This document shows positions 1 to 64,000 of a stretch of 64,000 nucleotides of DNA, one piece after another. Each line of letters starts with the position of its first letter. The stretch's first letter is position 1. Position numbers and translations under genes: made by a program. The notes beneath the pieces are model-generated. The model was not told the origin of the DNA. It searched no databases and saw only the letters and a list, made by a program, of their open reading frames with translations. The stretch comes from an uncultured bacterium (GTDB taxonomy: Bacteria > Babelota > Babeliae > Babelales > RVW-14). Where the stretch lies: contig CAVXAT010000011.1 of NCBI GenBank assembly GCA_963759805.1, positions 1-64,000 on the forward strand, given 5' to 3'.

Positions 1-52
1 TAGTGACCCCCATTGTCAAGACAAATTTTTAACTTATATTTCAGAATTTTTA

Positions 53-973
53 TCAGGCCATTTGTATCCCCATTGATTTATTTTGTTGAACGATGATTTT
101 GCTATTACATACAAAAGCCAATGATTCGAAAGTAAAATCAGATTGGTCTACTGCAATGATAGCTCCATAGTAAACTTCATCTGGTTTTTTATATTCGAGT
201 GATTGGTGAAAGCGTTCTCTATTATAAAAGTTGATATAGTTTTTTATAATTAATCGCGTCTCAGCAATGTTTTCAAGAACATAAAAACACAGTGCTTCAT
301 ATTTAATAGTTCGCCAGAATCGTTCAATAATGATGTTGTCTGCCCATCGACCTATTCCATCCATACTAATTTTGATACCTTCTTTTTCTAAACGAGCAAC
401 CCATCTTTCACTTGTAAACTGGCACCCTTGATCACTATTTAAAATCTCAGGCTTACCGAGTACGAGAGCCATTTCCAATGCTTCAAGACAAACGTCTGTA
501 TCGAGATATGGTGACAATGCCCATCCCATAATCTTGCGACTAAAAACATCGATAAGACAAACCAAATAAACAAACCCACCTCTTATTTTTACGTATGTGA
601 TATCTGTTTTCCAGACTTGGTTTGGGCGGCAAACTCGTAATCCTCTTAAAAGATATTTGTACACCTTGTGTTCCTTGTTTGGAATGCTAGTTTTTTTATA
701 AGGGGCAACTGCACAAAGACCTGTCAACGTCATTAGCCGCTGTGTTCTTTTAATGTTGTGGTTAAAGCTTTTTTCGATAAGAACTTCGTGTATTTTTCGA
801 TATCCATAAAATGGATGTCTCTCATATTCGTTGCGTATCTCATCCATAATCACCTCGTCTTGGTTGTTGGCCTTCTTTGGCTTGTAATAAAGGCTACTTC
901 GATTTATACCGAGCAGATCGCATTTTCTGGACAAGTTCAATTTGTTGTTGTGCTCAATCCATTGCTTGCGCAC
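53..973 (-). CDS. IS3-family transposase OrfB (rve/DDE integrase core)
   Basis: Motifs YGYRKI, PNQVWKTDITY, NSDQGCQF, IERFWRTIKYE, YNRERFHQSL. Confidence 0.95.
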   Translation of the reverse strand: MRKQWIEHNNKLNLSRKCDLLGINRSSLYYKPKKANNQDEVIMDEIRNEYERHPFYGYRKIHEVLIEKSFNHNIKRTQRLMTLTGLCAVAPYKKTSIPNKEHKVYKYLLRGLRVCRPNQVWKTDITYVKIRGGFVYLVCLIDVFSRKIMGWALSPYLDTDVCLEALEMALVLGKPEILNSDQGCQFTSERWVARLEKEGIKISMDGIGRWADNIIIERFWRTIKYEALCFYVLENIAETRLIIKNYINFYNRERFHQSLEYKKPDEVYYGAIIAVDQSDFTFESLAFVCNSKIIVQQNKSMGIQMA

Positions 974-981
974 TTGGATAT

Positions 982-1284
982 CTAGCGACTGAGCACTTGT
1001 ACTAAAAAATTGCGCTCTTCCTTTACTTGTTCAAGGTCTGCCAAAATCTTGTCATATGTTTCTTCTTTTTTAACTTTTCTTTTGTCTGCAAAAAGTTCGT
1101 TGCCATGCTCTTCTAGGTGTTGCTTCCATGCATATGCTTGGCATGTTGAAATATTAAATTCTCTACAGATGGTATCAACTGATTTGTCGGCCTTTATCAT
1201 AGCTAAAGCCACCTTAAGTTTAAGCTTGTCATCATGACTTTTTTTCGTGTCATCACTCATGAGAATGCCTTTCTTGTAAAGCAA
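982..1284 (-). CDS. IS3-family transposase OrfA (HTH plus coiled coil)
   Basis: KLKVALAMIKAD...ICREFNI...YAWK HTH pattern, directly upstream of orfB. Confidence 0.9.
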   Translation of the reverse strand: MLYKKGILMSDDTKKSHDDKLKLKVALAMIKADKSVDTICREFNISTCQAYAWKQHLEEHGNELFADKRKVKKEETYDKILADLEQVKEERNFLVQVLSR

Positions 1285-1361
1285 ATTTTTAGATTTAACA
1301 TTCTCATGCTAATTCATTATTATTGTCGTTGTACACAGTTTATCCATTTGCGTTTATTGCA

Positions 1362-1637
1362 TTAAAGCGCCCGCAATAATGACTCACGTTCTACAATAAG
1401 CTTGCCTATAATCACATGAAACTTTTCAACATCTAAACTTTTTTTTGCAGCCATTTTTTCACTCGAAAAAACTTCAATGCCTCGATCTTCAAGCCGTTTT
1501 TTCCATGCATAAATTTGACTTGTCGCTAATGCAAATTCTTGGCATAATTCAGCTATTGGCCTATCAGCCTTTATAGCTGCCAATGCAACTTTTAGTTTAA
1601 ATTTGTTGCTGTGGGTTCTGCTTACTTTGTTACTCAT
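1362..1637 (-). CDS. Second IS3-family OrfA paralogue
   Basis: HSNKFKLKVALAAIKAD...LCQEF...QIYAWKK...IGKLIVERE, a typical OrfA; lies inside the same IR pair. Confidence 0.85.
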   Translation of the reverse strand: MSNKVSRTHSNKFKLKVALAAIKADRPIAELCQEFALATSQIYAWKKRLEDRGIEVFSSEKMAAKKSLDVEKFHVIIGKLIVERESLLRAL

Positions 1638-1727
1638 TTAATGCCCCCCGGGCTCATTGTTATAACTAATATTTTTAAAGTACTTATTTTCTCAAGTTGC
1701 ACTGTCTAGTTTTATGGGGTCAGTATA

Positions 1728-2407
1728 ATCTCCTTGACGATGCTATGAAGTTTCTCAGGTTTAACCTACCCATCTCTGGACGAGTTCCTCCTGACAGTTT
1801 TTATCGCATTGACACCCCGGCAATACCATTTGAAGCTCTTCGCGAAGCCCTTCTTAATGCGCTAGTTCATCGCGATTATACGATACAATGTAGTTCTGTG
1901 CATGTTGCAGTTTATGACGATCGTGTTGAGATTAGCTCTCCTGGCAGGCTGCCACAAGGTATTAAGCTAGCTGACCTAAAAAAAAGACATGATTCCATTA
2001 GGCGCAATCCTCTTATAGCAAGCATTTTATACATCTGCGGCATGATTGAACAGTGGGGGCGTGGGACTCTTAAAATGATCGAGCTCTGTAAAAAGGCAGG
2101 AAATAATCTTCCGCAATTTGAAGAATCAACAGGCAGCTTTTTAGTTACTTTTCCGCTCAAAGAGCCATTATCGCGTATAACTATTTCAAGAACATCATCA
2201 GAACAACTGACCGATAGACAAAAAGAAATCGTAGATATTTTAAAACATGGACCATTGAGCAGAGAGCTAATTATGGAAAAAATGAAAAATCCTCCCACAT
2301 CAAGAACCGTGCAAATAGAACTTTCAAAACTCAAGAAGTTGGGATTTGTTGCTCCTGTGCACAAAGCACGTGGCAGGTCAGTTATGTGGATTTTAAAAGC
2401 GAAATAA
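1728..2407 (+). pseudogene. C-terminal half of an ATP-binding (RecG C-terminal-like/HATPase_c_4 plus wHTH) protein, truncated by the IS3 element
   Basis: ALREALLNALVHRDY, EISSPGRLP, RNPLIA, EQWGRG motifs; the first 10 codons of ORF 1697 lie in the IS terminal repeat. Confidence 0.75.
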
Positions 2408-2428
2408 AAGCGAAATAAAAGCGAAATC
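2396..2428. repeat. 11-bp tandem repeat (AAAGCGAAATA) x3
   Basis: Seen directly across the stop codon. Confidence 0.8.
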
Positions 2429-2483
2429 GTGGATCAAATCCGGATACAATACGAAAACTTCAAGCAATTGCAAAGAAGAGTAT

Positions 2484-3668
2484 TTAAACTTCATCGTTCA
2501 AAATTCTGTCTCTGTAATCTTTCATTAACTTAACCATGTGCGCCAGATTATGAATTGTTGCAAGTGTGTATGCCGAAAGCTCGTGGGCTTTGAAAAGATG
2601 GCAAAGATATGCAAGCGAGTAATGCTTGCATGTGTAACAGGAGCAATCATTTTCGATTGGATTAAAATTTGTACTGTTGCCGCTTTTTACAACTCGCATT
2701 ACTCCATTTTTTGTGAAAAGTTGTCCGTGGCGAGCTGCTTTGGTTGGATGTGAGCAGTCAAAAGTGTCTACTCCCAATGGAATTATCTGATGTATTGATT
2801 CCAGATCACCTATCCCAAGCAGGTGATTGGGTTTATCTGTTCTAACAGTTGGCATTAAAAATTTAAGCAGTTCAATCATTTGTTCTCGTGTCTTGCCCAA
2901 ACTTCCACCGATTGCATAGCCGTCAAAATCTAATGACGATAAGTAGCCGCAACTTTTGCGGCGTAATTCTTGATCGAGGCCTCCGTGAATAACGGCATAG
3001 AGTGCCTGATTATTTGTATTTTTTAAATGCTCGTCTAGTGATCTTTTTTCCCAGCGGTGTGTGCGTTCCAGCGAGCGTTTAAGTTCTTCTGGACTTGTGT
3101 GGTATGGCGGCAGCTCGTCAAAACAGACGATCATGTCCGCGCCGATATTTTTTTGCGCTTGAATTGATGTCTCGGGTGTGAGTAAAACTTTTGCGCCATC
3201 GCGATATGACCTGAAAAGTACACCGTCCTCTGTAATTTTTAAGATGCTGTTGTCATGAGTTTTGGTTCCTTTACTTTTCAGTTCGCTGTGTACTCCCCCG
3301 TACATCAAACTGAAAACCTGGAATCCTCCTGAATCTGTTATGATTGGCATGCTGCGGTTAATAAATTTATGCAGTCCGCCGGCCTGCTTGATTAGTTCTG
3401 AGCCGGGTTGAAGCATTAAGTGATATGTGTTGCAGAACATGAGTTGGACTTCTAGTGAGCCAAGCTCTTGTGAATCTAATGTTTGTGATCCAATTGCCCG
3501 ATTATCAATGGCTTTGAGCGTCCCGTTGGTTCCGACTGCTACAAAATTGGGCGTATCAATTATGCCGTGCGGCGTGTGTATTCGCCCAACACGTGCGCGG
3601 GATTTTTTTGATTGATGTATGAGCTCGAATTTGAATTCGGGTTTTAGATCAGGTGTTTTTGTGCTCAT
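2484..3668 (-). CDS. tgt: tRNA-guanine transglycosylase, Chlamydia-like
   Basis: TPNFVAVGT, NTYHL, TDSGGFQVFSL, CxCxxC...H zinc site; likely start MSTK at 3668 overlapping the yhhQ stop (ATGA). Confidence 0.95.
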   Translation of the reverse strand: MSTKTPDLKPEFKFELIHQSKKSRARVGRIHTPHGIIDTPNFVAVGTNGTLKAIDNRAIGSQTLDSQELGSLEVQLMFCNTYHLMLQPGSELIKQAGGLHKFINRSMPIITDSGGFQVFSLMYGGVHSELKSKGTKTHDNSILKITEDGVLFRSYRDGAKVLLTPETSIQAQKNIGADMIVCFDELPPYHTSPEELKRSLERTHRWEKRSLDEHLKNTNNQALYAVIHGGLDQELRRKSCGYLSSLDFDGYAIGGSLGKTREQMIELLKFLMPTVRTDKPNHLLGIGDLESIHQIIPLGVDTFDCSHPTKAARHGQLFTKNGVMRVVKSGNSTNFNPIENDCSCYTCKHYSLAYLCHLFKAHELSAYTLATIHNLAHMVKLMKDYRDRILNDEV

Positions 3669-4432
3669 GGTTGAGTATCTTTTTTTGTTAGACTGCCTGC
3701 TTTTCGTGCCCGCCGACCTGTCCGCCATAGCCTTGGCGACGGGGGAAGCCACGAGCAAAGCGAGGGCGAAGGCTGGGTGAAAACCGTTTTTGCAAAAGCG
3801 ATAAATGGAGTTGCCAGAGCGATTGCAATTAGTTTGATTGCAAAACTTAAAGTAATAACTTGTGTGACCGAGTAGACAATTCCGTACAGCGCGGCAAACG
3901 TGAAAACAACCGTATCAATAAATTGACTGAGCGATGTCGTAAGTCCAGAACGCAGTGCAAGAAATTTACCATTAAATGTTTTTTGCAAAAAACCAAAAAT
4001 TAGAATTGAGCTGGATTGCGATATCAGATAAGCGATAATCGAAGCGATAATTATGCGTGGCGTAAAACTTAAAATAGAATAAAAGCTTGTGTGCATTGTG
4101 TCTGCCGGACTAGGGGTATACCAGAGTTGAAAAATGCTATAAACCAGAAAACTTAGCAGCATGAGAAAACTGATTTTTATGGCTTTTTTTGCCGAATTAG
4201 TTCCATAAAACTCTTGCAATAAATTCAGGCTAAGTTCTGCGCCGATTATAAAAACATCTGTTCCTGTTGCATTAAAGCCAAAAAGAGCGATCTGTTTGGT
4301 AACGAAAAGATTGGCAACCACGCATTGTAATGCGATTATGGAAATCAGAGCAGATTTGCCCAAACGCAAAGCAACAAGCCCTAAAATCGTGACGGAGATG
4401 ATGTGTAATAAGAATATTAATTCGTTGATCAT
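3665..4432 (-). CDS. yhhQ: Queuosine-precursor transporter (YhhQ/Vut_1 family)
   Basis: ANLFVTK, EFYG, RIIIASIIAYLISQ, SQFIDTVVF motifs; about 6 TM segments; coupled to tgt; C-terminal tail formed by a palindromic element. Confidence 0.9.
   Translation of the reverse strand: MINELIFLLHIISVTILGLVALRLGKSALISIIALQCVVANLFVTKQIALFGFNATGTDVFIIGAELSLNLLQEFYGTNSAKKAIKISFLMLLSFLVYSIFQLWYTPSPADTMHTSFYSILSFTPRIIIASIIAYLISQSSSILIFGFLQKTFNGKFLALRSGLTTSLSQFIDTVVFTFAALYGIVYSVTQVITLSFAIKLIAIALATPFIAFAKTVFTQPSPSLCSWLPPSPRLWRTGRRARKAGSLTKKDTQP
3693..3779. repeat. Nested GC-rich hairpin element (family B) at the yhhQ 3' end
   Basis: CCTGTCCGCCATAGCCTTGGCGACGGGGGA within an outer CCCGCCGA|AGCC...GGCGAAGGCTGGG; same layout as 19503-19570. 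Confidence 0.8.
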
Positions 4433-4709
4433 AACTAAAAAAATGCCTTTAAATCCAGCTTTTTAACAACTGCTTTTAAATTTATCATATTTACTACTTA
4501 TTGGAAATTATGTTTATTTTGTTGAATATTTATGGGTTTTGAATGCTATTTTTTTATGTTCTATTTTTTCTCTGCTGCGGTATGTTAGAGTAAGTTTTAG
4601 CTAGTTAATTTTTCTATTGATTTTTTAAGCTCACACATACTTACAGTCAGTTTTATATGATTGCAAAATGCGTTTATTGACTGTGTTTTTAAATATAAGG
4701 AGTTGAAGT

Positions 4710-5210
4710 ATGAAGAAAATGTTTCCATTGATGTTTGCATTAGTGTTTGCAAATCAAGTATTTGCGATAGAGTCAGAAGCTGTCGAGCCTAATGCACTAG
4801 AAGCCCTAACCAAAGCAGTTGAGCTAGATGAAGTAACCAAAGCGGAAGCTGTCGTTATTTGCGATGCCCTTAGGAAAGAAGGCTTGACGAATGAGCAGAT
4901 AATTACGGCGGCAAAAGAAGAATTGCGCAATGAAACAACAGATCATATTTGGGATTTGATTAAGAATAAACCTGAAGTATGGATAAGTTTTTTGATTGGT
5001 GTAGGAACAACCTTAGTAACTTATGGTATTATTACACTTTGTCGGATGGTTTACAGAAAGATAGCAAAAAGAGGTCACACTGAACAACTACCAGAATCAC
5101 ATTATCCTGCCGATGATATTTTGTATGTCCGACCAAAATACCCTTCAAGACCCACTACACCAAAAACCAATTGTTTCGACTGCCTCCCCCGACGCCCTGC
5201 GTCTCATTAA
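4710..5210 (+). CDS. Secreted/membrane hypothetical protein, paralogue of 6122-6589
   Basis: Signal peptide MKKMFPLMFALVFANQVFA, one TM segment, AGGAG RBS. Confidence 0.8.
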   Translation: MKKMFPLMFALVFANQVFAIESEAVEPNALEALTKAVELDEVTKAEAVVICDALRKEGLTNEQIITAAKEELRNETTDHIWDLIKNKPEVWISFLIGVGTTLVTYGIITLCRMVYRKIAKRGHTEQLPESHYPADDILYVRPKYPSRPTTPKTNCFDCLPRRPASH

Positions 5211-5248
5211 CAGAAATTTACGTCAGTCAGCGATTTATTAATTAATAG

Positions 5249-5277
5249 AAGGGGTATGCAAAACATGCCCCTTTTTG
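5249..5277 (+). terminator. Intrinsic terminator (duplicated at 6635-6663)
   Basis: AAGGGGTATG-CAAAA-CATGCCCCTT followed by a T tract. Confidence 0.7.
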
Positions 5278-5376
5278 ATATATATTTATTGCTTATTGGA
5301 AATTATGTTTATTTTGTTGAATATTTATGGGTTTTGAGTACTATTTTTCTATGTACTTTTAACTTTTTAGGATCTT

Positions 5377-5988
5377 ATGAAAAACAAAATTGGGACAAAT
5401 GAAATTTGGGCCTGGTATCACAAAATTTTGCAAGATAAGCGGTGGCTAAATATATCGAATGTTTTTACGTTGATAAGAATTTTGCTTTCGCCTGTTATTG
5501 TTTGGCAAATGTCACGTCGAAATTGGAATTTCGCATTTGGGCTTTTTGTTGTTGGGGCTGTTACAGATCTTTTAGATGGGTATTTGGCCAGACTTTTTAA
5601 TACTCAAACAAATCTTGGTCGAATGCTTGATCCGATTGCAGATAAAATATTTTTGGTTTCCTCTTTTTTTTCCCTATCATTTGTCAGTACGCCTTCGTTC
5701 CAGATTCCTGCCTGGTTTGTGTACCTGTTGCTTTTCAGAGAGTTTGTATTGCTGTTCGGATGTGCACTTTTATTTGTCCTTAAAATAAAGTTTGAAGTAC
5801 AGCCAATTCTGTGGGGAAAGTTGACAACACTGTTTCAATTTATTTTTATAGTATGGATTTTTTCTTGTTACTTTTTCCACTGGATACCACTAAAAACTTA
5901 CTCTATAATTTTAATTTTACTTGCGGTATATTCCATTTTTTCTCTGCTGCAGTATGTTAGAGTAGGTTTTAACTATTTAAAATATTAA
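5377..5988 (+). CDS. pgsA: CDP-alcohol phosphatidyltransferase (PgsA-like)
   Basis: TDLLDGYLAR...T.LG..LDPIADK signature; GKLTT. Confidence 0.85.
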   Translation: MKNKIGTNEIWAWYHKILQDKRWLNISNVFTLIRILLSPVIVWQMSRRNWNFAFGLFVVGAVTDLLDGYLARLFNTQTNLGRMLDPIADKIFLVSSFFSLSFVSTPSFQIPAWFVYLLLFREFVLLFGCALLFVLKIKFEVQPILWGKLTTLFQFIFIVWIFSCYFFHWIPLKTYSIILILLAVYSIFSLLQYVRVGFNYLKY

Positions 5989-6121
5989 TTTTTTTAAAAT
6001 GTTAATTTTTTTGTTTTTTTTACTATTGATTTTTTTTAAAACTCACACATACTTACATCCAGTTTTATATGATTGCAAAATGCGTTTGTTGACTTTGAGT
6101 TTTAATCTAAGGAGTTAAGAT

Positions 6122-6589
6122 ATGAAAAAAATGTTTCCATTGATGTTTGCTTTGCTGTTTGCAAATCAAGCATTTGCGGTAGAATCAGAAGCTGTCGAAA
6201 CTAAAGGGGGCTCAGCAGAGGTTGTCGCAACTGAAGATGTAACAAGGGATCTAGATGAAGCAACCAAAGCAGCAACTGTCGTTATTTGCGATGCCCTTAA
6301 GAAAGAAGGTTTGACAAATGCTCAGATAATTGCGGAGCTAAAGGAAGAGTTGCGCAATGAAACAACAGAGCATACGAGTCGTTCAATTTTGGACAAGAAT
6401 AACCAAGAATTATTGGCAGGTATATTGATTGGTGCAGTAGGAGCTTGTGCAATATGTTTGGGCGCTCCGTGGGTTTACACAAAGGTAAAAACCAAAGGTT
6501 CCGCTGCAACAGCAGGCGGGTCTGCAGTAGCAAGCGATGCTGCCCGACCAACGCCACCATCACCAGTAGTTTCAACACAAAAGCCATAA
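6122..6589 (+). CDS. Secreted/membrane hypothetical protein, paralogue of 4710-5210
   Basis: Same signal peptide and LDE.TKA..VVICDAL.KEGLTN.QI module; different C-terminus. Confidence 0.8.
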   Translation: MKKMFPLMFALLFANQAFAVESEAVETKGGSAEVVATEDVTRDLDEATKAATVVICDALKKEGLTNAQIIAELKEELRNETTEHTSRSILDKNNQELLAGILIGAVGACAICLGAPWVYTKVKTKGSAATAGGSAVASDAARPTPPSPVVSTQKP

Positions 6590-6680
6590 TAATTAACAGA
6601 ATTTTACATCAGTCAGCGATGCATTAATTAATAGAAGGGGTATGTAAAACATGCCCCTTTTTGATGTTGAAAGAGATTTT

Positions 6681-7346
6681 ATGATGATTAAGTGTAGAAA
6701 TTTAATAATATTGGGTTTAATAACTTTTGTTGGTAGTATGGATTTTGCACAATCCAGTAAAAACGAAGTGGGTAAAGCAGAGTTTATTATCAAAAAAGAT
6801 ATTCAGGATACGGCACAGATTCGGTCAATGTCAAAAGATAGGCTGAAAGAGGAAATTGGCAATGTTACACGTAGAGCTTTTGACTCATCAACAAGCCTGG
6901 GAAAGATTGTTGGTAAAGTTAAAATTGGCTTAGCGGATAAAGTTCCAGGCTTTTATCAGACAAACAGCGGAAAAATTGCCTCAGAAGTAGACAAAAACGA
7001 TGGGATATTGCAAGTTGAGCTCTCTAATATACAAAGTTGTTTTTCTAATGTAATTTCAAATTTGGTTGAAAACAGAGGTTTTTTTAAAAAGGCGTCTCGA
7101 GGGGATTTAAGAGAATTTTTGGGCCTGATGGAGCATATGGTTAGTAACTTAAATTTACAAGTGGTTTCATTTAATAACTTGAAGAGTGTAATTGTAAAAA
7201 AAGATGTAAAGATGGGTGTCGCGACAGCGCAAGGCGATGCGGATATTTTTGATAAAATTAAACGGCAATTTTGCTCCAGTGCCGGTGAGCTTACAAGATT
7301 ACAAGAAAAAATTAAAACGTCTAAATGCTTAAAAAAGAGTACTTGA
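6681..7346 (+). CDS. Hypothetical exported helical protein
   Basis: Long ORF with an N-terminal hydrophobic segment; the ATG at 6651 lies in the terminator, so 6681 is preferred. Confidence 0.65.
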   Translation: MMIKCRNLIILGLITFVGSMDFAQSSKNEVGKAEFIIKKDIQDTAQIRSMSKDRLKEEIGNVTRRAFDSSTSLGKIVGKVKIGLADKVPGFYQTNSGKIASEVDKNDGILQVELSNIQSCFSNVISNLVENRGFFKKASRGDLREFLGLMEHMVSNLNLQVVSFNNLKSVIVKKDVKMGVATAQGDADIFDKIKRQFCSSAGELTRLQEKIKTSKCLKKST

Positions 7347-7352
7347 AAAAAT

Positions 7353-8456
7353 ATGAAAAAGATTTTTATAGTGACGGGTGAACTTTCAGGTGATATTACG
7401 GCTGCTTGGTATGTAAAACGTTTGCAGGCTGATGCTGCGCATTGTGATGTGCAAATCCATGCAGTTGGCGGGGATAACTTGCAGTCACTTGGTGTTACCA
7501 TTTTTAAGCGTTTTGAAGAGTTAAATGTTGTTGGCGTTTTTGAGATCTTCAGGCATCTGCCAAAAATTTTGCATATTTTAAATGAGCTGATTGAACATAT
7601 TCAAACAGGTGGCTTTGATGAAGTTATTCTGGTTGATTTTCCGGGTTTTAATTTAAGATTAGTCAAGAAGTTAAAGTCATTAGATCCAAAAATTAAAGTG
7701 ACATATCTTGCCCCACCGCAGTTGTGGTGTTGGGGAGCATGGAGAGTCAAAAAATTAAAAAAATATTGTGATAAAGTAATTGTACTTTATCCGTTTGAGG
7801 TAGAATGGTACAAACAGCACGGTTTAACTGCGCAGTGGCTGGGAAATCCTGTTTATGATTCTTTGCAACCGTATTTCCCATTAACTGAAAATAAAGAGAA
7901 GTTAATTGCACTTCTTCCGGGTTCACGCAAAGCAGAGATTGAGCGTTTTTTGCCAATTTTTACGGATCTGGTTAAAAATTTTATCTTGCGACATCCTGAT
8001 GTGAAATTTGTTATTCCACTTGCAGATTCACTGCCCGAAGATTTTATTAAACAGCAACTTGAAAAGTCAGGCTTAAATGTTTATTCCGGAAAATTAATTT
8101 TTACTAGAACGGAAGATGAAAAGCTTAAAATGCTAAGTATGTGTTGCTTGGCTGTTACCAAGCCCGGAACAGTAAGCCTGGAATTGGCTTTGCTGAAAAT
8201 TCCGGCTGTGATGATGTTTAAAATTTCTTGGCTTACATATATTCTTGCCCGCCCGCTTGTAAAAGTAAAATATATGTCATTGCCAAATCTTCTACTTAAT
8301 TTTCCGCTTTACAAAGAGTTGGTGCAATCAGATTGTAAGGTGGATTTAATATTAAAAGAGATGGAGAATCTATATTTGGGTTTCGTTCGTAAGACCAACG
8401 ATTACATCATGAAAATGAAAAAGCTTGATGAGCTCAGGCGAATTCTTTCAAGATAA
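7353..8456 (+). CDS. lpxB: Lipid-A-disaccharide synthase
   Basis: GELSGD, VDFPGFN, PPQLWCW, LYPFE, LLPGSR, GTVSLELAL, SLPNLL. Confidence 0.95.
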   Translation: MKKIFIVTGELSGDITAAWYVKRLQADAAHCDVQIHAVGGDNLQSLGVTIFKRFEELNVVGVFEIFRHLPKILHILNELIEHIQTGGFDEVILVDFPGFNLRLVKKLKSLDPKIKVTYLAPPQLWCWGAWRVKKLKKYCDKVIVLYPFEVEWYKQHGLTAQWLGNPVYDSLQPYFPLTENKEKLIALLPGSRKAEIERFLPIFTDLVKNFILRHPDVKFVIPLADSLPEDFIKQQLEKSGLNVYSGKLIFTRTEDEKLKMLSMCCLAVTKPGTVSLELALLKIPAVMMFKISWLTYILARPLVKVKYMSLPNLLLNFPLYKELVQSDCKVDLILKEMENLYLGFVRKTNDYIMKMKKLDELRRILSR

Positions 8457-8717
8457 AAATGTGTCTGATGACACTTTTTTAATCTTGTAAATTGCTTCCA
8501 GATTATGTTTTATGGCTTCATTCATTGGTCAAAAATTATTTGCGGGAATTACTGATAAAAGATAGTCTTTTCAATCTTTTTATTTAAAACAAAAAAATCT
8601 GAAAATGTACCCTCATCCTTACCAAGCAACATAACATACGTTATATTTATTTCTTTTTCGATTGAAATAAGCAGTAAACTTTTTTTCAATGCTTCCATAA
8701 AAAATGACCTGCTATTT

Positions 8718-8774
8718 TTAAGCTGCTAGCTTTAAAACCAATTCTTTAAATGCCTGGCCACGGTGTTTATAATT
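8718..8774 (-). repeat. Diverged copy of the last 19 codons of murD
   Basis: Translates as NYKHRGQAFKELVLKLAA* versus murD NYKHRGQVFKDLVLRLAA* (9583-9639). Confidence 0.9.
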
Positions 8775-8787
8775 TATTTTGGAGAAA

Positions 8788-9480
8788 TCAGCGGATAGCA
8801 CCACCTGCAGCTAAAAGAAGTTCTACACACTTTGTATGATCGTAAAAGGCAGCGTAATACAACGCTTTATTCCCATCTCTATCAACAGCATTAACTTCAG
8901 CACCTACAGCTAAAAGAAGTTCTACACAATCTGCATGGCCCCGACAGGCAGCTAGATACAATGCTGTTCGTCCATCTCTATCAACCGCATCAACATCAGC
9001 ACCCACAGCTAAAAGCATTCTTACACAATCTGCATGACCATTTTTGGCAGCTTTCTGCACCGCTGTTCTTCCATCTCTATTAACTGCATTAATATTAGCC
9101 CCTGTAGCTAAAAGTATTTTTACACAATCTGCATACCCATTAAAGGCAGCTTTATGCAACGCTGTATTACCACATTCATCGACCATATTAACATTAGCAC
9201 CTGCAGTCCGAAGAACCATTGCTATATAGTATGAAGTTAATAATAAGTTTAACTGTTTGTTAACTCGTCGCAATCTAACGAGTTGCTTAATAGCATTCAA
9301 AACCTTTTCTGGAGTATCTATTGGCCCATCGCTCAAAATCAGGGAAAAAGCCATTGCATATTCAAATTCTCCCTCAGCCAATCCTGGCGCCAATTGGAAA
9401 TCCGGCGCCTTTGCACAAAAAACATATGATGGTATCTGAAAAAACAGCGCCAATGATATTAATAATAAATTCTTTTTCAT
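8788..9480 (-). CDS. Secreted ankyrin-repeat protein
   Basis: Signal peptide; four G.TAL..AA..GH.DCV..LL..GA repeats, also visible as 99-bp DNA repeats. Confidence 0.95.
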   Translation of the reverse strand: MKKNLLLISLALFFQIPSYVFCAKAPDFQLAPGLAEGEFEYAMAFSLILSDGPIDTPEKVLNAIKQLVRLRRVNKQLNLLLTSYYIAMVLRTAGANVNMVDECGNTALHKAAFNGYADCVKILLATGANINAVNRDGRTAVQKAAKNGHADCVRMLLAVGADVDAVDRDGRTALYLAACRGHADCVELLLAVGAEVNAVDRDGNKALYYAAFYDHTKCVELLLAAGGAIR

Positions 9481-9582
9481 GAAAATAATCTCCGTTATAA
9501 CTATTGATTTTAAACATTATCTGGAGCCAACACAGCATCTGGAATTATTACTGAGGCTATTATAAAGAAACACCCACAATTT

Positions 9583-11208
9583 TCAAGCAGCTAGCCTTAA
9601 AACCAAATCCTTAAACACCTGGCCACGGTGTTTATAATTCTGGTAAAAATCAAAGCTTGTGCCGCTGGGCGAAAACAGAACCTGGTCGCCGGGCTGCATG
9701 ATTGTTTGGATATCCTGCAAGATCTCTTCCAGCGAACCCAAATTGCATGAAGCCGAACCAAAATCGCTGCAGGCAGGACCATAACAGTAAACTTTTTTAA
9801 GCTCTTTAATTTGGGCCAATTCAGAAATAATTGGAGAACGGTCAACGCCTTTGTTAAGCCCTCCCAAGATCAGAATAACAGACCCTTTATTGATAAGACT
9901 TTTGATAGCTGCAAGTGTAGATTGTATAACTGTGGCTTTTGAATCGTCATAGAATTTGACGCCTTTAATTGTTGCAAAGTATTCTACCCGATGATGATGG
10001 TCGTCAATTACAAAATCTTTGCCCTGCTTTTCAAAAAGGTTTTGTAATTCTGACATGTCGGCGCCCAGCAGGTAAAGACCAGATACTATCAGAATCCAAT
10101 TTTGAATAAATGTAACTTCAGGAAGAATGGATAGGTCGAAGAGGACATGAGATGCTGGATCAAATCTCCGGCCTTCGCACAAGGCTTCGGCGGACACAGC
10201 ACCATGACAAAAAACTGAATCAAACAAGACAAGCTTATTATCTTGTTTATAAAAAATTTTGTAGGGCTTTAAAGTTCCCGTTTTGGACAAGCCAGCTTGG
10301 GATAAAACAGATGTTGGAAGACTAGTATCAACTGGAGTATCGCTAATAAAGCAGAGATTGGATTTTAATTTTGCTACTTGCTCGGCAAATAATTTGCCGG
10401 CATCACCCTGCAAAACGTGCCATGGAAAAAGCGCAAACTGATCTTCAGTCTGGTACCTAAAAAGATTAAACTTTGCATCAAAATAATCTTTGAATGATTT
10501 ATGGCGGTCAAGGTGGTTTGGGTAACAGTTCATAAGAATTGCAAGAGTGGGTGCAAATGATTTACTAAACTCAAGCTGAAAACTGGAAAGCTCCAACACT
10601 CCCATATCATAGGAATCTTGCTGAGCAATCGCCTCAAGCATTCCCAATCCAATATTCCCTCCAACAAAAGGCTTTAAGCCGGATCCAGAATAAAGGGATT
10701 CTTTTAAACTGGATCCGGCTATATCTGATGGCTTAATTTTTTCTGTTGGCTTAATTTTTGAAAGTAACTGGGCAAAAAGTTTTGTCGTAGTAGTTTTACC
10801 AAGCGAACCTGTTACGGCAACTACTGGTTTTTTAAAATAAGTGCTAAAAACATCAAGCTCGCAAACAAATTTTGGGCTATAAGAATAAAAATCGTTGAGA
10901 TTTACGCCAGGGCTTGGAATTATATAATCGTGCAGCTCGATAAAATTTTTCATCGAAGATATCGCAGGATCAAAAAATTCAACATCTCTGGCATTTAAAC
11001 TCTGAGCATTTATATCCTGAGCATTTAAATGCTGCGTGATTGGCAATTCGATAGTCTTTTGGTCCCATACATCCAATTTTGTACTGCTCAGATCAACAGT
11101 ATCCTGATTAAGTTTTAATAACTTTTTTTCTTGCTTAAAGTTTTGAATGAAATTCAGTACAGATTTGCCAACAACACCAAACCCCAAAATCCCTATTTTT
11201 TTCTGCAT
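9583..11208 (-). CDS. murD: UDP-N-acetylmuramoyl-L-alanine--D-glutamate ligase
   Basis: SPGV, TGSLGKTTT, GGNIG, ELSSFQL, HLDRH, DDSKAT, LILGG, SP...SFD.Y.NY..RG; carries extra insertions. Confidence 0.95.
   Translation of the reverse strand: MQKKIGILGFGVVGKSVLNFIQNFKQEKKLLKLNQDTVDLSSTKLDVWDQKTIELPITQHLNAQDINAQSLNARDVEFFDPAISSMKNFIELHDYIIPSPGVNLNDFYSYSPKFVCELDVFSTYFKKPVVAVTGSLGKTTTTKLFAQLLSKIKPTEKIKPSDIAGSSLKESLYSGSGLKPFVGGNIGLGMLEAIAQQDSYDMGVLELSSFQLEFSKSFAPTLAILMNCYPNHLDRHKSFKDYFDAKFNLFRYQTEDQFALFPWHVLQGDAGKLFAEQVAKLKSNLCFISDTPVDTSLPTSVLSQAGLSKTGTLKPYKIFYKQDNKLVLFDSVFCHGAVSAEALCEGRRFDPASHVLFDLSILPEVTFIQNWILIVSGLYLLGADMSELQNLFEKQGKDFVIDDHHHRVEYFATIKGVKFYDDSKATVIQSTLAAIKSLINKGSVILILGGLNKGVDRSPIISELAQIKELKKVYCYGPACSDFGSASCNLGSLEEILQDIQTIMQPGDQVLFSPSGTSFDFYQNYKHRGQVFKDLVLRLAA
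10151..10208. repeat. In-frame palindromic element in murD (family C with nested family B)
   Basis: GATGCTGGATCAAATC[TCCGGCCTTCGCACAAGGCTTCGGCGGACACAG]CACCATGAC; compare the intact GATGCTGAAATAAATTCAGCATGAC at 60006. Confidence 0.7.
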
Positions 11209-11234
11209 CTAAAACCCAATCAATTTTTAGCAAA

Positions 11235-12695
11235 TTAAAACACAGAATTTTCGTTAATCTTTTTAACAATTTGCGTTGTCGAAAACCCTGATAAAAATTG
11301 AACTGTTTTTACAACTCCGCCATAACTCTTAACAATATCACTCCCAACCATTGAGTCTGCGTTGTAATCGCCTCCTTTTACAAAAACATCAGGCTTGAGA
11401 TAGTTGAGCAACTCCTCAGGCGTATACTGATCAAAAGAGACAACAAAATCAACTACACCCAGTGCGGCAATTACTTCAGCACGATCTTTTATGGAATTTA
11501 TTGGCCTGCCGGGACCTTTTCCAAGGCTTTTGACAGACTCATCGGAGTTAAGCCCAACAACAAGAATATCTCCAAGTTTTTTAGCCTCCTTCAGAAGATG
11601 CACATGCCCGGCATGTAAAATATCAAAACAGCCGTTAGTGAATACTACCTTCTTTTTTCCCATACTCTGCCAATCCAGCTCAATCTTTAAATGTGCCCAG
11701 TCATAAAAGATTTTTTCCGTATATTCTGTGCCTCGATCTAGCAATTCATCAAGTTCCACAGCGTAAGTTTTAACATGTGAAATTGCAACAGCGGCAGCCT
11801 TATTTGCAAGCTTTAGATAAACCTCTGGAATCAGATTACTGCTCAATCCCAAAGCTATGAATGCAAAAACCGTATCGCCTGCTCCAACAACGCCATAAAT
11901 CTCTTTTGCTTGAGTGGGAATCGAAATAATTTTTTCTTTAGACACAAACTTGATTCCCTTCTCGCCCAGGGTAACGAACATACCGTCTAGGTCCAGCAAA
12001 GAGCACAGATGTTTTGCATTAACTTCAATATCATCAGATTCACTCAATCCAAATGAGTGAATCATCTCTGCAACCTCTTTGGAATTTGGTTTAATATAAT
12101 TTGCACCCTTATACTTCAGATAATCCGGACCGCTTGGATCAACTAAGATCAAACAACCCAAAGATCGTGCCTTGGAAATAATATAATTCAATAATTCCGG
12201 AGTTACAAAACCGCGATCATAATCAGATATTAAAACGACCATATTTGGTTTTAATAATTTATCAAACTTTTCTATGACAGAATTGAGTTCATTCTTTGAA
12301 AGAGGATCGGTACACTCAGAATCAATACAGATCAACTGCTGATTTTTGACAACAACACGTTTTTTAAGTGTCGTTTGACGTTGCAAACTTTCAACAATCC
12401 CATCTACAGACATATTTTCGCGTTTAAGCAAAGATAAAATTTTTTGTCCCGCAAAATCTCCTGTCCCAATCAAAGTCAAAAGCGTAGTATTCAAACCTAT
12501 TTCAAAACAGTTGAGCGCAGTATTTCCAGCGCCACCTAAACAGTATTCGTATGAATTTTCGCGAACAACAGGAATCGGTGCCTCTGATGATATCCTGTCA
12601 ACCTGACCAAACAGGTACTCATCAAGCATCACATCGCCGACAACCAAGACGTCTCTTTTCTGACATGTCTTTAAATAATTGATAATATCTTTCAT
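11235..12695 (-). CDS. hldE: Bifunctional heptose-7-phosphate kinase / heptose-1-phosphate adenylyltransferase
   Basis: VVGDVMLDEY, EAPIPVV, GGAGN, GAGDT, FTNGCFDILHAGH, GLNSD, KGGDY, STT; start MKDII preferred. Confidence 0.93.
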   Translation of the reverse strand: MKDIINYLKTCQKRDVLVVGDVMLDEYLFGQVDRISSEAPIPVVRENSYEYCLGGAGNTALNCFEIGLNTTLLTLIGTGDFAGQKILSLLKRENMSVDGIVESLQRQTTLKKRVVVKNQQLICIDSECTDPLSKNELNSVIEKFDKLLKPNMVVLISDYDRGFVTPELLNYIISKARSLGCLILVDPSGPDYLKYKGANYIKPNSKEVAEMIHSFGLSESDDIEVNAKHLCSLLDLDGMFVTLGEKGIKFVSKEKIISIPTQAKEIYGVVGAGDTVFAFIALGLSSNLIPEVYLKLANKAAAVAISHVKTYAVELDELLDRGTEYTEKIFYDWAHLKIELDWQSMGKKKVVFTNGCFDILHAGHVHLLKEAKKLGDILVVGLNSDESVKSLGKGPGRPINSIKDRAEVIAALGVVDFVVSFDQYTPEELLNYLKPDVFVKGGDYNADSMVGSDIVKSYGGVVKTVQFLSGFSTTQIVKKINENSVF

Positions 12696-12817
12696 ATTCG
12701 ATACCAACCCAATTTTTTGTATAAAAACCTTGCCGTGTAAAATAGAATGAAGTAGCTTGTAAGTACTACCCATACCACTTATACCACATTTTTTTTAAGT
12801 AACAAAGGAGCAATTCT

Positions 12818-13438
12818 ATGAAATTACAAATTTCCTACAATTTTACCGACCTTAACCAAGCACTGGACATGGCACGAAAAACGGTTGATTACGCCGATGT
12901 CATTGAGATCGGCCCTCTCTTAATCTACAAAGAGGGAATAAATGCAATTAAGCAATTCAAAACACAATTTCCCAAAAAACCAATTTTTGCAAATGCAAAA
13001 ATAACGGACAGTGTCCAAAATGCCATAACTATGTTCGCTCAAGCAGGTGCAAACTTAATTTCAATTCTTGCAGGAATTCCGCAGAATACCATAAAAAAAG
13101 CCTCTGATGAAGCAAAAAAATTTGATGTCGAACTTGTTCTTGATATAATCGATATTCATAATGCCGGGCAGTTCACGCTGGACGCAAAACGCCTAGGCAT
13201 AGATATACTACTTATTCACAATCCAACGTCAGTGATAGATCCAACAGAACTTTCGTCACAATGGCAGAGTATACAGGGCAATACTCAGCTTCCACTTTAC
13301 ATAACTGATAAGATCAATAGAGAAAATGTTCAGCAAATACTTAGTTTAAAGCCTCAGGGAATTGCTATCGGATCAGCAATTGCTAAGGCAGATAATCCAC
13401 ATCTAGAAGCACAGTATTTTAAATCTTTGTTGGCATAA
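12818..13438 (+). CDS. 3-hexulose-6-phosphate synthase-like protein (OMPDC/HUMPS family)
   Basis: LQIS, IEIGPLLI..EG, AGA, IGSAI..A..P; the canonical D-x-K motif reads N-A-K. Confidence 0.75.
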   Translation: MKLQISYNFTDLNQALDMARKTVDYADVIEIGPLLIYKEGINAIKQFKTQFPKKPIFANAKITDSVQNAITMFAQAGANLISILAGIPQNTIKKASDEAKKFDVELVLDIIDIHNAGQFTLDAKRLGIDILLIHNPTSVIDPTELSSQWQSIQGNTQLPLYITDKINRENVQQILSLKPQGIAIGSAIAKADNPHLEAQYFKSLLA

Positions 13439-13462
13439 ATACACTTAAATTTAGGATTTATT

Positions 13463-14089
13463 ATGAAAGAAATTGTAAAATATACGGTTCAAGAAAAGCT
13501 CAAACCCACAAATCTATCAAACATATCTGATGCACAAATAACCGATCACTGGAGCCTTTACGTAGGATATGTAAATCAAGTAAATCGTTTAAACGACGAG
13601 ATAATTCAACTTATCAGCGAAAATCAGGCCAACTCACTTTTATACTCCGACAGACGTCGCAGATTTGGGTTTGAATATAACGGCATGGTACTGCACGAAT
13701 ACTATTTCGGCAATCTTTGTTCAAAATGCAGCGCGCTGCAGCCAGGAGCTTTGCGTCAGGGAATAGAAAAACACTGGGGTACATTTGAAGCCTGGCAGGA
13801 GGATTTTGCAAACACCGGCAAAACTCGTGGCATAGGCTGGGCAATCTTGTACATGGACACCTTAACCGGCCAACTAATAAATGTTTTTGTAAAAGAACAT
13901 GAAAATGGACATATTGCAAGTTTTGTTCCATTGCTCGTTCTGGACGTTTGGGAACATGCCTACATGGTTGACCACAAGGCAGGCGGACGCGGTGATTATA
14001 TCACTGCATTTTTCTTGAATATTAACTGGAAGATTGTTGAAGAGCGATGCAAAGAAGCTATTGTAAAAAAGATATCAAGCAGGTTTTAA
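13463..14089 (+). CDS. sod: Fe/Mn superoxide dismutase
   Basis: H..LY.GYV, NG..LHEYYF, DVWEHAY metal ligands. Confidence 0.9.
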   Translation: MKEIVKYTVQEKLKPTNLSNISDAQITDHWSLYVGYVNQVNRLNDEIIQLISENQANSLLYSDRRRRFGFEYNGMVLHEYYFGNLCSKCSALQPGALRQGIEKHWGTFEAWQEDFANTGKTRGIGWAILYMDTLTGQLINVFVKEHENGHIASFVPLLVLDVWEHAYMVDHKAGGRGDYITAFFLNINWKIVEERCKEAIVKKISSRF

Positions 14090-14135
14090 CACTTCGTGTC
14101 TTAACACTTCGTGTCTTAACACTTCGTGTTTTAAC
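14086..14135. repeat. 15-bp tandem repeat TTAACACTTCGTGTC x3 between convergent sod and ligase genes
   Basis: Direct observation; each unit contains a mini-hairpin ACAC-TTC-GTGT. Confidence 0.85.
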
Positions 14136-15942
14136 GTTCTGATTCGTCAAACAGAGACTGCTGTTTTTCACGCGAAGATGACTTTTTGCTCTTACTAAAC
14201 TGTAACTTATAAAGACTGTCTATCTCTTTAATCTCAGTTGCTTCAGTTGCAGATTTATCCGGACGATACCCCATCAAGCGAGGGAATCGCAACGCATATC
14301 CCAATTTTTTATCAGTTTTACCTGCAGTATGCAGCGGCGAAAGTGTAATTTCATCTGCACGAATCATACAAACAATGCTTGGGTCAACCCAGACATCGGG
14401 GAAAAGCTCTTTTGAGCACTGAACGTTGTGAGGTTTTTGTGTAACTTTAATTTTGTCACAGGCCTTCTTCTGGTCGCGCCACTCTTCGTCAGTTAACCCC
14501 GTTCCAATCTTTGCAATCGTCTGAAAAATATCTTCATGCTTATTATAAATTCCAACAAGCAATGCCCCAATTCCAAACGATGCACGTTTGCCCTTGCCGG
14601 TATAATAACCCAAAATCACGCAATCAACTGTATCACTCAGCTCACCGGATTCCTGACGTTTTAATTTAATCCAGTTAAAATTTCGTTTTCCTGCTTGATA
14701 AATTGCATCCGGTTTTTTAACAACCAGACCTTCAAGCCCTGCTGATATATTCTGTTCAAAATACGCATCAAGCTCTTTTGCATTTTTTATTTCAACCTCT
14801 TCGATAGCATGAATAACAGCCTGCTTTGCAATGTGTTCTTCATCAAGAAGTTTTAGAAGCGCAGCTCTTCGTTCCTCATGCGTATTCTCCAAATATGATT
14901 TCCCATTCATGTACAAAATATCAAACATGTACAACTTTAACGGAAAATCCTCAGCCATTTTTTCGATATCATATTTTCGTTTACGCTTCACTGTCTCCTG
15001 AAACGGCAAAAATGTTCCTGTTTCAACATCGTAAGAGATGGCTTCGCCCTCGGCAACCAATGTTTTAACATTAAGCTGCAGGGCAGCTTTTTTTAGATCG
15101 GGAAACATTTCTGACATATCTTGTAAATTACGAGAGAAAAAATGAACATCGTGCTTTGCCTGAGTTTTGTTGATATGAACTTGGATTCTGAATCCATCAA
15201 GCTTTGGTTGAGCCACGCACGCACCAAGTTTTTCAATAATTGATTTGGCATCAGGCAGACGCTCTGCTGCCGCAGGCCGAACAGGAACTCCGGGAACTAT
15301 GCTTATATTTTTGATTCCCTTAATGCCATCTTCTTTTAGAATCTTTACAATCAGACCAATATCCACACAGACATTATAAGCTTCTTCCAGATCTTTTCTA
15401 ATAGATTTATCACCTGCATACATCCAAGAGAAGGCATCCAGAAGAGTCATATCAGAAAATCCAAGGCGCAGTTTACCAAGAATTATTCGAACAACATACT
15501 TAATTGAAATTGGATCAAGCCGCTTGAGCAAATCCAGTAATTTTCTTTCTTTCTCCTGATTAGAACCCTCTCCTGAAATCACTGCAAATTCGTCCAACTC
15601 CTTTTCTACCTGATGTAAGGTCAATTCATCTTTGCTTAGCACTTTTGTGTCAATTTCAAGAGCAACCAATCCTAAATCACCAAGTTTTGATTCTTTGGTC
15701 TTTACAGCGTGCTCCGGCATACCCAACAACTTAGCGAGCACTTTGAGCATACTTTTGCCCGCAAAATTAAACTTTGTCCCTACGTACGTGGGATGCAGAT
15801 CTCCCAATGATAAATAAGCAATGGTAGCAGCCTGCGACGGAGTTGCCTTTTTTAATAAATCAGACAACAGTTCTGTTATTTTAAGGCGAGAAGACTCTTT
15901 TTCGATTTGATCAAAAGATACAGCAACATCAGTAAACTTCAT
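14131..15942 (-). CDS. ATP-dependent DNA ligase, archaeal/eukaryal type with N-terminal DNA-binding domain
   Basis: KLDGFRIQ (motif I), EGEA, FDILY, EGLVVK, WIKLK, ALRFPR, R.DK. Confidence 0.95.
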   Translation of the reverse strand: MKFTDVAVSFDQIEKESSRLKITELLSDLLKKATPSQAATIAYLSLGDLHPTYVGTKFNFAGKSMLKVLAKLLGMPEHAVKTKESKLGDLGLVALEIDTKVLSKDELTLHQVEKELDEFAVISGEGSNQEKERKLLDLLKRLDPISIKYVVRIILGKLRLGFSDMTLLDAFSWMYAGDKSIRKDLEEAYNVCVDIGLIVKILKEDGIKGIKNISIVPGVPVRPAAAERLPDAKSIIEKLGACVAQPKLDGFRIQVHINKTQAKHDVHFFSRNLQDMSEMFPDLKKAALQLNVKTLVAEGEAISYDVETGTFLPFQETVKRKRKYDIEKMAEDFPLKLYMFDILYMNGKSYLENTHEERRAALLKLLDEEHIAKQAVIHAIEEVEIKNAKELDAYFEQNISAGLEGLVVKKPDAIYQAGKRNFNWIKLKRQESGELSDTVDCVILGYYTGKGKRASFGIGALLVGIYNKHEDIFQTIAKIGTGLTDEEWRDQKKACDKIKVTQKPHNVQCSKELFPDVWVDPSIVCMIRADEITLSPLHTAGKTDKKLGYALRFPRLMGYRPDKSATEATEIKEIDSLYKLQFSKSKKSSSREKQQSLFDESER

Positions 15943-16078
15943 AACAACCTCAGCATTAAAGCCATTTTAATTAGAAACATCTGATTTATTATGGCTTTTT
16001 ATGCCGATTGAGTCAATGAATGAGATATCGGTAAGAGTTAAAAACATTCACGCAATAAAAACTTTGCTATTTTTAGGG

Positions 16079-18001
16079 TTAGGGGGCCTTGTTCCTCGCA
16101 GCTTTTTTTCGTAGTCTTTCAACGCTCTTCGCTATTTTCTTTGCATACCTTGCTTGTTCAATTTTAACTTTAATTTCTTTTTCGTAGTCTCTTGCAATTC
16201 GCATAAAAACTTCATTTTCAATCTTCAAATAAACACCATTTCCAAGCCCTACCAAGTTATATATCCGGCTATCATCAGGGTCTTGAAAACTGTATTCTGT
16301 ACGACCGTCAGATAGAGCGCCAAATCGCCTATTACCAACACGTGCATCATAAATTTTTTGTTTTACATCATTTTTTGCAAACCGTACCCCCACAATTTCA
16401 ATTGTAGACGAAGAATCATCAAATAAGATTTCGTTAATTTCTTTATTCCAATCTACTATAAAAACACCCAACAAATAGCAAGTCCATATAACATCAACAC
16501 CATCTTCGTTAAAAATAACCATAGAAACATAAATGTCATGATCATGCTCTTGATTAACTTTTTGTAGCCCATCGGATAAAAATCCATTAAAAAATGTTAC
16601 TTTGTGACGAAATAAACAAACAGTTTTGTGTTGATCTGATTGTAAATTATGACTTAACAATCTTACCTGAGAGACAACGCCCTCAGCCCCTCTAGCTAGC
16701 TCAAACAAACACCTGACATATCTATGAAAATTTGTCTTAATACCTTCAGGAAATGTTGTTGATTCTTTAATAAGTTCAGGAGCACTAATAAATTCAGGGG
16801 TTGCACTGCTTGAACAGCTTGCACCACTTATACCAGCGATACCGCTTAGACTATGTGGAGCGGGAGGGATACTTGAGCTACTCGAGCTAGCAGCCATTGA
16901 TTCCCATTTCGCATCAAAACGAACATATGAAATCCCACAGCCAAGGCAAGATAATTTTGGGTCAACGCTAGTAACTTTCATAACTCTATCTTGCTTCAAT
17001 GAATCTCTATTTATTACACCGGTTCCGGCAGCTTGTGGAAAATGCCCACCCGCTAACCGACAAACATCGCCATCAGAACGTGTACCCTCGTAAATAAGAT
17101 TTAGGATATGATCATCCCTAAAAAGAACAATCGTATCTAATTTCAAATCAGATTTATTAACTCGATCTGACTTCTCAATTTGTTTTGCATCTAAAAGAGT
17201 CCGCTTAAATTCATATGACAATAAATCTTCTTTTAGTTTATCTTGGATAAGAGAAACAGTTTCGTCGTAACGCGATTGAAGGGCCTCGTCGCTATCATCA
17301 AGAATAGAATTCGATCCTTGGTTTTGAGACTGTTTTGCATCTTCAGGTTCGCCGTCAAACAGTTTTCTATTCACACCACGCGCTCGTCCGTGAACGCCTT
17401 TTTTTCTTACTGAAGTTGAAGAAGGTGAAAACCTTAGTTTGTGCACATGTCGCGTATCCTTACAAAATCCCATTTCTAGAAAATCTTCATCAAATTCTTC
17501 TGAGCTTGTTGGCGGTTGTTCTACCTGCGGTGCAACTGATGATGAGTCTTTCTCTGGGGAACTATGCGGACTAATTGTAGAGCTAGCCCAAAATTTACCA
17601 CAATGTATTGGTGATCCTTTGGACACACCAATACTGAATTTATTAACGAGTGGGGTTAGCCCAGTTGTTCCAGTGCCTTTGGCAGATGGAGGCGTACGAA
17701 GTAAAGATGAGCTAGAAGTCGTTTGTTCAGGCAAAATACCTGCTTGTCTTTTTTTGGGAGAAGGCGCAGCAAAGCTTCCACCTTCCACGCCAGGAGCAGA
17801 GTCTTCATAGACACGCCCCTCAATATCTGACTCACCATGTGATTCTCGTTTATGGCTAGGAGTAGACTTTTTTACAGGAGTATGCATCTGCTCATCTGCG
17901 GCTTTGCTAGATTCTTGATCAGAATCGGTTTTCATAGAAAAAGCAGGCATTAAAAGACCCAAAATGATAAATATATTTAAAAATAAGACCTTTTTAACCA
18001 T
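16079..18001 (-). CDS. Secreted hypothetical protein with an S/T/P-rich disordered N-terminus and a candidate EndoU-like nuclease domain
   Basis: Signal peptide; HIL...EG...GGH and KESTTFP motifs (function inferred). Confidence 0.7.
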   Translation of the reverse strand: MVKKVLFLNIFIILGLLMPAFSMKTDSDQESSKAADEQMHTPVKKSTPSHKRESHGESDIEGRVYEDSAPGVEGGSFAAPSPKKRQAGILPEQTTSSSSLLRTPPSAKGTGTTGLTPLVNKFSIGVSKGSPIHCGKFWASSTISPHSSPEKDSSSVAPQVEQPPTSSEEFDEDFLEMGFCKDTRHVHKLRFSPSSTSVRKKGVHGRARGVNRKLFDGEPEDAKQSQNQGSNSILDDSDEALQSRYDETVSLIQDKLKEDLLSYEFKRTLLDAKQIEKSDRVNKSDLKLDTIVLFRDDHILNLIYEGTRSDGDVCRLAGGHFPQAAGTGVINRDSLKQDRVMKVTSVDPKLSCLGCGISYVRFDAKWESMAASSSSSSIPPAPHSLSGIAGISGASCSSSATPEFISAPELIKESTTFPEGIKTNFHRYVRCLFELARGAEGVVSQVRLLSHNLQSDQHKTVCLFRHKVTFFNGFLSDGLQKVNQEHDHDIYVSMVIFNEDGVDVIWTCYLLGVFIVDWNKEINEILFDDSSSTIEIVGVRFAKNDVKQKIYDARVGNRRFGALSDGRTEYSFQDPDDSRIYNLVGLGNGVYLKIENEVFMRIARDYEKEIKVKIEQARYAKKIAKSVERLRKKAARNKAP

Positions 18002-18219
18002 TTTATAACCCCCAATTCATAACCCCTAAAATTCATAAATTTTGATAAAAACTAGTATATATTGATAAATTACGATATAAAACATAGTTAAAAGCGAAAA
18101 ATTGCCACACTTAATTATATTTAACTATTATTAAATTAACAGATAGTAAATATAAGTCAAGTATTTGCACTGGCTCAAGGGATTAAGTAATTATAGAAGT
18201 TAAACTTTAGAGGAGATAA

Positions 18220-18762
18220 ATGAACACATTTAGAAGCATAATTTCTTCAACCGTTTTGGCAATACCCATTTTTTTAAACAATTTTTGTGTAGCATCAAAA
18301 ACTCCAAAAAATTTTTCCTGGCTTATAGATGGTAAAATCTGTGGAATGGCGAAGCCCAAAAAGGCCAACCATATAAAATGGTTAGAAAAAAACAATGTAG
18401 GACTGGTTGTTACCCTTACCGGTAAAGGCAATTTGCCAGGATCTTTTTTCAAAAATACAAGGATAGAGAAGCTTTTCATTCCGATTAAGGACTTTGGCAT
18501 ACCAACATATGAACAAGTGGACTTATTCATAGATAAGGCAAGCAAGGTTATATTATCCGGCAAAGCGGTTGCGATACATTGTGCAGCTGGGATTGGTAGA
18601 ACGGGAACAATGCTCGCATGCTGGTTGGTTGCAAAAGAGAATATGAACCCCAACGACGCAATAAATTTTGTTCGTCACAAACGTCCGGGTTCAATCGAAA
18701 CAAAAGAACAAGAAAAATTTGTAGAGAGTTATTACGAATATTTAAAATCAAAGGCTTCTTAA
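18220..18762 (+). CDS. Dual-specificity protein phosphatase (DUSP23/Cdc14-like) with an N-terminal signal-like segment
   Basis: NFSW, IKDFGIP acid loop, HCAAGIGRTG P-loop, RPGSIET..Q. Confidence 0.92.
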   Translation: MNTFRSIISSTVLAIPIFLNNFCVASKTPKNFSWLIDGKICGMAKPKKANHIKWLEKNNVGLVVTLTGKGNLPGSFFKNTRIEKLFIPIKDFGIPTYEQVDLFIDKASKVILSGKAVAIHCAAGIGRTGTMLACWLVAKENMNPNDAINFVRHKRPGSIETKEQEKFVESYYEYLKSKAS

Positions 18763-18808
18763 AGGCATATGTCTAAACTCTCTGAAGCTACCAAACGCTC
18801 TGAAGCGC

Positions 18809-19420
18809 CTACACTCTCTTGAAATTCGATCTGTGCCTAAATGTCAGCCAACCACAAATAAAAATTAAGAGAAAAAAAAGATAATTGCTTGTGCTATCAA
18901 GAAAAACAAGATAATAAACAGTGCAAGAAAAATATATAGCTACCAATGACGCGATAAACGGCTTGTGCGTAATTGCCAAAACCAAAATCCACAAGCAAGC
19001 AAAAACAAGCAACAACTTGAACGGGAACAAACACGCTAAAATTCCGGCGGTTGTTGCAACGCCTTTCCCACCCCTAAATTTTAAAAATATCGAATAGGCA
19101 TTGCCAAACAGAAGAGCCAAAGCATTAGCAGCAAGTATTCTCTGTACATAAGCATGCTCAACACCAACCAAGCCCATAAGCTTGCTAATCAAATATAAAG
19201 ATATAAAAGCTTTTAAAAAATCGATTAAAAATATAAGAACAAAGTATTTTTTACCAAAGACTCTACCAATATTAGTCGCACCGATATTCCCAGAACCACG
19301 CTCAGTTATATCAGTATTTAAAAAATGCTTTGCAAACCAGTATCCTGTGGGAATTGAACCAACTAGATAAGAAATTAAACACGAGATTTTAATCGAGATT
19401 AAAACTGAATAAGTTAACAT
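18809..19420 (-). CDS. plsY: Glycerol-3-phosphate acyltransferase
   Basis: YLVGSIP, GSGNIGATN, GGKGVAT, RH.SN. Confidence 0.95.
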   Translation of the reverse strand: MLTYSVLISIKISCLISYLVGSIPTGYWFAKHFLNTDITERGSGNIGATNIGRVFGKKYFVLIFLIDFLKAFISLYLISKLMGLVGVEHAYVQRILAANALALLFGNAYSIFLKFRGGKGVATTAGILACLFPFKLLLVFACLWILVLAITHKPFIASLVAIYFSCTVYYLVFLDSTSNYLFFLLIFICGWLTFRHRSNFKRV

Positions 19421-19451
19421 TAAAATAACTGCTATTTTTTAGGCTGAACAA

Positions 19452-19570
19452 TCCGTCTACGCACCTGCGGTGCTACGTCGGACAGTCTTCGCTAGTTGAA
19501 CTGGCTTGCCAGACGACTTGTCCGCCATAGCTTTATGCGAAGGCGGAAGCTACGTAGTAGCGAAGACTGG
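19452..19570. repeat. Cluster of family-B hairpin elements abutting the tRNA-Met 3' end
   Basis: TCCGTCTACGCACCTGCGGTGCTACGTCGGA, then CCAGACGA[CTTGTCCGCCATAGCTTTATGCGAAGGCGGA]AGCTACGTAGTAGCGAAGACTGG. Confidence 0.8.
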
Positions 19571-19644
19571 TGGCGACGCTGAGATTCGAACTCAGGACCT
19601 AAGGATTATGATTCCTTCGCTCTAACCAACTGAGCTACGTCGCC
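19568..19644 (-). tRNA. tRNA-Met (CAT), elongator-like
   Basis: GGCGACGTAGCTCAGTTGGTTAGAGC...AAGGA-ATCATAA-TCCTT...GTTCGAATC...CGTCGCCACCA; G1-C72 paired; CCA encoded. Confidence 0.92.
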
Positions 19645-19740
19645 AGAAAATTTCAATAACCAACTGCTTGTCCGTCGTAGCCTTGGCGAAGACGGAAGCT
19701 AAAGCTACGTCGCCAAAAAAATTTCAATCTTGTCCGCCGT

Positions 19741-19786
19741 GGTTCGACAGGCTCACCATGAGCGCTCATCCTGAGCTTGTCGAAGG
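19741..19786. repeat. Family-A hairpin element (intact head-to-head pair)
   Basis: GGTTCGACAGGCTCACCATGAGC-GCTCATCCTGAGCTTGTCGAAGG. Confidence 0.85.
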
Positions 19787-19814
19787 ACGTCGCCAGAAAA
19801 TTTCAATAACCAAT

Positions 19815-21467
19815 TTAGAATTTCATCGATTTAACTTCAAACACATCAAATATGAAGTGGAACATCGCCTTGAGGAACAGAATTCCTGACAAGAGCGTTG
19901 CAACAATACCCAGCATCAACGTTGTTGCAAAGTTTCTTACCGCTGGGCCACCCCAATAAAAGAGTACCAAACCGGTTAAGAATGTTGTAATGTTTGAATC
20001 TAAAATGACAGCCAACACTCCATTAAATCCATCGTTTACTGCCTTACGTAGCGTTGATCCTGCAGCTAACTCATCTTTAGTTTTTTCATAAATCAGAATG
20101 GATGCGTCAATGGCCATACCAACGGCAAGCACCATACCTGCAATCCCTGACAATGAAAGTGATCCATGAAAGTATGACAAGAAAAGTAATACTAAAAAGA
20201 AGTTCACTAATAAAGCAATAATCGCAAGTAACCCGGGAATCCTGTAATAAAGAAAGCTAAACAGGAAGAGCAAGATCATTGCAATTAAACAGGACATCAT
20301 ACCCTTGTAAATTGAGTCTTGTCCGAGTGATGCGCCAACACGACTTTCTTGCTCAAATCTTAACGGCGCAACCAATGAACCTGATTTTAAAACGATTGAA
20401 AGATCCAAAGCCTCTTTTTGAGTAAAGCCTCCAGTAATCGTACCCGAACTGGTGATTGGGCACTTGATGTTAGGAGCTGACACCATAACATCATCCATAA
20501 TGATTCCAAGCTGACGATCCACATTATTTGAGGTTAGCTCGCCAAACTCTCTAGCGCCAATGCTATCAAGCTTGAATGCAACAATTGGCTTACCAAATTC
20601 ATCTCTTGTAACGTACGCGTCAACCATTCTGTCACCGGTCATGTCAGGAAACGCTGAAACCAAATAATATCGATTAGCCTCTTCCACCCCATTCTCATCT
20701 ATTTCTGATTTACCTGGAACAATAACTTTATCAGATGGAAGTTCACCATCATATGCTTCAAGTAGAGCATCACGAGAACCGGCTGATTTTTCAACAATCT
20801 TAAATTCCAAATGTGCAGCTCTTGAAATTAAGGCCTTAATACGTTCTGGATCATTAACCCCGGGCATTTGCACAACAACCTGATGATCTCCATGTTGCGT
20901 AACAACAATTCCAGCAACCCCGAAGCTATCGAGTCGATTACTCAAAACATTGACTGTCTGTTCCACGGCACTTGAACGAATTCGTTTTTCAAGCTCAGTT
21001 GTCAAAGTCGCTTGAATTTCGTTATCAACAAGTTTAGGCTGCAAAGAAGCTGCTTTGGTCTCAGCAAGCATGTTATAGCAAACTCTTGCAGGTTCTTCTG
21101 TGTCAAATGTAAGCGTAAGAACCCCATCTTTAACAATTTTTGTTTTTGGAAGAACTTTTAATTCTCTTGTCTTAAATAACTGATCCAGAGATCTATTTTC
21201 AATGTTCAATCTGTTTTCCAGGGCCTTATCCAACTCAATCCCCAAAACCAGATATGTTCCACCTGCAAGATCGATACCCTTTTTGACGTATGTGAGCTTA
21301 AGTGCGTTGTAATACTTTTTAACGGCACCCATTACTCCTGGCTCTGCAGCCTCTTTTAAAAGTTTTGGATCAAAAGAGAACATAAAATAGCTGCCGGCAC
21401 ATATGATGGCAACCCATAACATAAACGGTGATATAACTGCTCTAATCAGCTTACTTTGTGTAAACAT
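19815..21467 (-). CDS. secD: Protein translocase subunit SecD
   Basis: GIDLAGG, NRLDSFGV, QMPGV, SAPNI, VGASLG, GMAIDA, DSNITT. Confidence 0.95.
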   Translation of the reverse strand: MFTQSKLIRAVISPFMLWVAIICAGSYFMFSFDPKLLKEAAEPGVMGAVKKYYNALKLTYVKKGIDLAGGTYLVLGIELDKALENRLNIENRSLDQLFKTRELKVLPKTKIVKDGVLTLTFDTEEPARVCYNMLAETKAASLQPKLVDNEIQATLTTELEKRIRSSAVEQTVNVLSNRLDSFGVAGIVVTQHGDHQVVVQMPGVNDPERIKALISRAAHLEFKIVEKSAGSRDALLEAYDGELPSDKVIVPGKSEIDENGVEEANRYYLVSAFPDMTGDRMVDAYVTRDEFGKPIVAFKLDSIGAREFGELTSNNVDRQLGIIMDDVMVSAPNIKCPITSSGTITGGFTQKEALDLSIVLKSGSLVAPLRFEQESRVGASLGQDSIYKGMMSCLIAMILLFLFSFLYYRIPGLLAIIALLVNFFLVLLFLSYFHGSLSLSGIAGMVLAVGMAIDASILIYEKTKDELAAGSTLRKAVNDGFNGVLAVILDSNITTFLTGLVLFYWGGPAVRNFATTLMLGIVATLLSGILFLKAMFHFIFDVFEVKSMKF

Positions 21468-21525
21468 TTAACTGCTCCTTAAAATTTAATTTGACTACTC
21501 CCGATACATACAAGAACAAAAAGAG

Positions 21526-21607
21526 TGCCGAGGAGGAGACTCGAACTCCTACAGGTTTCCCCGCTGCCACCTCAAGGCAGTGCGTCTACCAATTTCGCCA
21601 CCTCGGC
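21526..21607 (-). tRNA. tRNA-Leu (GAG)
   Basis: GCCGAGGTGGCGAAATTGGTAGACGCA-CTGCC-TTGAGGT-GGCAG, long variable arm, GTTCGAGTC; CCA not encoded. Confidence 0.93.
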
Positions 21608-21702
21608 ATTTTTTCGTAACAAAACAATGTCAATCTTTGAGAGAAATTTATCAAATTCTTTACAAGTTAGCAACTTAATTTTAATTAACTAATCGATTTT
21701 TT

Positions 21703-22572
21703 CTATCTTCTAAACGCCATTTTTCTCAAACGCTCAATTCGTTTTTCCATCGGAGGATGCGTTGAAAAAAGGCTAATCCAACCGCTACCAGAAAATGGGT
21801 AAACAATAAACATACTAGCCGTTGCTGTTTGTGCCGGAGACTCAGGTTGAATGTGTTGAATTTCGGCTTTACGATTAAGTTTTTCAAGTGCTGACGCAAG
21901 CGCCAATGGATCGTGTGCAAAGCTTGCTCCGGATTCGTCCGCCAAATACTCTCTTGATCTGGATATAGCCAACTGAATCAGCATTGCGGCAATTGGCATA
22001 ATAATTGCGATAATCAAAGCGCCCCAACCTCCACCTCTATTTTCATCATCTCGACTACTAAAACCACCAAAAATTGCTGCCCAATGAATCATATTTGCAA
22101 GATAACCAATTGCAGTCGCAATTGTTGCAGCGACCGTAGCAATCAAAATATCACGATTTTTGATATGGCCAAGTTCATGTGCAATCACACCGCGTAGTTC
22201 ATGTTCTTCAAGAATATCCAGTATTCCCTGAGTAATGGCCACTGAGCCATGCTCAGGACTGCGTCCCGTTGCAAAAGCATTGGCCATAGGAGTTGGAAGG
22301 TACCACAACTTTGGCATTGGGATTCCGGCATTGCGTGAAAGCTCTTCTACCATTTCATAAATTTTATGAAATTTTACATTATCAAGTGGCTGGGCACTGT
22401 ACATGGCAAGTACTAACTTATCACCAAAAAAGTATGCTATAAAATTCATCAGCAATGCCATTGTCAAAGCGATAGTCAAGCCCTTTGATCCGCCTGCCCA
22501 AGCACCTAACAATAATAATAAGCCACTCATCACTCCAAGCAGGAGCGCTGTCTTAACTTGATTTAGAAACAT
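21703..22572 (-). CDS. htpX: Membrane zinc metalloprotease HtpX
   Basis: NAFATGR, HELGH, SRSREYLAD, FSTHP. Confidence 0.95.
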   Translation of the reverse strand: MFLNQVKTALLLGVMSGLLLLLGAWAGGSKGLTIALTMALLMNFIAYFFGDKLVLAMYSAQPLDNVKFHKIYEMVEELSRNAGIPMPKLWYLPTPMANAFATGRSPEHGSVAITQGILDILEEHELRGVIAHELGHIKNRDILIATVAATIATAIGYLANMIHWAAIFGGFSSRDDENRGGGWGALIIAIIMPIAAMLIQLAISRSREYLADESGASFAHDPLALASALEKLNRKAEIQHIQPESPAQTATASMFIVYPFSGSGWISLFSTHPPMEKRIERLRKMAFRR

Positions 22573-22592
22573 TTTTTACTCCCAAATTTCAA

Positions 22593-23156
22593 CTAATCCT
22601 CGTATTCGATCTTCCAATCATCCAACTCTTTCTTGTCTCCAATTTCAATAATCTCTTTAACCGAATCTGCTTTGTGATCGTTTCTTTTATTTCCAATTTT
22701 ATCACCAAATTTATCAGCAGGACTGTCAACGACTACATCTTTAACATCTATCGATTTTTTTTCGTTCTCTTTTCCAATTTGCTGCATATTCTCTTTTTTC
22801 ATTTCAAGCAGACGTTTTGCCTGTTTTTGAACACCCTGCTTATAATCTTCCACATCCTGGTCAAGTTGAGTCTGAGCACTTTGAATTACACCGTTAAGTT
22901 CATCTTGCAACTTTCCTATGCGCTTTTTAAGCTTCAAAATTATTTCAACACCTGCAAGATTAACTCCCATTTTGTGCGTCAAATAAATAATCTCTTCGAG
23001 TCGGTCTACATCTTCTTCTGAGAATAGCCTAGTATTACCGTCTGAACGTTTTGGGGCTATTAGTCCCTCTTTTTCATACATTCGAATTGTCTGTTGATGA
23101 ACCTCAAACATTTCGGCAACAACAGAAATCGAATAAAAACCCTTTTTTCGCTTCAT
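22593..23156 (-). CDS. hspR: MerR-family heat-shock repressor, HspR-like
   Basis: YSISVVAE..EVHQQT.R.YE.EGLI.P.RS.G.TR, GVNLAGV. Confidence 0.8.
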   Translation of the reverse strand: MKRKKGFYSISVVAEMFEVHQQTIRMYEKEGLIAPKRSDGNTRLFSEEDVDRLEEIIYLTHKMGVNLAGVEIILKLKKRIGKLQDELNGVIQSAQTQLDQDVEDYKQGVQKQAKRLLEMKKENMQQIGKENEKKSIDVKDVVVDSPADKFGDKIGNKRNDHKADSVKEIIEIGDKKELDDWKIEYED

Positions 23157-23171
23157 CTGGCTCTCCTAAAA

Positions 23172-25007
23172 TCAATCTTCACTCTTTAAAACCGTCAAAA
23201 ACGCCTCTTGTGGCAATTCTACATTACCAACCTGTTTCATCTTCTTTTTACCCTCTTTCTGCTTTTCAAGCAACTTACGTTTTCTTGATATATCACCGCC
23301 ATAACATTTTGCAGTTACGTCTTTTCGCATTGCAGAGACACTTTCACGTGCAATAATCTTTGCGCCAATTGCAGCCTGAATTGCAACCTCAAACATCTGT
23401 CGATGAATAACCTCTCTCAATTTTTTTGTTAGCCTACGACCAATTTGGTAGGCCTTATCTTCATGGACAATTACAGATAACGCATCAACCGGTTTACCAT
23501 TTAGCAGTATATTCATTTTGACAAGATCGGAGGCAATATAACCGGCTAACTCATAATCAAAACTTGCATACCCGGCGCTGAGGGATTTAAGCTTGTCGTA
23601 AAAATCGGTAATAATTTCATTCAGCGGTAATTTGTAACGCAGTACAAGACGATCCTCATCCAAAAATGTCATCTCAAGCTGTTCACCACGACGCTCTTCA
23701 CAAAGTTTTATCAAATTCCCAAGATATATCTTTGGCGTAATAATTGTGGCCGTTACGATCGGTTCATACACCTCTTCAATTCTGACCTGCTCAGGAAAAT
23801 TTGCCGGATTTTCAATCATCATCTCTTCTCCGTTTGTTAACAAAACTTTGTATAAAACGGTTGGAGAAGTTGTAATAATAGATGCGTTGTACTCCTGTTC
23901 CAAGCGTTGCTTAAAAACATCCATGTGCAACAAGCCCAAAAATCCGCATCTAAACCCAAGACCCAAAGCAATCGAACTCTCTTTTTCGACATGAACACTA
24001 GGATCATTAAGTGTTAATTTTTCAATAGCATCTCTAATAAATTCAAACTCTGATGTATCTACCGGATATATCCCTGCAAACACCATTGATTTTGCAGGCT
24101 TGAAGCCTGGTAGTGGCTCGACGGGGTTCCCTACATGACAAAATGTATCACCAACTCGTGCCTCTTTAACGGTCTTCATACCGGCAATCAAGAAACCAAC
24201 TTGGCCTGTGTAAAGCGCACCGGTTTGCAACGGTTCCGGATACATTAATCCGATATCCAAAACTTCATACTCATGTCCGGTATGAGCTGAAATAATCTTA
24301 TCGCCTTTTGTTATTGTTCCGTCAATGACCTCAATCAAACAGATAACACCACGATACTCATCAAACCATGAATCAAAAAGCAAGCCTTTAAATGGTTTGT
24401 TTTCATCACCGATAGGAGGCTTTACTCTTTGAATAACTGCTTGAAGAACATCCTCAACATTTAGACCAGTTTTTGCCGATATGTGTAACAAATCTTGTTT
24501 GTGAATATCAAAGGCCTTATGCATCTCGCCGGCAACCCTATCCGGATCGGCATTGGCCATATCAATTTTATTTATTACAGGAATAATTACCAAATTTTGT
24601 TCAAATGCCAGAAAGAAATTCGCCATTGTTTGGGCCTGCACACCCTGCACGGCATCAACAAGCAAAACTGCACCCTGACAAGCATACAAAGATCGTGAAA
24701 CTTCATAGCTAAAATCCACATGGCCTGGAGTATCAATCAGATTCAGAAGATAAATCTGATCTTTATATTCATAAAACAGCGATGCTGTTTGGGCTTTAAC
24801 CGTTATTCCCCGCTCACGTTCGACTTGAAGCTTATCAAGCATCTGTGCGTTTTTTACATGTCCAGAAACTATAGTTCCTGTAACCTCAAGTAATCTATCA
24901 GCCAGAGTAGATTTACCGTGGTCGATATGGGCAATAATGGAAAAGTTCCTGATATTCTCAGGCTTAAAATTCTTTAAATCGAAATTTTGTATCTTAGCTA
25001 TATTCAT
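23172..25007 (-). CDS. lepA: Elongation factor 4
   Basis: [50 protein letters not shown]. Confidence 0.98.
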
Positions 25008-25020
25008 AACAATTAGTCAC

Positions 25021-26760
25021 TCACATTTTTTCCGGCTTACTCAATCCAAGCAAATCTAAACAAATTTCAAGAGCATCTTTTACTAAAATTACAGTAAACA
25101 AGCGCACCTTGCTTTGCCCAATATTATCTATATCTATTATTTTATTATTTGTATAATAATTATGCAATGCCTGGGCCAATTCCCAAGTATAATACGACAA
25201 AAGGTGTGTTTGATACCCAAAAGCTACGCTGCCCAAAATATCCTGCAGCTGTACAATTTTTCTAAGAGCAGCAAACTCGTGCTCAGTCATCGATTTTACA
25301 ATCCCAACAAGCTCCTCATCATTCCAGCCACCGGTGAAAAGCACGTTCAAGTAATCATCAAATTGCGCTGTTTGTCGTGCTTTTTCAAGTAAGCTACAAA
25401 TTCGGACATATGCATACTGAATGTAAAAAACAGGATTTTCATCAGTTTTTTTCAATGCAGTGGCCAAATCAAATTCCAGATGGGCTTCAGCCTTGCGATT
25501 CAGGTAAAAGAACCGGGCAACATCCACACCCACCGCTTCAATAACATCGCTGAGCTGCGTAAATTTGCCGGCTCGCTTTGACATTCGTAGAACAACGTCA
25601 TTCTCTTTGATTGTCACAAGCTGGTAGAGGATCACATCAAGCCTGTCCGCCGGGCAGCCAATAGCTTCCATCGTAGCCTTTAAACGTTTAACATAACCAT
25701 GATGGTCTTGCCCCAAGATATTTACCAGCTTGGTGTAGCCACGATCAAACTTATCTTTGTGATATGCTATGTCCGCACCTATGTACGTCCAGCTTCCATC
25801 ACTTTTTTTGACCACTCTGTCTTTGTCGTCACCAAACTGGGTTGACTTAAACCACAGGGCGCCGTCCAGTTCGTAAACAAGCCCCTTCTCTTTTAAAAGC
25901 TCAATTGTGCTGGCAACTGCACCGCTGTCATGTAAAGTTTTTTCCGAAAACCATCTGTCAAAAACAACTCTGTAATTTTCCAAATCTTTGTGCTGCAATG
26001 CAAGCATTTTTTCCTTGGCATAATCAGCAAAAAAATGTTCATCGTTTTTTATAACATCACGACCAAGCTCGTCAATGCATTGCTTTGCCAAATCAACCAT
26101 GTACTGCCCGGCATAACCATTCTCCGGCAGTTCCACAGCCTGCCCACACTCCTGCAAGCAACGTATTTTCAACGATTTACCAAGTATTTCAAGCTGATTT
26201 CCCGCATCATTGATATAAAACTCTTTTTCTGCGCAATGGCCTAGAAAATTAAGAACTCTGGCCAGGGTATCGCCGATTATTGCGCCACGACCATGGCCCA
26301 AATGCAACGGGCCGGTTGGATTTGCACTAACAAATTCAATCAGATATTTTTGTCTCTCTTTTTCATCGAATTCAAGCTGAAAAAACATATCTTTTTGTTG
26401 AAAAAATTCAAGGGCCAACGTCCACCAAACCTCATGATTCAAAGTTATATTCAAAAACCCAGGCCCTGCAATTTCAACTGATTTTATAGCACCGAAAATT
26501 ATCGGATTTTCTTCGTTTTGTGATGCAAGTATAATAGCCTGTTCTATCTCCTGCGCAAGTTGCCGCGGATTTTTTTCAAGCTGTTTGGAGAGCATCATTG
26601 CAGCATTACAACTCATGTCACCAAATTCTCTGCCTTTATCAACATTTAAGGCAATGTCTACGCGAGACATATCCTCATCAGATAAGTTCAACGCTTTTTT
26701 GATAACTTGTAACAGTCCAAGTTTCAGTATCGACAAAAGATTCATATCCACATCTTTCAA
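25021..26760 (-). CDS. argS: Arginine--tRNA ligase
   Basis: EFVSANPTGPLHLGHGR, DIAYH, DHHGY, MSKRAG, YIQYAY.R. Confidence 0.97.
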   Translation of the reverse strand: MKDVDMNLLSILKLGLLQVIKKALNLSDEDMSRVDIALNVDKGREFGDMSCNAAMMLSKQLEKNPRQLAQEIEQAIILASQNEENPIIFGAIKSVEIAGPGFLNITLNHEVWWTLALEFFQQKDMFFQLEFDEKERQKYLIEFVSANPTGPLHLGHGRGAIIGDTLARVLNFLGHCAEKEFYINDAGNQLEILGKSLKIRCLQECGQAVELPENGYAGQYMVDLAKQCIDELGRDVIKNDEHFFADYAKEKMLALQHKDLENYRVVFDRWFSEKTLHDSGAVASTIELLKEKGLVYELDGALWFKSTQFGDDKDRVVKKSDGSWTYIGADIAYHKDKFDRGYTKLVNILGQDHHGYVKRLKATMEAIGCPADRLDVILYQLVTIKENDVVLRMSKRAGKFTQLSDVIEAVGVDVARFFYLNRKAEAHLEFDLATALKKTDENPVFYIQYAYVRICSLLEKARQTAQFDDYLNVLFTGGWNDEELVGIVKSMTEHEFAALRKIVQLQDILGSVAFGYQTHLLSYYTWELAQALHNYYTNNKIIDIDNIGQSKVRLFTVILVKDALEICLDLLGLSKPEKM

Positions 26761-26853
26761 CTTGAAATTATAAGAATTTTTTAAGAAAATACAGGCCAGG
26801 ATTAAGTTTAACCGATTTTTGCGATTTTACCAGCCTACTCTAAGATTTGAAAA

Positions 26854-28329
26854 CTAAAACTTCAATTTAATTTGAACACTCAATGTACCGCCAAACATAC
26901 CTGTTTTAAAGGAATGCTTCCCATAAACCGGATAATCGTATTCTACAAAAATAGTTGGGCAAACTGATTTCAGCTCAAGAGTATAACCGCCAATAAAATT
27001 CAAAGTGTAATACTCCCAATTTTTAAGCTTTTTATCAGTGTCAACTATTTTATTTACCGAAACTATATTAGGCCATACATTATGTATGGGATCCCATTGA
27101 TTAAGCTGCTGAGCCCTATAATTTTTCAATAAGTCATTATCATGAATTGAGAGATCAACGTCCTCTTGATGCAGATAAGAAGCTCCAATTTTTGCTATAG
27201 CACCTTTAAATCCCAACTGTACGTATGCACCCACATCCCACTGTGGACCATAATCAACCTTGCCAAAACTTGGCTCCAGAAAAATCCATCCATCTTGCTT
27301 AATATCGGTTTTAACACGCAAGTCACGCTCTTGGGTAAAAAAAACCAAACCACCACCGTTGGCGCCAAGGCCAAGAAAATCAAAAAGTTGGACATACAAA
27401 CTTACACGTCCATCGATGGCAGTAGAATTGGCAGAACCAAGAGGAATGGCAAACGGTTTAGATAAATCTGTTTTTCCTGATGTTGGAATCAGGACTCCCA
27501 ACTGCACCTCCCCACTTAATCTTTTAATAATGGGAGACTGAGGATCGCCCGAACCGTGCCAACCGGCAGATAAAAGAATGTCACCAATACCGCATTTTTT
27601 GAATGGTTTTTGCCATTGACCAAACTTCATAGCACTCAAAACATTATTTAAAGTTCCATTATCTGTTGCTGCCATAAAATCAGAAATGTTAACTTTTGTC
27701 TTGGCTGCGTCCTGGCCAATTAAAATATCGTTACCAAGATTTTTATATGCAATTTTATCAAGTTTAACATCTCGATACGGAACATATACTTGAACAAAAA
27801 ATCCCCAAAAAATATCTTGCTGTACTGTAAAATCCCATTCATCAATTTCAAAATGCCCACGATATGAAATTAAACCATCATTTTTATCGGCTTTGATATA
27901 GTTAGGCGGAAATATTGGAGTTGGTGATGTCTGCGGATTATAATTAGCCCCGCCCCAATAATTTGTCATCGTGTGACCTTCAGGATCTATCACATTATCT
28001 GGGCTATTAACATATGTTCCCAGATTGGTAATATCCATGTCTCCATAGATAGAAAGCAATGGGCGCCCTTCTTCGTGAGCATTCCAACCTCTATGGGTGT
28101 CACCATGACCATACCGAACAGATAATCCGGTTGTGTATTTGTCATATGCTGTATTAAAAGATTCTTGGAAAAATGGAGCCCGATAAAATTGTGGCAGATC
28201 AATTGCATTTAAAACACTGCCATAAACCAAGAAAAACATGACCCAATTTTTTAAAGTAAATCTCATAACCATATCCTTACAACAACTAAAATTAATAAGA
28301 TTCTTTAGAAGCTGCATTATGGTAGTCAA
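26854..28329 (-). CDS. Hypothetical exported protein, possibly an outer-membrane beta-barrel
   Basis: Alternating aromatic/hydrophobic strands and C-terminal Phe; true start probably further in. Confidence 0.6.
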   Translation of the reverse strand: MTTIMQLLKNLINFSCCKDMVMRFTLKNWVMFFLVYGSVLNAIDLPQFYRAPFFQESFNTAYDKYTTGLSVRYGHGDTHRGWNAHEEGRPLLSIYGDMDITNLGTYVNSPDNVIDPEGHTMTNYWGGANYNPQTSPTPIFPPNYIKADKNDGLISYRGHFEIDEWDFTVQQDIFWGFFVQVYVPYRDVKLDKIAYKNLGNDILIGQDAAKTKVNISDFMAATDNGTLNNVLSAMKFGQWQKPFKKCGIGDILLSAGWHGSGDPQSPIIKRLSGEVQLGVLIPTSGKTDLSKPFAIPLGSANSTAIDGRVSLYVQLFDFLGLGANGGGLVFFTQERDLRVKTDIKQDGWIFLEPSFGKVDYGPQWDVGAYVQLGFKGAIAKIGASYLHQEDVDLSIHDNDLLKNYRAQQLNQWDPIHNVWPNIVSVNKIVDTDKKLKNWEYYTLNFIGGYTLELKSVCPTIFVEYDYPVYGKHSFKTGMFGGTLSVQIKLKF

Positions 28330-28475
28330 ACACGTTAGTGAAATGCAAGAAAATATATGTTTAGTTTAAAAATGAGATTTTTAAGGCTAATTTTAGTATT
28401 CGTCACATTGTATTTTTGTATCTGTTTGTTACAATATTTTTTATAAAATATTAGATTTAAAAATAGGGTAGTTCA

Positions 28476-29270
28476 ATGGGCAAAAAAATTTTGTTTTTCA
28501 CATTGTTGGTTCTCACATTCTTATGCGAACTACAGAGCAGCATGCTGCTTGGGATGGCGCAGCCTATAGACATTAAAGACATTGACGATATTCCTAGGCT
28601 TTGTGTTAATTTAATGGAACAATTACTTGCACAAGAGGCAAAAGAAAAATACGGCAAAACAGCATTGGCATTCAAACATAAGATATTGCCAATTAAATGC
28701 TTAAATGATGGTGAAATCTTTGCATTATTAAGCAGGTTTTCAAAATTCAAATTAAAATTAGATGTTAATGCAGGAATGTTTACTGATACAGGTATGTTTA
28801 TTGGTAGAGAATCCCCAAAGCCCTTTGAATCTATAATAATTTGGTTACCCCAAGAGTGGGAATTTAATAAAATTGTAAATGAGCCGGATTATGATCGCTT
28901 GCGTCAATTGTTCCAAGATTCCCCAATGTTATCTACTAAGCTGCTTAATTTCCTGCTTCTACCTACATATGAACAAGTTGTTGAGAGTATGAAAAACAAC
29001 TGGGAGTTTTTCGCTACAGTACCTCCTGGCAACGTTGTACCTCCGAAAGGGATGGAGGATTGTATTCTTTTTACAAAAGAAGGAGACTCGATATTAGTCC
29101 CTCATTTTATAAATAAATTGGCTAAGAAATTTAATCTTGATGAACACATTCACTGCTCTGGTACTGCTACGCAAGTGTACCTTTGGGTTAAAAAAGACGC
29201 GCTACAAGAATTTAACCGCATATTTAAATTTAAAGATGTGACAGGGCAGCCTCTTGCAACGTGTAAATAA
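28476..29270 (+). CDS. Secreted hypothetical protein
   Basis: Signal peptide MGKKILFFTLLVLTFL; 264-aa ORF. Confidence 0.7.
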   Translation: MGKKILFFTLLVLTFLCELQSSMLLGMAQPIDIKDIDDIPRLCVNLMEQLLAQEAKEKYGKTALAFKHKILPIKCLNDGEIFALLSRFSKFKLKLDVNAGMFTDTGMFIGRESPKPFESIIIWLPQEWEFNKIVNEPDYDRLRQLFQDSPMLSTKLLNFLLLPTYEQVVESMKNNWEFFATVPPGNVVPPKGMEDCILFTKEGDSILVPHFINKLAKKFNLDEHIHCSGTATQVYLWVKKDALQEFNRIFKFKDVTGQPLATCK

Positions 29271-29509
29271 ATGTATCTAGATCCCTTGCTATTCACCATT
29301 TTACTATATATCGTTTTTTTGTTAAAATTAAGTAATAATTGGTAAAATTCGCTAGATTTTTATTGAATCCTGAGCTAGGCTCATAGTTTATTACTAATGG
29401 CCTAATTTGGGGGTTTTGTTTTTTTAAACCAAAAAATTTTTAAGCATTAAGTTTTAAATTGAGATTGTTTGTTTAATTTTTAATTTTTTTTCATTTCGAA
29501 GGAGTTTTT

Positions 29510-30811
29510 ATGTTTCAGGCGATTAAGAACGCCCTGTGGGGCGACATTTCGGGAGAAGAGTTCAAGCGGTTTGGACTTCTGTCAATAACCTTTTTATTCA
29601 TCATAGGAACGTACTGGCTGATGAGACCTTTAAAAGACGGTCTTTTTATCAAAATTGTCGGTGCAAGCTATATTCCTTGGGCAAAAATTGCCTCTTTTCT
29701 TTTTATTGTCCCACTAATCTTGATCTATTCTAAGCTCGTCGACCTGGTTGCAAAACAAAAACTCTTTTACATCATATGCATATTTTATGCATTACTGTTT
29801 TTTACAATTTCATTCGCATTAAAACATCCAACAATTGGACTTGCTAACACAGTCCCATCATCTGGTAGACTTCTTGGATGGATTATATATCTTTCGATCG
29901 AAAGCTTTGGCTCTTTGGTAGTTGCATTGTTCTGGTCATTTGTTGCCAGCTCAACAGATACATCCTCTGCTAAAAAAGGTTATGCCTTAATTATATCAGG
30001 CGCACAAGTTGGCTCAATTGCCGGCCCATTCTTGGCAAGTAACGCAAAAAGTTTTGGAATGCCATTATTAACAATCTTTGTTGCAATCGGAATTTTGATT
30101 GTTCCCATACTTATAAAATTATTTATTACGGTTCATCCAAGCGCAGCTGAAAAATCTCCTGCCTCAACTGAAAAGAAAACAGGAATTATTGAAGGGTTAA
30201 AACTTCTTTTAACCAGACCATATTTGGCAGGTATTCTTGGCGTTGCAACATTGTACGAAATTATCGGTACAATCATCGACTATCAAATGAAGATGTCAGC
30301 AGATAAGGTTTTTTCAACCCCAGAAGCTGTCACAGGATTTCTTGGCAACTTCGGTATGGCTGCCAACAGCTTGGCGTTGGTATTTGCATTAATTGGAACA
30401 AGCTTCTTTATCAGAAAATTTGGTCTAACGTTCTGCTTGGTAATGTTTCCGGTAACAATTGGGCTTGTTGTTGGATGTGTCTGGGCAATTCCAGGCATCT
30501 GGGTACTCTTCGGAGCAATGGTAGCAATTAAAGGATTGAGCTACGCATTGAATAATCCATGCAAAGAAATTATGTACATCCCAACAAGCAAAGATGCTAA
30601 ATTCAAAGCAAAAAGTTGGATTGATATGTTTGGTGGAAGAACTGCAAAAGCTGCAGGATCCGGAATCAACGCATTCTTTACAACTCTGTCAGAATTAATG
30701 TTCTTCGGTTCAATCATCTCTCTTGGAATCGTCGGCATCTGGATTGTAATTGCATTGTACGTCGGTAAGACAAACAAGAAACTTACAGACTCATGTACTA
30801 TCATCAGCTAA
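29510..30811 (+). CDS. ATP/ADP (nucleotide) translocase, NTT/TLC family
   Basis: Y...RPLKD..F, ES.GSL...LFW.F, KGL.YALN.P.KE..YIP...D.KFK.K..ID..G.R..K; about 12 TM segments. Confidence 0.9.
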   Translation: MFQAIKNALWGDISGEEFKRFGLLSITFLFIIGTYWLMRPLKDGLFIKIVGASYIPWAKIASFLFIVPLILIYSKLVDLVAKQKLFYIICIFYALLFFTISFALKHPTIGLANTVPSSGRLLGWIIYLSIESFGSLVVALFWSFVASSTDTSSAKKGYALIISGAQVGSIAGPFLASNAKSFGMPLLTIFVAIGILIVPILIKLFITVHPSAAEKSPASTEKKTGIIEGLKLLLTRPYLAGILGVATLYEIIGTIIDYQMKMSADKVFSTPEAVTGFLGNFGMAANSLALVFALIGTSFFIRKFGLTFCLVMFPVTIGLVVGCVWAIPGIWVLFGAMVAIKGLSYALNNPCKEIMYIPTSKDAKFKAKSWIDMFGGRTAKAAGSGINAFFTTLSELMFFGSIISLGIVGIWIVIALYVGKTNKKLTDSCTIIS

Positions 30812-30835
30812 ATTAGCTAATCGATAGCAAAATTT

Positions 30836-30858
30836 CGGGGCAGAGAATCTCTGCCCCG
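30836..30858. terminator. Hairpin terminator between convergent genes
   Basis: CGGGGCAGAG-AAT-CTCTGCCCCG followed by a T tract. Confidence 0.8.
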
Positions 30859-30866
30859 TTTTTATT

Positions 30867-33446
30867 TCATTGGATCTCTTGACGCAACCAGTCTTTTGCC
30901 AGCTCAATGCCCATTATTTTAATTAATGATAATCCCAAGATTATTCCCCACTCCACAATACTTAGATCTGTCACCTGAAATAAATTCCTTAAGAAAGGTA
31001 CATACAATGCACAAAGTTGGAGACTAAATCCTGCCACAACAGTCCAAATAAGCCACATATTGTTAAACAAATTAATTTTAAATATAGATTTTTTGAAGCT
31101 TTTCACCGCGAAAACATAAAGTAGCGAATCATACGCCAGTGCCGTAAAAATAATTGTTCTAATATGATCTATCGGCATATCCATTTTAAGCATAACAACA
31201 TACATTCCAAACAAGCCTAAATCTGTAATAAGACCAATTAAGAAAATCATAACTTTCATATCATGATTCAATATTGGTTCATATTTGGGCCTAGGGGCAC
31301 GCTTCATAATGTCCTGCTCTTCGGGTTCTTTTATAAGCGCAAGATGCGTAAATCCGTGTCCAACCATATTAATCCAAAAAATCTGTGTGGCAAATAATGG
31401 TAATGGATATCCACATAGGACTGCTCCGAATATCAGTACAATTTCACTGAAACTACGCGACATCAAAAAAACCAACATTTTTCTGATGTTGTCAAAAATG
31501 GTTCGCCCTTCTCGCACTGCCGCACCAATCGAAGACAGATTATTATCAAGTAAAACCATATCTGCAATTTCATGAGCAACATCAGAACCTGAACCAAGCA
31601 CAACTCCAATATCTGCAGATTTTAAGGCCGGAGCATCATTTACACCATCTCCAACCATTGCAACCGCTCTACCAATATTTTTGAACGCATTAACAATTCT
31701 AATTTTATGTTTTGGCTCAACGCGTGCAAAAATATTTACATTTTCAATCCGCTGCTCCAAAACTTTGTCAGGCATTTCATCAAGTTGAATTCCGGTAATA
31801 ACATTTTGCTCGGAAACCGGAAGCCCAACTTCGCCGGCAACTCGCATTGCAGTATCTTTGCGATCACCGGTCACAACAACAAGTTGTATGCCGGCACCCA
31901 AAAGTTCCTTAACTGTTTGTTTGGCCTGAGGGCGTAGTGGATCCTTAATTCCGAGTAGCCCACAAAATTCAAAGTCCGCTAATTTTTCGGGTATGACTTT
32001 GTCTTGCATATCTTTTGCTGCAACGGCAATAACTTGAAGGCCCTGATTAAACATAAACTCCGCAATTGCTTTAAATTTGATTAACTCATTATTTTGTTTG
32101 CAAAATTCAAAAATTTTCTCTTGAGCCCCTTTCACAATCAATTTGTTTAATCCCTCATATTTGTGCAAAGTAACCATATATTTTAAATTAGGTGAAAAAG
32201 GGATCTCGGCTAGTCTTTTACCCTTTTTTCTGATGGCACAAACATTTATATCCAAATAACGAGCCAGATCCAAAATCGCAATGTCCGTCTGATTGCCCTT
32301 GAACAAAACATCATCCTGTAATTGTGCATCATTATTTAAAACCGCTAAGGTAACTAATTTTTTCAATTCATCAGATTCAATTTTATTGGAGTAATCAACT
32401 GCAAATACTTCACCATTACTTGTTACAACATCGCTAACAAGCATTTTACCTTCAGTTAATGTTCCGGTTTTATCAGTACAGATTACAGAAACACTTCCCA
32501 AAGTTTCAGCCGCAACAAGATGTCGGACTAAAGCGTGACGTTTCAACATTCGCTGCATTCCGATTGCCAAAATTGCCGTAACCGTCACAAACAACCCCTC
32601 CGGAACCGAAGCAACTGCAAGAGCAATTGCTATGGAAATAATCGTGTGCAGCTCAATCCCACGCCAAAATCCAATAGCCAAAACAACTGCGGAAACAGAA
32701 ACCATTAAAACGCTAAGCAACCACGACAGTTGTAAAATTTGGTCCTGCAGAGGAGTAGAGGTTTCCTCTGTTTGCAAAACTAGTCCGGCAATTTGCCCCA
32801 GATAAGATTGAATACCGGTGGCAACAACAATCCCCTCCGCCTTTCCACTAATTATGAATGTTCCGGCCAATGCCATATTCTTCTGTTCAGCAATGATCTT
32901 TTTCTCACTTATTAGATCTGTACTTTTTTCAATAGGCGTTGACTCACCTGTCAAAATTGATTCATCAAAATTCAAATCAATGGCCTTTGTTATTCTAATA
33001 TCAGCAGGAACCTTGTCTCCAGCTGACAGTAAAACGATATCACCCGGGACTAAAATTTTTGAATTAATTGTAAAAATTTTTCCATCCCGTCTAACATTAC
33101 AAAATTGGGTCTCATACGCTTTAAGTGTAAAAACTGCCCGTTCAGCTTTATACTCCTGGAAAAACCCAACTATCGCATTTGCAAGTGCGGCAATCAAAAT
33201 AACAATGAAATCCTTGAATGAGTACATCAGCAAACTTGCTACCATTGCAAGAATCAGAATGGCCATTAATGGATTCAAAAATTGATTTAATAGAATAATC
33301 CAAACACTAGTCAACTCTTTATGTGGAATTTCATTATAGCCAAAGACATCCAGTCGTTGTCTGGCATCTTCACTGGAAAGCCCAGTTTGAATATCAGTTT
33401 TAAAATGCTGGGCAACAGAACCTAGATCCATTTGATAAAAATTCAT
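30867..33446 (-). CDS. P-type cation-transporting ATPase (type IIA-like)
   Basis: LTGES, VPEGL, DKTGTLT, DPLR, TGD, GDGVNDAP. Confidence 0.95.
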   Translation of the reverse strand: MNFYQMDLGSVAQHFKTDIQTGLSSEDARQRLDVFGYNEIPHKELTSVWIILLNQFLNPLMAILILAMVASLLMYSFKDFIVILIAALANAIVGFFQEYKAERAVFTLKAYETQFCNVRRDGKIFTINSKILVPGDIVLLSAGDKVPADIRITKAIDLNFDESILTGESTPIEKSTDLISEKKIIAEQKNMALAGTFIISGKAEGIVVATGIQSYLGQIAGLVLQTEETSTPLQDQILQLSWLLSVLMVSVSAVVLAIGFWRGIELHTIISIAIALAVASVPEGLFVTVTAILAIGMQRMLKRHALVRHLVAAETLGSVSVICTDKTGTLTEGKMLVSDVVTSNGEVFAVDYSNKIESDELKKLVTLAVLNNDAQLQDDVLFKGNQTDIAILDLARYLDINVCAIRKKGKRLAEIPFSPNLKYMVTLHKYEGLNKLIVKGAQEKIFEFCKQNNELIKFKAIAEFMFNQGLQVIAVAAKDMQDKVIPEKLADFEFCGLLGIKDPLRPQAKQTVKELLGAGIQLVVVTGDRKDTAMRVAGEVGLPVSEQNVITGIQLDEMPDKVLEQRIENVNIFARVEPKHKIRIVNAFKNIGRAVAMVGDGVNDAPALKSADIGVVLGSGSDVAHEIADMVLLDNNLSSIGAAVREGRTIFDNIRKMLVFLMSRSFSEIVLIFGAVLCGYPLPLFATQIFWINMVGHGFTHLALIKEPEEQDIMKRAPRPKYEPILNHDMKVMIFLIGLITDLGLFGMYVVMLKMDMPIDHIRTIIFTALAYDSLLYVFAVKSFKKSIFKINLFNNMWLIWTVVAGFSLQLCALYVPFLRNLFQVTDLSIVEWGIILGLSLIKIMGIELAKDWLRQEIQ

Positions 33447-33634
33447 ACCATCCCCCGATAAAGGTTAATTCTGACAATAATGCTTCAAAAGTCATAAATA
33501 TCTCTTACAATATTTCATATTGAATTTTCAACAAAAAAATATTTAAAGTATCCAAATTATTGTCCTTCGAGAAAATCTGGATTATAATCTGCAGACTAGA
33601 TTCGATAAATAAAATAATTTTTTTGGGGATAACC

Positions 33635-35206
33635 ATGAGCAAAACATTAACAAAGTTGTTTTTCGTATCCTTTTTTCTTTTCACATTTAATTACCCAGCA
33701 CACAGCGTAACTCATAAACAGGCACGGCTTGCAAGTATATCAGCAGGGACTGCCACAGGGCTAGCCGTAGCTGCTGCAATATTATATGTCAGTTTCAAAG
33801 CCAAACTTAACAACAAAACTGGAATTATAGCCTCAACAGCCGGAGGGGTATCCACCGCATTCTTAACCTATTTATGGATGATGAAAATACTTGAAAAATA
33901 TACGCCTGAGAATGTCCTTCAAGTAGTCAAGGACAAGTTTGAAAACATAAGACAAGACGATTTTGCTAATAAAGACTTTGTAAATGATGAAGAGATGCTA
34001 GAATATTTAAATTCTAAATTTGGAAATTCGTTAGCAAAAGAAGAATCTATCGACCATCTTAAAAACTTAAGCACTCAAACTAGCAAAATACTTGAAAATT
34101 TGAATCAAGTTCAGGATGTTGTTAAAAATTGTGATTTAATCAATATCTATCAAGAACTAAAAGATCGCATACTTCTCTTTGATGAGTTAATAAGTGTAAA
34201 AATGGCACAAGTAATCATAGCATTTATTAAAACTAATACAGATCTCAACTCAGATACTTTAAATCAACATTTAAAAAGCTTAGATAATGCACAGGAAATT
34301 ATCTACGAGATTGTATCAAAAATTCCACACAAAAAAATATTCGACAATGCAATGGCAACATTAAAAAGTCAAATCGACAAAATTGAAGATCTTAAAAATT
34401 TAATTCAAATTAAAAAAATCCAGTTAATAATACAGGAGACAGATAACCAACTAAAAGATGTATGCACAGAAACAATAACGGATCAGGCCAATCAGCTTGA
34501 GTACCTGTTATCGAGTCTGGATCAAGCACAAAATCAACTGCAAACAATGCCTAACAATTTAGCCAGTAAAGATTGTGAAGATCTCCTTAAGCTAAAAATT
34601 AAAGTAAAATTAAAACTGATAGAATCTTTAATAAAATTGATTGAAATGGACTATTTTATAAGCACTGAATTTGAAACGGATGAAAATTTAGGGAATATGA
34701 TCTCTACTAAATTTGAAAGCCCTTGGTATCTAATTCTAGCCAAGAAAGGCTTAGCAGCATATCTAAGTAAGCTAGACTACATAAGCAAAAATTTAGCGGA
34801 TGTAATAAAATTTATAAAAGAAAATCAAGAAACAGGTCAACTTAAAGAGCTTCATACAATTTTACAAGAAAAAACCATCCATTTAATCAAAAAGGTAGAA
34901 ACCTTAATGTTAATGATCGTAAAAAATAAAGATTACATGAGCCAACTTCAAGCATACGAGCAAAATCTAGTAACAAAAAAACAGATTGAAATTCTAGAAA
35001 ATCAAACTCTACTCATGGAAAAGCGAATTGAGAATGATAAAAAAACAGAAGCATCCATAAACAATCTCAAACAATCACAGGATTCTAAATTTCAAGACAT
35101 AAACACCAAAATTTATACGCTTGAAAACAAAATAAAAAATTATAATTGGAACATAGAATCCAAAATTGATCAACTCCAAAATATCGTAAAAGAAAAACTA
35201 ATTTGA
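33635..35206 (+). CDS. Coiled-coil membrane protein, tandem paralogue 1
   Basis: Signal-like N-terminus, two adjacent Gly/Ala-rich TM segments, long heptad-rich region; start MSKTL shared with paralogue 2. Confidence 0.8.
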   Translation: MSKTLTKLFFVSFFLFTFNYPAHSVTHKQARLASISAGTATGLAVAAAILYVSFKAKLNNKTGIIASTAGGVSTAFLTYLWMMKILEKYTPENVLQVVKDKFENIRQDDFANKDFVNDEEMLEYLNSKFGNSLAKEESIDHLKNLSTQTSKILENLNQVQDVVKNCDLINIYQELKDRILLFDELISVKMAQVIIAFIKTNTDLNSDTLNQHLKSLDNAQEIIYEIVSKIPHKKIFDNAMATLKSQIDKIEDLKNLIQIKKIQLIIQETDNQLKDVCTETITDQANQLEYLLSSLDQAQNQLQTMPNNLASKDCEDLLKLKIKVKLKLIESLIKLIEMDYFISTEFETDENLGNMISTKFESPWYLILAKKGLAAYLSKLDYISKNLADVIKFIKENQETGQLKELHTILQEKTIHLIKKVETLMLMIVKNKDYMSQLQAYEQNLVTKKQIEILENQTLLMEKRIENDKKTEASINNLKQSQDSKFQDINTKIYTLENKIKNYNWNIESKIDQLQNIVKEKLI

Positions 35207-35283
35207 TTTTAAGAACAGTGCAAAATCATTGATCGTTTTTAAAGTTAAAAACCATTAAGGAAATAATTTTTTTGAGGATAACC

Positions 35284-36864
35284 ATGAGCAAAACATTAAC
35301 AAAGTTGTTTTTCGTATCCTTTTTTCTTTTCACATTTAATTACCCGGCACACAGCGTAACTCATAAACAGGCACGGCTTGCAAGTATATCAGCAGGGACT
35401 GCCACAGGGCTAGCCGTAGCTATTGCAATATTATATGGTAGCAGCAAAGCCCCAATTAACACCCAAACTGAAATTATAGCCACAGCCGGAGGGATATCCA
35501 CTGCATTCTTAACCTATTTATGTATGATAAAAATACTTAAAAAATATACGCCTGAGAATTTCCTACAATCTATCAAGGACAAGTTTGAAAAAATAAAACA
35601 TGACGACCTGGCTAATCAAGACTTTATAAATGACAAAGAAATATTAGAATACCTAAATTCTAAGTTCGGAAATTCGTTCGCAAACGAAGAATCTATTGTC
35701 CATCTTAAAAACTTAAAAGCTCAAACAGATAAGATCCTTGAAGAATTAAATCAAATTCAAAATTGTACTAAAAGTTGTGATCTAATCAAGCTTTATGAAG
35801 AACTACAAAATAATCTACTTTTCTTTGATGAACTAATAAGTATAAAAATTACACAAGTAATCATGGCATTTATTAAAACGGATATAAATTCAAACTTAGA
35901 TACTTTAAATAAACAGCTAGAAAGCTTATATAACTCGTATGAAATTATCTCCGAAATGATATCCAAAATTCCACACAAAAAAATATTCGACAATGCAATG
36001 GCAACATTAAAAAGTCAAATCGATAAAATTGAAAATCTTAAAAATTTAATTCAAATTAAAAAAATCCAGTTAATAATACAGGAGTCAGATAACCAACTAA
36101 AAGATGTATGCACAGAAACAATAACGGATCAGGCCAATCAGCTTGAGTACCTGTTATCGAGTCTGGATCAAGCACAAAATCAACTGCAAACAATGCCTAA
36201 CAATTTAGCCAGTAAAGATTGTGAAGATCTCCTTAAGCTAAAAATTAAAGTAAAATTAAAACTGATAGAATCTTTAATAAAATTGATTGAAATGGACTAT
36301 TTTATAAGCACTGAATTTGAAACGGATGAAAATTTAGGGAATATGATCTCTACTAAATTTGAAAGCCCTTGGTATCTAATTCTAGCCAAGAAAGGCTTAG
36401 CAGCATATCTAAGTAAGCTAGACTACATAAGCAAAAATTTAGCGGATGTAATAAAATTTATAAAAGAAAATCAAGAAACAGATCAGCTTAAAGAGCTTCA
36501 TACAATTTTACAAGAAAAAACCATACGTTTAATCAAAAAGGTAGAAACCTTAATGTTAATGATCGTAAAAAATAAAGATTACATGAGCCAACTTCAAACA
36601 TATGAGCAAAATCTAGTAACAAAAAAACAGCTGGAAAAACGGATTGAGAATGATAAAAAAATAGAAACATCCATAAATAATCTTAAACAGTCACAGGATT
36701 CTAAATTCCAAGACATAAGCACCAAAATCTATACGCTTGAAAACAAAATAAAAAATTATGAAAGGAGACGATTGATTAAATATTTGAAAATGCAATCTAA
36801 AATCGATCAACTCCAAAACGCTATAAAAGAAAAAAGTTATTTGCCCCAACCCCGTCCTACTTAG
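35284..36864 (+). CDS. Coiled-coil membrane protein, tandem paralogue 2
   Basis: Near-identical to 33635-35206 at the N-terminus and over the central/C-terminal region. Confidence 0.8.
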   Translation: MSKTLTKLFFVSFFLFTFNYPAHSVTHKQARLASISAGTATGLAVAIAILYGSSKAPINTQTEIIATAGGISTAFLTYLCMIKILKKYTPENFLQSIKDKFEKIKHDDLANQDFINDKEILEYLNSKFGNSFANEESIVHLKNLKAQTDKILEELNQIQNCTKSCDLIKLYEELQNNLLFFDELISIKITQVIMAFIKTDINSNLDTLNKQLESLYNSYEIISEMISKIPHKKIFDNAMATLKSQIDKIENLKNLIQIKKIQLIIQESDNQLKDVCTETITDQANQLEYLLSSLDQAQNQLQTMPNNLASKDCEDLLKLKIKVKLKLIESLIKLIEMDYFISTEFETDENLGNMISTKFESPWYLILAKKGLAAYLSKLDYISKNLADVIKFIKENQETDQLKELHTILQEKTIRLIKKVETLMLMIVKNKDYMSQLQTYEQNLVTKKQLEKRIENDKKIETSINNLKQSQDSKFQDISTKIYTLENKIKNYERRRLIKYLKMQSKIDQLQNAIKEKSYLPQPRPT

Positions 36865-37969
36865 ATTTTTTCAATGCAAATTGCCCACAGCCACCGGCAA
36901 TATCAACCCCATGACTACGCCGAACCGTAACCATAAATGACTTTGATTTTAAGAACAGTGCAAAATCATTGATAGTTTTTTCTGTCGAAGCGCGCAATGC
37001 AGGTTTCTGCATTGTATCGTTTGTTGGGTTATACGGAATCAGATTAAATTTAACCTTAACGTTACTCAAAAGCCTGACAAGTTGCTTCGCATGCTCGGCC
37101 TGATCGTTTATGCCCGCTAACATTATGTACTCAATCGTTATGCAATCACGTTTGCCTAATTCAATTTTTTGCAGCTCACCTACAAGCTTTGATAGCGGGA
37201 ACGTTTTATTAATCGGCATGTACTCTGACCTAAGTTCATCGTTTGGAAAATGGAGCGAAACGGCAAGATTTACTTCAAACTTATTGATAAATGCCGCAAT
37301 ACCGGGACCAACCCCGGCAGTAGAAACCGTAATTTTTGATCTGGACAAACCCAATAAATTTTCATCAAGTAGAGTAGATATAGCCCTTTTAACTGCATCT
37401 AAATTCAGAAACGGCTCTCCCATGCCCATAAAAACCACATTTGAGATACGGCCCGCAAGCTTGTGCTCTTGTGCATATTTTTCAACAACCAAAAACTGTC
37501 CTACAATTTCGCTTGAATCAAGCTTTCTGACAAAACCGATCTCGGAACCGGTAGCACAAAAACGGCACTTGAGAGGACACCCAACCATGCAAGATACACA
37601 GATGGTAGCACGTCTTGAAACTATACCCTTTTCATCCTGGCCTGCCAGCCATAGCCTTCCAGAGGCGACGGCTGGAACGATCATTAAAATAGATTCGATT
37701 AATTTACCATCGTGCGCTTTGAGTAAGAACTTATAAGAACCATCTTTTTTGGACTCAATAACATCTTCAATTTGCGGAACAAAAAAATCGAATTTCTCTG
37801 ATAGCATAGTCTGCATGTTTTTTGAAAAACTTGTCATTTTAGAAAAATCGAACACATGCTTTTTGAAAATCCAATCACAAAGTTGGGTAAGCCTGAATTT
37901 TTCAAATCCAAATTCAAGCATTAACTCTTTAAGTTCACCAAACGATAAATCCAAAATATTTTTTCTCAT
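36857..37969 (-). CDS. rlmN: Radical SAM 23S rRNA/tRNA m2A methyltransferase
   Basis: GCPLKCRFCATG, VFMGMGEP, LAVSLH, NLIPYN, GCGQ; 12-aa insertion PAVASGRLWLAG. Confidence 0.96.
   Translation of the reverse strand: MRKNILDLSFGELKELMLEFGFEKFRLTQLCDWIFKKHVFDFSKMTSFSKNMQTMLSEKFDFFVPQIEDVIESKKDGSYKFLLKAHDGKLIESILMIVPAVASGRLWLAGQDEKGIVSRRATICVSCMVGCPLKCRFCATGSEIGFVRKLDSSEIVGQFLVVEKYAQEHKLAGRISNVVFMGMGEPFLNLDAVKRAISTLLDENLLGLSRSKITVSTAGVGPGIAAFINKFEVNLAVSLHFPNDELRSEYMPINKTFPLSKLVGELQKIELGKRDCITIEYIMLAGINDQAEHAKQLVRLLSNVKVKFNLIPYNPTNDTMQKPALRASTEKTINDFALFLKSKSFMVTVRRSHGVDIAGGCGQFALKKSK
37640..37675. repeat. 36-bp family-B element in frame in rlmN
   Basis: Minus strand CCAGCCGTCGCCTCTGGAAGGCTATGGCTGGCAGGC, closely similar to 62976-63012. 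Confidence 0.88.
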
Positions 37970-38252
37970 ATGAATATCTGCACCTATAAAAACCTGTCAA
38001 AACCTACTAGAAACAGCTAAATTCATTTACAAACTAAGTTTAGCATGACGCTAAAATAAAAGCCAACAGGCTAACAGAACACATTTGGCCCAAATTTGCG
38101 CAAAAAGGCTATTTGGAGGCGGTTTTAAATTAGTATCAAACCAATACCATTGACTTGGACCACTGCGATTAATTATATTTAAAATATACGAAATACCACA
38201 AATACAACACAAAGTAATAAATACTAATCTTTAGGGGGAAGGGGGAAAAATC

Positions 38253-38858
38253 ATGAGATCGCTAAAAATTTTATCACTGGCCTGTCTAATTTCACTGTCG
38301 CAAGCAAACACAACCAAGGCATCGCGAAATTTCGATGCAGATAATCCACCAAATCCAATGGATGCCAAAAATGTTACACTCACCATTTTTAATAAAACAG
38401 ATACGCCAATCAAAACTAGCTTTTTTTTGGAAAATAAAAAAGTATGTCACGGCAAAATAATAGAACCGGGAAACCAGCTCATATTTGATGTAGAAGGAAG
38501 ATACAATAAAAAAAGAGCTTACTTTAAATTTCGTATCCCAGGAGATAAAACCAAAGGCACAGGGGTAAGATTCTTTTACAAAAAAGAAGCCAAAGCCAGA
38601 GGGATAAAAATAGACGAAATATATCTTCTACAAGATAACCAAGGAAACTTTGTTATAAGCACAACTCCGGAAATAAACCAAATAACAACACTTTTGAAGG
38701 CTGACATCCATGCAACTCTGCCACCTGCAGTTTTTCCTGAAAAACGTAAAAAGTCTAACAAGAACAAGGTTGCATCTAAAAAGCATAAAATATCAAAACA
38801 CAAAACAAAATCAAAACATGAAACAAGATTAAAACACGAAGTTGCAATCGAAAATTAA
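38253..38858 (+). CDS. Secreted hypothetical protein with a K/H-rich basic tail
   Basis: Signal peptide; C-terminal KRKKSNKNK...KKHK. Confidence 0.7.
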   Translation: MRSLKILSLACLISLSQANTTKASRNFDADNPPNPMDAKNVTLTIFNKTDTPIKTSFFLENKKVCHGKIIEPGNQLIFDVEGRYNKKRAYFKFRIPGDKTKGTGVRFFYKKEAKARGIKIDEIYLLQDNQGNFVISTTPEINQITTLLKADIHATLPPAVFPEKRKKSNKNKVASKKHKISKHKTKSKHETRLKHEVAIEN

Positions 38859-38890
38859 TATTCAAAAATTATAATTTAATCGCAAACAGT

Positions 38891-38920
38891 AAGGCGGCAG
38901 TTTTTTACAACTACCGCCTT
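38891..38920. terminator. Hairpin terminator between convergent genes
   Basis: AAGGCGGCAGTT...AACTACCGCCTT. Confidence 0.65.
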
Positions 38921-38942
38921 ATGCTATCTAAATCAATCGTCT

Positions 38943-39866
38943 TTAATTTTTAACACCAACATATGCAAACAGAGGATCATGCAGTTTGCGTCCAGTTTTT
39001 TCGTGGGTAATGCTGAATAATGGGAGCGAAAGCAGCTTGTTAAACTCTTCAAATTCACCCTCGACCAAATACCCATAAACCCCATCTCTGCTCAATAAAT
39101 TTTTGTGTAATGCTGTCAAAAATGGTTCCAAAGGCTTTGGGGAAAAATCTGATGCAATAAGAATATCACACCGGCTAATTTCTCCGTGATTAATTTGCAA
39201 ACCATACTCATCCACATTGTCATATATATTGCACTCAATATTTAATTTAGAAATATAATATTTTTTCAAATATGAAAACCAATGCAAAAATTGAGAAAAC
39301 ATTCTATTAAGTTCGCAAAAACTTAAATAGCATTTTGTTTTATCATATGCTTTTACGAAACAGGGAATATACAAATTATCAACAAGATTTACCTGTATAT
39401 TAAAAAAACCACCTTCAATCAATTTGTTGAGAATAACAAGCGTATCAAATAATCTGCCTGAACCCAATATCGTTATATTAACAACCCCATTTTTATCTGC
39501 AAATACTCGTTTTATCTCAGACAAAAGAAAATACTCAAAAGATCCTCTTATCCCTGGATGTCTACGTCTATCAAAGTTATCACAATGACATTCATCCAAA
39601 AGCCCCAAAACGTGTGCTTTCCCTTGCGTCTTAAATTCACGGATTTCCGAGAGAAACTCTGCTATTGATGTAAAAGTATTCGATCGATTAAATGCTTGAT
39701 CCATACACTTTTTTATGTGATCAAATTGTATTAATTCACTGTCCCCAAAACTTCCTCTATTTTGTTCAAATTTAAGCGTACAATGCCCGGCATAACAACC
39801 TTTACCAATGCACAGTAGTAAAACCAAAACAAAAAAAACTGAAGCTTTTCGTTTGATATTAAACAT
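38943..39866 (-). CDS. Secreted hypothetical protein with a possible Rossmann/SAM-binding-like motif
   Basis: Signal peptide; ITILGSG...VNLVD pattern. Confidence 0.6.
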   Translation of the reverse strand: MFNIKRKASVFFVLVLLLCIGKGCYAGHCTLKFEQNRGSFGDSELIQFDHIKKCMDQAFNRSNTFTSIAEFLSEIREFKTQGKAHVLGLLDECHCDNFDRRRHPGIRGSFEYFLLSEIKRVFADKNGVVNITILGSGRLFDTLVILNKLIEGGFFNIQVNLVDNLYIPCFVKAYDKTKCYLSFCELNRMFSQFLHWFSYLKKYYISKLNIECNIYDNVDEYGLQINHGEISRCDILIASDFSPKPLEPFLTALHKNLLSRDGVYGYLVEGEFEEFNKLLSLPLFSITHEKTGRKLHDPLFAYVGVKN

Positions 39867-40036
39867 GGGGATCTCTTAAAAAAATTAGCTTATAAAAATA
39901 TAACCTCATTTTGCCTTCCATTGTTTATAGTATGACATATGGGGTTAAATAAAACAAAGGCTGATTGGGACGGGATTGGTCATAGAAAATACTGAAACAT
40001 TTCAGGCTGTGACATAAAAAACTCGAACTTTGGGGA

Positions 40037-40343
40037 GCCACCTACGCCCTCCGCCTAACGGCTTCGTGGCTATGCATGGCAGGCCATCTCTGACCATTAT
40101 CCCGTGACTTCTTTGCGTCATAAGCAACCGTGCTTTTTAACCAAAAAGGCTTCGTAATATCCGTGCTTTTTAACCAAATATTAACTAAAGTTAGAATTGT
40201 TTGATCATCAAAATAGCTCGTAATTTATTCGCCGTCGCCAGAAAACCCCATGGCTTACGACGAAGCCCCGAGCGTTGCGATGGGGCGAAGACGGGTTTGG
40301 CTATGGCGGAATTTCGCGCGATACAACGGCTTTAAAGCCGTTG
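40037..40343. repeat. Intergenic mosaic of hairpin elements and short direct repeats
   Basis: Family-B-like elements at 40037-40085 and 40228-40312 (nested); perfect 20-bp palindrome at 40324-40343; CCGTGCTTTTTAACCAAA x2. Confidence 0.7.
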
Positions 40344-40365
40344 AGCGCTTCATTTAAATATCAAG

Positions 40366-41685
40366 TTAAAGGCTTTTTATACCGACACAATTCCATTCAT
40401 CCGAAATCTTTTTGACAGCAACTTTATCAAAACATACTGCAATTCCACAGTCCCCTCCCCCGGCACCGGAGAGCTTGGCAGCTGCACCATATCTTTGGGC
40501 AATTCCAACCAGTTTTTTTAATTCTTGAGTCTCCAACTCGATGCCAGATTCAATACTTAATTGAGCAAGCAGATCTCGATTTTTATTTATTAAATCAATT
40601 ATTTTAACTTGATCACAGCATTTGAGTGCGCTAACAAGTTTGCATACAACAGAATTTATTGACTCCATAATTTTTTTGTACTGCACCAGATTTTCTTGTC
40701 TGAATTTATGCATTTTTTCAATCATTTTGTGAGTTGACGCACTGCAGCCGGTAAATCCTATCAATACACGCAATTTTTCAGGCATTTTAATCTCTTTAAT
40801 TTCAAGATTTGGCCAATCGGCAAAAATTATGTCACTAATTTTTTGCCCAAATTCTGCTTTTGACCCTAATTTCGACGCTACTTTTAATTCAAGTTTTGAT
40901 TTAAGCCATTCAGGATCAAATCTACTGTAAATAATCGGCTTTTGATAAGTTGAGCATGCAACATCAAAACCGCTACCCAATTTACCAAATGCAAGATAAT
41001 GAGATATGCATGCAAGTTTAAAAATTAAGTCTACGTTTTTAACAGAATCAGTATCAAAATCATGAAATTTCAAAATAGCCTTGCAAACTGCAACAACAAC
41101 AGCGGCACTGCTACCAAGCCCAGGTTTGCAAAAACTAAACTTACTGTGCCCCGGCATTGCTAAATCATTAACATTTGAAATCTCAGAAATAACCGTTAGC
41201 TCAAACGGTTTTATCGCCGCGCCCTGCTCACTCAAAAACTGCAGGCTGTTTTGAATGGCGATAAAACATGGCTTGAAACGTAACTTTTGCACTTGAGAAA
41301 TATTTGCATGATTTGCAAGAGAAACGCCATCCCAGCGCAGAACAACGTCAATCAAATCGATATCTTGGGAATTAAAAATAATCTGCTCGCAGGATACTGC
41401 ACCATTTTGCGTAATTAATATATCATTCTTGCCCGCTCGTGGTGAGTGTTTTTTGCAGGCCGCACCCTTCGATACGCCTCGCAAAGCTCGGCACTCAGGG
41501 CGAGCGGCCAAAAAAAATGTATCGAACCATGCGGGCATAAAATTTGCCTCTAATGGTACGAGTTGTACAGTAACATACTTTTGTACCGGCAAAACAATAC
41601 AACTGTTGCCCGGCTCAAGAACTCCCCACTCTCCGGCAAGCATAATTTTACCTGGAGCTTTAACCTCAATCACCGGCAACTCCAC
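40366..41685 (-). CDS. mvaK2: Phosphomevalonate kinase (GHMP family)
   Basis: APGK..LAGEW.VLEPG, K.GLGSSAA, GSGFDVA.S, KLSGAGGGDCG; adjacent to mvaD; about 35-aa element-derived insertion. Confidence 0.88.
   Translation of the reverse strand: MELPVIEVKAPGKIMLAGEWGVLEPGNSCIVLPVQKYVTVQLVPLEANFMPAWFDTFFLAARPECRALRGVSKGAACKKHSPRAGKNDILITQNGAVSCEQIIFNSQDIDLIDVVLRWDGVSLANHANISQVQKLRFKPCFIAIQNSLQFLSEQGAAIKPFELTVISEISNVNDLAMPGHSKFSFCKPGLGSSAAVVVAVCKAILKFHDFDTDSVKNVDLIFKLACISHYLAFGKLGSGFDVACSTYQKPIIYSRFDPEWLKSKLELKVASKLGSKAEFGQKISDIIFADWPNLEIKEIKMPEKLRVLIGFTGCSASTHKMIEKMHKFRQENLVQYKKIMESINSVVCKLVSALKCCDQVKIIDLINKNRDLLAQLSIESGIELETQELKKLVGIAQRYGAAAKLSGAGGGDCGIAVCFDKVAVKKISDEWNCVGIKSL
41431..41536. repeat. 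Family-A element with an inverted family-A element nested in its loop, inside mvaK2
   Basis: Outer GCCCGC-TCGTGGTGAGTG...TGTATCGAACCAT-GCGGGC; inner GGCCGC-ACCCTTCGATACG...CACTCAGGGCGA-GCGGCC (41458-41509). Confidence 0.85.
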
Positions 41686-42724
41686 TTACAATTACCTGAA
41701 TATCTTCGGTATTTATATCTCCGATATGTATATCTTCGATATTTTTAAGTTCAGATAAAATTTTATCCTGATACTTTTCAAGAGTGAGAATTTTAACATT
41801 CGGTCCGGCATCAATTGTGAAATAACACTGAACTCCATTTGCCCGTAATTGATTGACCTGATTGATGATTTTACCCGTTTTATCCGTCCAGTAATTTATT
41901 GGGGGATTAGCATTGCGCATTGTTTCATGCATCTCAAGACAATCAATCTGGGCTAATTCTCCAACAACATCCAAATCTTTATTGCCAATTGCATCAAGAA
42001 TCAACTTTACACGACGCTCCGAACTGTTAAGCCAATCCTGATAAATTTTGCTGGTTTTGACGGTAATCTGCATAGCCTGAGTTGAACTTATATGCTTTTG
42101 TTTAGACTGAACCACTACAACAATTATCCTCAAATCCGGCCAATGGTCAGCTTTAAAAATCTGCTCTGAATAAGAATCAACTCCCTGAGGTGAAGAACCT
42201 TTATGCCACAGATTAAAGCCTCCAAGTATAGATCTGGAGGCAGATCCGGAACCACGACGGGCTAAAATGGAAAGTTCTTTAGAATCAAGATTTAATTCAC
42301 AAAGCTCGTTCAACCCTTTTGCAAGGGCTGCAAAACCACTTGCACTACTGGCAAGCCCGGCAGCAGTTGGAAAATTGTTTACAGAATCAACCTGAAAGAA
42401 TGCATCTTGCAAAGCCTTGCCCTGCAAAATCGCTTCTTGTGAAGACAAGTCTTGTAAGTACTTGTCACCTGCGAACTTTTTACGAAAAACATGCAAGAAT
42501 CTCAAAATTTTAACTTTGGTCTCATCTTGCACAAAATCACCGTTTATCTTGATTACATCGCAATCCCCTGAACCAAATCCAATCTCAGTCGTTGTTTTTA
42601 AAGCATCAAGAGAAACAGAAACACTGCTTTTTGTTGGCAACATAAAAAATTCATCTCTTTTCCCCCAGTACTTAATCAAGGCTATATTTGCATTTGCTGA
42701 TGCGATAACAGACTTCATAATCAA
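41666..42724 (-). CDS. mvaD: Diphosphomevalonate decarboxylase
   Basis: NIALIKYWGK, NNFPTAAGLASSASG, RRGSGSASRS, FTIDAGPNV. Confidence 0.96.
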   Translation of the reverse strand: MIMKSVIASANANIALIKYWGKRDEFFMLPTKSSVSVSLDALKTTTEIGFGSGDCDVIKINGDFVQDETKVKILRFLHVFRKKFAGDKYLQDLSSQEAILQGKALQDAFFQVDSVNNFPTAAGLASSASGFAALAKGLNELCELNLDSKELSILARRGSGSASRSILGGFNLWHKGSSPQGVDSYSEQIFKADHWPDLRIIVVVVQSKQKHISSTQAMQITVKTSKIYQDWLNSSERRVKLILDAIGNKDLDVVGELAQIDCLEMHETMRNANPPINYWTDKTGKIINQVNQLRANGVQCYFTIDAGPNVKILTLEKYQDKILSELKNIEDIHIGDINTEDIQVIVSGVAGD

Positions 42725-42826
42725 CTTTTGCCCTTAAAAACAACGTAATCTTTATTTTAAAATCCAAATGGGTTAGAGTGAGCTGGTAATCAGTATAATA
42801 TAAAAGTTAAATAAATTGAGAAAAAA

Positions 42827-43303
42827 ATGAGATATTCGTTTAGATGCGGGCTGGGCTTTGGAATTACATCCGGCGTTATTACAACACTTGGACTTCTTGT
42901 TGGGTTGAGCGCAGGCACCCAGTCTAAGTTGGCAGTTATCGGTGGTATCTTAACAATAGCAATTGCAGACGCGCTTTCTGATTCACTTGGAATGCATATT
43001 TCAAAGGAGTTTGAAAGTCGAGCCTCTGCCACAGAAAATTGGGAAGCCACGCTGGTAACATTTTTCTCCAAATTTTTCGTTGCACTTTCATTCATAGTTC
43101 CGGCGTTATACATGGAACTCTCAACGGCAATAAAAGTTGGCGTTGCATGGGGCCTCTTTCTTCTTTGCGCATTCAGCTACGTCATAGCAAAGGATAGAAA
43201 AGTAAATCCCTTGTACGTAATGGGCGAGCATGTTTTTATTGCATCTGTTGTAATCTTAACAGTTCAAGTTGTTGGAACTTTTATTAGAAGCATTTTTATC
43301 TGA
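42827..43303 (+). CDS. VIT1/CCC1-like membrane protein
   Basis: FGITSGVITTLGL..G, IAIADALSD..G.H.S.E. Confidence 0.75.
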   Translation: MRYSFRCGLGFGITSGVITTLGLLVGLSAGTQSKLAVIGGILTIAIADALSDSLGMHISKEFESRASATENWEATLVTFFSKFFVALSFIVPALYMELSTAIKVGVAWGLFLLCAFSYVIAKDRKVNPLYVMGEHVFIASVVILTVQVVGTFIRSIFI

Positions 43304-43557
43304 TCAGAAGGGCTAAAAACGCAGAAAAATATCTTAATTTCACGCTTTTTTAGCCCTTTTTCGAAGTTTTTAGATTTTGTTGATTTTTTCCTATTTGTCA
43401 TTATAATGAAAATAGATGGTTGTTTTTAATACTTTTAACTTTTAAGTCAAAATATTTAGAGGAGGTTCCAGATTGAACATATAATACAAAACATTGTAAA
43501 TTTAAATTCGGAGAAGTCATTTTTAAAAATAAAATCTATTAAGTAAGAAAGAATATA

Positions 43558-44496
43558 ATGAAATTATTTAATTTAATGAAAATTGTTTTTTTAATCAATT
43601 TTTTAGCTGTTCTTGATAACTGTTTTCCCATGGGTCAATACCCCACTATGTTCGATAGATCAGGCGGGGGAATTGTTATGATAAATGGCAGAGTAATGGG
43701 TGGAGGTGCAGGACCTGTTATAGTTCCATCCGGCCAGATTGAAACAAAGGCATATAAGCTAGATAATGCCATTACAGATGTAAAACTATCTGCAATCGGA
43801 ACCCTTATTATTTCTCAAGTAAATGAAGGCAGTTCAGATTCATTGGAAGTAAGAGCTGATCAAAATGTTTTGCCATTTGTTAATCCAATCCTTGATGAAG
43901 GATGTCTGTCCCTTGATCTAAAAGACAATGTGGTTATAAACGGTAACGTGACGCTGATCTATATTCTTAAAGTTAAATCTCTTGAATCTGTAAAGATATC
44001 AGGACATGGTAATATAAAGTTTGAAGAACAATTTAGAACTCCAAAACTTTCAGTTGCAGTTTCTGGGAATGGAAAACTTGAAGCGAATGACATTTTAACT
44101 GGTAAATTAAAATTGAAAATTTCAGGTAAAGGAAATTTTAATATAAACATGCTTAATTGCGAAGAATTAAAGTCTGAAATATCTGGAAATGGATCAATGA
44201 ATTTTAATAATGGTTCAGCTAAAAATCAGATTTTTACAATTTCAGGAAATGGTCACATTCTTGCAGCACAATTAAAAGGCGAGACTGCAAATGTTGATAT
44301 ATCTGGGAGTGGATCTGCACATGTCAATATTGATGGTAGATTAGTTGTTAGTGCACCAAATATGGATTGTGTTATTAATCATGGGCGCGCCACTCCAATA
44401 TTTAAAAGAAACTTCTTCCTCATCTGTGGTTATGAATGGGGTCACTATCTCAGGTGTCAACATGTCAGGCGTCAGCATAGGATCATGTTTTGTTAA
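43558..44496 (+). CDS. Secreted GIN/DUF2807-like beta-helix protein (C-terminus may be frameshifted)
   Basis: Repeated L...ISG.G units; signal peptide. Confidence 0.8.
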   Translation: MKLFNLMKIVFLINFLAVLDNCFPMGQYPTMFDRSGGGIVMINGRVMGGGAGPVIVPSGQIETKAYKLDNAITDVKLSAIGTLIISQVNEGSSDSLEVRADQNVLPFVNPILDEGCLSLDLKDNVVINGNVTLIYILKVKSLESVKISGHGNIKFEEQFRTPKLSVAVSGNGKLEANDILTGKLKLKISGKGNFNINMLNCEELKSEISGNGSMNFNNGSAKNQIFTISGNGHILAAQLKGETANVDISGSGSAHVNIDGRLVVSAPNMDCVINHGRATPIFKRNFFLICGYEWGHYLRCQHVRRQHRIMFC

Positions 44497-44543
44497 TGGA
44501 AAAAGGGTTTGGTAATTATTAACGATATCGTTTCGTTGAGTTG

Positions 44544-44589
44544 ATGTAAAAAAAGAGTCCTCAGATAAAAATGGGGACTCTTTTTACAT
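44544..44589. terminator. Bidirectional terminator
   Basis: ATGTAAAAAAAGAGTCCTC...GGGGACTCTTTTTACAT between convergent genes. Confidence 0.75.
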
Positions 44590-44590
44590 T

Positions 44591-45298
44591 TTAGTAGCTG
44601 CGTACCGCACAAAAAATTAGAATAAATGCCCAAGTCAGCAAGACCGTAAAAAAAACAGAGTCAAAGCGATCGAGAAATCCACCATGCCCCGGCAGAACAT
44701 TGCCAACATCTTTTAAACCTTTGCGGCGCTTTAAAATAGAGATCAGCATGCCACCAAGAAATGCGCAAGCAGTAAATATTAACGAAATTACAAGAACTGC
44801 TGCAAGTGTTAAGATTGTAATTTTGCAAAAATAAGAACAGATTGGTTCAATTTTGATTTTTGGCAAAAGAAAAAAATTCAAAATTGACACGCCCACAAAA
44901 CTGCCTAAAATACCCTCCCACGATTTGCCCGGACTAATTGTTGGGTAAATTTTATGGGTACCCCATATTTTCCCAACAAAATATCCAAATGTGTCCGCAG
45001 TCCATGCAACTAAAAACGGATAAAGCGGTATGAGCAGATCAACCGAGTGGAAACGGTAATTCAAAAAAATCAGACTAAATATGGGCAAAATTGGATAAAA
45101 AACAGTTGCAATCCACGAGAACGGCGACTCAAAACTAACAAGTTTTGGCCATTCAAAAACAAGAACCAAAATAAGAATTATAAGCAACAGCAATGAAAAC
45201 ATTGCAACTGAGTGAAGATATGCTCCACCAAAACAGAAAACAATAACTAGTGAGGTTAACAGTCGTTTGAAAAATTCAGCACTAAAAATAAAAATCAT
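44591..45298 (-). CDS. cdsA: Phosphatidate cytidylyltransferase
   Basis: DTFGYFVG, ISPGKSWEG, S.LKR..GLKD.G..LPGHGGFLDRFDS. Confidence 0.95.
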   Translation of the reverse strand: MIFIFSAEFFKRLLTSLVIVFCFGGAYLHSVAMFSLLLLIILILVLVFEWPKLVSFESPFSWIATVFYPILPIFSLIFLNYRFHSVDLLIPLYPFLVAWTADTFGYFVGKIWGTHKIYPTISPGKSWEGILGSFVGVSILNFFLLPKIKIEPICSYFCKITILTLAAVLVISLIFTACAFLGGMLISILKRRKGLKDVGNVLPGHGGFLDRFDSVFFTVLLTWAFILIFCAVRSY

Positions 45299-46212
45299 TT
45301 TTTATAAACTACCTTTCGCAAACAAAGCCCACACGCCTCGGCTTTGAGCAACGTTTGTCTTGGATCCGGATTCTCTAACAACGTCTTTATGTAGTTTACA
45401 GATAAATTCTTACGACGTGCAACATCCAGCGCATATCCAATCATGCGACGGATCTGAAAGCGCAGAAAGCCCGGACCTTTTACTGTAACCCTAAGCATGC
45501 CTAATCGATCAAGGCGCTCTAATTTTACGCTGTCGATAGTACGTATGGTAGACTTTTTCCCAAACTTAAGAACCCGTTGAAATGGTTCGACAAGCTCCCA
45601 GGCTTCGCCCTTCGTGGCTACGCCGGGCACGGCACCACGAGCGGGTTCTTCCCCCCGCTCATCCTGAGTGATTTGCGTAGCAAATTGTATCGAAGGATCA
45701 CGGTCTTCCGCATCCACTTTACAAAATGACCCAAAATCATGCTGCCCAACATACAAATTCAAGGCATTTTCAAACTTACCCAGATCAACCTGATCTATAA
45801 ACTTGTATAACCAAGCATAGCGAGCCAAAAAGGGTAAGGGCCGTTTAAAAAAAAGATGATAATAGTAAGTTTTTTGTGCAACATTAAAGCATGCATGAAA
45901 TTCATCTGGCACTACTTGCAAGTCGCGAATTAATATACTTTTGGGTAACATGTTATTCCAAGCCGATTTAATGATATTCAGATCTAAATCACAAAGCTCT
46001 GTTTTAAACATAGCCACCTGCTCCAAAGCATGTACCCCCGTATCTGTACGCGACGCACCAATTAAATTTATTTGATAACCAAAAACTTTACTGAATGTTT
46101 GCTCCAGGGTAGATGAAATTGAAACGGCTTCCGGCTGTTTCTGCCAGCCGAAAAAATCAGTCCCATCATAAGCAATAATTGCTTTTATCTTTTGATTATT
46201 CAACTTTTGCAT
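45295..46212 (-). CDS. truA: tRNA pseudouridine(38-40) synthase
   Basis: YDGT.F.GWQKQ, ASRTDTGVHA, HDF.SF, GFLR.QIR; about 45-aa element-derived insertion; start MQKL preferred. Confidence 0.95.
   Translation of the reverse strand: MQKLNNQKIKAIIAYDGTDFFGWQKQPEAVSISSTLEQTFSKVFGYQINLIGASRTDTGVHALEQVAMFKTELCDLDLNIIKSAWNNMLPKSILIRDLQVVPDEFHACFNVAQKTYYYHLFFKRPLPFLARYAWLYKFIDQVDLGKFENALNLYVGQHDFGSFCKVDAEDRDPSIQFATQITQDERGEEPARGAVPGVATKGEAWELVEPFQRVLKFGKKSTIRTIDSVKLERLDRLGMLRVTVKGPGFLRFQIRRMIGYALDVARRKNLSVNYIKTLLENPDPRQTLLKAEACGLCLRKVVYKK
45568..45703. repeat. Composite family A(B)+A hairpin element in frame in truA
   Basis: GGTTCGACAAGCTC[36 bp, 45598-45633]ACCACGAGCG followed by CCGCTCATCCTGAGTG...TGTATCGAAGGA. 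Confidence 0.88.
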
Positions 46213-46471
46213 ATTTTTCCCAAAACCTGACTGCCATTTTGCAAAACAGACATTATAAATATTAAGATTATTGCATTTATACAAAATAAGTACCCCCATC
46301 CAGGCGAACGCCTCGGACAGGGGAAATGGAGGTTATCAAGATTTATTTCAATCAGATCATACAATACATACATAAAAAAATCAAACTATTTTTTCCAAAT
46401 CTTGTGTGCCCAATCTCCGCCCTCAAAACTATTTCAGTTTATGCATTTAACTCAAAATAAAGATTAAAAAT

Positions 46472-47665
46472 TTACAATTTTTTACTAAACCTGCCCCGAC
46501 CCCGGATTGGGATACTGGCCACCGCCTGGTATACCCGTTGGTAGTGGCTGACAACTCCGTCAATGCAAAACGCTGTCCCAACAAGCTCTAAGTTACGTTC
46601 GCCAATAGCACGCTTCAACCGACGATCTCCTTGGTGATCTTGAAAAAGCCTGTCAATGGCCGTTGCATAGCCTTCAATATCATTTGGATAAACCAGAAAG
46701 CCGTTAACTTCTGGCGTTATAACATCGTGCCTATTTATATCTAAATTTGTTGAGATAATAGGAAGACCAAAGGCCATCGCCTCAAGCAATGCAATAGATA
46801 AACCCTCACTCTGAGAGGATAAAGCAAAGCAATCAAAAATTGGGTAAAATTTGTAGGCATCAGGGCGAAAGCCTGTAAAAACAACCCTATCTTCTATTTT
46901 TAGAATTTTAACTAGCTCTGCAAGTTCTGCTGCCTGGCTCCCGTCGCCCACAATGCAAAGCTTGGCTTTAGCCCCCGGATTTTGGCTCAAAAACAAAGCA
47001 AAAGCCTTTATCAAAACATCATAAGATTTTATAGGCTCAAGCCGGCCCACAGCCCCTACAATAAAATCTCCGTCAGAAAACCCAAAGCCTTTTCTACACA
47101 ATGGATTTGTAAATGCTTTATCTCGCAGAGCTTGCATGTCAATGCCATTTTTGATAACTACAAGTTTGGAGTACGGGTTGCTTTGAACTTTATTGCACTT
47201 GCAAGCACCAATAATATTTTTTAAATACGCGTCTTTGACAGAATCAGAAACAGCAACGATTTTTGCACAATAATTCACAGTTCTACGATCAAGCCAGTTT
47301 CGCAACTGACCTTCATCAAAACTGTTTCCATGCAGATCACAGATAACGGGAATTTTGGAAAATTTAGAAATTAATCGAGCAATGATATTAGCAGACCAAA
47401 GAGATGAGTGAATAACATCCGGACGTACTAATTTTATAATTCTTTTTAAACGCAAAATGCCAACCAAATCGTAAGTGCAACAAATTCCGGAAATTTTATA
47501 GACATCGACACCAAGTTCTTCTATTTTTTTTGCGTTTGGGCCATGATGGAAATACGCAACTGAATGTGTATTTCCATCTTTGCCTACAACTTTGGAGAGA
47601 TAATTAACTAGAGCACTTTCCGCACCACCTACTTTTAAACTTGTAATTAGGTGCAAAATATTCAT
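46472..47665 (-). CDS. Glycosyltransferase family 4
   Basis: GGAE, NGID, VGRL...K, S..EG....LLEAMA.G.P. Confidence 0.92.
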   Translation of the reverse strand: MNILHLITSLKVGGAESALVNYLSKVVGKDGNTHSVAYFHHGPNAKKIEELGVDVYKISGICCTYDLVGILRLKRIIKLVRPDVIHSSLWSANIIARLISKFSKIPVICDLHGNSFDEGQLRNWLDRRTVNYCAKIVAVSDSVKDAYLKNIIGACKCNKVQSNPYSKLVVIKNGIDMQALRDKAFTNPLCRKGFGFSDGDFIVGAVGRLEPIKSYDVLIKAFALFLSQNPGAKAKLCIVGDGSQAAELAELVKILKIEDRVVFTGFRPDAYKFYPIFDCFALSSQSEGLSIALLEAMAFGLPIISTNLDINRHDVITPEVNGFLVYPNDIEGYATAIDRLFQDHQGDRRLKRAIGERNLELVGTAFCIDGVVSHYQRVYQAVASIPIRGRGRFSKKL

Positions 47666-47697
47666 AGATTATTACTCAGATATGTTACTCAGATATG

Positions 47698-50139
47698 CTA
47701 TTCAAAATCTCCGCCCTGGCCACCTTGAGGTGGAACTCCACCACCATTGGACTCTTTGTCAAAAAATGTTACCAGTTTTTTACTTCGTGATGGATGGCGT
47801 AATTTACGCAAAGCCTTAACTTCAATCTGACGAATACGTTCACGAGTAACTGAAAAATCTTTTCCTACCTCTTCAAGGGTATGCTCAGATGCAACATCTA
47901 TTCCAAAGCGCATCTTTAACACTTTTTCTTCTCTTGGGGTAAGCGACTTTAGAACTTCACGAACCTTCTCTTTCAGATCCTCGTTAACAACGGCATCAAC
48001 AGGTGAGTACTCATTCTCATCTTCGATAAAATCTTTTAACGATGTATCATCGCTATCACCAACCGGAGTTTCAAGCGATACAGGCTCTTTTGATATCTTG
48101 ATAATATTTTTAATCTTTTTCTCATCAAGATTTAGCTCTTTGGCCAACTCTGCATAACTTGGTTCACGACCGGCTTCCTGAATGTATGTACGCGTAATCT
48201 TGTTTATCTTACTTAATGTTTCAACCATATGGACCGGAACACGAATCGTACGTGATTGATCTGCAATTGCTCGAGTGATAGCCTGGCGAATCCACCAAGT
48301 AGCATAGGTTGAAAATTTGAATCCACGTTCAAATTCAAATTTTTCAACAGCCTTGAGCAACCCAATATTACCTTCTTGAATTAAATCCAAAAAGTGTAAC
48401 CCTCTGTTTATATATTTTTTTGCAATATTAACAACAAGTCGCAAATTTGCACGAGCAAGATCGTCTTTTGCCTCTTTATCTTTGTGCTGAGCTTTGACAA
48501 ACTGCTTATACAGGGATATCATTTTGTCTTTTGATAGACCCGCTTCCTGCTCAGTCTTTTTAATCATTTTTTGAGAACTACGAACTGAAACATCAAGCGC
48601 TGCCAACTGCCCCAAATCATCCTGTGTTGGTTTTTTTATGCCTTTGTAAAATTTAAGTTTTTCCTCGCCAATTTTAATATCGGCCTCACGCTCTTGAATT
48701 TTGGCAATTAGCTTTTCAATCCGTTTTCCAAATTTTCTTATCAACTTGTTTGAATACTTAATTTCAGCAATCGCCTGAATTACCTTCTTCTTATTCTCAT
48801 CAACCTTGGCCAACATCTCTTTCTTTTTTGCTTCGCTAGAAAGCTGAGGACGATAGGCACGGTAAATCTTGTCTTCATTCTCAATAAGACTCTTAATTTT
48901 ACCAATCTGACCCAAAAGCCTGATTCGCTCTTCCTCGAATTTTGGAGAATTATCCTCATCAAAATCGGAAAACTGAATTACATCTTTTAAAAACATTGGA
49001 TCGCGACCAAGACGTTCTTCAAAACCTATTAATTCTTTGGCCACAAATGGAAACTTAGATATGGCATCAATGGAATCACGCTTGCCTTGAGCAATTTTAT
49101 CAGCAATAACCTTTTCAGTTGTCTTATTCAGAAGAGGTATTTTACCAATCTCTTTCAAATAAAGCTTAACCGGATCATTCAGCTGACTAGGTTCAATCAA
49201 GCCTCTTAATTTTTCAAGTTCTTTGTCATGCTCAGACTCTTCTTCAAACCCTGTGTATTCGGTACTTTCCAATGATGTTTTCAAATCTTTGGTCATTGGG
49301 GTAAAAGAGGAAACCTCATGTTGCTCTAAAAATACATCCGCCTCGCTTGAACCACCTTCAAGCTCCTCTTGCATAATCAAGTCAATGTTCTCTTTTTCAA
49401 GTATGCCCAGAAGTTCGTTTGTCTCTTCTTCGCCAATTTTGTGTTTGGTTGTAAATAACATTAACTCTTCATAACTCAAAACACCGTCGCCCTTGCCTTT
49501 TTCAATCAAAGCAGCAACCTGTTTTTCCACACTTTTAAGGGTATTTCCGGTAACATCACTATCTTCCACATCAACTATTGCAAGATCTTCCTCTTCAACA
49601 TTGACATCTTCGTGCAAATGTCCCTCTTCATCAATACCTGCACGCTTGGCCTTGACATCAGCCTCTTTTTTGTCGTGAACAAGTTTTTTAAAGACCTCTT
49701 TTTGTTCGCTACTGGAACTTTTTTTATCAGGATTTTTTAAATCTTTTTCTTTTAAAACTTCTTTAACAGGCAACAAAACCTTCTTTTCCGTCTCTTTTTT
49801 TGCAGACTCTTTTTTGACAATCATGGGCTTTACTACAAGTTTTTTTGCTGCCTGCTCTTTGGCCTGCTTTTTTGCCTGTTTCTCTTTTTTGACAATCTTG
49901 GCTGAACGAACTTTAGTCTTAACTTTTTTTACCTGCTTAGGCTTATAGACCCTAGCCTTGACAATCTTTTTCTTAACATTTTTTTTGACCACGGACTTGA
50001 ATCGTGATTTTGAACTTTTTTTTACACTAGCTTTTGCAGAAACTTTCACTCTACTTTTAGCAACTTTCTTTGGAGTAACTTTTTTTGTCTTGGCAAATTT
50101 CTTTAGTTTTTTTATCATACTTTTTATTTTTCTTATCAT
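47698..50139 (-). CDS. rpoD: Primary sigma factor sigma-70 with a long Lys-rich N-terminal extension
   Basis: [55 protein letters not shown]. Confidence 0.97.
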
Positions 50140-51953
50140 ATCAGTCCCTTTGATTGAATCCCCTCTTTAAGTTTTAAAAACTTAGAAAGCAGATCACTAA
50201 GTCTTGTCGGATCATTAAGTTGTTTAGCCTTTGCCATCTCATCCTTAATTCCCTGAACAATCTGCTTCCAATTAACCTTACAAAAGCGTAAAACCAGGAG
50301 ATCAAAAGATTCTTGCGATACATCTTGATTTTTCATGCTCAACTTTATAACCCAATCTCTGTCCTTATTATCAAGGCTGTCAATAAAATGCGAAAAAACT
50401 TTTTTTTCAGTTTCGCTTTTACAGTCTTGTAAGGACATTTCAAATTTCTTTAAGAGAGTTTGTATGTTGATTGAAAAATAAGGTCTTAAATCCTGATCCA
50501 ACTGTATTTCCGATCTTGTTCCCTCATTGTTAATTATAGCAGAAAATATTTTTTCTTCTAGTAATTTTATTTCGCTTTGCTCGTCCTGATCGGATAAATC
50601 CAGCTTCTCTCCCTCATGAGCCTCAGACTCTGGCAATGCCGGTTCGAATTTCTGTTCGAATTTCTTGTATTTATATCGATCCAGTAGTCCTTTAAGAGAA
50701 TTAAATGGAATGTTCATTACCATGGCCGCCTGGGCCAAAACCAAGTCCTTTTTGAACTCATCATCCAGCTTGGCAATAACTGCAACAATTTTATCTGCCA
50801 ATGCAATCTTATCCGACAAGGGTTTTTGTCCAAAATTGCCCCCCAGCGACTCCACAAAAAAACTAAATATATCTTTAGCCTTTTCAACATATTGATCGAT
50901 ATCTTCCCCGCTGCATAAAAGTGAAGCCGGATCGTGTTGAGCAGGCAGAGTAACCACCTTTAACTCCAATTTGGCACCCCAGCAAAATTCCGCAAGCCTT
51001 AGTATCGCATTTTGCCCGGCTTTATCCCCATCATAAACAACATAAAGAGTTTTGATGAATCTGGACAGTAACTTTAAATGCTCAACAGTACAAGCCGTAC
51101 CAAGCGTTGCAACGGTATTTTTATAACCATGTTGAAACATGGTTATGCAATCAGTGTAGCCTTCCACCAAAAATGCGTACTCTTTCTCTTGCATAGTTTT
51201 TTTTGCAACATCAAGAGCAAACAGCAATCGGCCTTTGATAAAACCTTCAGACTCCTTGCTATTGTAATACTTTGGCCGCTCATCCCCCTGCTTAAAAATT
51301 CGTCCTCCAAAGCCGCAGTAACGACCTAAATGATCTTTTATTGGGAATATTATTCGCTCCTCAAATGGCGAATACAGAAACGAACGACCTTCCACTAAAA
51401 TGCCATACTCAAGCATGTCTTTTAGCAGTACTCCCTGACGTGAAAGCTCCTTAACCATTTGATTAACACGATTAAGCCCGCCGGGAAAATATCCAACTTC
51501 AAAGTTTTTTATCGATTCATCTGAAAATTCACGCTTTTTTAAATAACTGATCGCTGTAGAATCAACTAAAAGTTGTTTATGCCAGTACAGTGCAACGGCT
51601 TTACACATGGAAAAATAAGTATCTTTTTCAACAATATTATCAAGAGAGGCATTTGCACCTTTTTTAATCTCTTCAGGAACATTAATTTTGAACTGCTCAA
51701 TTAAAAACTTTGCAGCTTCTATCTGTGTTAAATTTTCAATTTTTGCAATAAATGCTATTGCATCTCCAGATGCATGACACCCAAAACAGTAAAAAATCTG
51801 CTTATCAGGGCTAACCGTAAAGGATGCATCTGTTTCAGTATGGAAAGGGCAAGAACCCTTCCAGTAGGATCCGGCCTGCCGTAACTGCACTCTTTCAGCA
51901 ATTATATCCAGAATAGAAATCTGTGATTTAACAAATTCAAACAATGACGACAT
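50136..51953 (-). CDS. dnaG: DNA primase
   Basis: CPFH...CFGC zinc finger, FGGR, PKYYNS, VEGY.D, YDGDKAG, DP. Confidence 0.97.
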
Positions 51954-51976
51954 AGGTATTTAAAAATCCCTGATAT

Positions 51977-52783
51977 TTAAAAATCTCTTTTTCTAACACT
52001 TACAAAAGTAAAAGCCAAAATTGATATGATCAAAAAACCCAAGGACCAAAGTTGCATTAAAGATAGTGATAAATCTAGATGTAAAGAAGATTGCAACCAA
52101 GAAAAATTCATCATATCGCCCCTGTCACCACGCCAAAAGTCAATCCCAATTCTAGCAACGCTCTCAAGAATTAGATACAAGAAAATTGATTGACCGGGTT
52201 TTTGCAAAAAACGTTTTAAAACAAATAAAATTATAAAAATAGAAAATGACAATAAACTCATATAAATCTGCGTTGGATGCAACGCCACTCCAACAGGAGC
52301 AAAACCAACCGGATCCTTGAATACAATTGAAAAAATAAATCCTTGCGCCTGTGCACCGTAACAACACCCGGCAAGCAGACACCCTATTCTGGCAACCGAT
52401 TGCATCAATGGACCGTACAGGGCAGCAATATCCAAAAACATAAATACTTTTACGGCATGCATTTTCAAGTAAATAGGCAAAGCAATAACGACACCGATAA
52501 TTGAGCCCAAGACAACAAATCCCCCCTGCCACACATAGAACATATCAAGCCATGGATTTGTAAAACTACTCCACTCAGTAATCACAAATAACAAACGCCC
52601 GCCAATCACACCGCTCACAAGACCAACAAAGATTACATTAAAAAATGTGTCGGAATCTATTAATCTTGCCCGACGCGAATCGTTGTACATGCAAACTAAA
52701 AAAAGCAAAAAGCCCAAAACAATCATCACGCCATAACTTTGAACCCAAAGCGGCCCGTAAATATGAAGCAAACGTGGATACAT
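51977..52783 (-). CDS. lgt: Prolipoprotein diacylglyceryl transferase
   Basis: SYG, GGRL, W.GG...G, RIGC..AGCCYG, HPTQ.Y, R...DF.R. Confidence 0.92.
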   Translation of the reverse strand: MYPRLLHIYGPLWVQSYGVMIVLGFLLFLVCMYNDSRRARLIDSDTFFNVIFVGLVSGVIGGRLLFVITEWSSFTNPWLDMFYVWQGGFVVLGSIIGVVIALPIYLKMHAVKVFMFLDIAALYGPLMQSVARIGCLLAGCCYGAQAQGFIFSIVFKDPVGFAPVGVALHPTQIYMSLLSFSIFIILFVLKRFLQKPGQSIFLYLILESVARIGIDFWRGDRGDMMNFSWLQSSLHLDLSLSLMQLWSLGFLIISILAFTFVSVRKRDF

Positions 52784-52930
52784 ACGAAATCCTTAATAAA
52801 TTTATTCCTCAAAATTCTATAAAATAGAAAGCTCCTGCCAAGGATAATCCGTTTATTAATTCCCAGCAAGAGCTTTTTAATTCAAAAATAGATAGGGATT
52901 TAGAATGGCCTCTAAAATTAGTAACTTAAC

Positions 52931-53746
52931 CTAAAACGTAACGCTAATTACACGTGCCGGTAAAAAATTCCTCCAAACAATCGATTCTGTTGAGGATTTT
53001 CCAAGTTTTTTAAAGATTTCGATTAACTCTCTGATTGTTTCAAGAGTCTCTTGTTCTTTGTCAGAAAGAAAGGGCTTCTTGAGCGTTTGAATTGCAATGT
53101 ATTCAAAAAATGTTACAGTTCCACCTGGCTTTATGAGCTTAGTATACATTCCCAATATTTGGCGAACAAGCTTTGGATCGAAAGAATGGAAAGGGAGGCC
53201 GGAGATAATAAAATCATACTGTTTTTTAGTTTCAAACTTCGTTATATCACAACACAAAAAATGTACATCCGGAATTTGCCCAAATTCTTTAATAAGGACA
53301 GCACAGAACAGAGGGTCGATTTCAACAACATCAAAGTCTGATGTAACGTCCATGTCTGCCTGAATCGAATTTCGCAAAATATATTTAATAATATATTTTG
53401 TAAAAATTCCGGTTCCGGCCCCAACCTCAAGAATGGATAATGATTTGTGCCAGTCATAATATTTAATATCTTTTGTCATGGCTCGTGCAAGATATTTTGA
53501 ACTTGGAAAGAGAGATCCAACTTGATGCCGATTGCGCCAAAATTCTGATATAAACAGTATTTTTTCGTGGACGAATGTTTCAACGGATTGCCAAAATGCC
53601 GCCAATTTATTCCAACCTGCCTCGTCCGTTGGCTGTTTTAGGACGATACTTGCGTGATTATCAGTATCCTGTGGCAAAGTCATCGATAATGCTAGATTTG
53701 ATATAAGAAAAGAAAGGACGATCGGGAAAAGTTTAAGCAATTGCAT
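52931..53746 (-). CDS. Class I SAM methyltransferase (phospholipid N-methyltransferase-like) with a signal peptide
   Basis: GS..PSS..LA, LEVGAGTG, IISGLP, PGG....FEY. Confidence 0.8.
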   Translation of the reverse strand: MQLLKLFPIVLSFLISNLALSMTLPQDTDNHASIVLKQPTDEAGWNKLAAFWQSVETFVHEKILFISEFWRNRHQVGSLFPSSKYLARAMTKDIKYYDWHKSLSILEVGAGTGIFTKYIIKYILRNSIQADMDVTSDFDVVEIDPLFCAVLIKEFGQIPDVHFLCCDITKFETKKQYDFIISGLPFHSFDPKLVRQILGMYTKLIKPGGTVTFFEYIAIQTLKKPFLSDKEQETLETIRELIEIFKKLGKSSTESIVWRNFLPARVISVTF

Positions 53747-53942
53747 ACTATTTTTCCTAAAATTATTAAAGTTTATATTTTTAAGAAAGCATATAGTAGA
53801 ATTGCCTCATGTCAACTAGAAAGGCAAATGCATAGATTTGATTTTATAAATATACAAATATGTGCTAATATAGCTCCAGATCGCAGCATGAAGCCATTGC
53901 AAATAATATCAAGAGATCACACTCAAAAATTGGAGAAATGTT

Positions 53943-54695
53943 ATGAAAGCTCAACTTGCACGTATTGATGAAAAAAAGAAAAAGCTTGATTCATTTAGGC
54001 CATTGCCTCCGGCACTAGTAAAAAACCTTGATGAATGGTTTAAAATTGCACTAACTTATACATCAAACGCAATCGAAGGCAACACGCTAAGCCACGAAGA
54101 AACGGCTTTGGTTATTGAAAAGGGGATTACCATTGGGGGGAAAACGGTTACAGAACATCTTGAAGCAATCAATCATGCCAAGGCCATCGATTTTATAAAA
54201 GAGCTCGCCCACAAGAAAAACGATAGCTTATGTCTTGATGATATTTTATCAATACATCGCATAATTTTACAAGGCATTGATCCGATACACGCTGGCATTT
54301 TTAGAACAGTTATGGTTAGAATACTTGGATCAAATCATGTGTTTCCAAACTATCTAAAAGTTCCAATTCTCATGACAGAATTCATGCTATGGCTTACCTC
54401 CACACAAGACCACCCTGTAGAAATTGCAGCTATGGCACATTTCAAATTGGTAAGCATTCATCCATTTGTTGACGGAAACGGCCGAACCGCCAGACTCCTT
54501 ATGAATTTACTCTTGTTACAACAGGGATATCCAATTGCCATTATTAAAAAAGAGGACCGTAAGGCATATATCAATTCGCTAGAACTGGCAGGCAGCACAA
54601 ATGATCTTTCTGTTTTTAAGTCCATTATTTTTCAGGCGGTTGAAAGCAGCTTGGATGGTTATTTGGAAGCCATAACTCAATCAAAAATGGATTAA
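53943..54695 (+). CDS. Fic-domain protein (class II-like, N-terminal inhibitory motif)
   Basis: HPFVDGNGRTAR active site; SNAIEGN inhibitory helix. Confidence 0.95.
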   Translation: MKAQLARIDEKKKKLDSFRPLPPALVKNLDEWFKIALTYTSNAIEGNTLSHEETALVIEKGITIGGKTVTEHLEAINHAKAIDFIKELAHKKNDSLCLDDILSIHRIILQGIDPIHAGIFRTVMVRILGSNHVFPNYLKVPILMTEFMLWLTSTQDHPVEIAAMAHFKLVSIHPFVDGNGRTARLLMNLLLLQQGYPIAIIKKEDRKAYINSLELAGSTNDLSVFKSIIFQAVESSLDGYLEAITQSKMD

Positions 54696-54854
54696 TTTAT
54701 CTCAGTTATTCGGGCTGAACACAAGCTTTTTCAACGTATTTACCCCTTTTTTTTGCCTAAATTGATTTAATTCTAGTATAAATTAAACTTTTAATAAGTT
54801 TCGTGAAATAATTTATTAGTAGAACATTTCAATCAAACAAATGAGAGGTTTATT

Positions 54855-56523
54855 ATGTTTTCTACTCGACATAAGATATTTTTGTTTCTCGCTGTAGCTG
54901 GTATGTGTGTAGCTGCGTCTGATAGTCTGTTTGCAATGCGAACGGGCCCTACGCGCAGAGAGGCGATGCAAGCACATCATCAAGCGCTTAAAAGCGCTCG
55001 TTGGGAATCGCGCCTGCTGGCACCGTTGGTGTCTGCACAACAGCAGCAGAAGACCATTGCCCAGACGCCTGCACAAGCAGGCCAGTTTGCGTTGCAAGAT
55101 GTGAGAGGTCTTGATTGGCAAGCTCCAGAACTGCCAAGCAGGGGGGAGAAGCCAAGCATGCGTATATCGCACTATGGTGCGAGCGGCTTGCGTGTGCGCT
55201 TTGCCGGATTATCGCTTTTTATGATGCTTTTTCTGGTTCAATGTGCAGCTATATGTACCCCGGATCAGTATTATACTCATCCAGAATACTATCCCTGTCA
55301 ATATGCACAGCATTACATTGATGAACATATAAGTGAACTTTATGCATTTCAGGAGAGTTGGACGAATTTTATCCATGAAGTTATTAAGCCCGGTCTTATT
55401 CCCGGTCAGGATAGCGAGACAATGGAAATTCTAGGTATTCCGATAGATTTAAAGTGTTCTCCGCATTGGACTAAATTGTGTACTCAAACTGTTCAAATGT
55501 CTAAAGAAATAGAAGGTGGAAGTTGCGCCTTTATTTTTTTTGAGAAATTGCGGAAAACACAGAAGCAGTTTAATGATTTAAGCGGCCGCTATAACGAGGT
55601 AATATGGCAGAAGTATAAGGAGGCACACGATATTATTGATAAATCGCAGGACGTTGTTGCGGTTGTCAAAGAACTTGATCCGGCATTTGCTGCAGTAGTC
55701 AACGTATTTTTAAAGCAGTCTTGGAAAGAATATGCTGCACAGTCGGGTATAACAATAAGGGATGCTCTCAATACATTGAAAGAGTTTGAAGCAAAAACAC
55801 CTGAATGGAAGGCCTGGCTCGAAAAATGGATGAAGCCGTATAAACTGGTATATGCAATCTACGAAAAGGGCAAAGATGTTGCTGGAGTTGCCGAAGAACT
55901 TGATCCTGCATTAGCTCCAGCGTTTAATGTATTTTTTACGCGGACATTTAAAGAATGTGTTGAATATTTTAAGCAGCAGCCTGATGAGGTAAACAATGCA
56001 CTCCGTAAGATATATGAGTTTAATGCAGGAATAGTTTGCTCAAGCCAAAGGTAGATGCGTATCATCGGGCAACATGCAATTTACAACAATGGCAAAGATG
56101 TTGTTGGGGTTGCCAAAGAAACTTGATCCGGCGCTAACTGAAGCATTCAGCGTATTTTTTAAGCAGTCTTGGCAGGAATATTGTGCACAGGCGTCTGATA
56201 CGATAACAAATGCGTTCAGTAAACTGCAGGAGTACGAAACAAAAATACCTGAACTCAAAACAAAGGTAGATGCGTATAATCGGGCAACTGCAATTTACAA
56301 CAATGGCAAAGATGTTGTTGAGGTTGCCAAAAAACTTGATCCGGCGCTAACTGAAGCATTCAGCGTATTTTTTAAGCAGTCTTGGCAGGAATATTGTGCC
56401 CAGGCATCTGATACGATAAAAAATTCGCTCATAAAACTGCAGGAGTATGAAACAAAAATACCTGAGCTCAAGAAAAATAATGCTCAAGCCGCTGAAGATA
56501 AGCAACATGGCTATGACTTATAA
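54855..56523 (+). pseudogene. Secreted helical-repeat protein (about 71-aa repeats x4), split into ORFs 54855-56054 and 56074-56523 by indels
   Basis: The repeat K/QDV..V..ELDPA...F.VF continues across the break; comparison with the next repeat copy shows -1, +1 and +1 indels at about 56038-56121. Confidence 0.75.
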
Positions 56524-57349
56524 GTGGGTATGGGAACAAATGGAATGAGTTGATTGTTGTAACGTGTTTTTTCATTTTAATATAGGAGGTTTCTCGTGAA
56601 AAATCTAAAAATATTTTTAGCTGTAGCGGCTTTGTGTGTAGGCGCTACACATAGTTTGTTGGCTATGCAAACCGGTAAAACGCGCAGAGAGGCGATGCAA
56701 GCACATCATCAAGCGCTTAAAAGCGCTCGTTGGGAATCGCGCCTGCTGGCGAAGTTAGTATCTGCACAACAGCAGAAAGCCATTGCCCAGGCGCCTGCAA
56801 CGCCATGCGCTTTGCAGGAAGCCTTTAGGAATGCTGCAAGGCAGATGTCGGGTGATGTAGATAGGGCGCAGAGCAGACAACTTGATTTGTTTGAACAATT
56901 ACAACATCAAGCTACCCATAACACATCACATATGTCGCATAAAACAACCCATACTGCTCACACAAATCGGAAATTGGCCTATATGTTACTTGCCTGTTTA
57001 CTTATTCAATCTGCACACGGTGCTATATTGGATGGCCAGCTAACAAAAGTAGCTGATCTAAGTGAACAAATAAAGCAAGTTTGTCATGAAATTGAAAGCA
57101 AATTTCCAGGGGCAGGAATCTGTGCTACAATACTTACTAATACTGGAATCGGTGCCCTTTGTGGGGGAGCACCTGGTGCTTTAGCTGGCGCTGGAATAAC
57201 AATAGCAGGAGAGGCGGCGATAAAAGCTATAAACAACTTTATACATGACATAGCCGGTCCAGAATGGGAAGCTAAGATAGCTCAGTACGCGGGCAAGGTA
57301 AGTCAGGGTATCAACCGGGTTGGGGCTAAAGGTCTCATGGCCTTAGATA

Positions 57350-58373
57350 ACCTGAGTTCGACAATTAAAATTCTTTGAAAAGGACTTCCCTTAAAGCAAA
57401 TCCTCTATAGATTTAGAATGTTAAAACCAATCTAAAAAAGGATTTCAAAAAGGGAAGTAAAATGATTTTAACTCAAATTTTTTATGACGTAGACAATTTT
57501 TGTAAAGATTTTAAAACACATCTAGATGCACATTCAATTTCTGCAGATTTATCGGCATTGGTAAAAAGAGAACAGAAAAGAATGTCTCTCAGTGACATTC
57601 TGACGATACTCATTTATTTTCATCACTCTGGATATCGTACTTTTAAAAAATATTATAAAGAATGTGGCGATTTGAAGGGCGCATTCGACGGGATCGTCAG
57701 CTATAATCGCTTTATAGAGCTGGTTCCGCAGGCTCTTGTGCCGTTAACAATTTTTATGAATTTGTGTTGTAAAAACAAATGTACAGGCTTTGGATTTATC
57801 GATTCAACAAAGCTTCAGGTATGTCATAATTTGCGAATCAACAGAAACAAGGTGTTTTCTGGAATTGCTGCACGCGGAAAAACGTCTACTGGATGGTTTT
57901 ATGGATTTAAACTTCATCTGATTATCAATGAGTGCGGAGAGATAGTATCTTTCATGCTCACACCTGGTAATGTTGCCGACAACAACGCATCTGTAGTAAC
58001 CAACCTTGCCCGAAAGTGCTTCGGAAAGCTTTGGGGAGATCGAGGATATATTTCAAAGAAGCTCTTTGACGCGCTTTTTGCAAAAGGCATAAAACTCATT
58101 ACAAAATTGAAGAAAAAAATGAAAATTCAAATCATGGAAATGGAAGATAGACTTGGCCTTAGTAAGCGTGGAATCATAGAATCAGTCAACTGTATACTCA
58201 AAGAAACCTGTCAAATAGAGCACTCTCGACATCGCAGCCCAACAAACTTTGTTGTCAATCTTATTGCCGGACTTGTTGCATATTGTTTCTTGCCAAAAAA
58301 GCCATCACTTCGAAGCAAGTTTATGCTTAATTTACCAGCCCATGCTTAACTTTTTATAACGTCGAACTCAGGT
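57350..58373 (+). mobile_element. IS982-family element, 1024 bp
   Basis: IRs ACCTGAGTTCGAC / GTCGAACTCAGGT; 6-bp target duplication TAGATA (57344-57349 and 58374-58379). Confidence 0.95.
57462..58349 (+). CDS. IS982-family transposase
   Basis: SYNRF, FIDST, GWFYGFKLHL, GDRGYIS, KRGIIES, IEHSRHRS. Confidence 0.95.
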   Translation: MILTQIFYDVDNFCKDFKTHLDAHSISADLSALVKREQKRMSLSDILTILIYFHHSGYRTFKKYYKECGDLKGAFDGIVSYNRFIELVPQALVPLTIFMNLCCKNKCTGFGFIDSTKLQVCHNLRINRNKVFSGIAARGKTSTGWFYGFKLHLIINECGEIVSFMLTPGNVADNNASVVTNLARKCFGKLWGDRGYISKKLFDALFAKGIKLITKLKKKMKIQIMEMEDRLGLSKRGIIESVNCILKETCQIEHSRHRSPTNFVVNLIAGLVAYCFLPKKPSLRSKFMLNLPAHA

Positions 58374-58802
58374 TAGATAGCACATTGGATGAGAAACGCG
58401 CAACTAGTTTAAGTGGTGATATTGTCACAACAGGGTTTGAAGCTAGTTCTTTCAGTTCACTTCCCAAAAGGTTTTCTGAGAGTGCCCATGGAATATTAAA
58501 ACATACTTTATGTGAAGTAAAAGAGACTTTGGTTGAAAAAGCAAAAGATGAAATAAAAGAGGCGGGCGCAGAAACGGGCATTCCTCAGTCTTTTTCTTCA
58601 GGGACCGCTTTTCCTTCAGGTAATGCTCTCAATCAGCGAGATGCTACAACAGGCATGATGCCTCTTGAGCTGGCTCATCCACTCACCGCAAATCCAGAGC
58701 AAATGTTAAAACTTGACGCCCCTTCGGATAAAGTTGCGACGGAACAGATGGGGACAATGTTTGCCGATAATTATGGTGTTGGCAAAGTTGCCAAGCAAGT
58801 AT

Positions 58803-58985
58803 TGCCAATGCCGTCCATGCCAATGCCGTCTATGCCAATGCCGTCTATGCCAATGCCGTCTATGCCAATGCCGTCTATGCCAATGCCAACTATGTCAATG
58901 CCGTCTACGTCAATGCCAACTATGCCAAGTGTGGCGAATATGCCAATGCCAGCTATGCCAAGTGTGGCAAATATGCCAAGCATGC
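58803..58985 (+). repeat. 15-bp coding tandem repeat (ATGCCAATGCCGTCT) encoding PSMPM
   Basis: About five near-perfect units followed by degenerate units. Confidence 0.9.
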
Positions 58986-59242
58986 CGAGTACGAGTGGAT
59001 TTATAACGCCGCAAGCATTCTCTAATCCAGCAGCCCAAATGCCCGGGGCTATGCAGACGCTTTCATTCGAACCAGCACCAAGCCAATTCGGTGGTAGCTA
59101 TATGCAGTCTGTAGCGCAGACATTCGACACAACAACCGGATACAAGGCGCCTGGGATAAGATAGTATTACGATATCCTGAACAAGCGTCGGCAAAGTTAT
59201 GATTTTTAATTTTCCTAGCATGACCAAATGGAAGGTTTTACG

Positions 59243-59980
59243 ATGAAACGTTTTCTACAAACATTAACCCTGGGCTGCGTAGCCCTTGCACTCACCACTA
59301 CCGTTGCCATGCCTGCCGCACAGCCGCCAACAAGTACTGCGACAGACTATAAAGCTTCAACCTCAACAGCACAACCATCGACGACTGCTCAGGAGTCCGT
59401 CAGAATCCCTGGTACCCAAGCCAAACTATCTTTAGTTCAAGCAAGTGCTTACGCTATCGCTAACCAACTCCTCCAAGCAGGCTCCAACCTTAACACACAA
59501 GCATTCTCAAGTCCTGCTGCATTTTGTAGCAGAATACCGAATGATGTCAAAGAAGCTTTAATCACAGAACTTACAAGACAAGCACTCATTAGCTGGCCGA
59601 GACAACCTATTGGCTGGGGCATCCAAACAATCAATACACACACCATGCTGATTTCGAAAGTAAAATTCAGCCCTGTAGGGGAGGTCAGAAAATGTTCGTT
59701 CAGCCCTGATGGCAATACCCTTGCCTCTGGATCAAGTGACGGCTCAGTCACCATATACACCCGTACTCCTAACAACACTTGGAATATTGTGCGGACCTTT
59801 GATCACACTAATGGCGGCCACCATATAAGCTGGGTCACTAAACTTTCGTTCAGCCCTGATGGCAATGCCCTTATTTCGGAATCAACAGACAGTTCAATCA
59901 AAATATACACCCGTACCAACACACTTGAGGCATTACTGCAACAGATACAATCGCTACAGCAGCAACAACAGACTCATTAA
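59243..59980 (+). CDS. Secreted WD40-repeat protein (partial propeller)
   Basis: Signal peptide; FSPDGNTLASGS.DG and FSPDGNALIS.S.D repeats; poly-Q tail. Confidence 0.85.
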   Translation: MKRFLQTLTLGCVALALTTTVAMPAAQPPTSTATDYKASTSTAQPSTTAQESVRIPGTQAKLSLVQASAYAIANQLLQAGSNLNTQAFSSPAAFCSRIPNDVKEALITELTRQALISWPRQPIGWGIQTINTHTMLISKVKFSPVGEVRKCSFSPDGNTLASGSSDGSVTIYTRTPNNTWNIVRTFDHTNGGHHISWVTKLSFSPDGNALISESTDSSIKIYTRTNTLEALLQQIQSLQQQQQTH

Positions 59981-60005
59981 TTAAAATAGGAAACACTAAT
60001 CCATG

Positions 60006-60030
60006 GATGCTGAAATAAATTCAGCATGAC
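60006..60030. repeat. Family-C hairpin element (intact, intergenic)
   Basis: GATGCTGAA-ATAAA-TTCAGCATGAC. Confidence 0.65.
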
Positions 60031-60167
60031 AGATCTCTGATCGGAAGCTACTTTTGACATCCACAGCTATTTTTACTAGTTATCGAACTGGCGTTAAGTA
60101 TTTTCGGTTGGCGAAAATCCAACACGGATAAAGGTTAGCCACCAGCCCATAACTAAACCAATGTCTT

Positions 60168-60227
60168 GCAGTTGAAAACAGTTTAGACAGTTACTTGGAA
60201 GCAATTAATCAATCCCAAACTATTTGA
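60168..60227 (+). repeat. Diverged copy of the last 20 codons of the fic gene
   Basis: AVENSLDSYLEAINQSQTI* versus Fic AVESSLDGYLEAITQSKMD* (54636-54695); same length to the stop. Confidence 0.85.
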
Positions 60228-60247
60228 GCGATTAAGAAAGAAATTTA

Positions 60248-61312
60248 TTACTCAAACAACATTGTTAAAACCAGTTGTTCGAATTTTTCCGGATTAGAAA
60301 TCAACTCATCTTGATAAACAATTTTAAACAGCTCCGGATGTTCGTCCGCCATTGCCTGAGCATTTTCAACCTGGTGTCCCGTTGACGCTGCAACAAGCGG
60401 CACAACGATTGAACGTTTTCGAAAAAACTCAAGTTCAAAAAGGGTTCCCGCACCTGCACGAGAAATTACCAAATCAGCGAGAAGATAAAAATTTTGAATA
60501 TTCTCATCATAGGAAAAAAGCACGGCAGGCTCAGACATCTCTTTATAAAAAGTTCGCCAATCAAATGAGATATCATTACCAATTTGATGAATAACCTGAA
60601 TTTTGTCATGAATGTTTTTATTATGCTCCAAGAATGTTCTTAAAGCCTGATTCAACAGTCTTGAACCCTGAGATCCACCAAGTAAAAAAATGGTTTTTCG
60701 TTGCAAAGAAAAAGGCTTATCTGTTTTTTCATTTATCTGGTCGACTATCTCATTTTTACTTGCATTAAAAACATCCTGCCTAAAACGTATGGGATAATGT
60801 ATCAGCTCACATTTTTTGGCAAAATTTAAACCTGCAAACTTACATAATGAAATTGTATTTTTAAACGCGACAAAAATTTTACTTGCGATAGGCATCAGTA
60901 CTTTTACAGCCTTACCCGGATCAAGATTAAGTTCGTAAATTTCAATGGGCACAAGTGCAAGCTTACAACCCAAACACACCGGTATTGAAATCAGTCCACC
61001 GGTGCTGATTATTTTTTCCGGTCTATCTTTTACTGCTCTGAAAAAACTTTTAAAAAAAGCCCACAAAACTTGTACTATTAAAATGGGTAAAAGCAAAATT
61101 CTTTTGATGCTAAACTTACCTATTCCTAAACTGATAACCTCTGACAAAAAATCAGTCTTTGCAACAATCTTATGATCCAAAGCCCCTGATGCACCCCAAA
61201 AAATAACTTTCCCCTGTGGATTTGCGTCCAACCAACGTTTTGCAAAAGTTAATGCCGGCAAAATATGCCCACCCGACCCGGCCGCTACGACATAAAGTGT
61301 TTTATAACTCAT
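60248..61312 (-). CDS. murG: MurG glycosyltransferase
   Basis: GSGGHI.P, TGG..S.P, GGSQG, SRAGAGT, HQ..NA; start MSYK preferred. Confidence 0.93.
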   Translation of the reverse strand: MSYKTLYVVAAGSGGHILPALTFAKRWLDANPQGKVIFWGASGALDHKIVAKTDFLSEVISLGIGKFSIKRILLLPILIVQVLWAFFKSFFRAVKDRPEKIISTGGLISIPVCLGCKLALVPIEIYELNLDPGKAVKVLMPIASKIFVAFKNTISLCKFAGLNFAKKCELIHYPIRFRQDVFNASKNEIVDQINEKTDKPFSLQRKTIFLLGGSQGSRLLNQALRTFLEHNKNIHDKIQVIHQIGNDISFDWRTFYKEMSEPAVLFSYDENIQNFYLLADLVISRAGAGTLFELEFFRKRSIVVPLVAASTGHQVENAQAMADEHPELFKIVYQDELISNPEKFEQLVLTMLFE

Positions 61313-61334
61313 CTTAAAATCCCCCACACCTTTA

Positions 61335-63165
61335 TTATTTAATATCGCTTTTTACTTGCGCAATATGTTCTATAATCACGGCATCCCCCGGAGAAATTGT
61401 TAAGGCTTTTTCAAATAACTCAAGAGCCTGTTCTTTTTTGCCCATTTTTGAAAGTACCAAACCCTTTGTATCAAGATAAAAAGGAGAGTTGGCATCGTCC
61501 AGCAACGCCTTATTAACATAATCAAGCGCCTCGGGTAGATTTTGCCCCTGCTTTGCATAAGCGTATGCAAGTAAATTATAAGAGGCAGGATAAACAACAG
61601 GATGTTTTATTGACTGCAGAAGAATATTTTCCATATTTTTAGTTTGATTAGTTAAGAAATAGATATAGGCAACCTGATACAAAACCTTTGATTTTAAATC
61701 AAAATCCGGTACCGAATCAAAAATCTTTTTATATAAAGCAATGCTGGTTTTGTAATTCTTCTGTTCGACACAAATATCTGCCAATGCGGCCCAAACTCCA
61801 ACAGTGGCTCTGTTGGCCTTTAAAACATCTTCCAACAAACTTGCTATGGCAGATTTAGAAAAACCGGCCTGACTCAGCAACAAAATAGTATGTATGACAG
61901 AATTATCATATGGTTCGCGTTTTAACCAATCACCCATAAACGTCAAAATTTGATTATGATTCTTCATCGCAAGCAGTATCTCAACTTTTAACAGCTTGCC
62001 ACGAATAAAATTTGGAGCCTTTTGAATACAGGTATTTATATGCTGCAATGCCTTTTTGTAATTTCCGGAATTAAATTCGATCATTGCCATATCAAAGAAA
62101 TACTCCGGGGTGTCTCCTTTAAGTTTTTTAAGATACTTTAGAGCTTCAGGCATTCGATTTTGCGAAAACATAAGCTGAATTAACTGTTTCTCAATCATCT
62201 CATCACGCCCAACAAGAGTCAAGAAATGTTGATATCCCTTAATTGCTTCATTAATATTTCCAAGTTGCTCAAGAAGCATCGCTTTTAAAAGCAGCGCTTT
62301 ATCAAATTTAGGAAACATCTCAAGACTCTTCTCAATGTCACGCATAGCCAAATCGTTTTTACTCATGTGCATATGAACTTTTGAACGTAAAAAATAAAAC
62401 AGGAAGGCTCTTGGCTTGAACATCGGCTTTTCCAAACACTCATTAAGATATGCCAAGCTTTTTTCAAGCTGATTATTTTTTATAAGAGACACGGCAAAGT
62501 AGTATGCCACCTGCTCATTATCCGGAAAGTCTTTTGCCAAATTTAAAAAGATTTTCTCAGCTTTTTCATCCTGGTTAGCCATTAAAAATGCCTGCGCTAC
62601 CAAAAGATTAAATTCCAGATTTTTTTCGAAGAATTTTTTGAATTTGTCTTCGCTTTTTTGATAAATTTCAACAACCTTCAAAATTTGTCCGATATCAAAT
62701 AAAAATCTAAAGTATCCATCATAAACAAAGATCGGCGGATTCTTTGCAAAAAGTTTTTTATAAATCTGCATTGCCTGCTTGGCATCACCCTTGGAATGAA
62801 AATAATTTGCTTGAGATGTAAAGATTATAAGTGGCTTCATCTGATTTTGAATTATTACCATCTAAATCTGCAGGCTGGTCATCTACAAAGGCAATTTTGC
62901 AACCACTGTCATCTTCTAGCTGAGTAGCTTTTGGTTTAGCAGATCTCTTCTGGCACTCGCATCCTTCGACAGGCTCCAGCCGTCGCTCTTGGAGAGCTAT
63001 GGCCGGCACGGCAGGACGAGCGCCTTTAAGTAGGCGCGCTCGTGGTGAGCTTGTCGAACCATCACCCATAGGTGACGCGCCAGAGTTCATCTGATCGGGC
63101 AAGACCACTCCAAAAACTGTGCTTAAACAACTCAGAATAATCAACTTCCTAAACAAATTCTTCAT
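61335..63165 (-). CDS. Exported TPR protein, apparently one gene with a frameshift near 62815 (ORFs 62785-63165 and 61335-62861)
   Basis: Signal peptide in the upstream ORF; removing one base gives ...TYNLYIQANYFHSKGD...; multiple TPRs with a YLDT.G C-terminal motif. Confidence 0.75.
62958..63061. repeat. Composite family A(B)+A element in frame in the TPR gene N-terminus
   Basis: CCTTCGACAGGCTC[36 bp, 62977-63012]AGGACGAGCG...CGCTCGTGGTGAGCTTGTCGAACC. Confidence 0.88.
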
Positions 63166-63617
63166 CTCTTTTCTCCCCTCATTTTTTTACAACGTACCCC
63201 AAATTCGTACATGACATCGCGCAGATCAGTATCTGTAACTTTATCTAACACAATTTGTTCTGTTTTTGAAAGCTTTTTGCAAATAGGGTCTATTACATGA
63301 TCTTGAATTCGATTGTTTCGATGTTTATTTTTTTTCTTAAAACTGGAATCTATCACCTTAAATCTGATTGCCTTAATCCTAGGCTTGTCCAGGCAGGCAT
63401 TTATCTTTGTTTTAAGCATGGGAGAAAGCATGTGCAACTCCTGCGCCCAAACGGGATGAATGACGCCAAGATACAAAACATCGTCTTTGATCTGATCGAT
63501 GATTACCTTGTCCTTCAGGTTTCCAATAATATTTTCCCAATTCTGAAAAAGAACAATCTTCCAGCTATGTTCTTTGGGAATCATATTTATAAGAAAATCG
63601 CTTAAACGCTTAGTCAC
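63162..63617 (-). CDS. dciA: DUF721/DciA-like protein
   Basis: W..I.G...L.......WAQEL......IN.....I..IRF pattern. Confidence 0.65.
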   Translation of the reverse strand: MTKRLSDFLINMIPKEHSWKIVLFQNWENIIGNLKDKVIIDQIKDDVLYLGVIHPVWAQELHMLSPMLKTKINACLDKPRIKAIRFKVIDSSFKKKNKHRNNRIQDHVIDPICKKLSKTEQIVLDKVTDTDLRDVMYEFGVRCKKMRGEKR

Positions 63618-63830
63618 TCAACATCCCGTGTCTTTTTAGTTATAATCTGGGGTTAGAAAAATATCGTAAATAATCGAAGAGTATTTATATTATCAAAATT
63701 AAAGAGTTATACCCAAAAAAATAAAAAGTTTTCTGCGATACAGCAAGATGCAGTATAGTTTAAATTTGAAAACGGCGGTAAAATACATGAACAATTATTT
63801 ATAAAACAAAGACAATTAACGGATATTTTA

Positions 63831-64000
63831 ATGGACATATTTCAGTATCAAAAACAACAAAATTTGAATTCTGGGAAATCGAACTCCCAAACCCCAAACA
63901 CGGGCGCTTCAGAGTTCAGAAAAAGTCCCATTCCACTAGCTGCTCGCATGCGTCCAAAAACGCTTGCCACATACATCGGGCAAGAGCATATTTTGGGGCA
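63831..64000 (+). CDS. rarA: Replication-associated recombination protein A, 5' part (runs off the window)
   Basis: Manual translation MDIF...PLAARMRPKTLATYIGQEHILG. Confidence 0.85.
   Translation, partial: MDIFQYQKQQNLNSGKSNSQTPNTGASEFRKSPIPLAARMRPKTLATYIGQEHILG

Follow-up and report, generated by a model that had tools for sequence, protein, structure and literature searches.

How GC-rich hairpins come to lie in frame within housekeeping genes, and what carries them from site to site, is the question raised by this stretch of DNA (the window, 64,000 nucleotides). The host is a Babeliales bacterium with a small genome (1.50 Mb; metagenome-derived, 88.7% complete), referred to as G000. A preliminary description of the window listed palindromes within six open frames and between genes, and likened them to Rickettsia palindromic elements, as miniature hairpins of several families that add peptides to housekeeping proteins. 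Every motif that it cited is present in its place, and the reading as a whole is supported genome-wide by a pattern scan and by comparison with relatives.

Hairpin families and their sites in the window

Three hairpin families (A, B, and C) were located by sequence patterns, without a covariance model. Across the genome, strict patterns find 80 A, 63 B, and 59 C hairpins, and a dinucleotide-type shuffle yields none, while looser, merged patterns yield 186 clusters in contrast to 13 in a shuffle. The inserts have a GC content of 0.49 to 0.61, compared to 0.38 for the window, with the exception of the C copy at 60000-60110 (0.39). Family C hairpins contain a TGTC tag, an 8-bp stem beginning with AT, a 5-nt loop, and a CCA tail, and form head-to-head dimers. 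Family A hairpins have a GCTC/GTTC tag, a mismatched stem, and loops of at most 30 nt. Single hairpin units measure 20 to 45 bp, and the nested composites built from them reach 50 to 200 bp. The outer arms of B remain complementary in 59 of 76 copies, and seven B-containing units form a tandem array on C19. When queried against Rfam at gathering scores, the window and five GIY-YIG loci (discussed below) matched no family except tRNA.

Table 1. Hairpin elements in the window, with host genes and insert lengths
Feature	Position	Strand	Details
Nested B hairpins replacing the YhhQ C-terminal tail	3693..3779	-	Queuosine precursor transporter, gene 3665-4432
MurD in-frame insert, C hairpin with a B nested inside	10151..10209	-	Gene 9583-11208; net 51 bp/17 aa
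Intergenic cluster, B hairpins flanking tRNA-Met, plus A dimer	19452..19786	.	A dimer 19741-19786
RlmN in-frame insert, B unit 37640-37675 within C-type remnant	37615..37675	-	Gene 36857-37969
GC-rich B-like hairpins, intergenic	40037..40343	.	Similar stretches elsewhere in G001, G003, and G007
MvaK2 (phosphomevalonate kinase) in-frame insert, nested A composite	41398..41559	-	Gene 40366-41685; 162 bp/54 aa
A+A+B composite, in frame in TruA	45556..45702	-	Gene 45295-46299; 147 bp/49 aa
C hairpin between genes, with TGTC tag, 8-bp stem, 5-nt loop, and CCA tail	60000..60031	-	
TPR gene N-terminal linker, in-frame A dimer carrying a nested B	62945..63085	-	Gene 62785-63165 plus 61335-62861

The inserts in RlmN, MurD, MvaK2, and TruA are clean gaps in alignments with four to six relatives, as had been anticipated. 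That in MvaK2 is missing from G001, G002, G003, and G007, and near-identical copies of its composite lie in gnd and further genes. TruA lacks the insert in G001, G003, and G007 and carries 8 extra residues at that site in G002. The MurD insert is absent from this site in G002, G003, and G007, and from G001 with a longer gap; in G002, the same composite lies approximately 40 aa upstream. The B units of 30 to 36 bp delimited earlier are indeed present, but the whole inserts are longer (57 bp in RlmN; see Table 1 for MurD, MvaK2, and TruA). Two further sites need qualification. In yhhQ, hairpin DNA does occupy the open frame, but past the conserved part (net 43 bp relative to G003), where it replaces the C-terminal tail rather than forming an internal loop; YhhQ ends without the element in G001, G002, and G007, and in G003 a C hairpin occupies this junction. 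The TPR element (62958-63061) is in frame in a 126-aa ORF that represents the N-terminal part of the gene, but as assembled the gene has a 1-nt frameshift near 62817, approximately 130 nt downstream of the element, whereas relatives have a single ORF of 529 to 598 aa. This frameshift may be an assembly error. An ABC-F gene shows a frameshift as well. Between genes, a tRNA-Met (19571-19644, minus strand) has a B hairpin on either side. As a separate observation, MurD, TruA, and YhhQ have parallel insertions in relatives, and approximately 30 sites differ between close relatives.

In RlmN, the 19 extra residues fall in a beta-hairpin turn directly preceding the CxxxCxxC motif, resulting in a loop of 34 residues in contrast to 15 in 103 of 112 aligned sequences. 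An AlphaFold2 model (112 sequences) places strands E90-98 and E120-125 on either side of the insert, with a pLDDT of 58 to 74 at the insert and a mean of 93. For RlmN alone, the model thus agrees with the earlier expectation of inserts in surface loops; a single-sequence fold model of TruA (pLDDT, 34) is uninformative. Hairpins are predicted to add surface loops to proteins.

Reading frame and recurrent peptides

Approximately 30 genes of the genome carry in-frame hairpin inserts. In a comparison with a sister species, 29 of 31 coding sites (those where the sister species shows coding DNA) preserve the frame, versus 13 of 31 intergenic sites (P = 2e-5). The coding inserts are free of stops in the frame of the host gene, and several other frames of the elements contain stops. 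The preliminary description had proposed that coding inserts come in multiples of three. This is borne out by the kept frame, but not as an intrinsic property of the hairpins. B units measure 30 to 44 bp, and their length is a multiple of three in 5 of 6 coding and 9 of 29 intergenic copies, although 7 of these 29 belong to one tandem array and the 37-bp lengths are probably misdelimited. A built-in length was therefore rejected; an earlier automatic count (5/13 versus 10/24) had been distorted by a spurious ORF spanning the tandem array. Since unit lengths are mixed, the bias is likely due to selection.

The inserts introduce recurrent sequence. The peptide TSSPRAR occurs in 12 of 1,259 ORFs here and in 0 of 1,123 in G003, and one composite occupies unlike sites across sister species (MurD in G000 and G002, MutL in G003). 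Strong hairpins within conserved genes could also behave as mini-introns or excised loops, in which case their removal from the RNA or the protein would restore the gene products. We regard this as very improbable: frame-keeping, stop-free inserts whose other frames carry stops are what translation would lead one to expect, the RlmN model accommodates its insert as a loop, and Rfam gave nothing beyond tRNA. We infer that the peptides are retained in the finished proteins. An assembly or binning artifact, which the metagenomic origin and incompleteness of the genome and the possibly erroneous TPR frameshift might bring to mind, is scarcely credible in view of the many different frame-preserving inserts and the copies that lie in frame independently in G002 and in G003. 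The one DNA sequencing run contained only a relative at roughly 90%, in short pieces.

Each clade of small GIY-YIG genes is paired with one hairpin family

No mobilizer had been recognized in the window. This holds in that all candidate genes lie outside, but the window does contain a DDE transposase gene (57462-58349), which has ends of its own and not A, B, or C. Genome-wide, the search for hairpin-flanked GIY-YIG genes suggested earlier recovered five stand-alone ORFs in three clades. Two are bracketed by inverted A hairpins and one by inverted C hairpins, and two, both of the GIY-B kind and either truncated or interrupted by a contig end, lie behind a tRNA plus B. A GIY-A gene is located at C9:54504-54782 and the GIY-C gene at C1:132943-133227.

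Among 90 distinct GIY-YIG loci of the phylum, picked by protein similarity, the proteins fall into three groups (quick tree; SH-aLRT, 92/96/98). An A hairpin accompanies 18 of 22 group A loci (C, 0), B accompanies 31 of 37 group B loci (tRNA upstream, 24; A, 0), and C accompanies 18 of 31 group C loci (A, 1). In distant control windows, the counts are 0 to 2. Beyond this sample, 70 of 80 GIY-A loci from named genomes of many phyla have an A hairpin, which lies on both sides in 42 of 71 (SRM, 0; tRNA, 0), and 55 of 80 GIY-B metagenome loci have B (tRNA upstream, 33; A, 0). Bracketing on both sides is rare among GIY-B loci (9/37 and 6/54). The proposal that the system is special to one lineage is thus contradicted by the A hairpin and its nuclease in many phyla and by family C, which is of the known CGTC/SRM type. 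The Tyr, Gly, Arg, His, and Glu positions that characterize a GIY-YIG active site are invariant in GIY-A and GIY-B. Judging from this sequence association, the GIY-YIG genes are likely the mobilizers of their hairpins.

Alternatively, an HUH/Y1 transposase of the IS200 or RAYT type could mobilize the hairpins in trans as REP-like units, with the GIY-YIG genes as passengers. In being imperfect, GC-rich, and short-tagged, the hairpins look like Y1 substrates, the genome contains five Y1_Tnp matches, and most nested B insertions lack a target duplication. However, 0 of the 5 Y1 loci are bracketed by A, B, or C, and the Y1 transposases were rejected as cognate enzymes. The B copies upstream of one Y1 locus belong to tRNA-Tyr and are missing at an identical twin locus. 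In addition, CGTC repeats are reported not to flank tyrosine transposases (PMC3733652, available text), and three-way clade specificity would be left unexplained, making this alternative decidedly unlikely.

The cassettes vary between genomes. Neither the GIY-A cassette (C9) nor the GIY-C cassette (C1) is present at the corresponding syntenic position of G003 or G002, and these absences could be losses. G002 does carry a GIY-A cassette at another position, and a solo C hairpin marks its GIY-C site. Of 17 genomes with GIY-A, 15 contain A hairpins, compared to 9 of 43 without it (kin not being independent). The latter group bears on spread without a dedicated enzyme, by template switching, slippage, or gene conversion, with nucleases that only recognize hairpins (e.g., restricting incoming single-stranded DNA) and hitchhike. 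In 7 of these 43 genomes, some of them 98 to 99% complete, 5 to 46 A hairpins are present without a detected GIY-A. The seven-unit array and the nested composites suggest slippage and recombination, and in the accessible part of PMC11893778, SsnA modulates Neisseria transformation. Nevertheless, 34 of the 43 genomes have no A hairpin whatsoever, isolated composites lie at unrelated sites without flanking homology, and the same composite sits at different sites in sister species. We therefore consider an enzyme-free origin unlikely.

Proposed spread and relation to known systems

Spread by the paired nucleases remains our preferred explanation. It is fairly probable that each hairpin family is the gene-less offspring of a hairpin-nuclease cassette, with the small GIY-YIG enzyme nicking single-stranded DNA at its cognate hairpin. 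Host repair would then likely copy the hairpin to new sites. The model for this activity is SsnA, which cleaves single-stranded DNA immediately upstream of its own hairpin (PMC11893778, in the portion available); GIY-A and GIY-B would cut in the same manner. B would favor hairpin-forming targets, namely, A, C, other B copies, and tRNA 3' ends, and this preference would produce the nested composites. Insertions would survive selection only where they preserve the frame, contain no stop, and fall in tolerant loops, so that the same few peptides recur in unrelated proteins. We know of no strand transfer by these GIY-YIG enzymes.

The small single-domain GIY-YIG genes bracketed by inverted, genome-scattered hairpins are similar to Ssn with its NTS/SRM repeats, as far as described in the available text of Chenal et al. 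(2025; PMC11893778). L372, an unannotated homologue from N. gonorrhoeae that is flanked by SRM and was assigned as ssnA from its context, served as the reference in place of the N. meningitidis protein. All 31 clade C proteins pass the Ssn criterion (E < 1e-10) against it, in contrast to 0 of 21 in clade A and 0 of 36 in clade B; 8 of 21 clade A proteins pass the same threshold against an Azospirillum homologue (L371). By this similarity measure, clades A and B appear to fall outside the described Ssn family. The published SRM pattern is found at 7 of 31 clade C loci, 0 of 22 and 0 of 80 for A, and 0 of 37 and 0 of 80 for B, and matches twice in the genome versus approximately 60 C hairpins. 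While NTS are seldom within genes (2%; PMC11893778, same portion), approximately 30 gene sites carry inserts here, the A and B hairpins are their own, and B is linked to tRNA 3' ends.

In tag, stem, loop, CCA tail, and head-to-head dimers, family C resembles the CGTC-tagged REPs, of which several species have intragenic copies (Di Nocera et al. 2013; PMC3733652, available text). The anatomy expected of such REPs is a CGTC/TGTC tag, a stem of 8 to 9 bp that begins with AT, a loop of 4 to 5 nt, and a CCA tail. Family A differs from these REPs in its tag and mismatched stem and family B in its core and tail. Rickettsia palindromic elements likewise lie in frame in unrelated housekeeping genes (Ogata 2000, 2002, as relayed in the available parts of PMC10969869 and PMC3733652), and the small-genome intracellular bacterium and recurrent peptide are further likenesses. 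The present system differs by its phylum, its short units nesting into composites, and a candidate mobilizer for each hairpin family. RPE4 (TIGR03777), the only such model run genome-wide, had no match in the genome, and the six window proteins matched no RPE model in NCBIfam at an E value of 0.1.

In REPtrons (RAYT plus GTAG REPs), one enzyme gene is bracketed by hairpins and many copies are gene-less. The architecture is alike, but the enzyme here is a GIY-YIG nuclease and not an HUH tyrosine transposase. Classical MITEs would have the terminal inverted repeats of a DDE insertion sequence and a fixed duplication. Identical 4-mers flank 3 of 76 B copies here compared to 10 of 34 at GIY-B loci, an inconsistency that led us to reject a fixed target duplication for B (A and C junctions are not resolvable at approximately 80% identity). 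A full-text literature search, with most subscription journals outside its reach, listed no paper that describes these repeats in Babelota and none that describes GIY-YIG clades beyond Ssn with flanking hairpins.

The spread of CGTC/RPE-type palindromes has been open: in the available texts, PMC3733652 found no dedicated enzyme and PMC11893778 offers mobility only as a hypothesis. The three nuclease-hairpin pairs, together with empty sister sites and nested targets, provide defined substrates for a direct test, and the two GIY-YIG clades outside Ssn would be new candidate sequence-specific single-stranded DNA nucleases. More tentatively, with chances that we place slightly below even, stand-alone small GIY-YIG nucleases may constitute a general single-strand mobilizing class parallel to the RAYTs, and the mobilizer that RPE-like and CGTC repeats have lacked. 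Each of at least three clades (Ssn and two undescribed) would spread its own hairpin, one of them targeting tRNA 3' ends and other hairpins, and together they would introduce one common de novo peptide into dozens of essential proteins of a single genus. The genus represents a natural experiment on the uptake of de novo loops by proteins.

Hairpin families in the Babelota genome

The genome under study (G000; 1.50 Mb, 37.5% GC, 21 contigs, 88.7% complete), of which the window is C11:1-64000, belongs to the Babelota, described as strictly intracellular with protist hosts (PMC12172432). The assignment rests on RlmN and the GIY-A nuclease, whose named relatives come from Candidatus Babeliales/Dependentiae/TM6. 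The GC-rich hairpin motifs cited in the preliminary description were all recovered at their positions. Across G000, strict patterns for families A, B, and C matched 80, 63, and 59 times, respectively, with no matches in shuffled sequence. Looser, merged patterns yielded 186 clusters, compared to 13 in the shuffle; the same merge returned 43 in the congener G003 (1.43 Mb fetched).

Family C consists of a TGTC tag, an 8-bp stem, a 5-nt loop, and a CCA tail, an anatomy that fits the definition of CGTC REPs given in PMC3733652. Family A follows a plan resembling that of C, but its tag is GCTC or GTTC, its stem is mismatched, and its loop varies. Family B has a fixed core and a short tail, with complementary outer arms in 59 of 76 copies, and is found nested within A, C, and B itself. 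B also directly follows 10 of the 42 G000 tRNAs, its stem often starting within the CCA of the tRNA. In addition, contig C19 carries a tandem array of 69-bp units, each with a 35-bp B hairpin (seven matched).

Features in G000 (window positions unless a contig is named)
Feature	Position	Remark
Fourth-repeat units	C1:41149-41396; C1:159370-159617; C4:96482-96730; C1:132768	
B-hairpin tandem array	C19:8447-9154	
IS200-like Y1 transposase copies	C4:113564; C11:76599	
ABC-F composite	C1:255751-255880	
DDE transposase gene with inverted ends	57349-58374	Gene 57462-58349; Pfam DDE_Tnp_1_3
Solo transposon end	60082-60095	
15-nt tandem repeats	58788-58964	Inside ORF 58385-59164
Paralogous ORFs in tandem	33560-36864; 54855-57378	
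TLC ATP/ADP transporter	29510-30811	
Phosphomevalonate kinase adjoining diphosphomevalonate decarboxylase	40366-42724	

The ORF with 15-nt repeats has no Pfam match, nor do the two paralogous ORFs tested (33560-35206 and 54855-56054; E 1e-8).

GIY-YIG nucleases pair with hairpins, and two cassettes are missing from syntenic sites in relatives

The preliminary description proposed a search for GIY-YIG genes flanked by these hairpins. Beside one 606-amino-acid ORF (UvrC), G000 encodes five stand-alone GIY-YIG ORFs as candidate mobilizers: two have inverted A hairpins on both sides, one has inverted C hairpins, and two lie behind a tRNA and B. Ninety distinct loci from the phylum, picked by protein similarity, formed three groups, which are named after the paired hairpin; in a quick tree, a branch sets each group apart from the other loci. 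Within 300 bp, GIY-A loci were flanked by A in 18/22 cases (B, 3/22; C, 0/22), GIY-B loci by B in 31/37 (A, 0/37; C, 1/37; upstream tRNA, 24/37), and GIY-C loci by C-type hairpins in 18/31 (B, 4/31; A, 1/31). Confirmed GIY-A loci in named genomes numbered 561; the best 80 of them come from Proteobacteria, Chloroflexota, Nitrospirota, Cyanobacteria, and other groups, and an A hairpin is present at 70 and the SRM repeat of the known GIY-YIG family Ssn at none. Of 551 GIY-B loci from metagenomes, the best 80 include 55 with B and 33 with an upstream tRNA. In a set of 60 genomes containing nonindependent kin, A hairpins occurred in 15/17 with GIY-A versus 9/43 without; seven genomes without detected GIY-A carry 5 to 46 A hairpins.

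The hairpin-nuclease-hairpin cassettes of GIY-A on C9 (~830 bp) and GIY-C on C1 (~600 bp) are both missing at the syntenic sites in G003 and a second relative, G002. In G002, a GIY-A cassette lies on a different contig, and a lone C hairpin occupies the GIY-C site. A fourth repeat (12 ends in G000), whose ~250-bp units sit in C-hairpin loops, is also present at the GIY-C cassette and resembles a MITE that carries terminal repeats of its own.

Y1 transposases are rival candidate movers. At none of the five Y1 loci in G000 do A, B, or C hairpins stand on both sides. Two of the Y1 copies, IS200-like, are identical and have their own ends, which suggests recent movement of this pair. The DDE transposase in the window is presumably of the IS982 type; four pairs of its ends, spaced ~1,025 bp apart, occur in G000, and a related end stands alone in the window.

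Insertions in coding sequences mostly preserve the reading frame

The RlmN insert adds 19 residues (57 bp) relative to six relatives, giving a loop of 34 residues where 103 of 112 aligned sequences have 15. In an AlphaFold2 model, it lies between two strands with a pLDDT of 58 to 74 (mean, 93). Inserts in MurD (17 amino acids), MvaK2 (54), and TruA (49) are gaps in four relatives (G001, G002, G003, and G007). The one exception is G002 TruA, which has 8 extra residues at the same site, hit independently (L191). The expected gaps are seen in these four alignments, and the modeled RlmN insert forms a loop. In yhhQ, the element replaced the tail; a C hairpin marks an independent event at the same site in G003 (L058). 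In the TPR gene, a single ORF in four relatives, the element lies in frame within the N-terminal linker; as assembled, a one-base frameshift ~130 nt past it (window ~62817) splits the gene into 126 and 508 amino acids. The C+B composite of MurD is found again in G003 MutL and, displaced upstream by ~40 residues, in the MurD of G002; these relatives underwent their own insertion events. The hairpin-insert observation is real.

Genome-wide, both flanks of 122 of the 186 clusters had an anchor in G003, and sites were called coding from the G003 ORF, so that frameshifting inserts would be visible. Of 42 coding rows, 31 were kept, three being replacements or shared elements with no clean gain. Manual curation removed 11, all with net lengths divisible by three: five lay no more than 17 residues from the start, another five were mis-mapped, false, or not inside the true gene, and one was a duplicate. 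The predicted multiple-of-three bias was borne out: the frame is preserved at 29/31 coding sites, versus 13/31 multiples of three at well-anchored intergenic sites, whose lengths are noisier (Fisher P = 2.2e-5). The exceptions are the yhhQ tail and a site close to the 3' end of an ABC-F gene. There, a 106-bp net composite shifts the frame around residue 549 of 638; no other clear internal frameshift was found. Host genes include those for AlaS, MnmA, Prs, GpmI, Tkt, MutL, UvrC, Gnd, SufS, SufD, MiaA, PriA, MvaK1, UDG, DsbD, Fcl, and PgeF. Divisibility by three is not a property of the B unit itself: units measure 30 to 44 bp in mixed phase. Because of this, and because stops occur in several reading frames of the elements, we infer that the insertions pass through a filter of selection. 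Among the outcomes is a recurrent peptide, TSSPRAR (12/1,259 ORFs in G000 versus 0/1,123 in G003). The inserts are probably translated into protein.

Known systems and a proposed mechanism

The likeness to Rickettsia palindromic elements is one of behavior (compare PMC10969869); a search of G000 with the RPE4 model (TIGR03777) gave no match. Family C and GIY-C are best filed with Ssn/SRM on protein similarity, as all 31 GIY-C proteins reach E<1e-10 when compared with a Neisseria homologue that has SRM repeats beside it. The SRM pattern as published, however, has just 2 sites in G000. At this threshold, GIY-A (0/21) and GIY-B (0/36) do not match that homologue; GIY-A is closer to Ssn than GIY-B, with 8/21 passing against an Azospirillum homologue. 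PMC11893778 restricts the Ssn family to cd10448 and places only 2% of the Neisseria repeats (NTS) within genes. It describes SsnA as binding its hairpin in single-stranded DNA and cutting a few bases upstream, with mobility as a hypothesis only.

We consider it reasonably probable that hairpin-nuclease cassettes gave rise to the hairpin families, each a gene-less offspring spread by nicking and repair copying. The cognate nuclease would nick an exposed single strand at its own hairpin, with cleavage by GIY-A and GIY-B presumed, and host repair may then copy the hairpin or composite into a new site.

In-frame insertion and one nuclease pair already have precedent, and the literature searched described neither the A and B nuclease-hairpin pairs nor, for Babelota, these repeats. 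Added here are the genome-wide load, two more nuclease-hairpin pairs, B at tRNAs, and the empty cassette sites. These additions make the question of the mobilizer directly testable.
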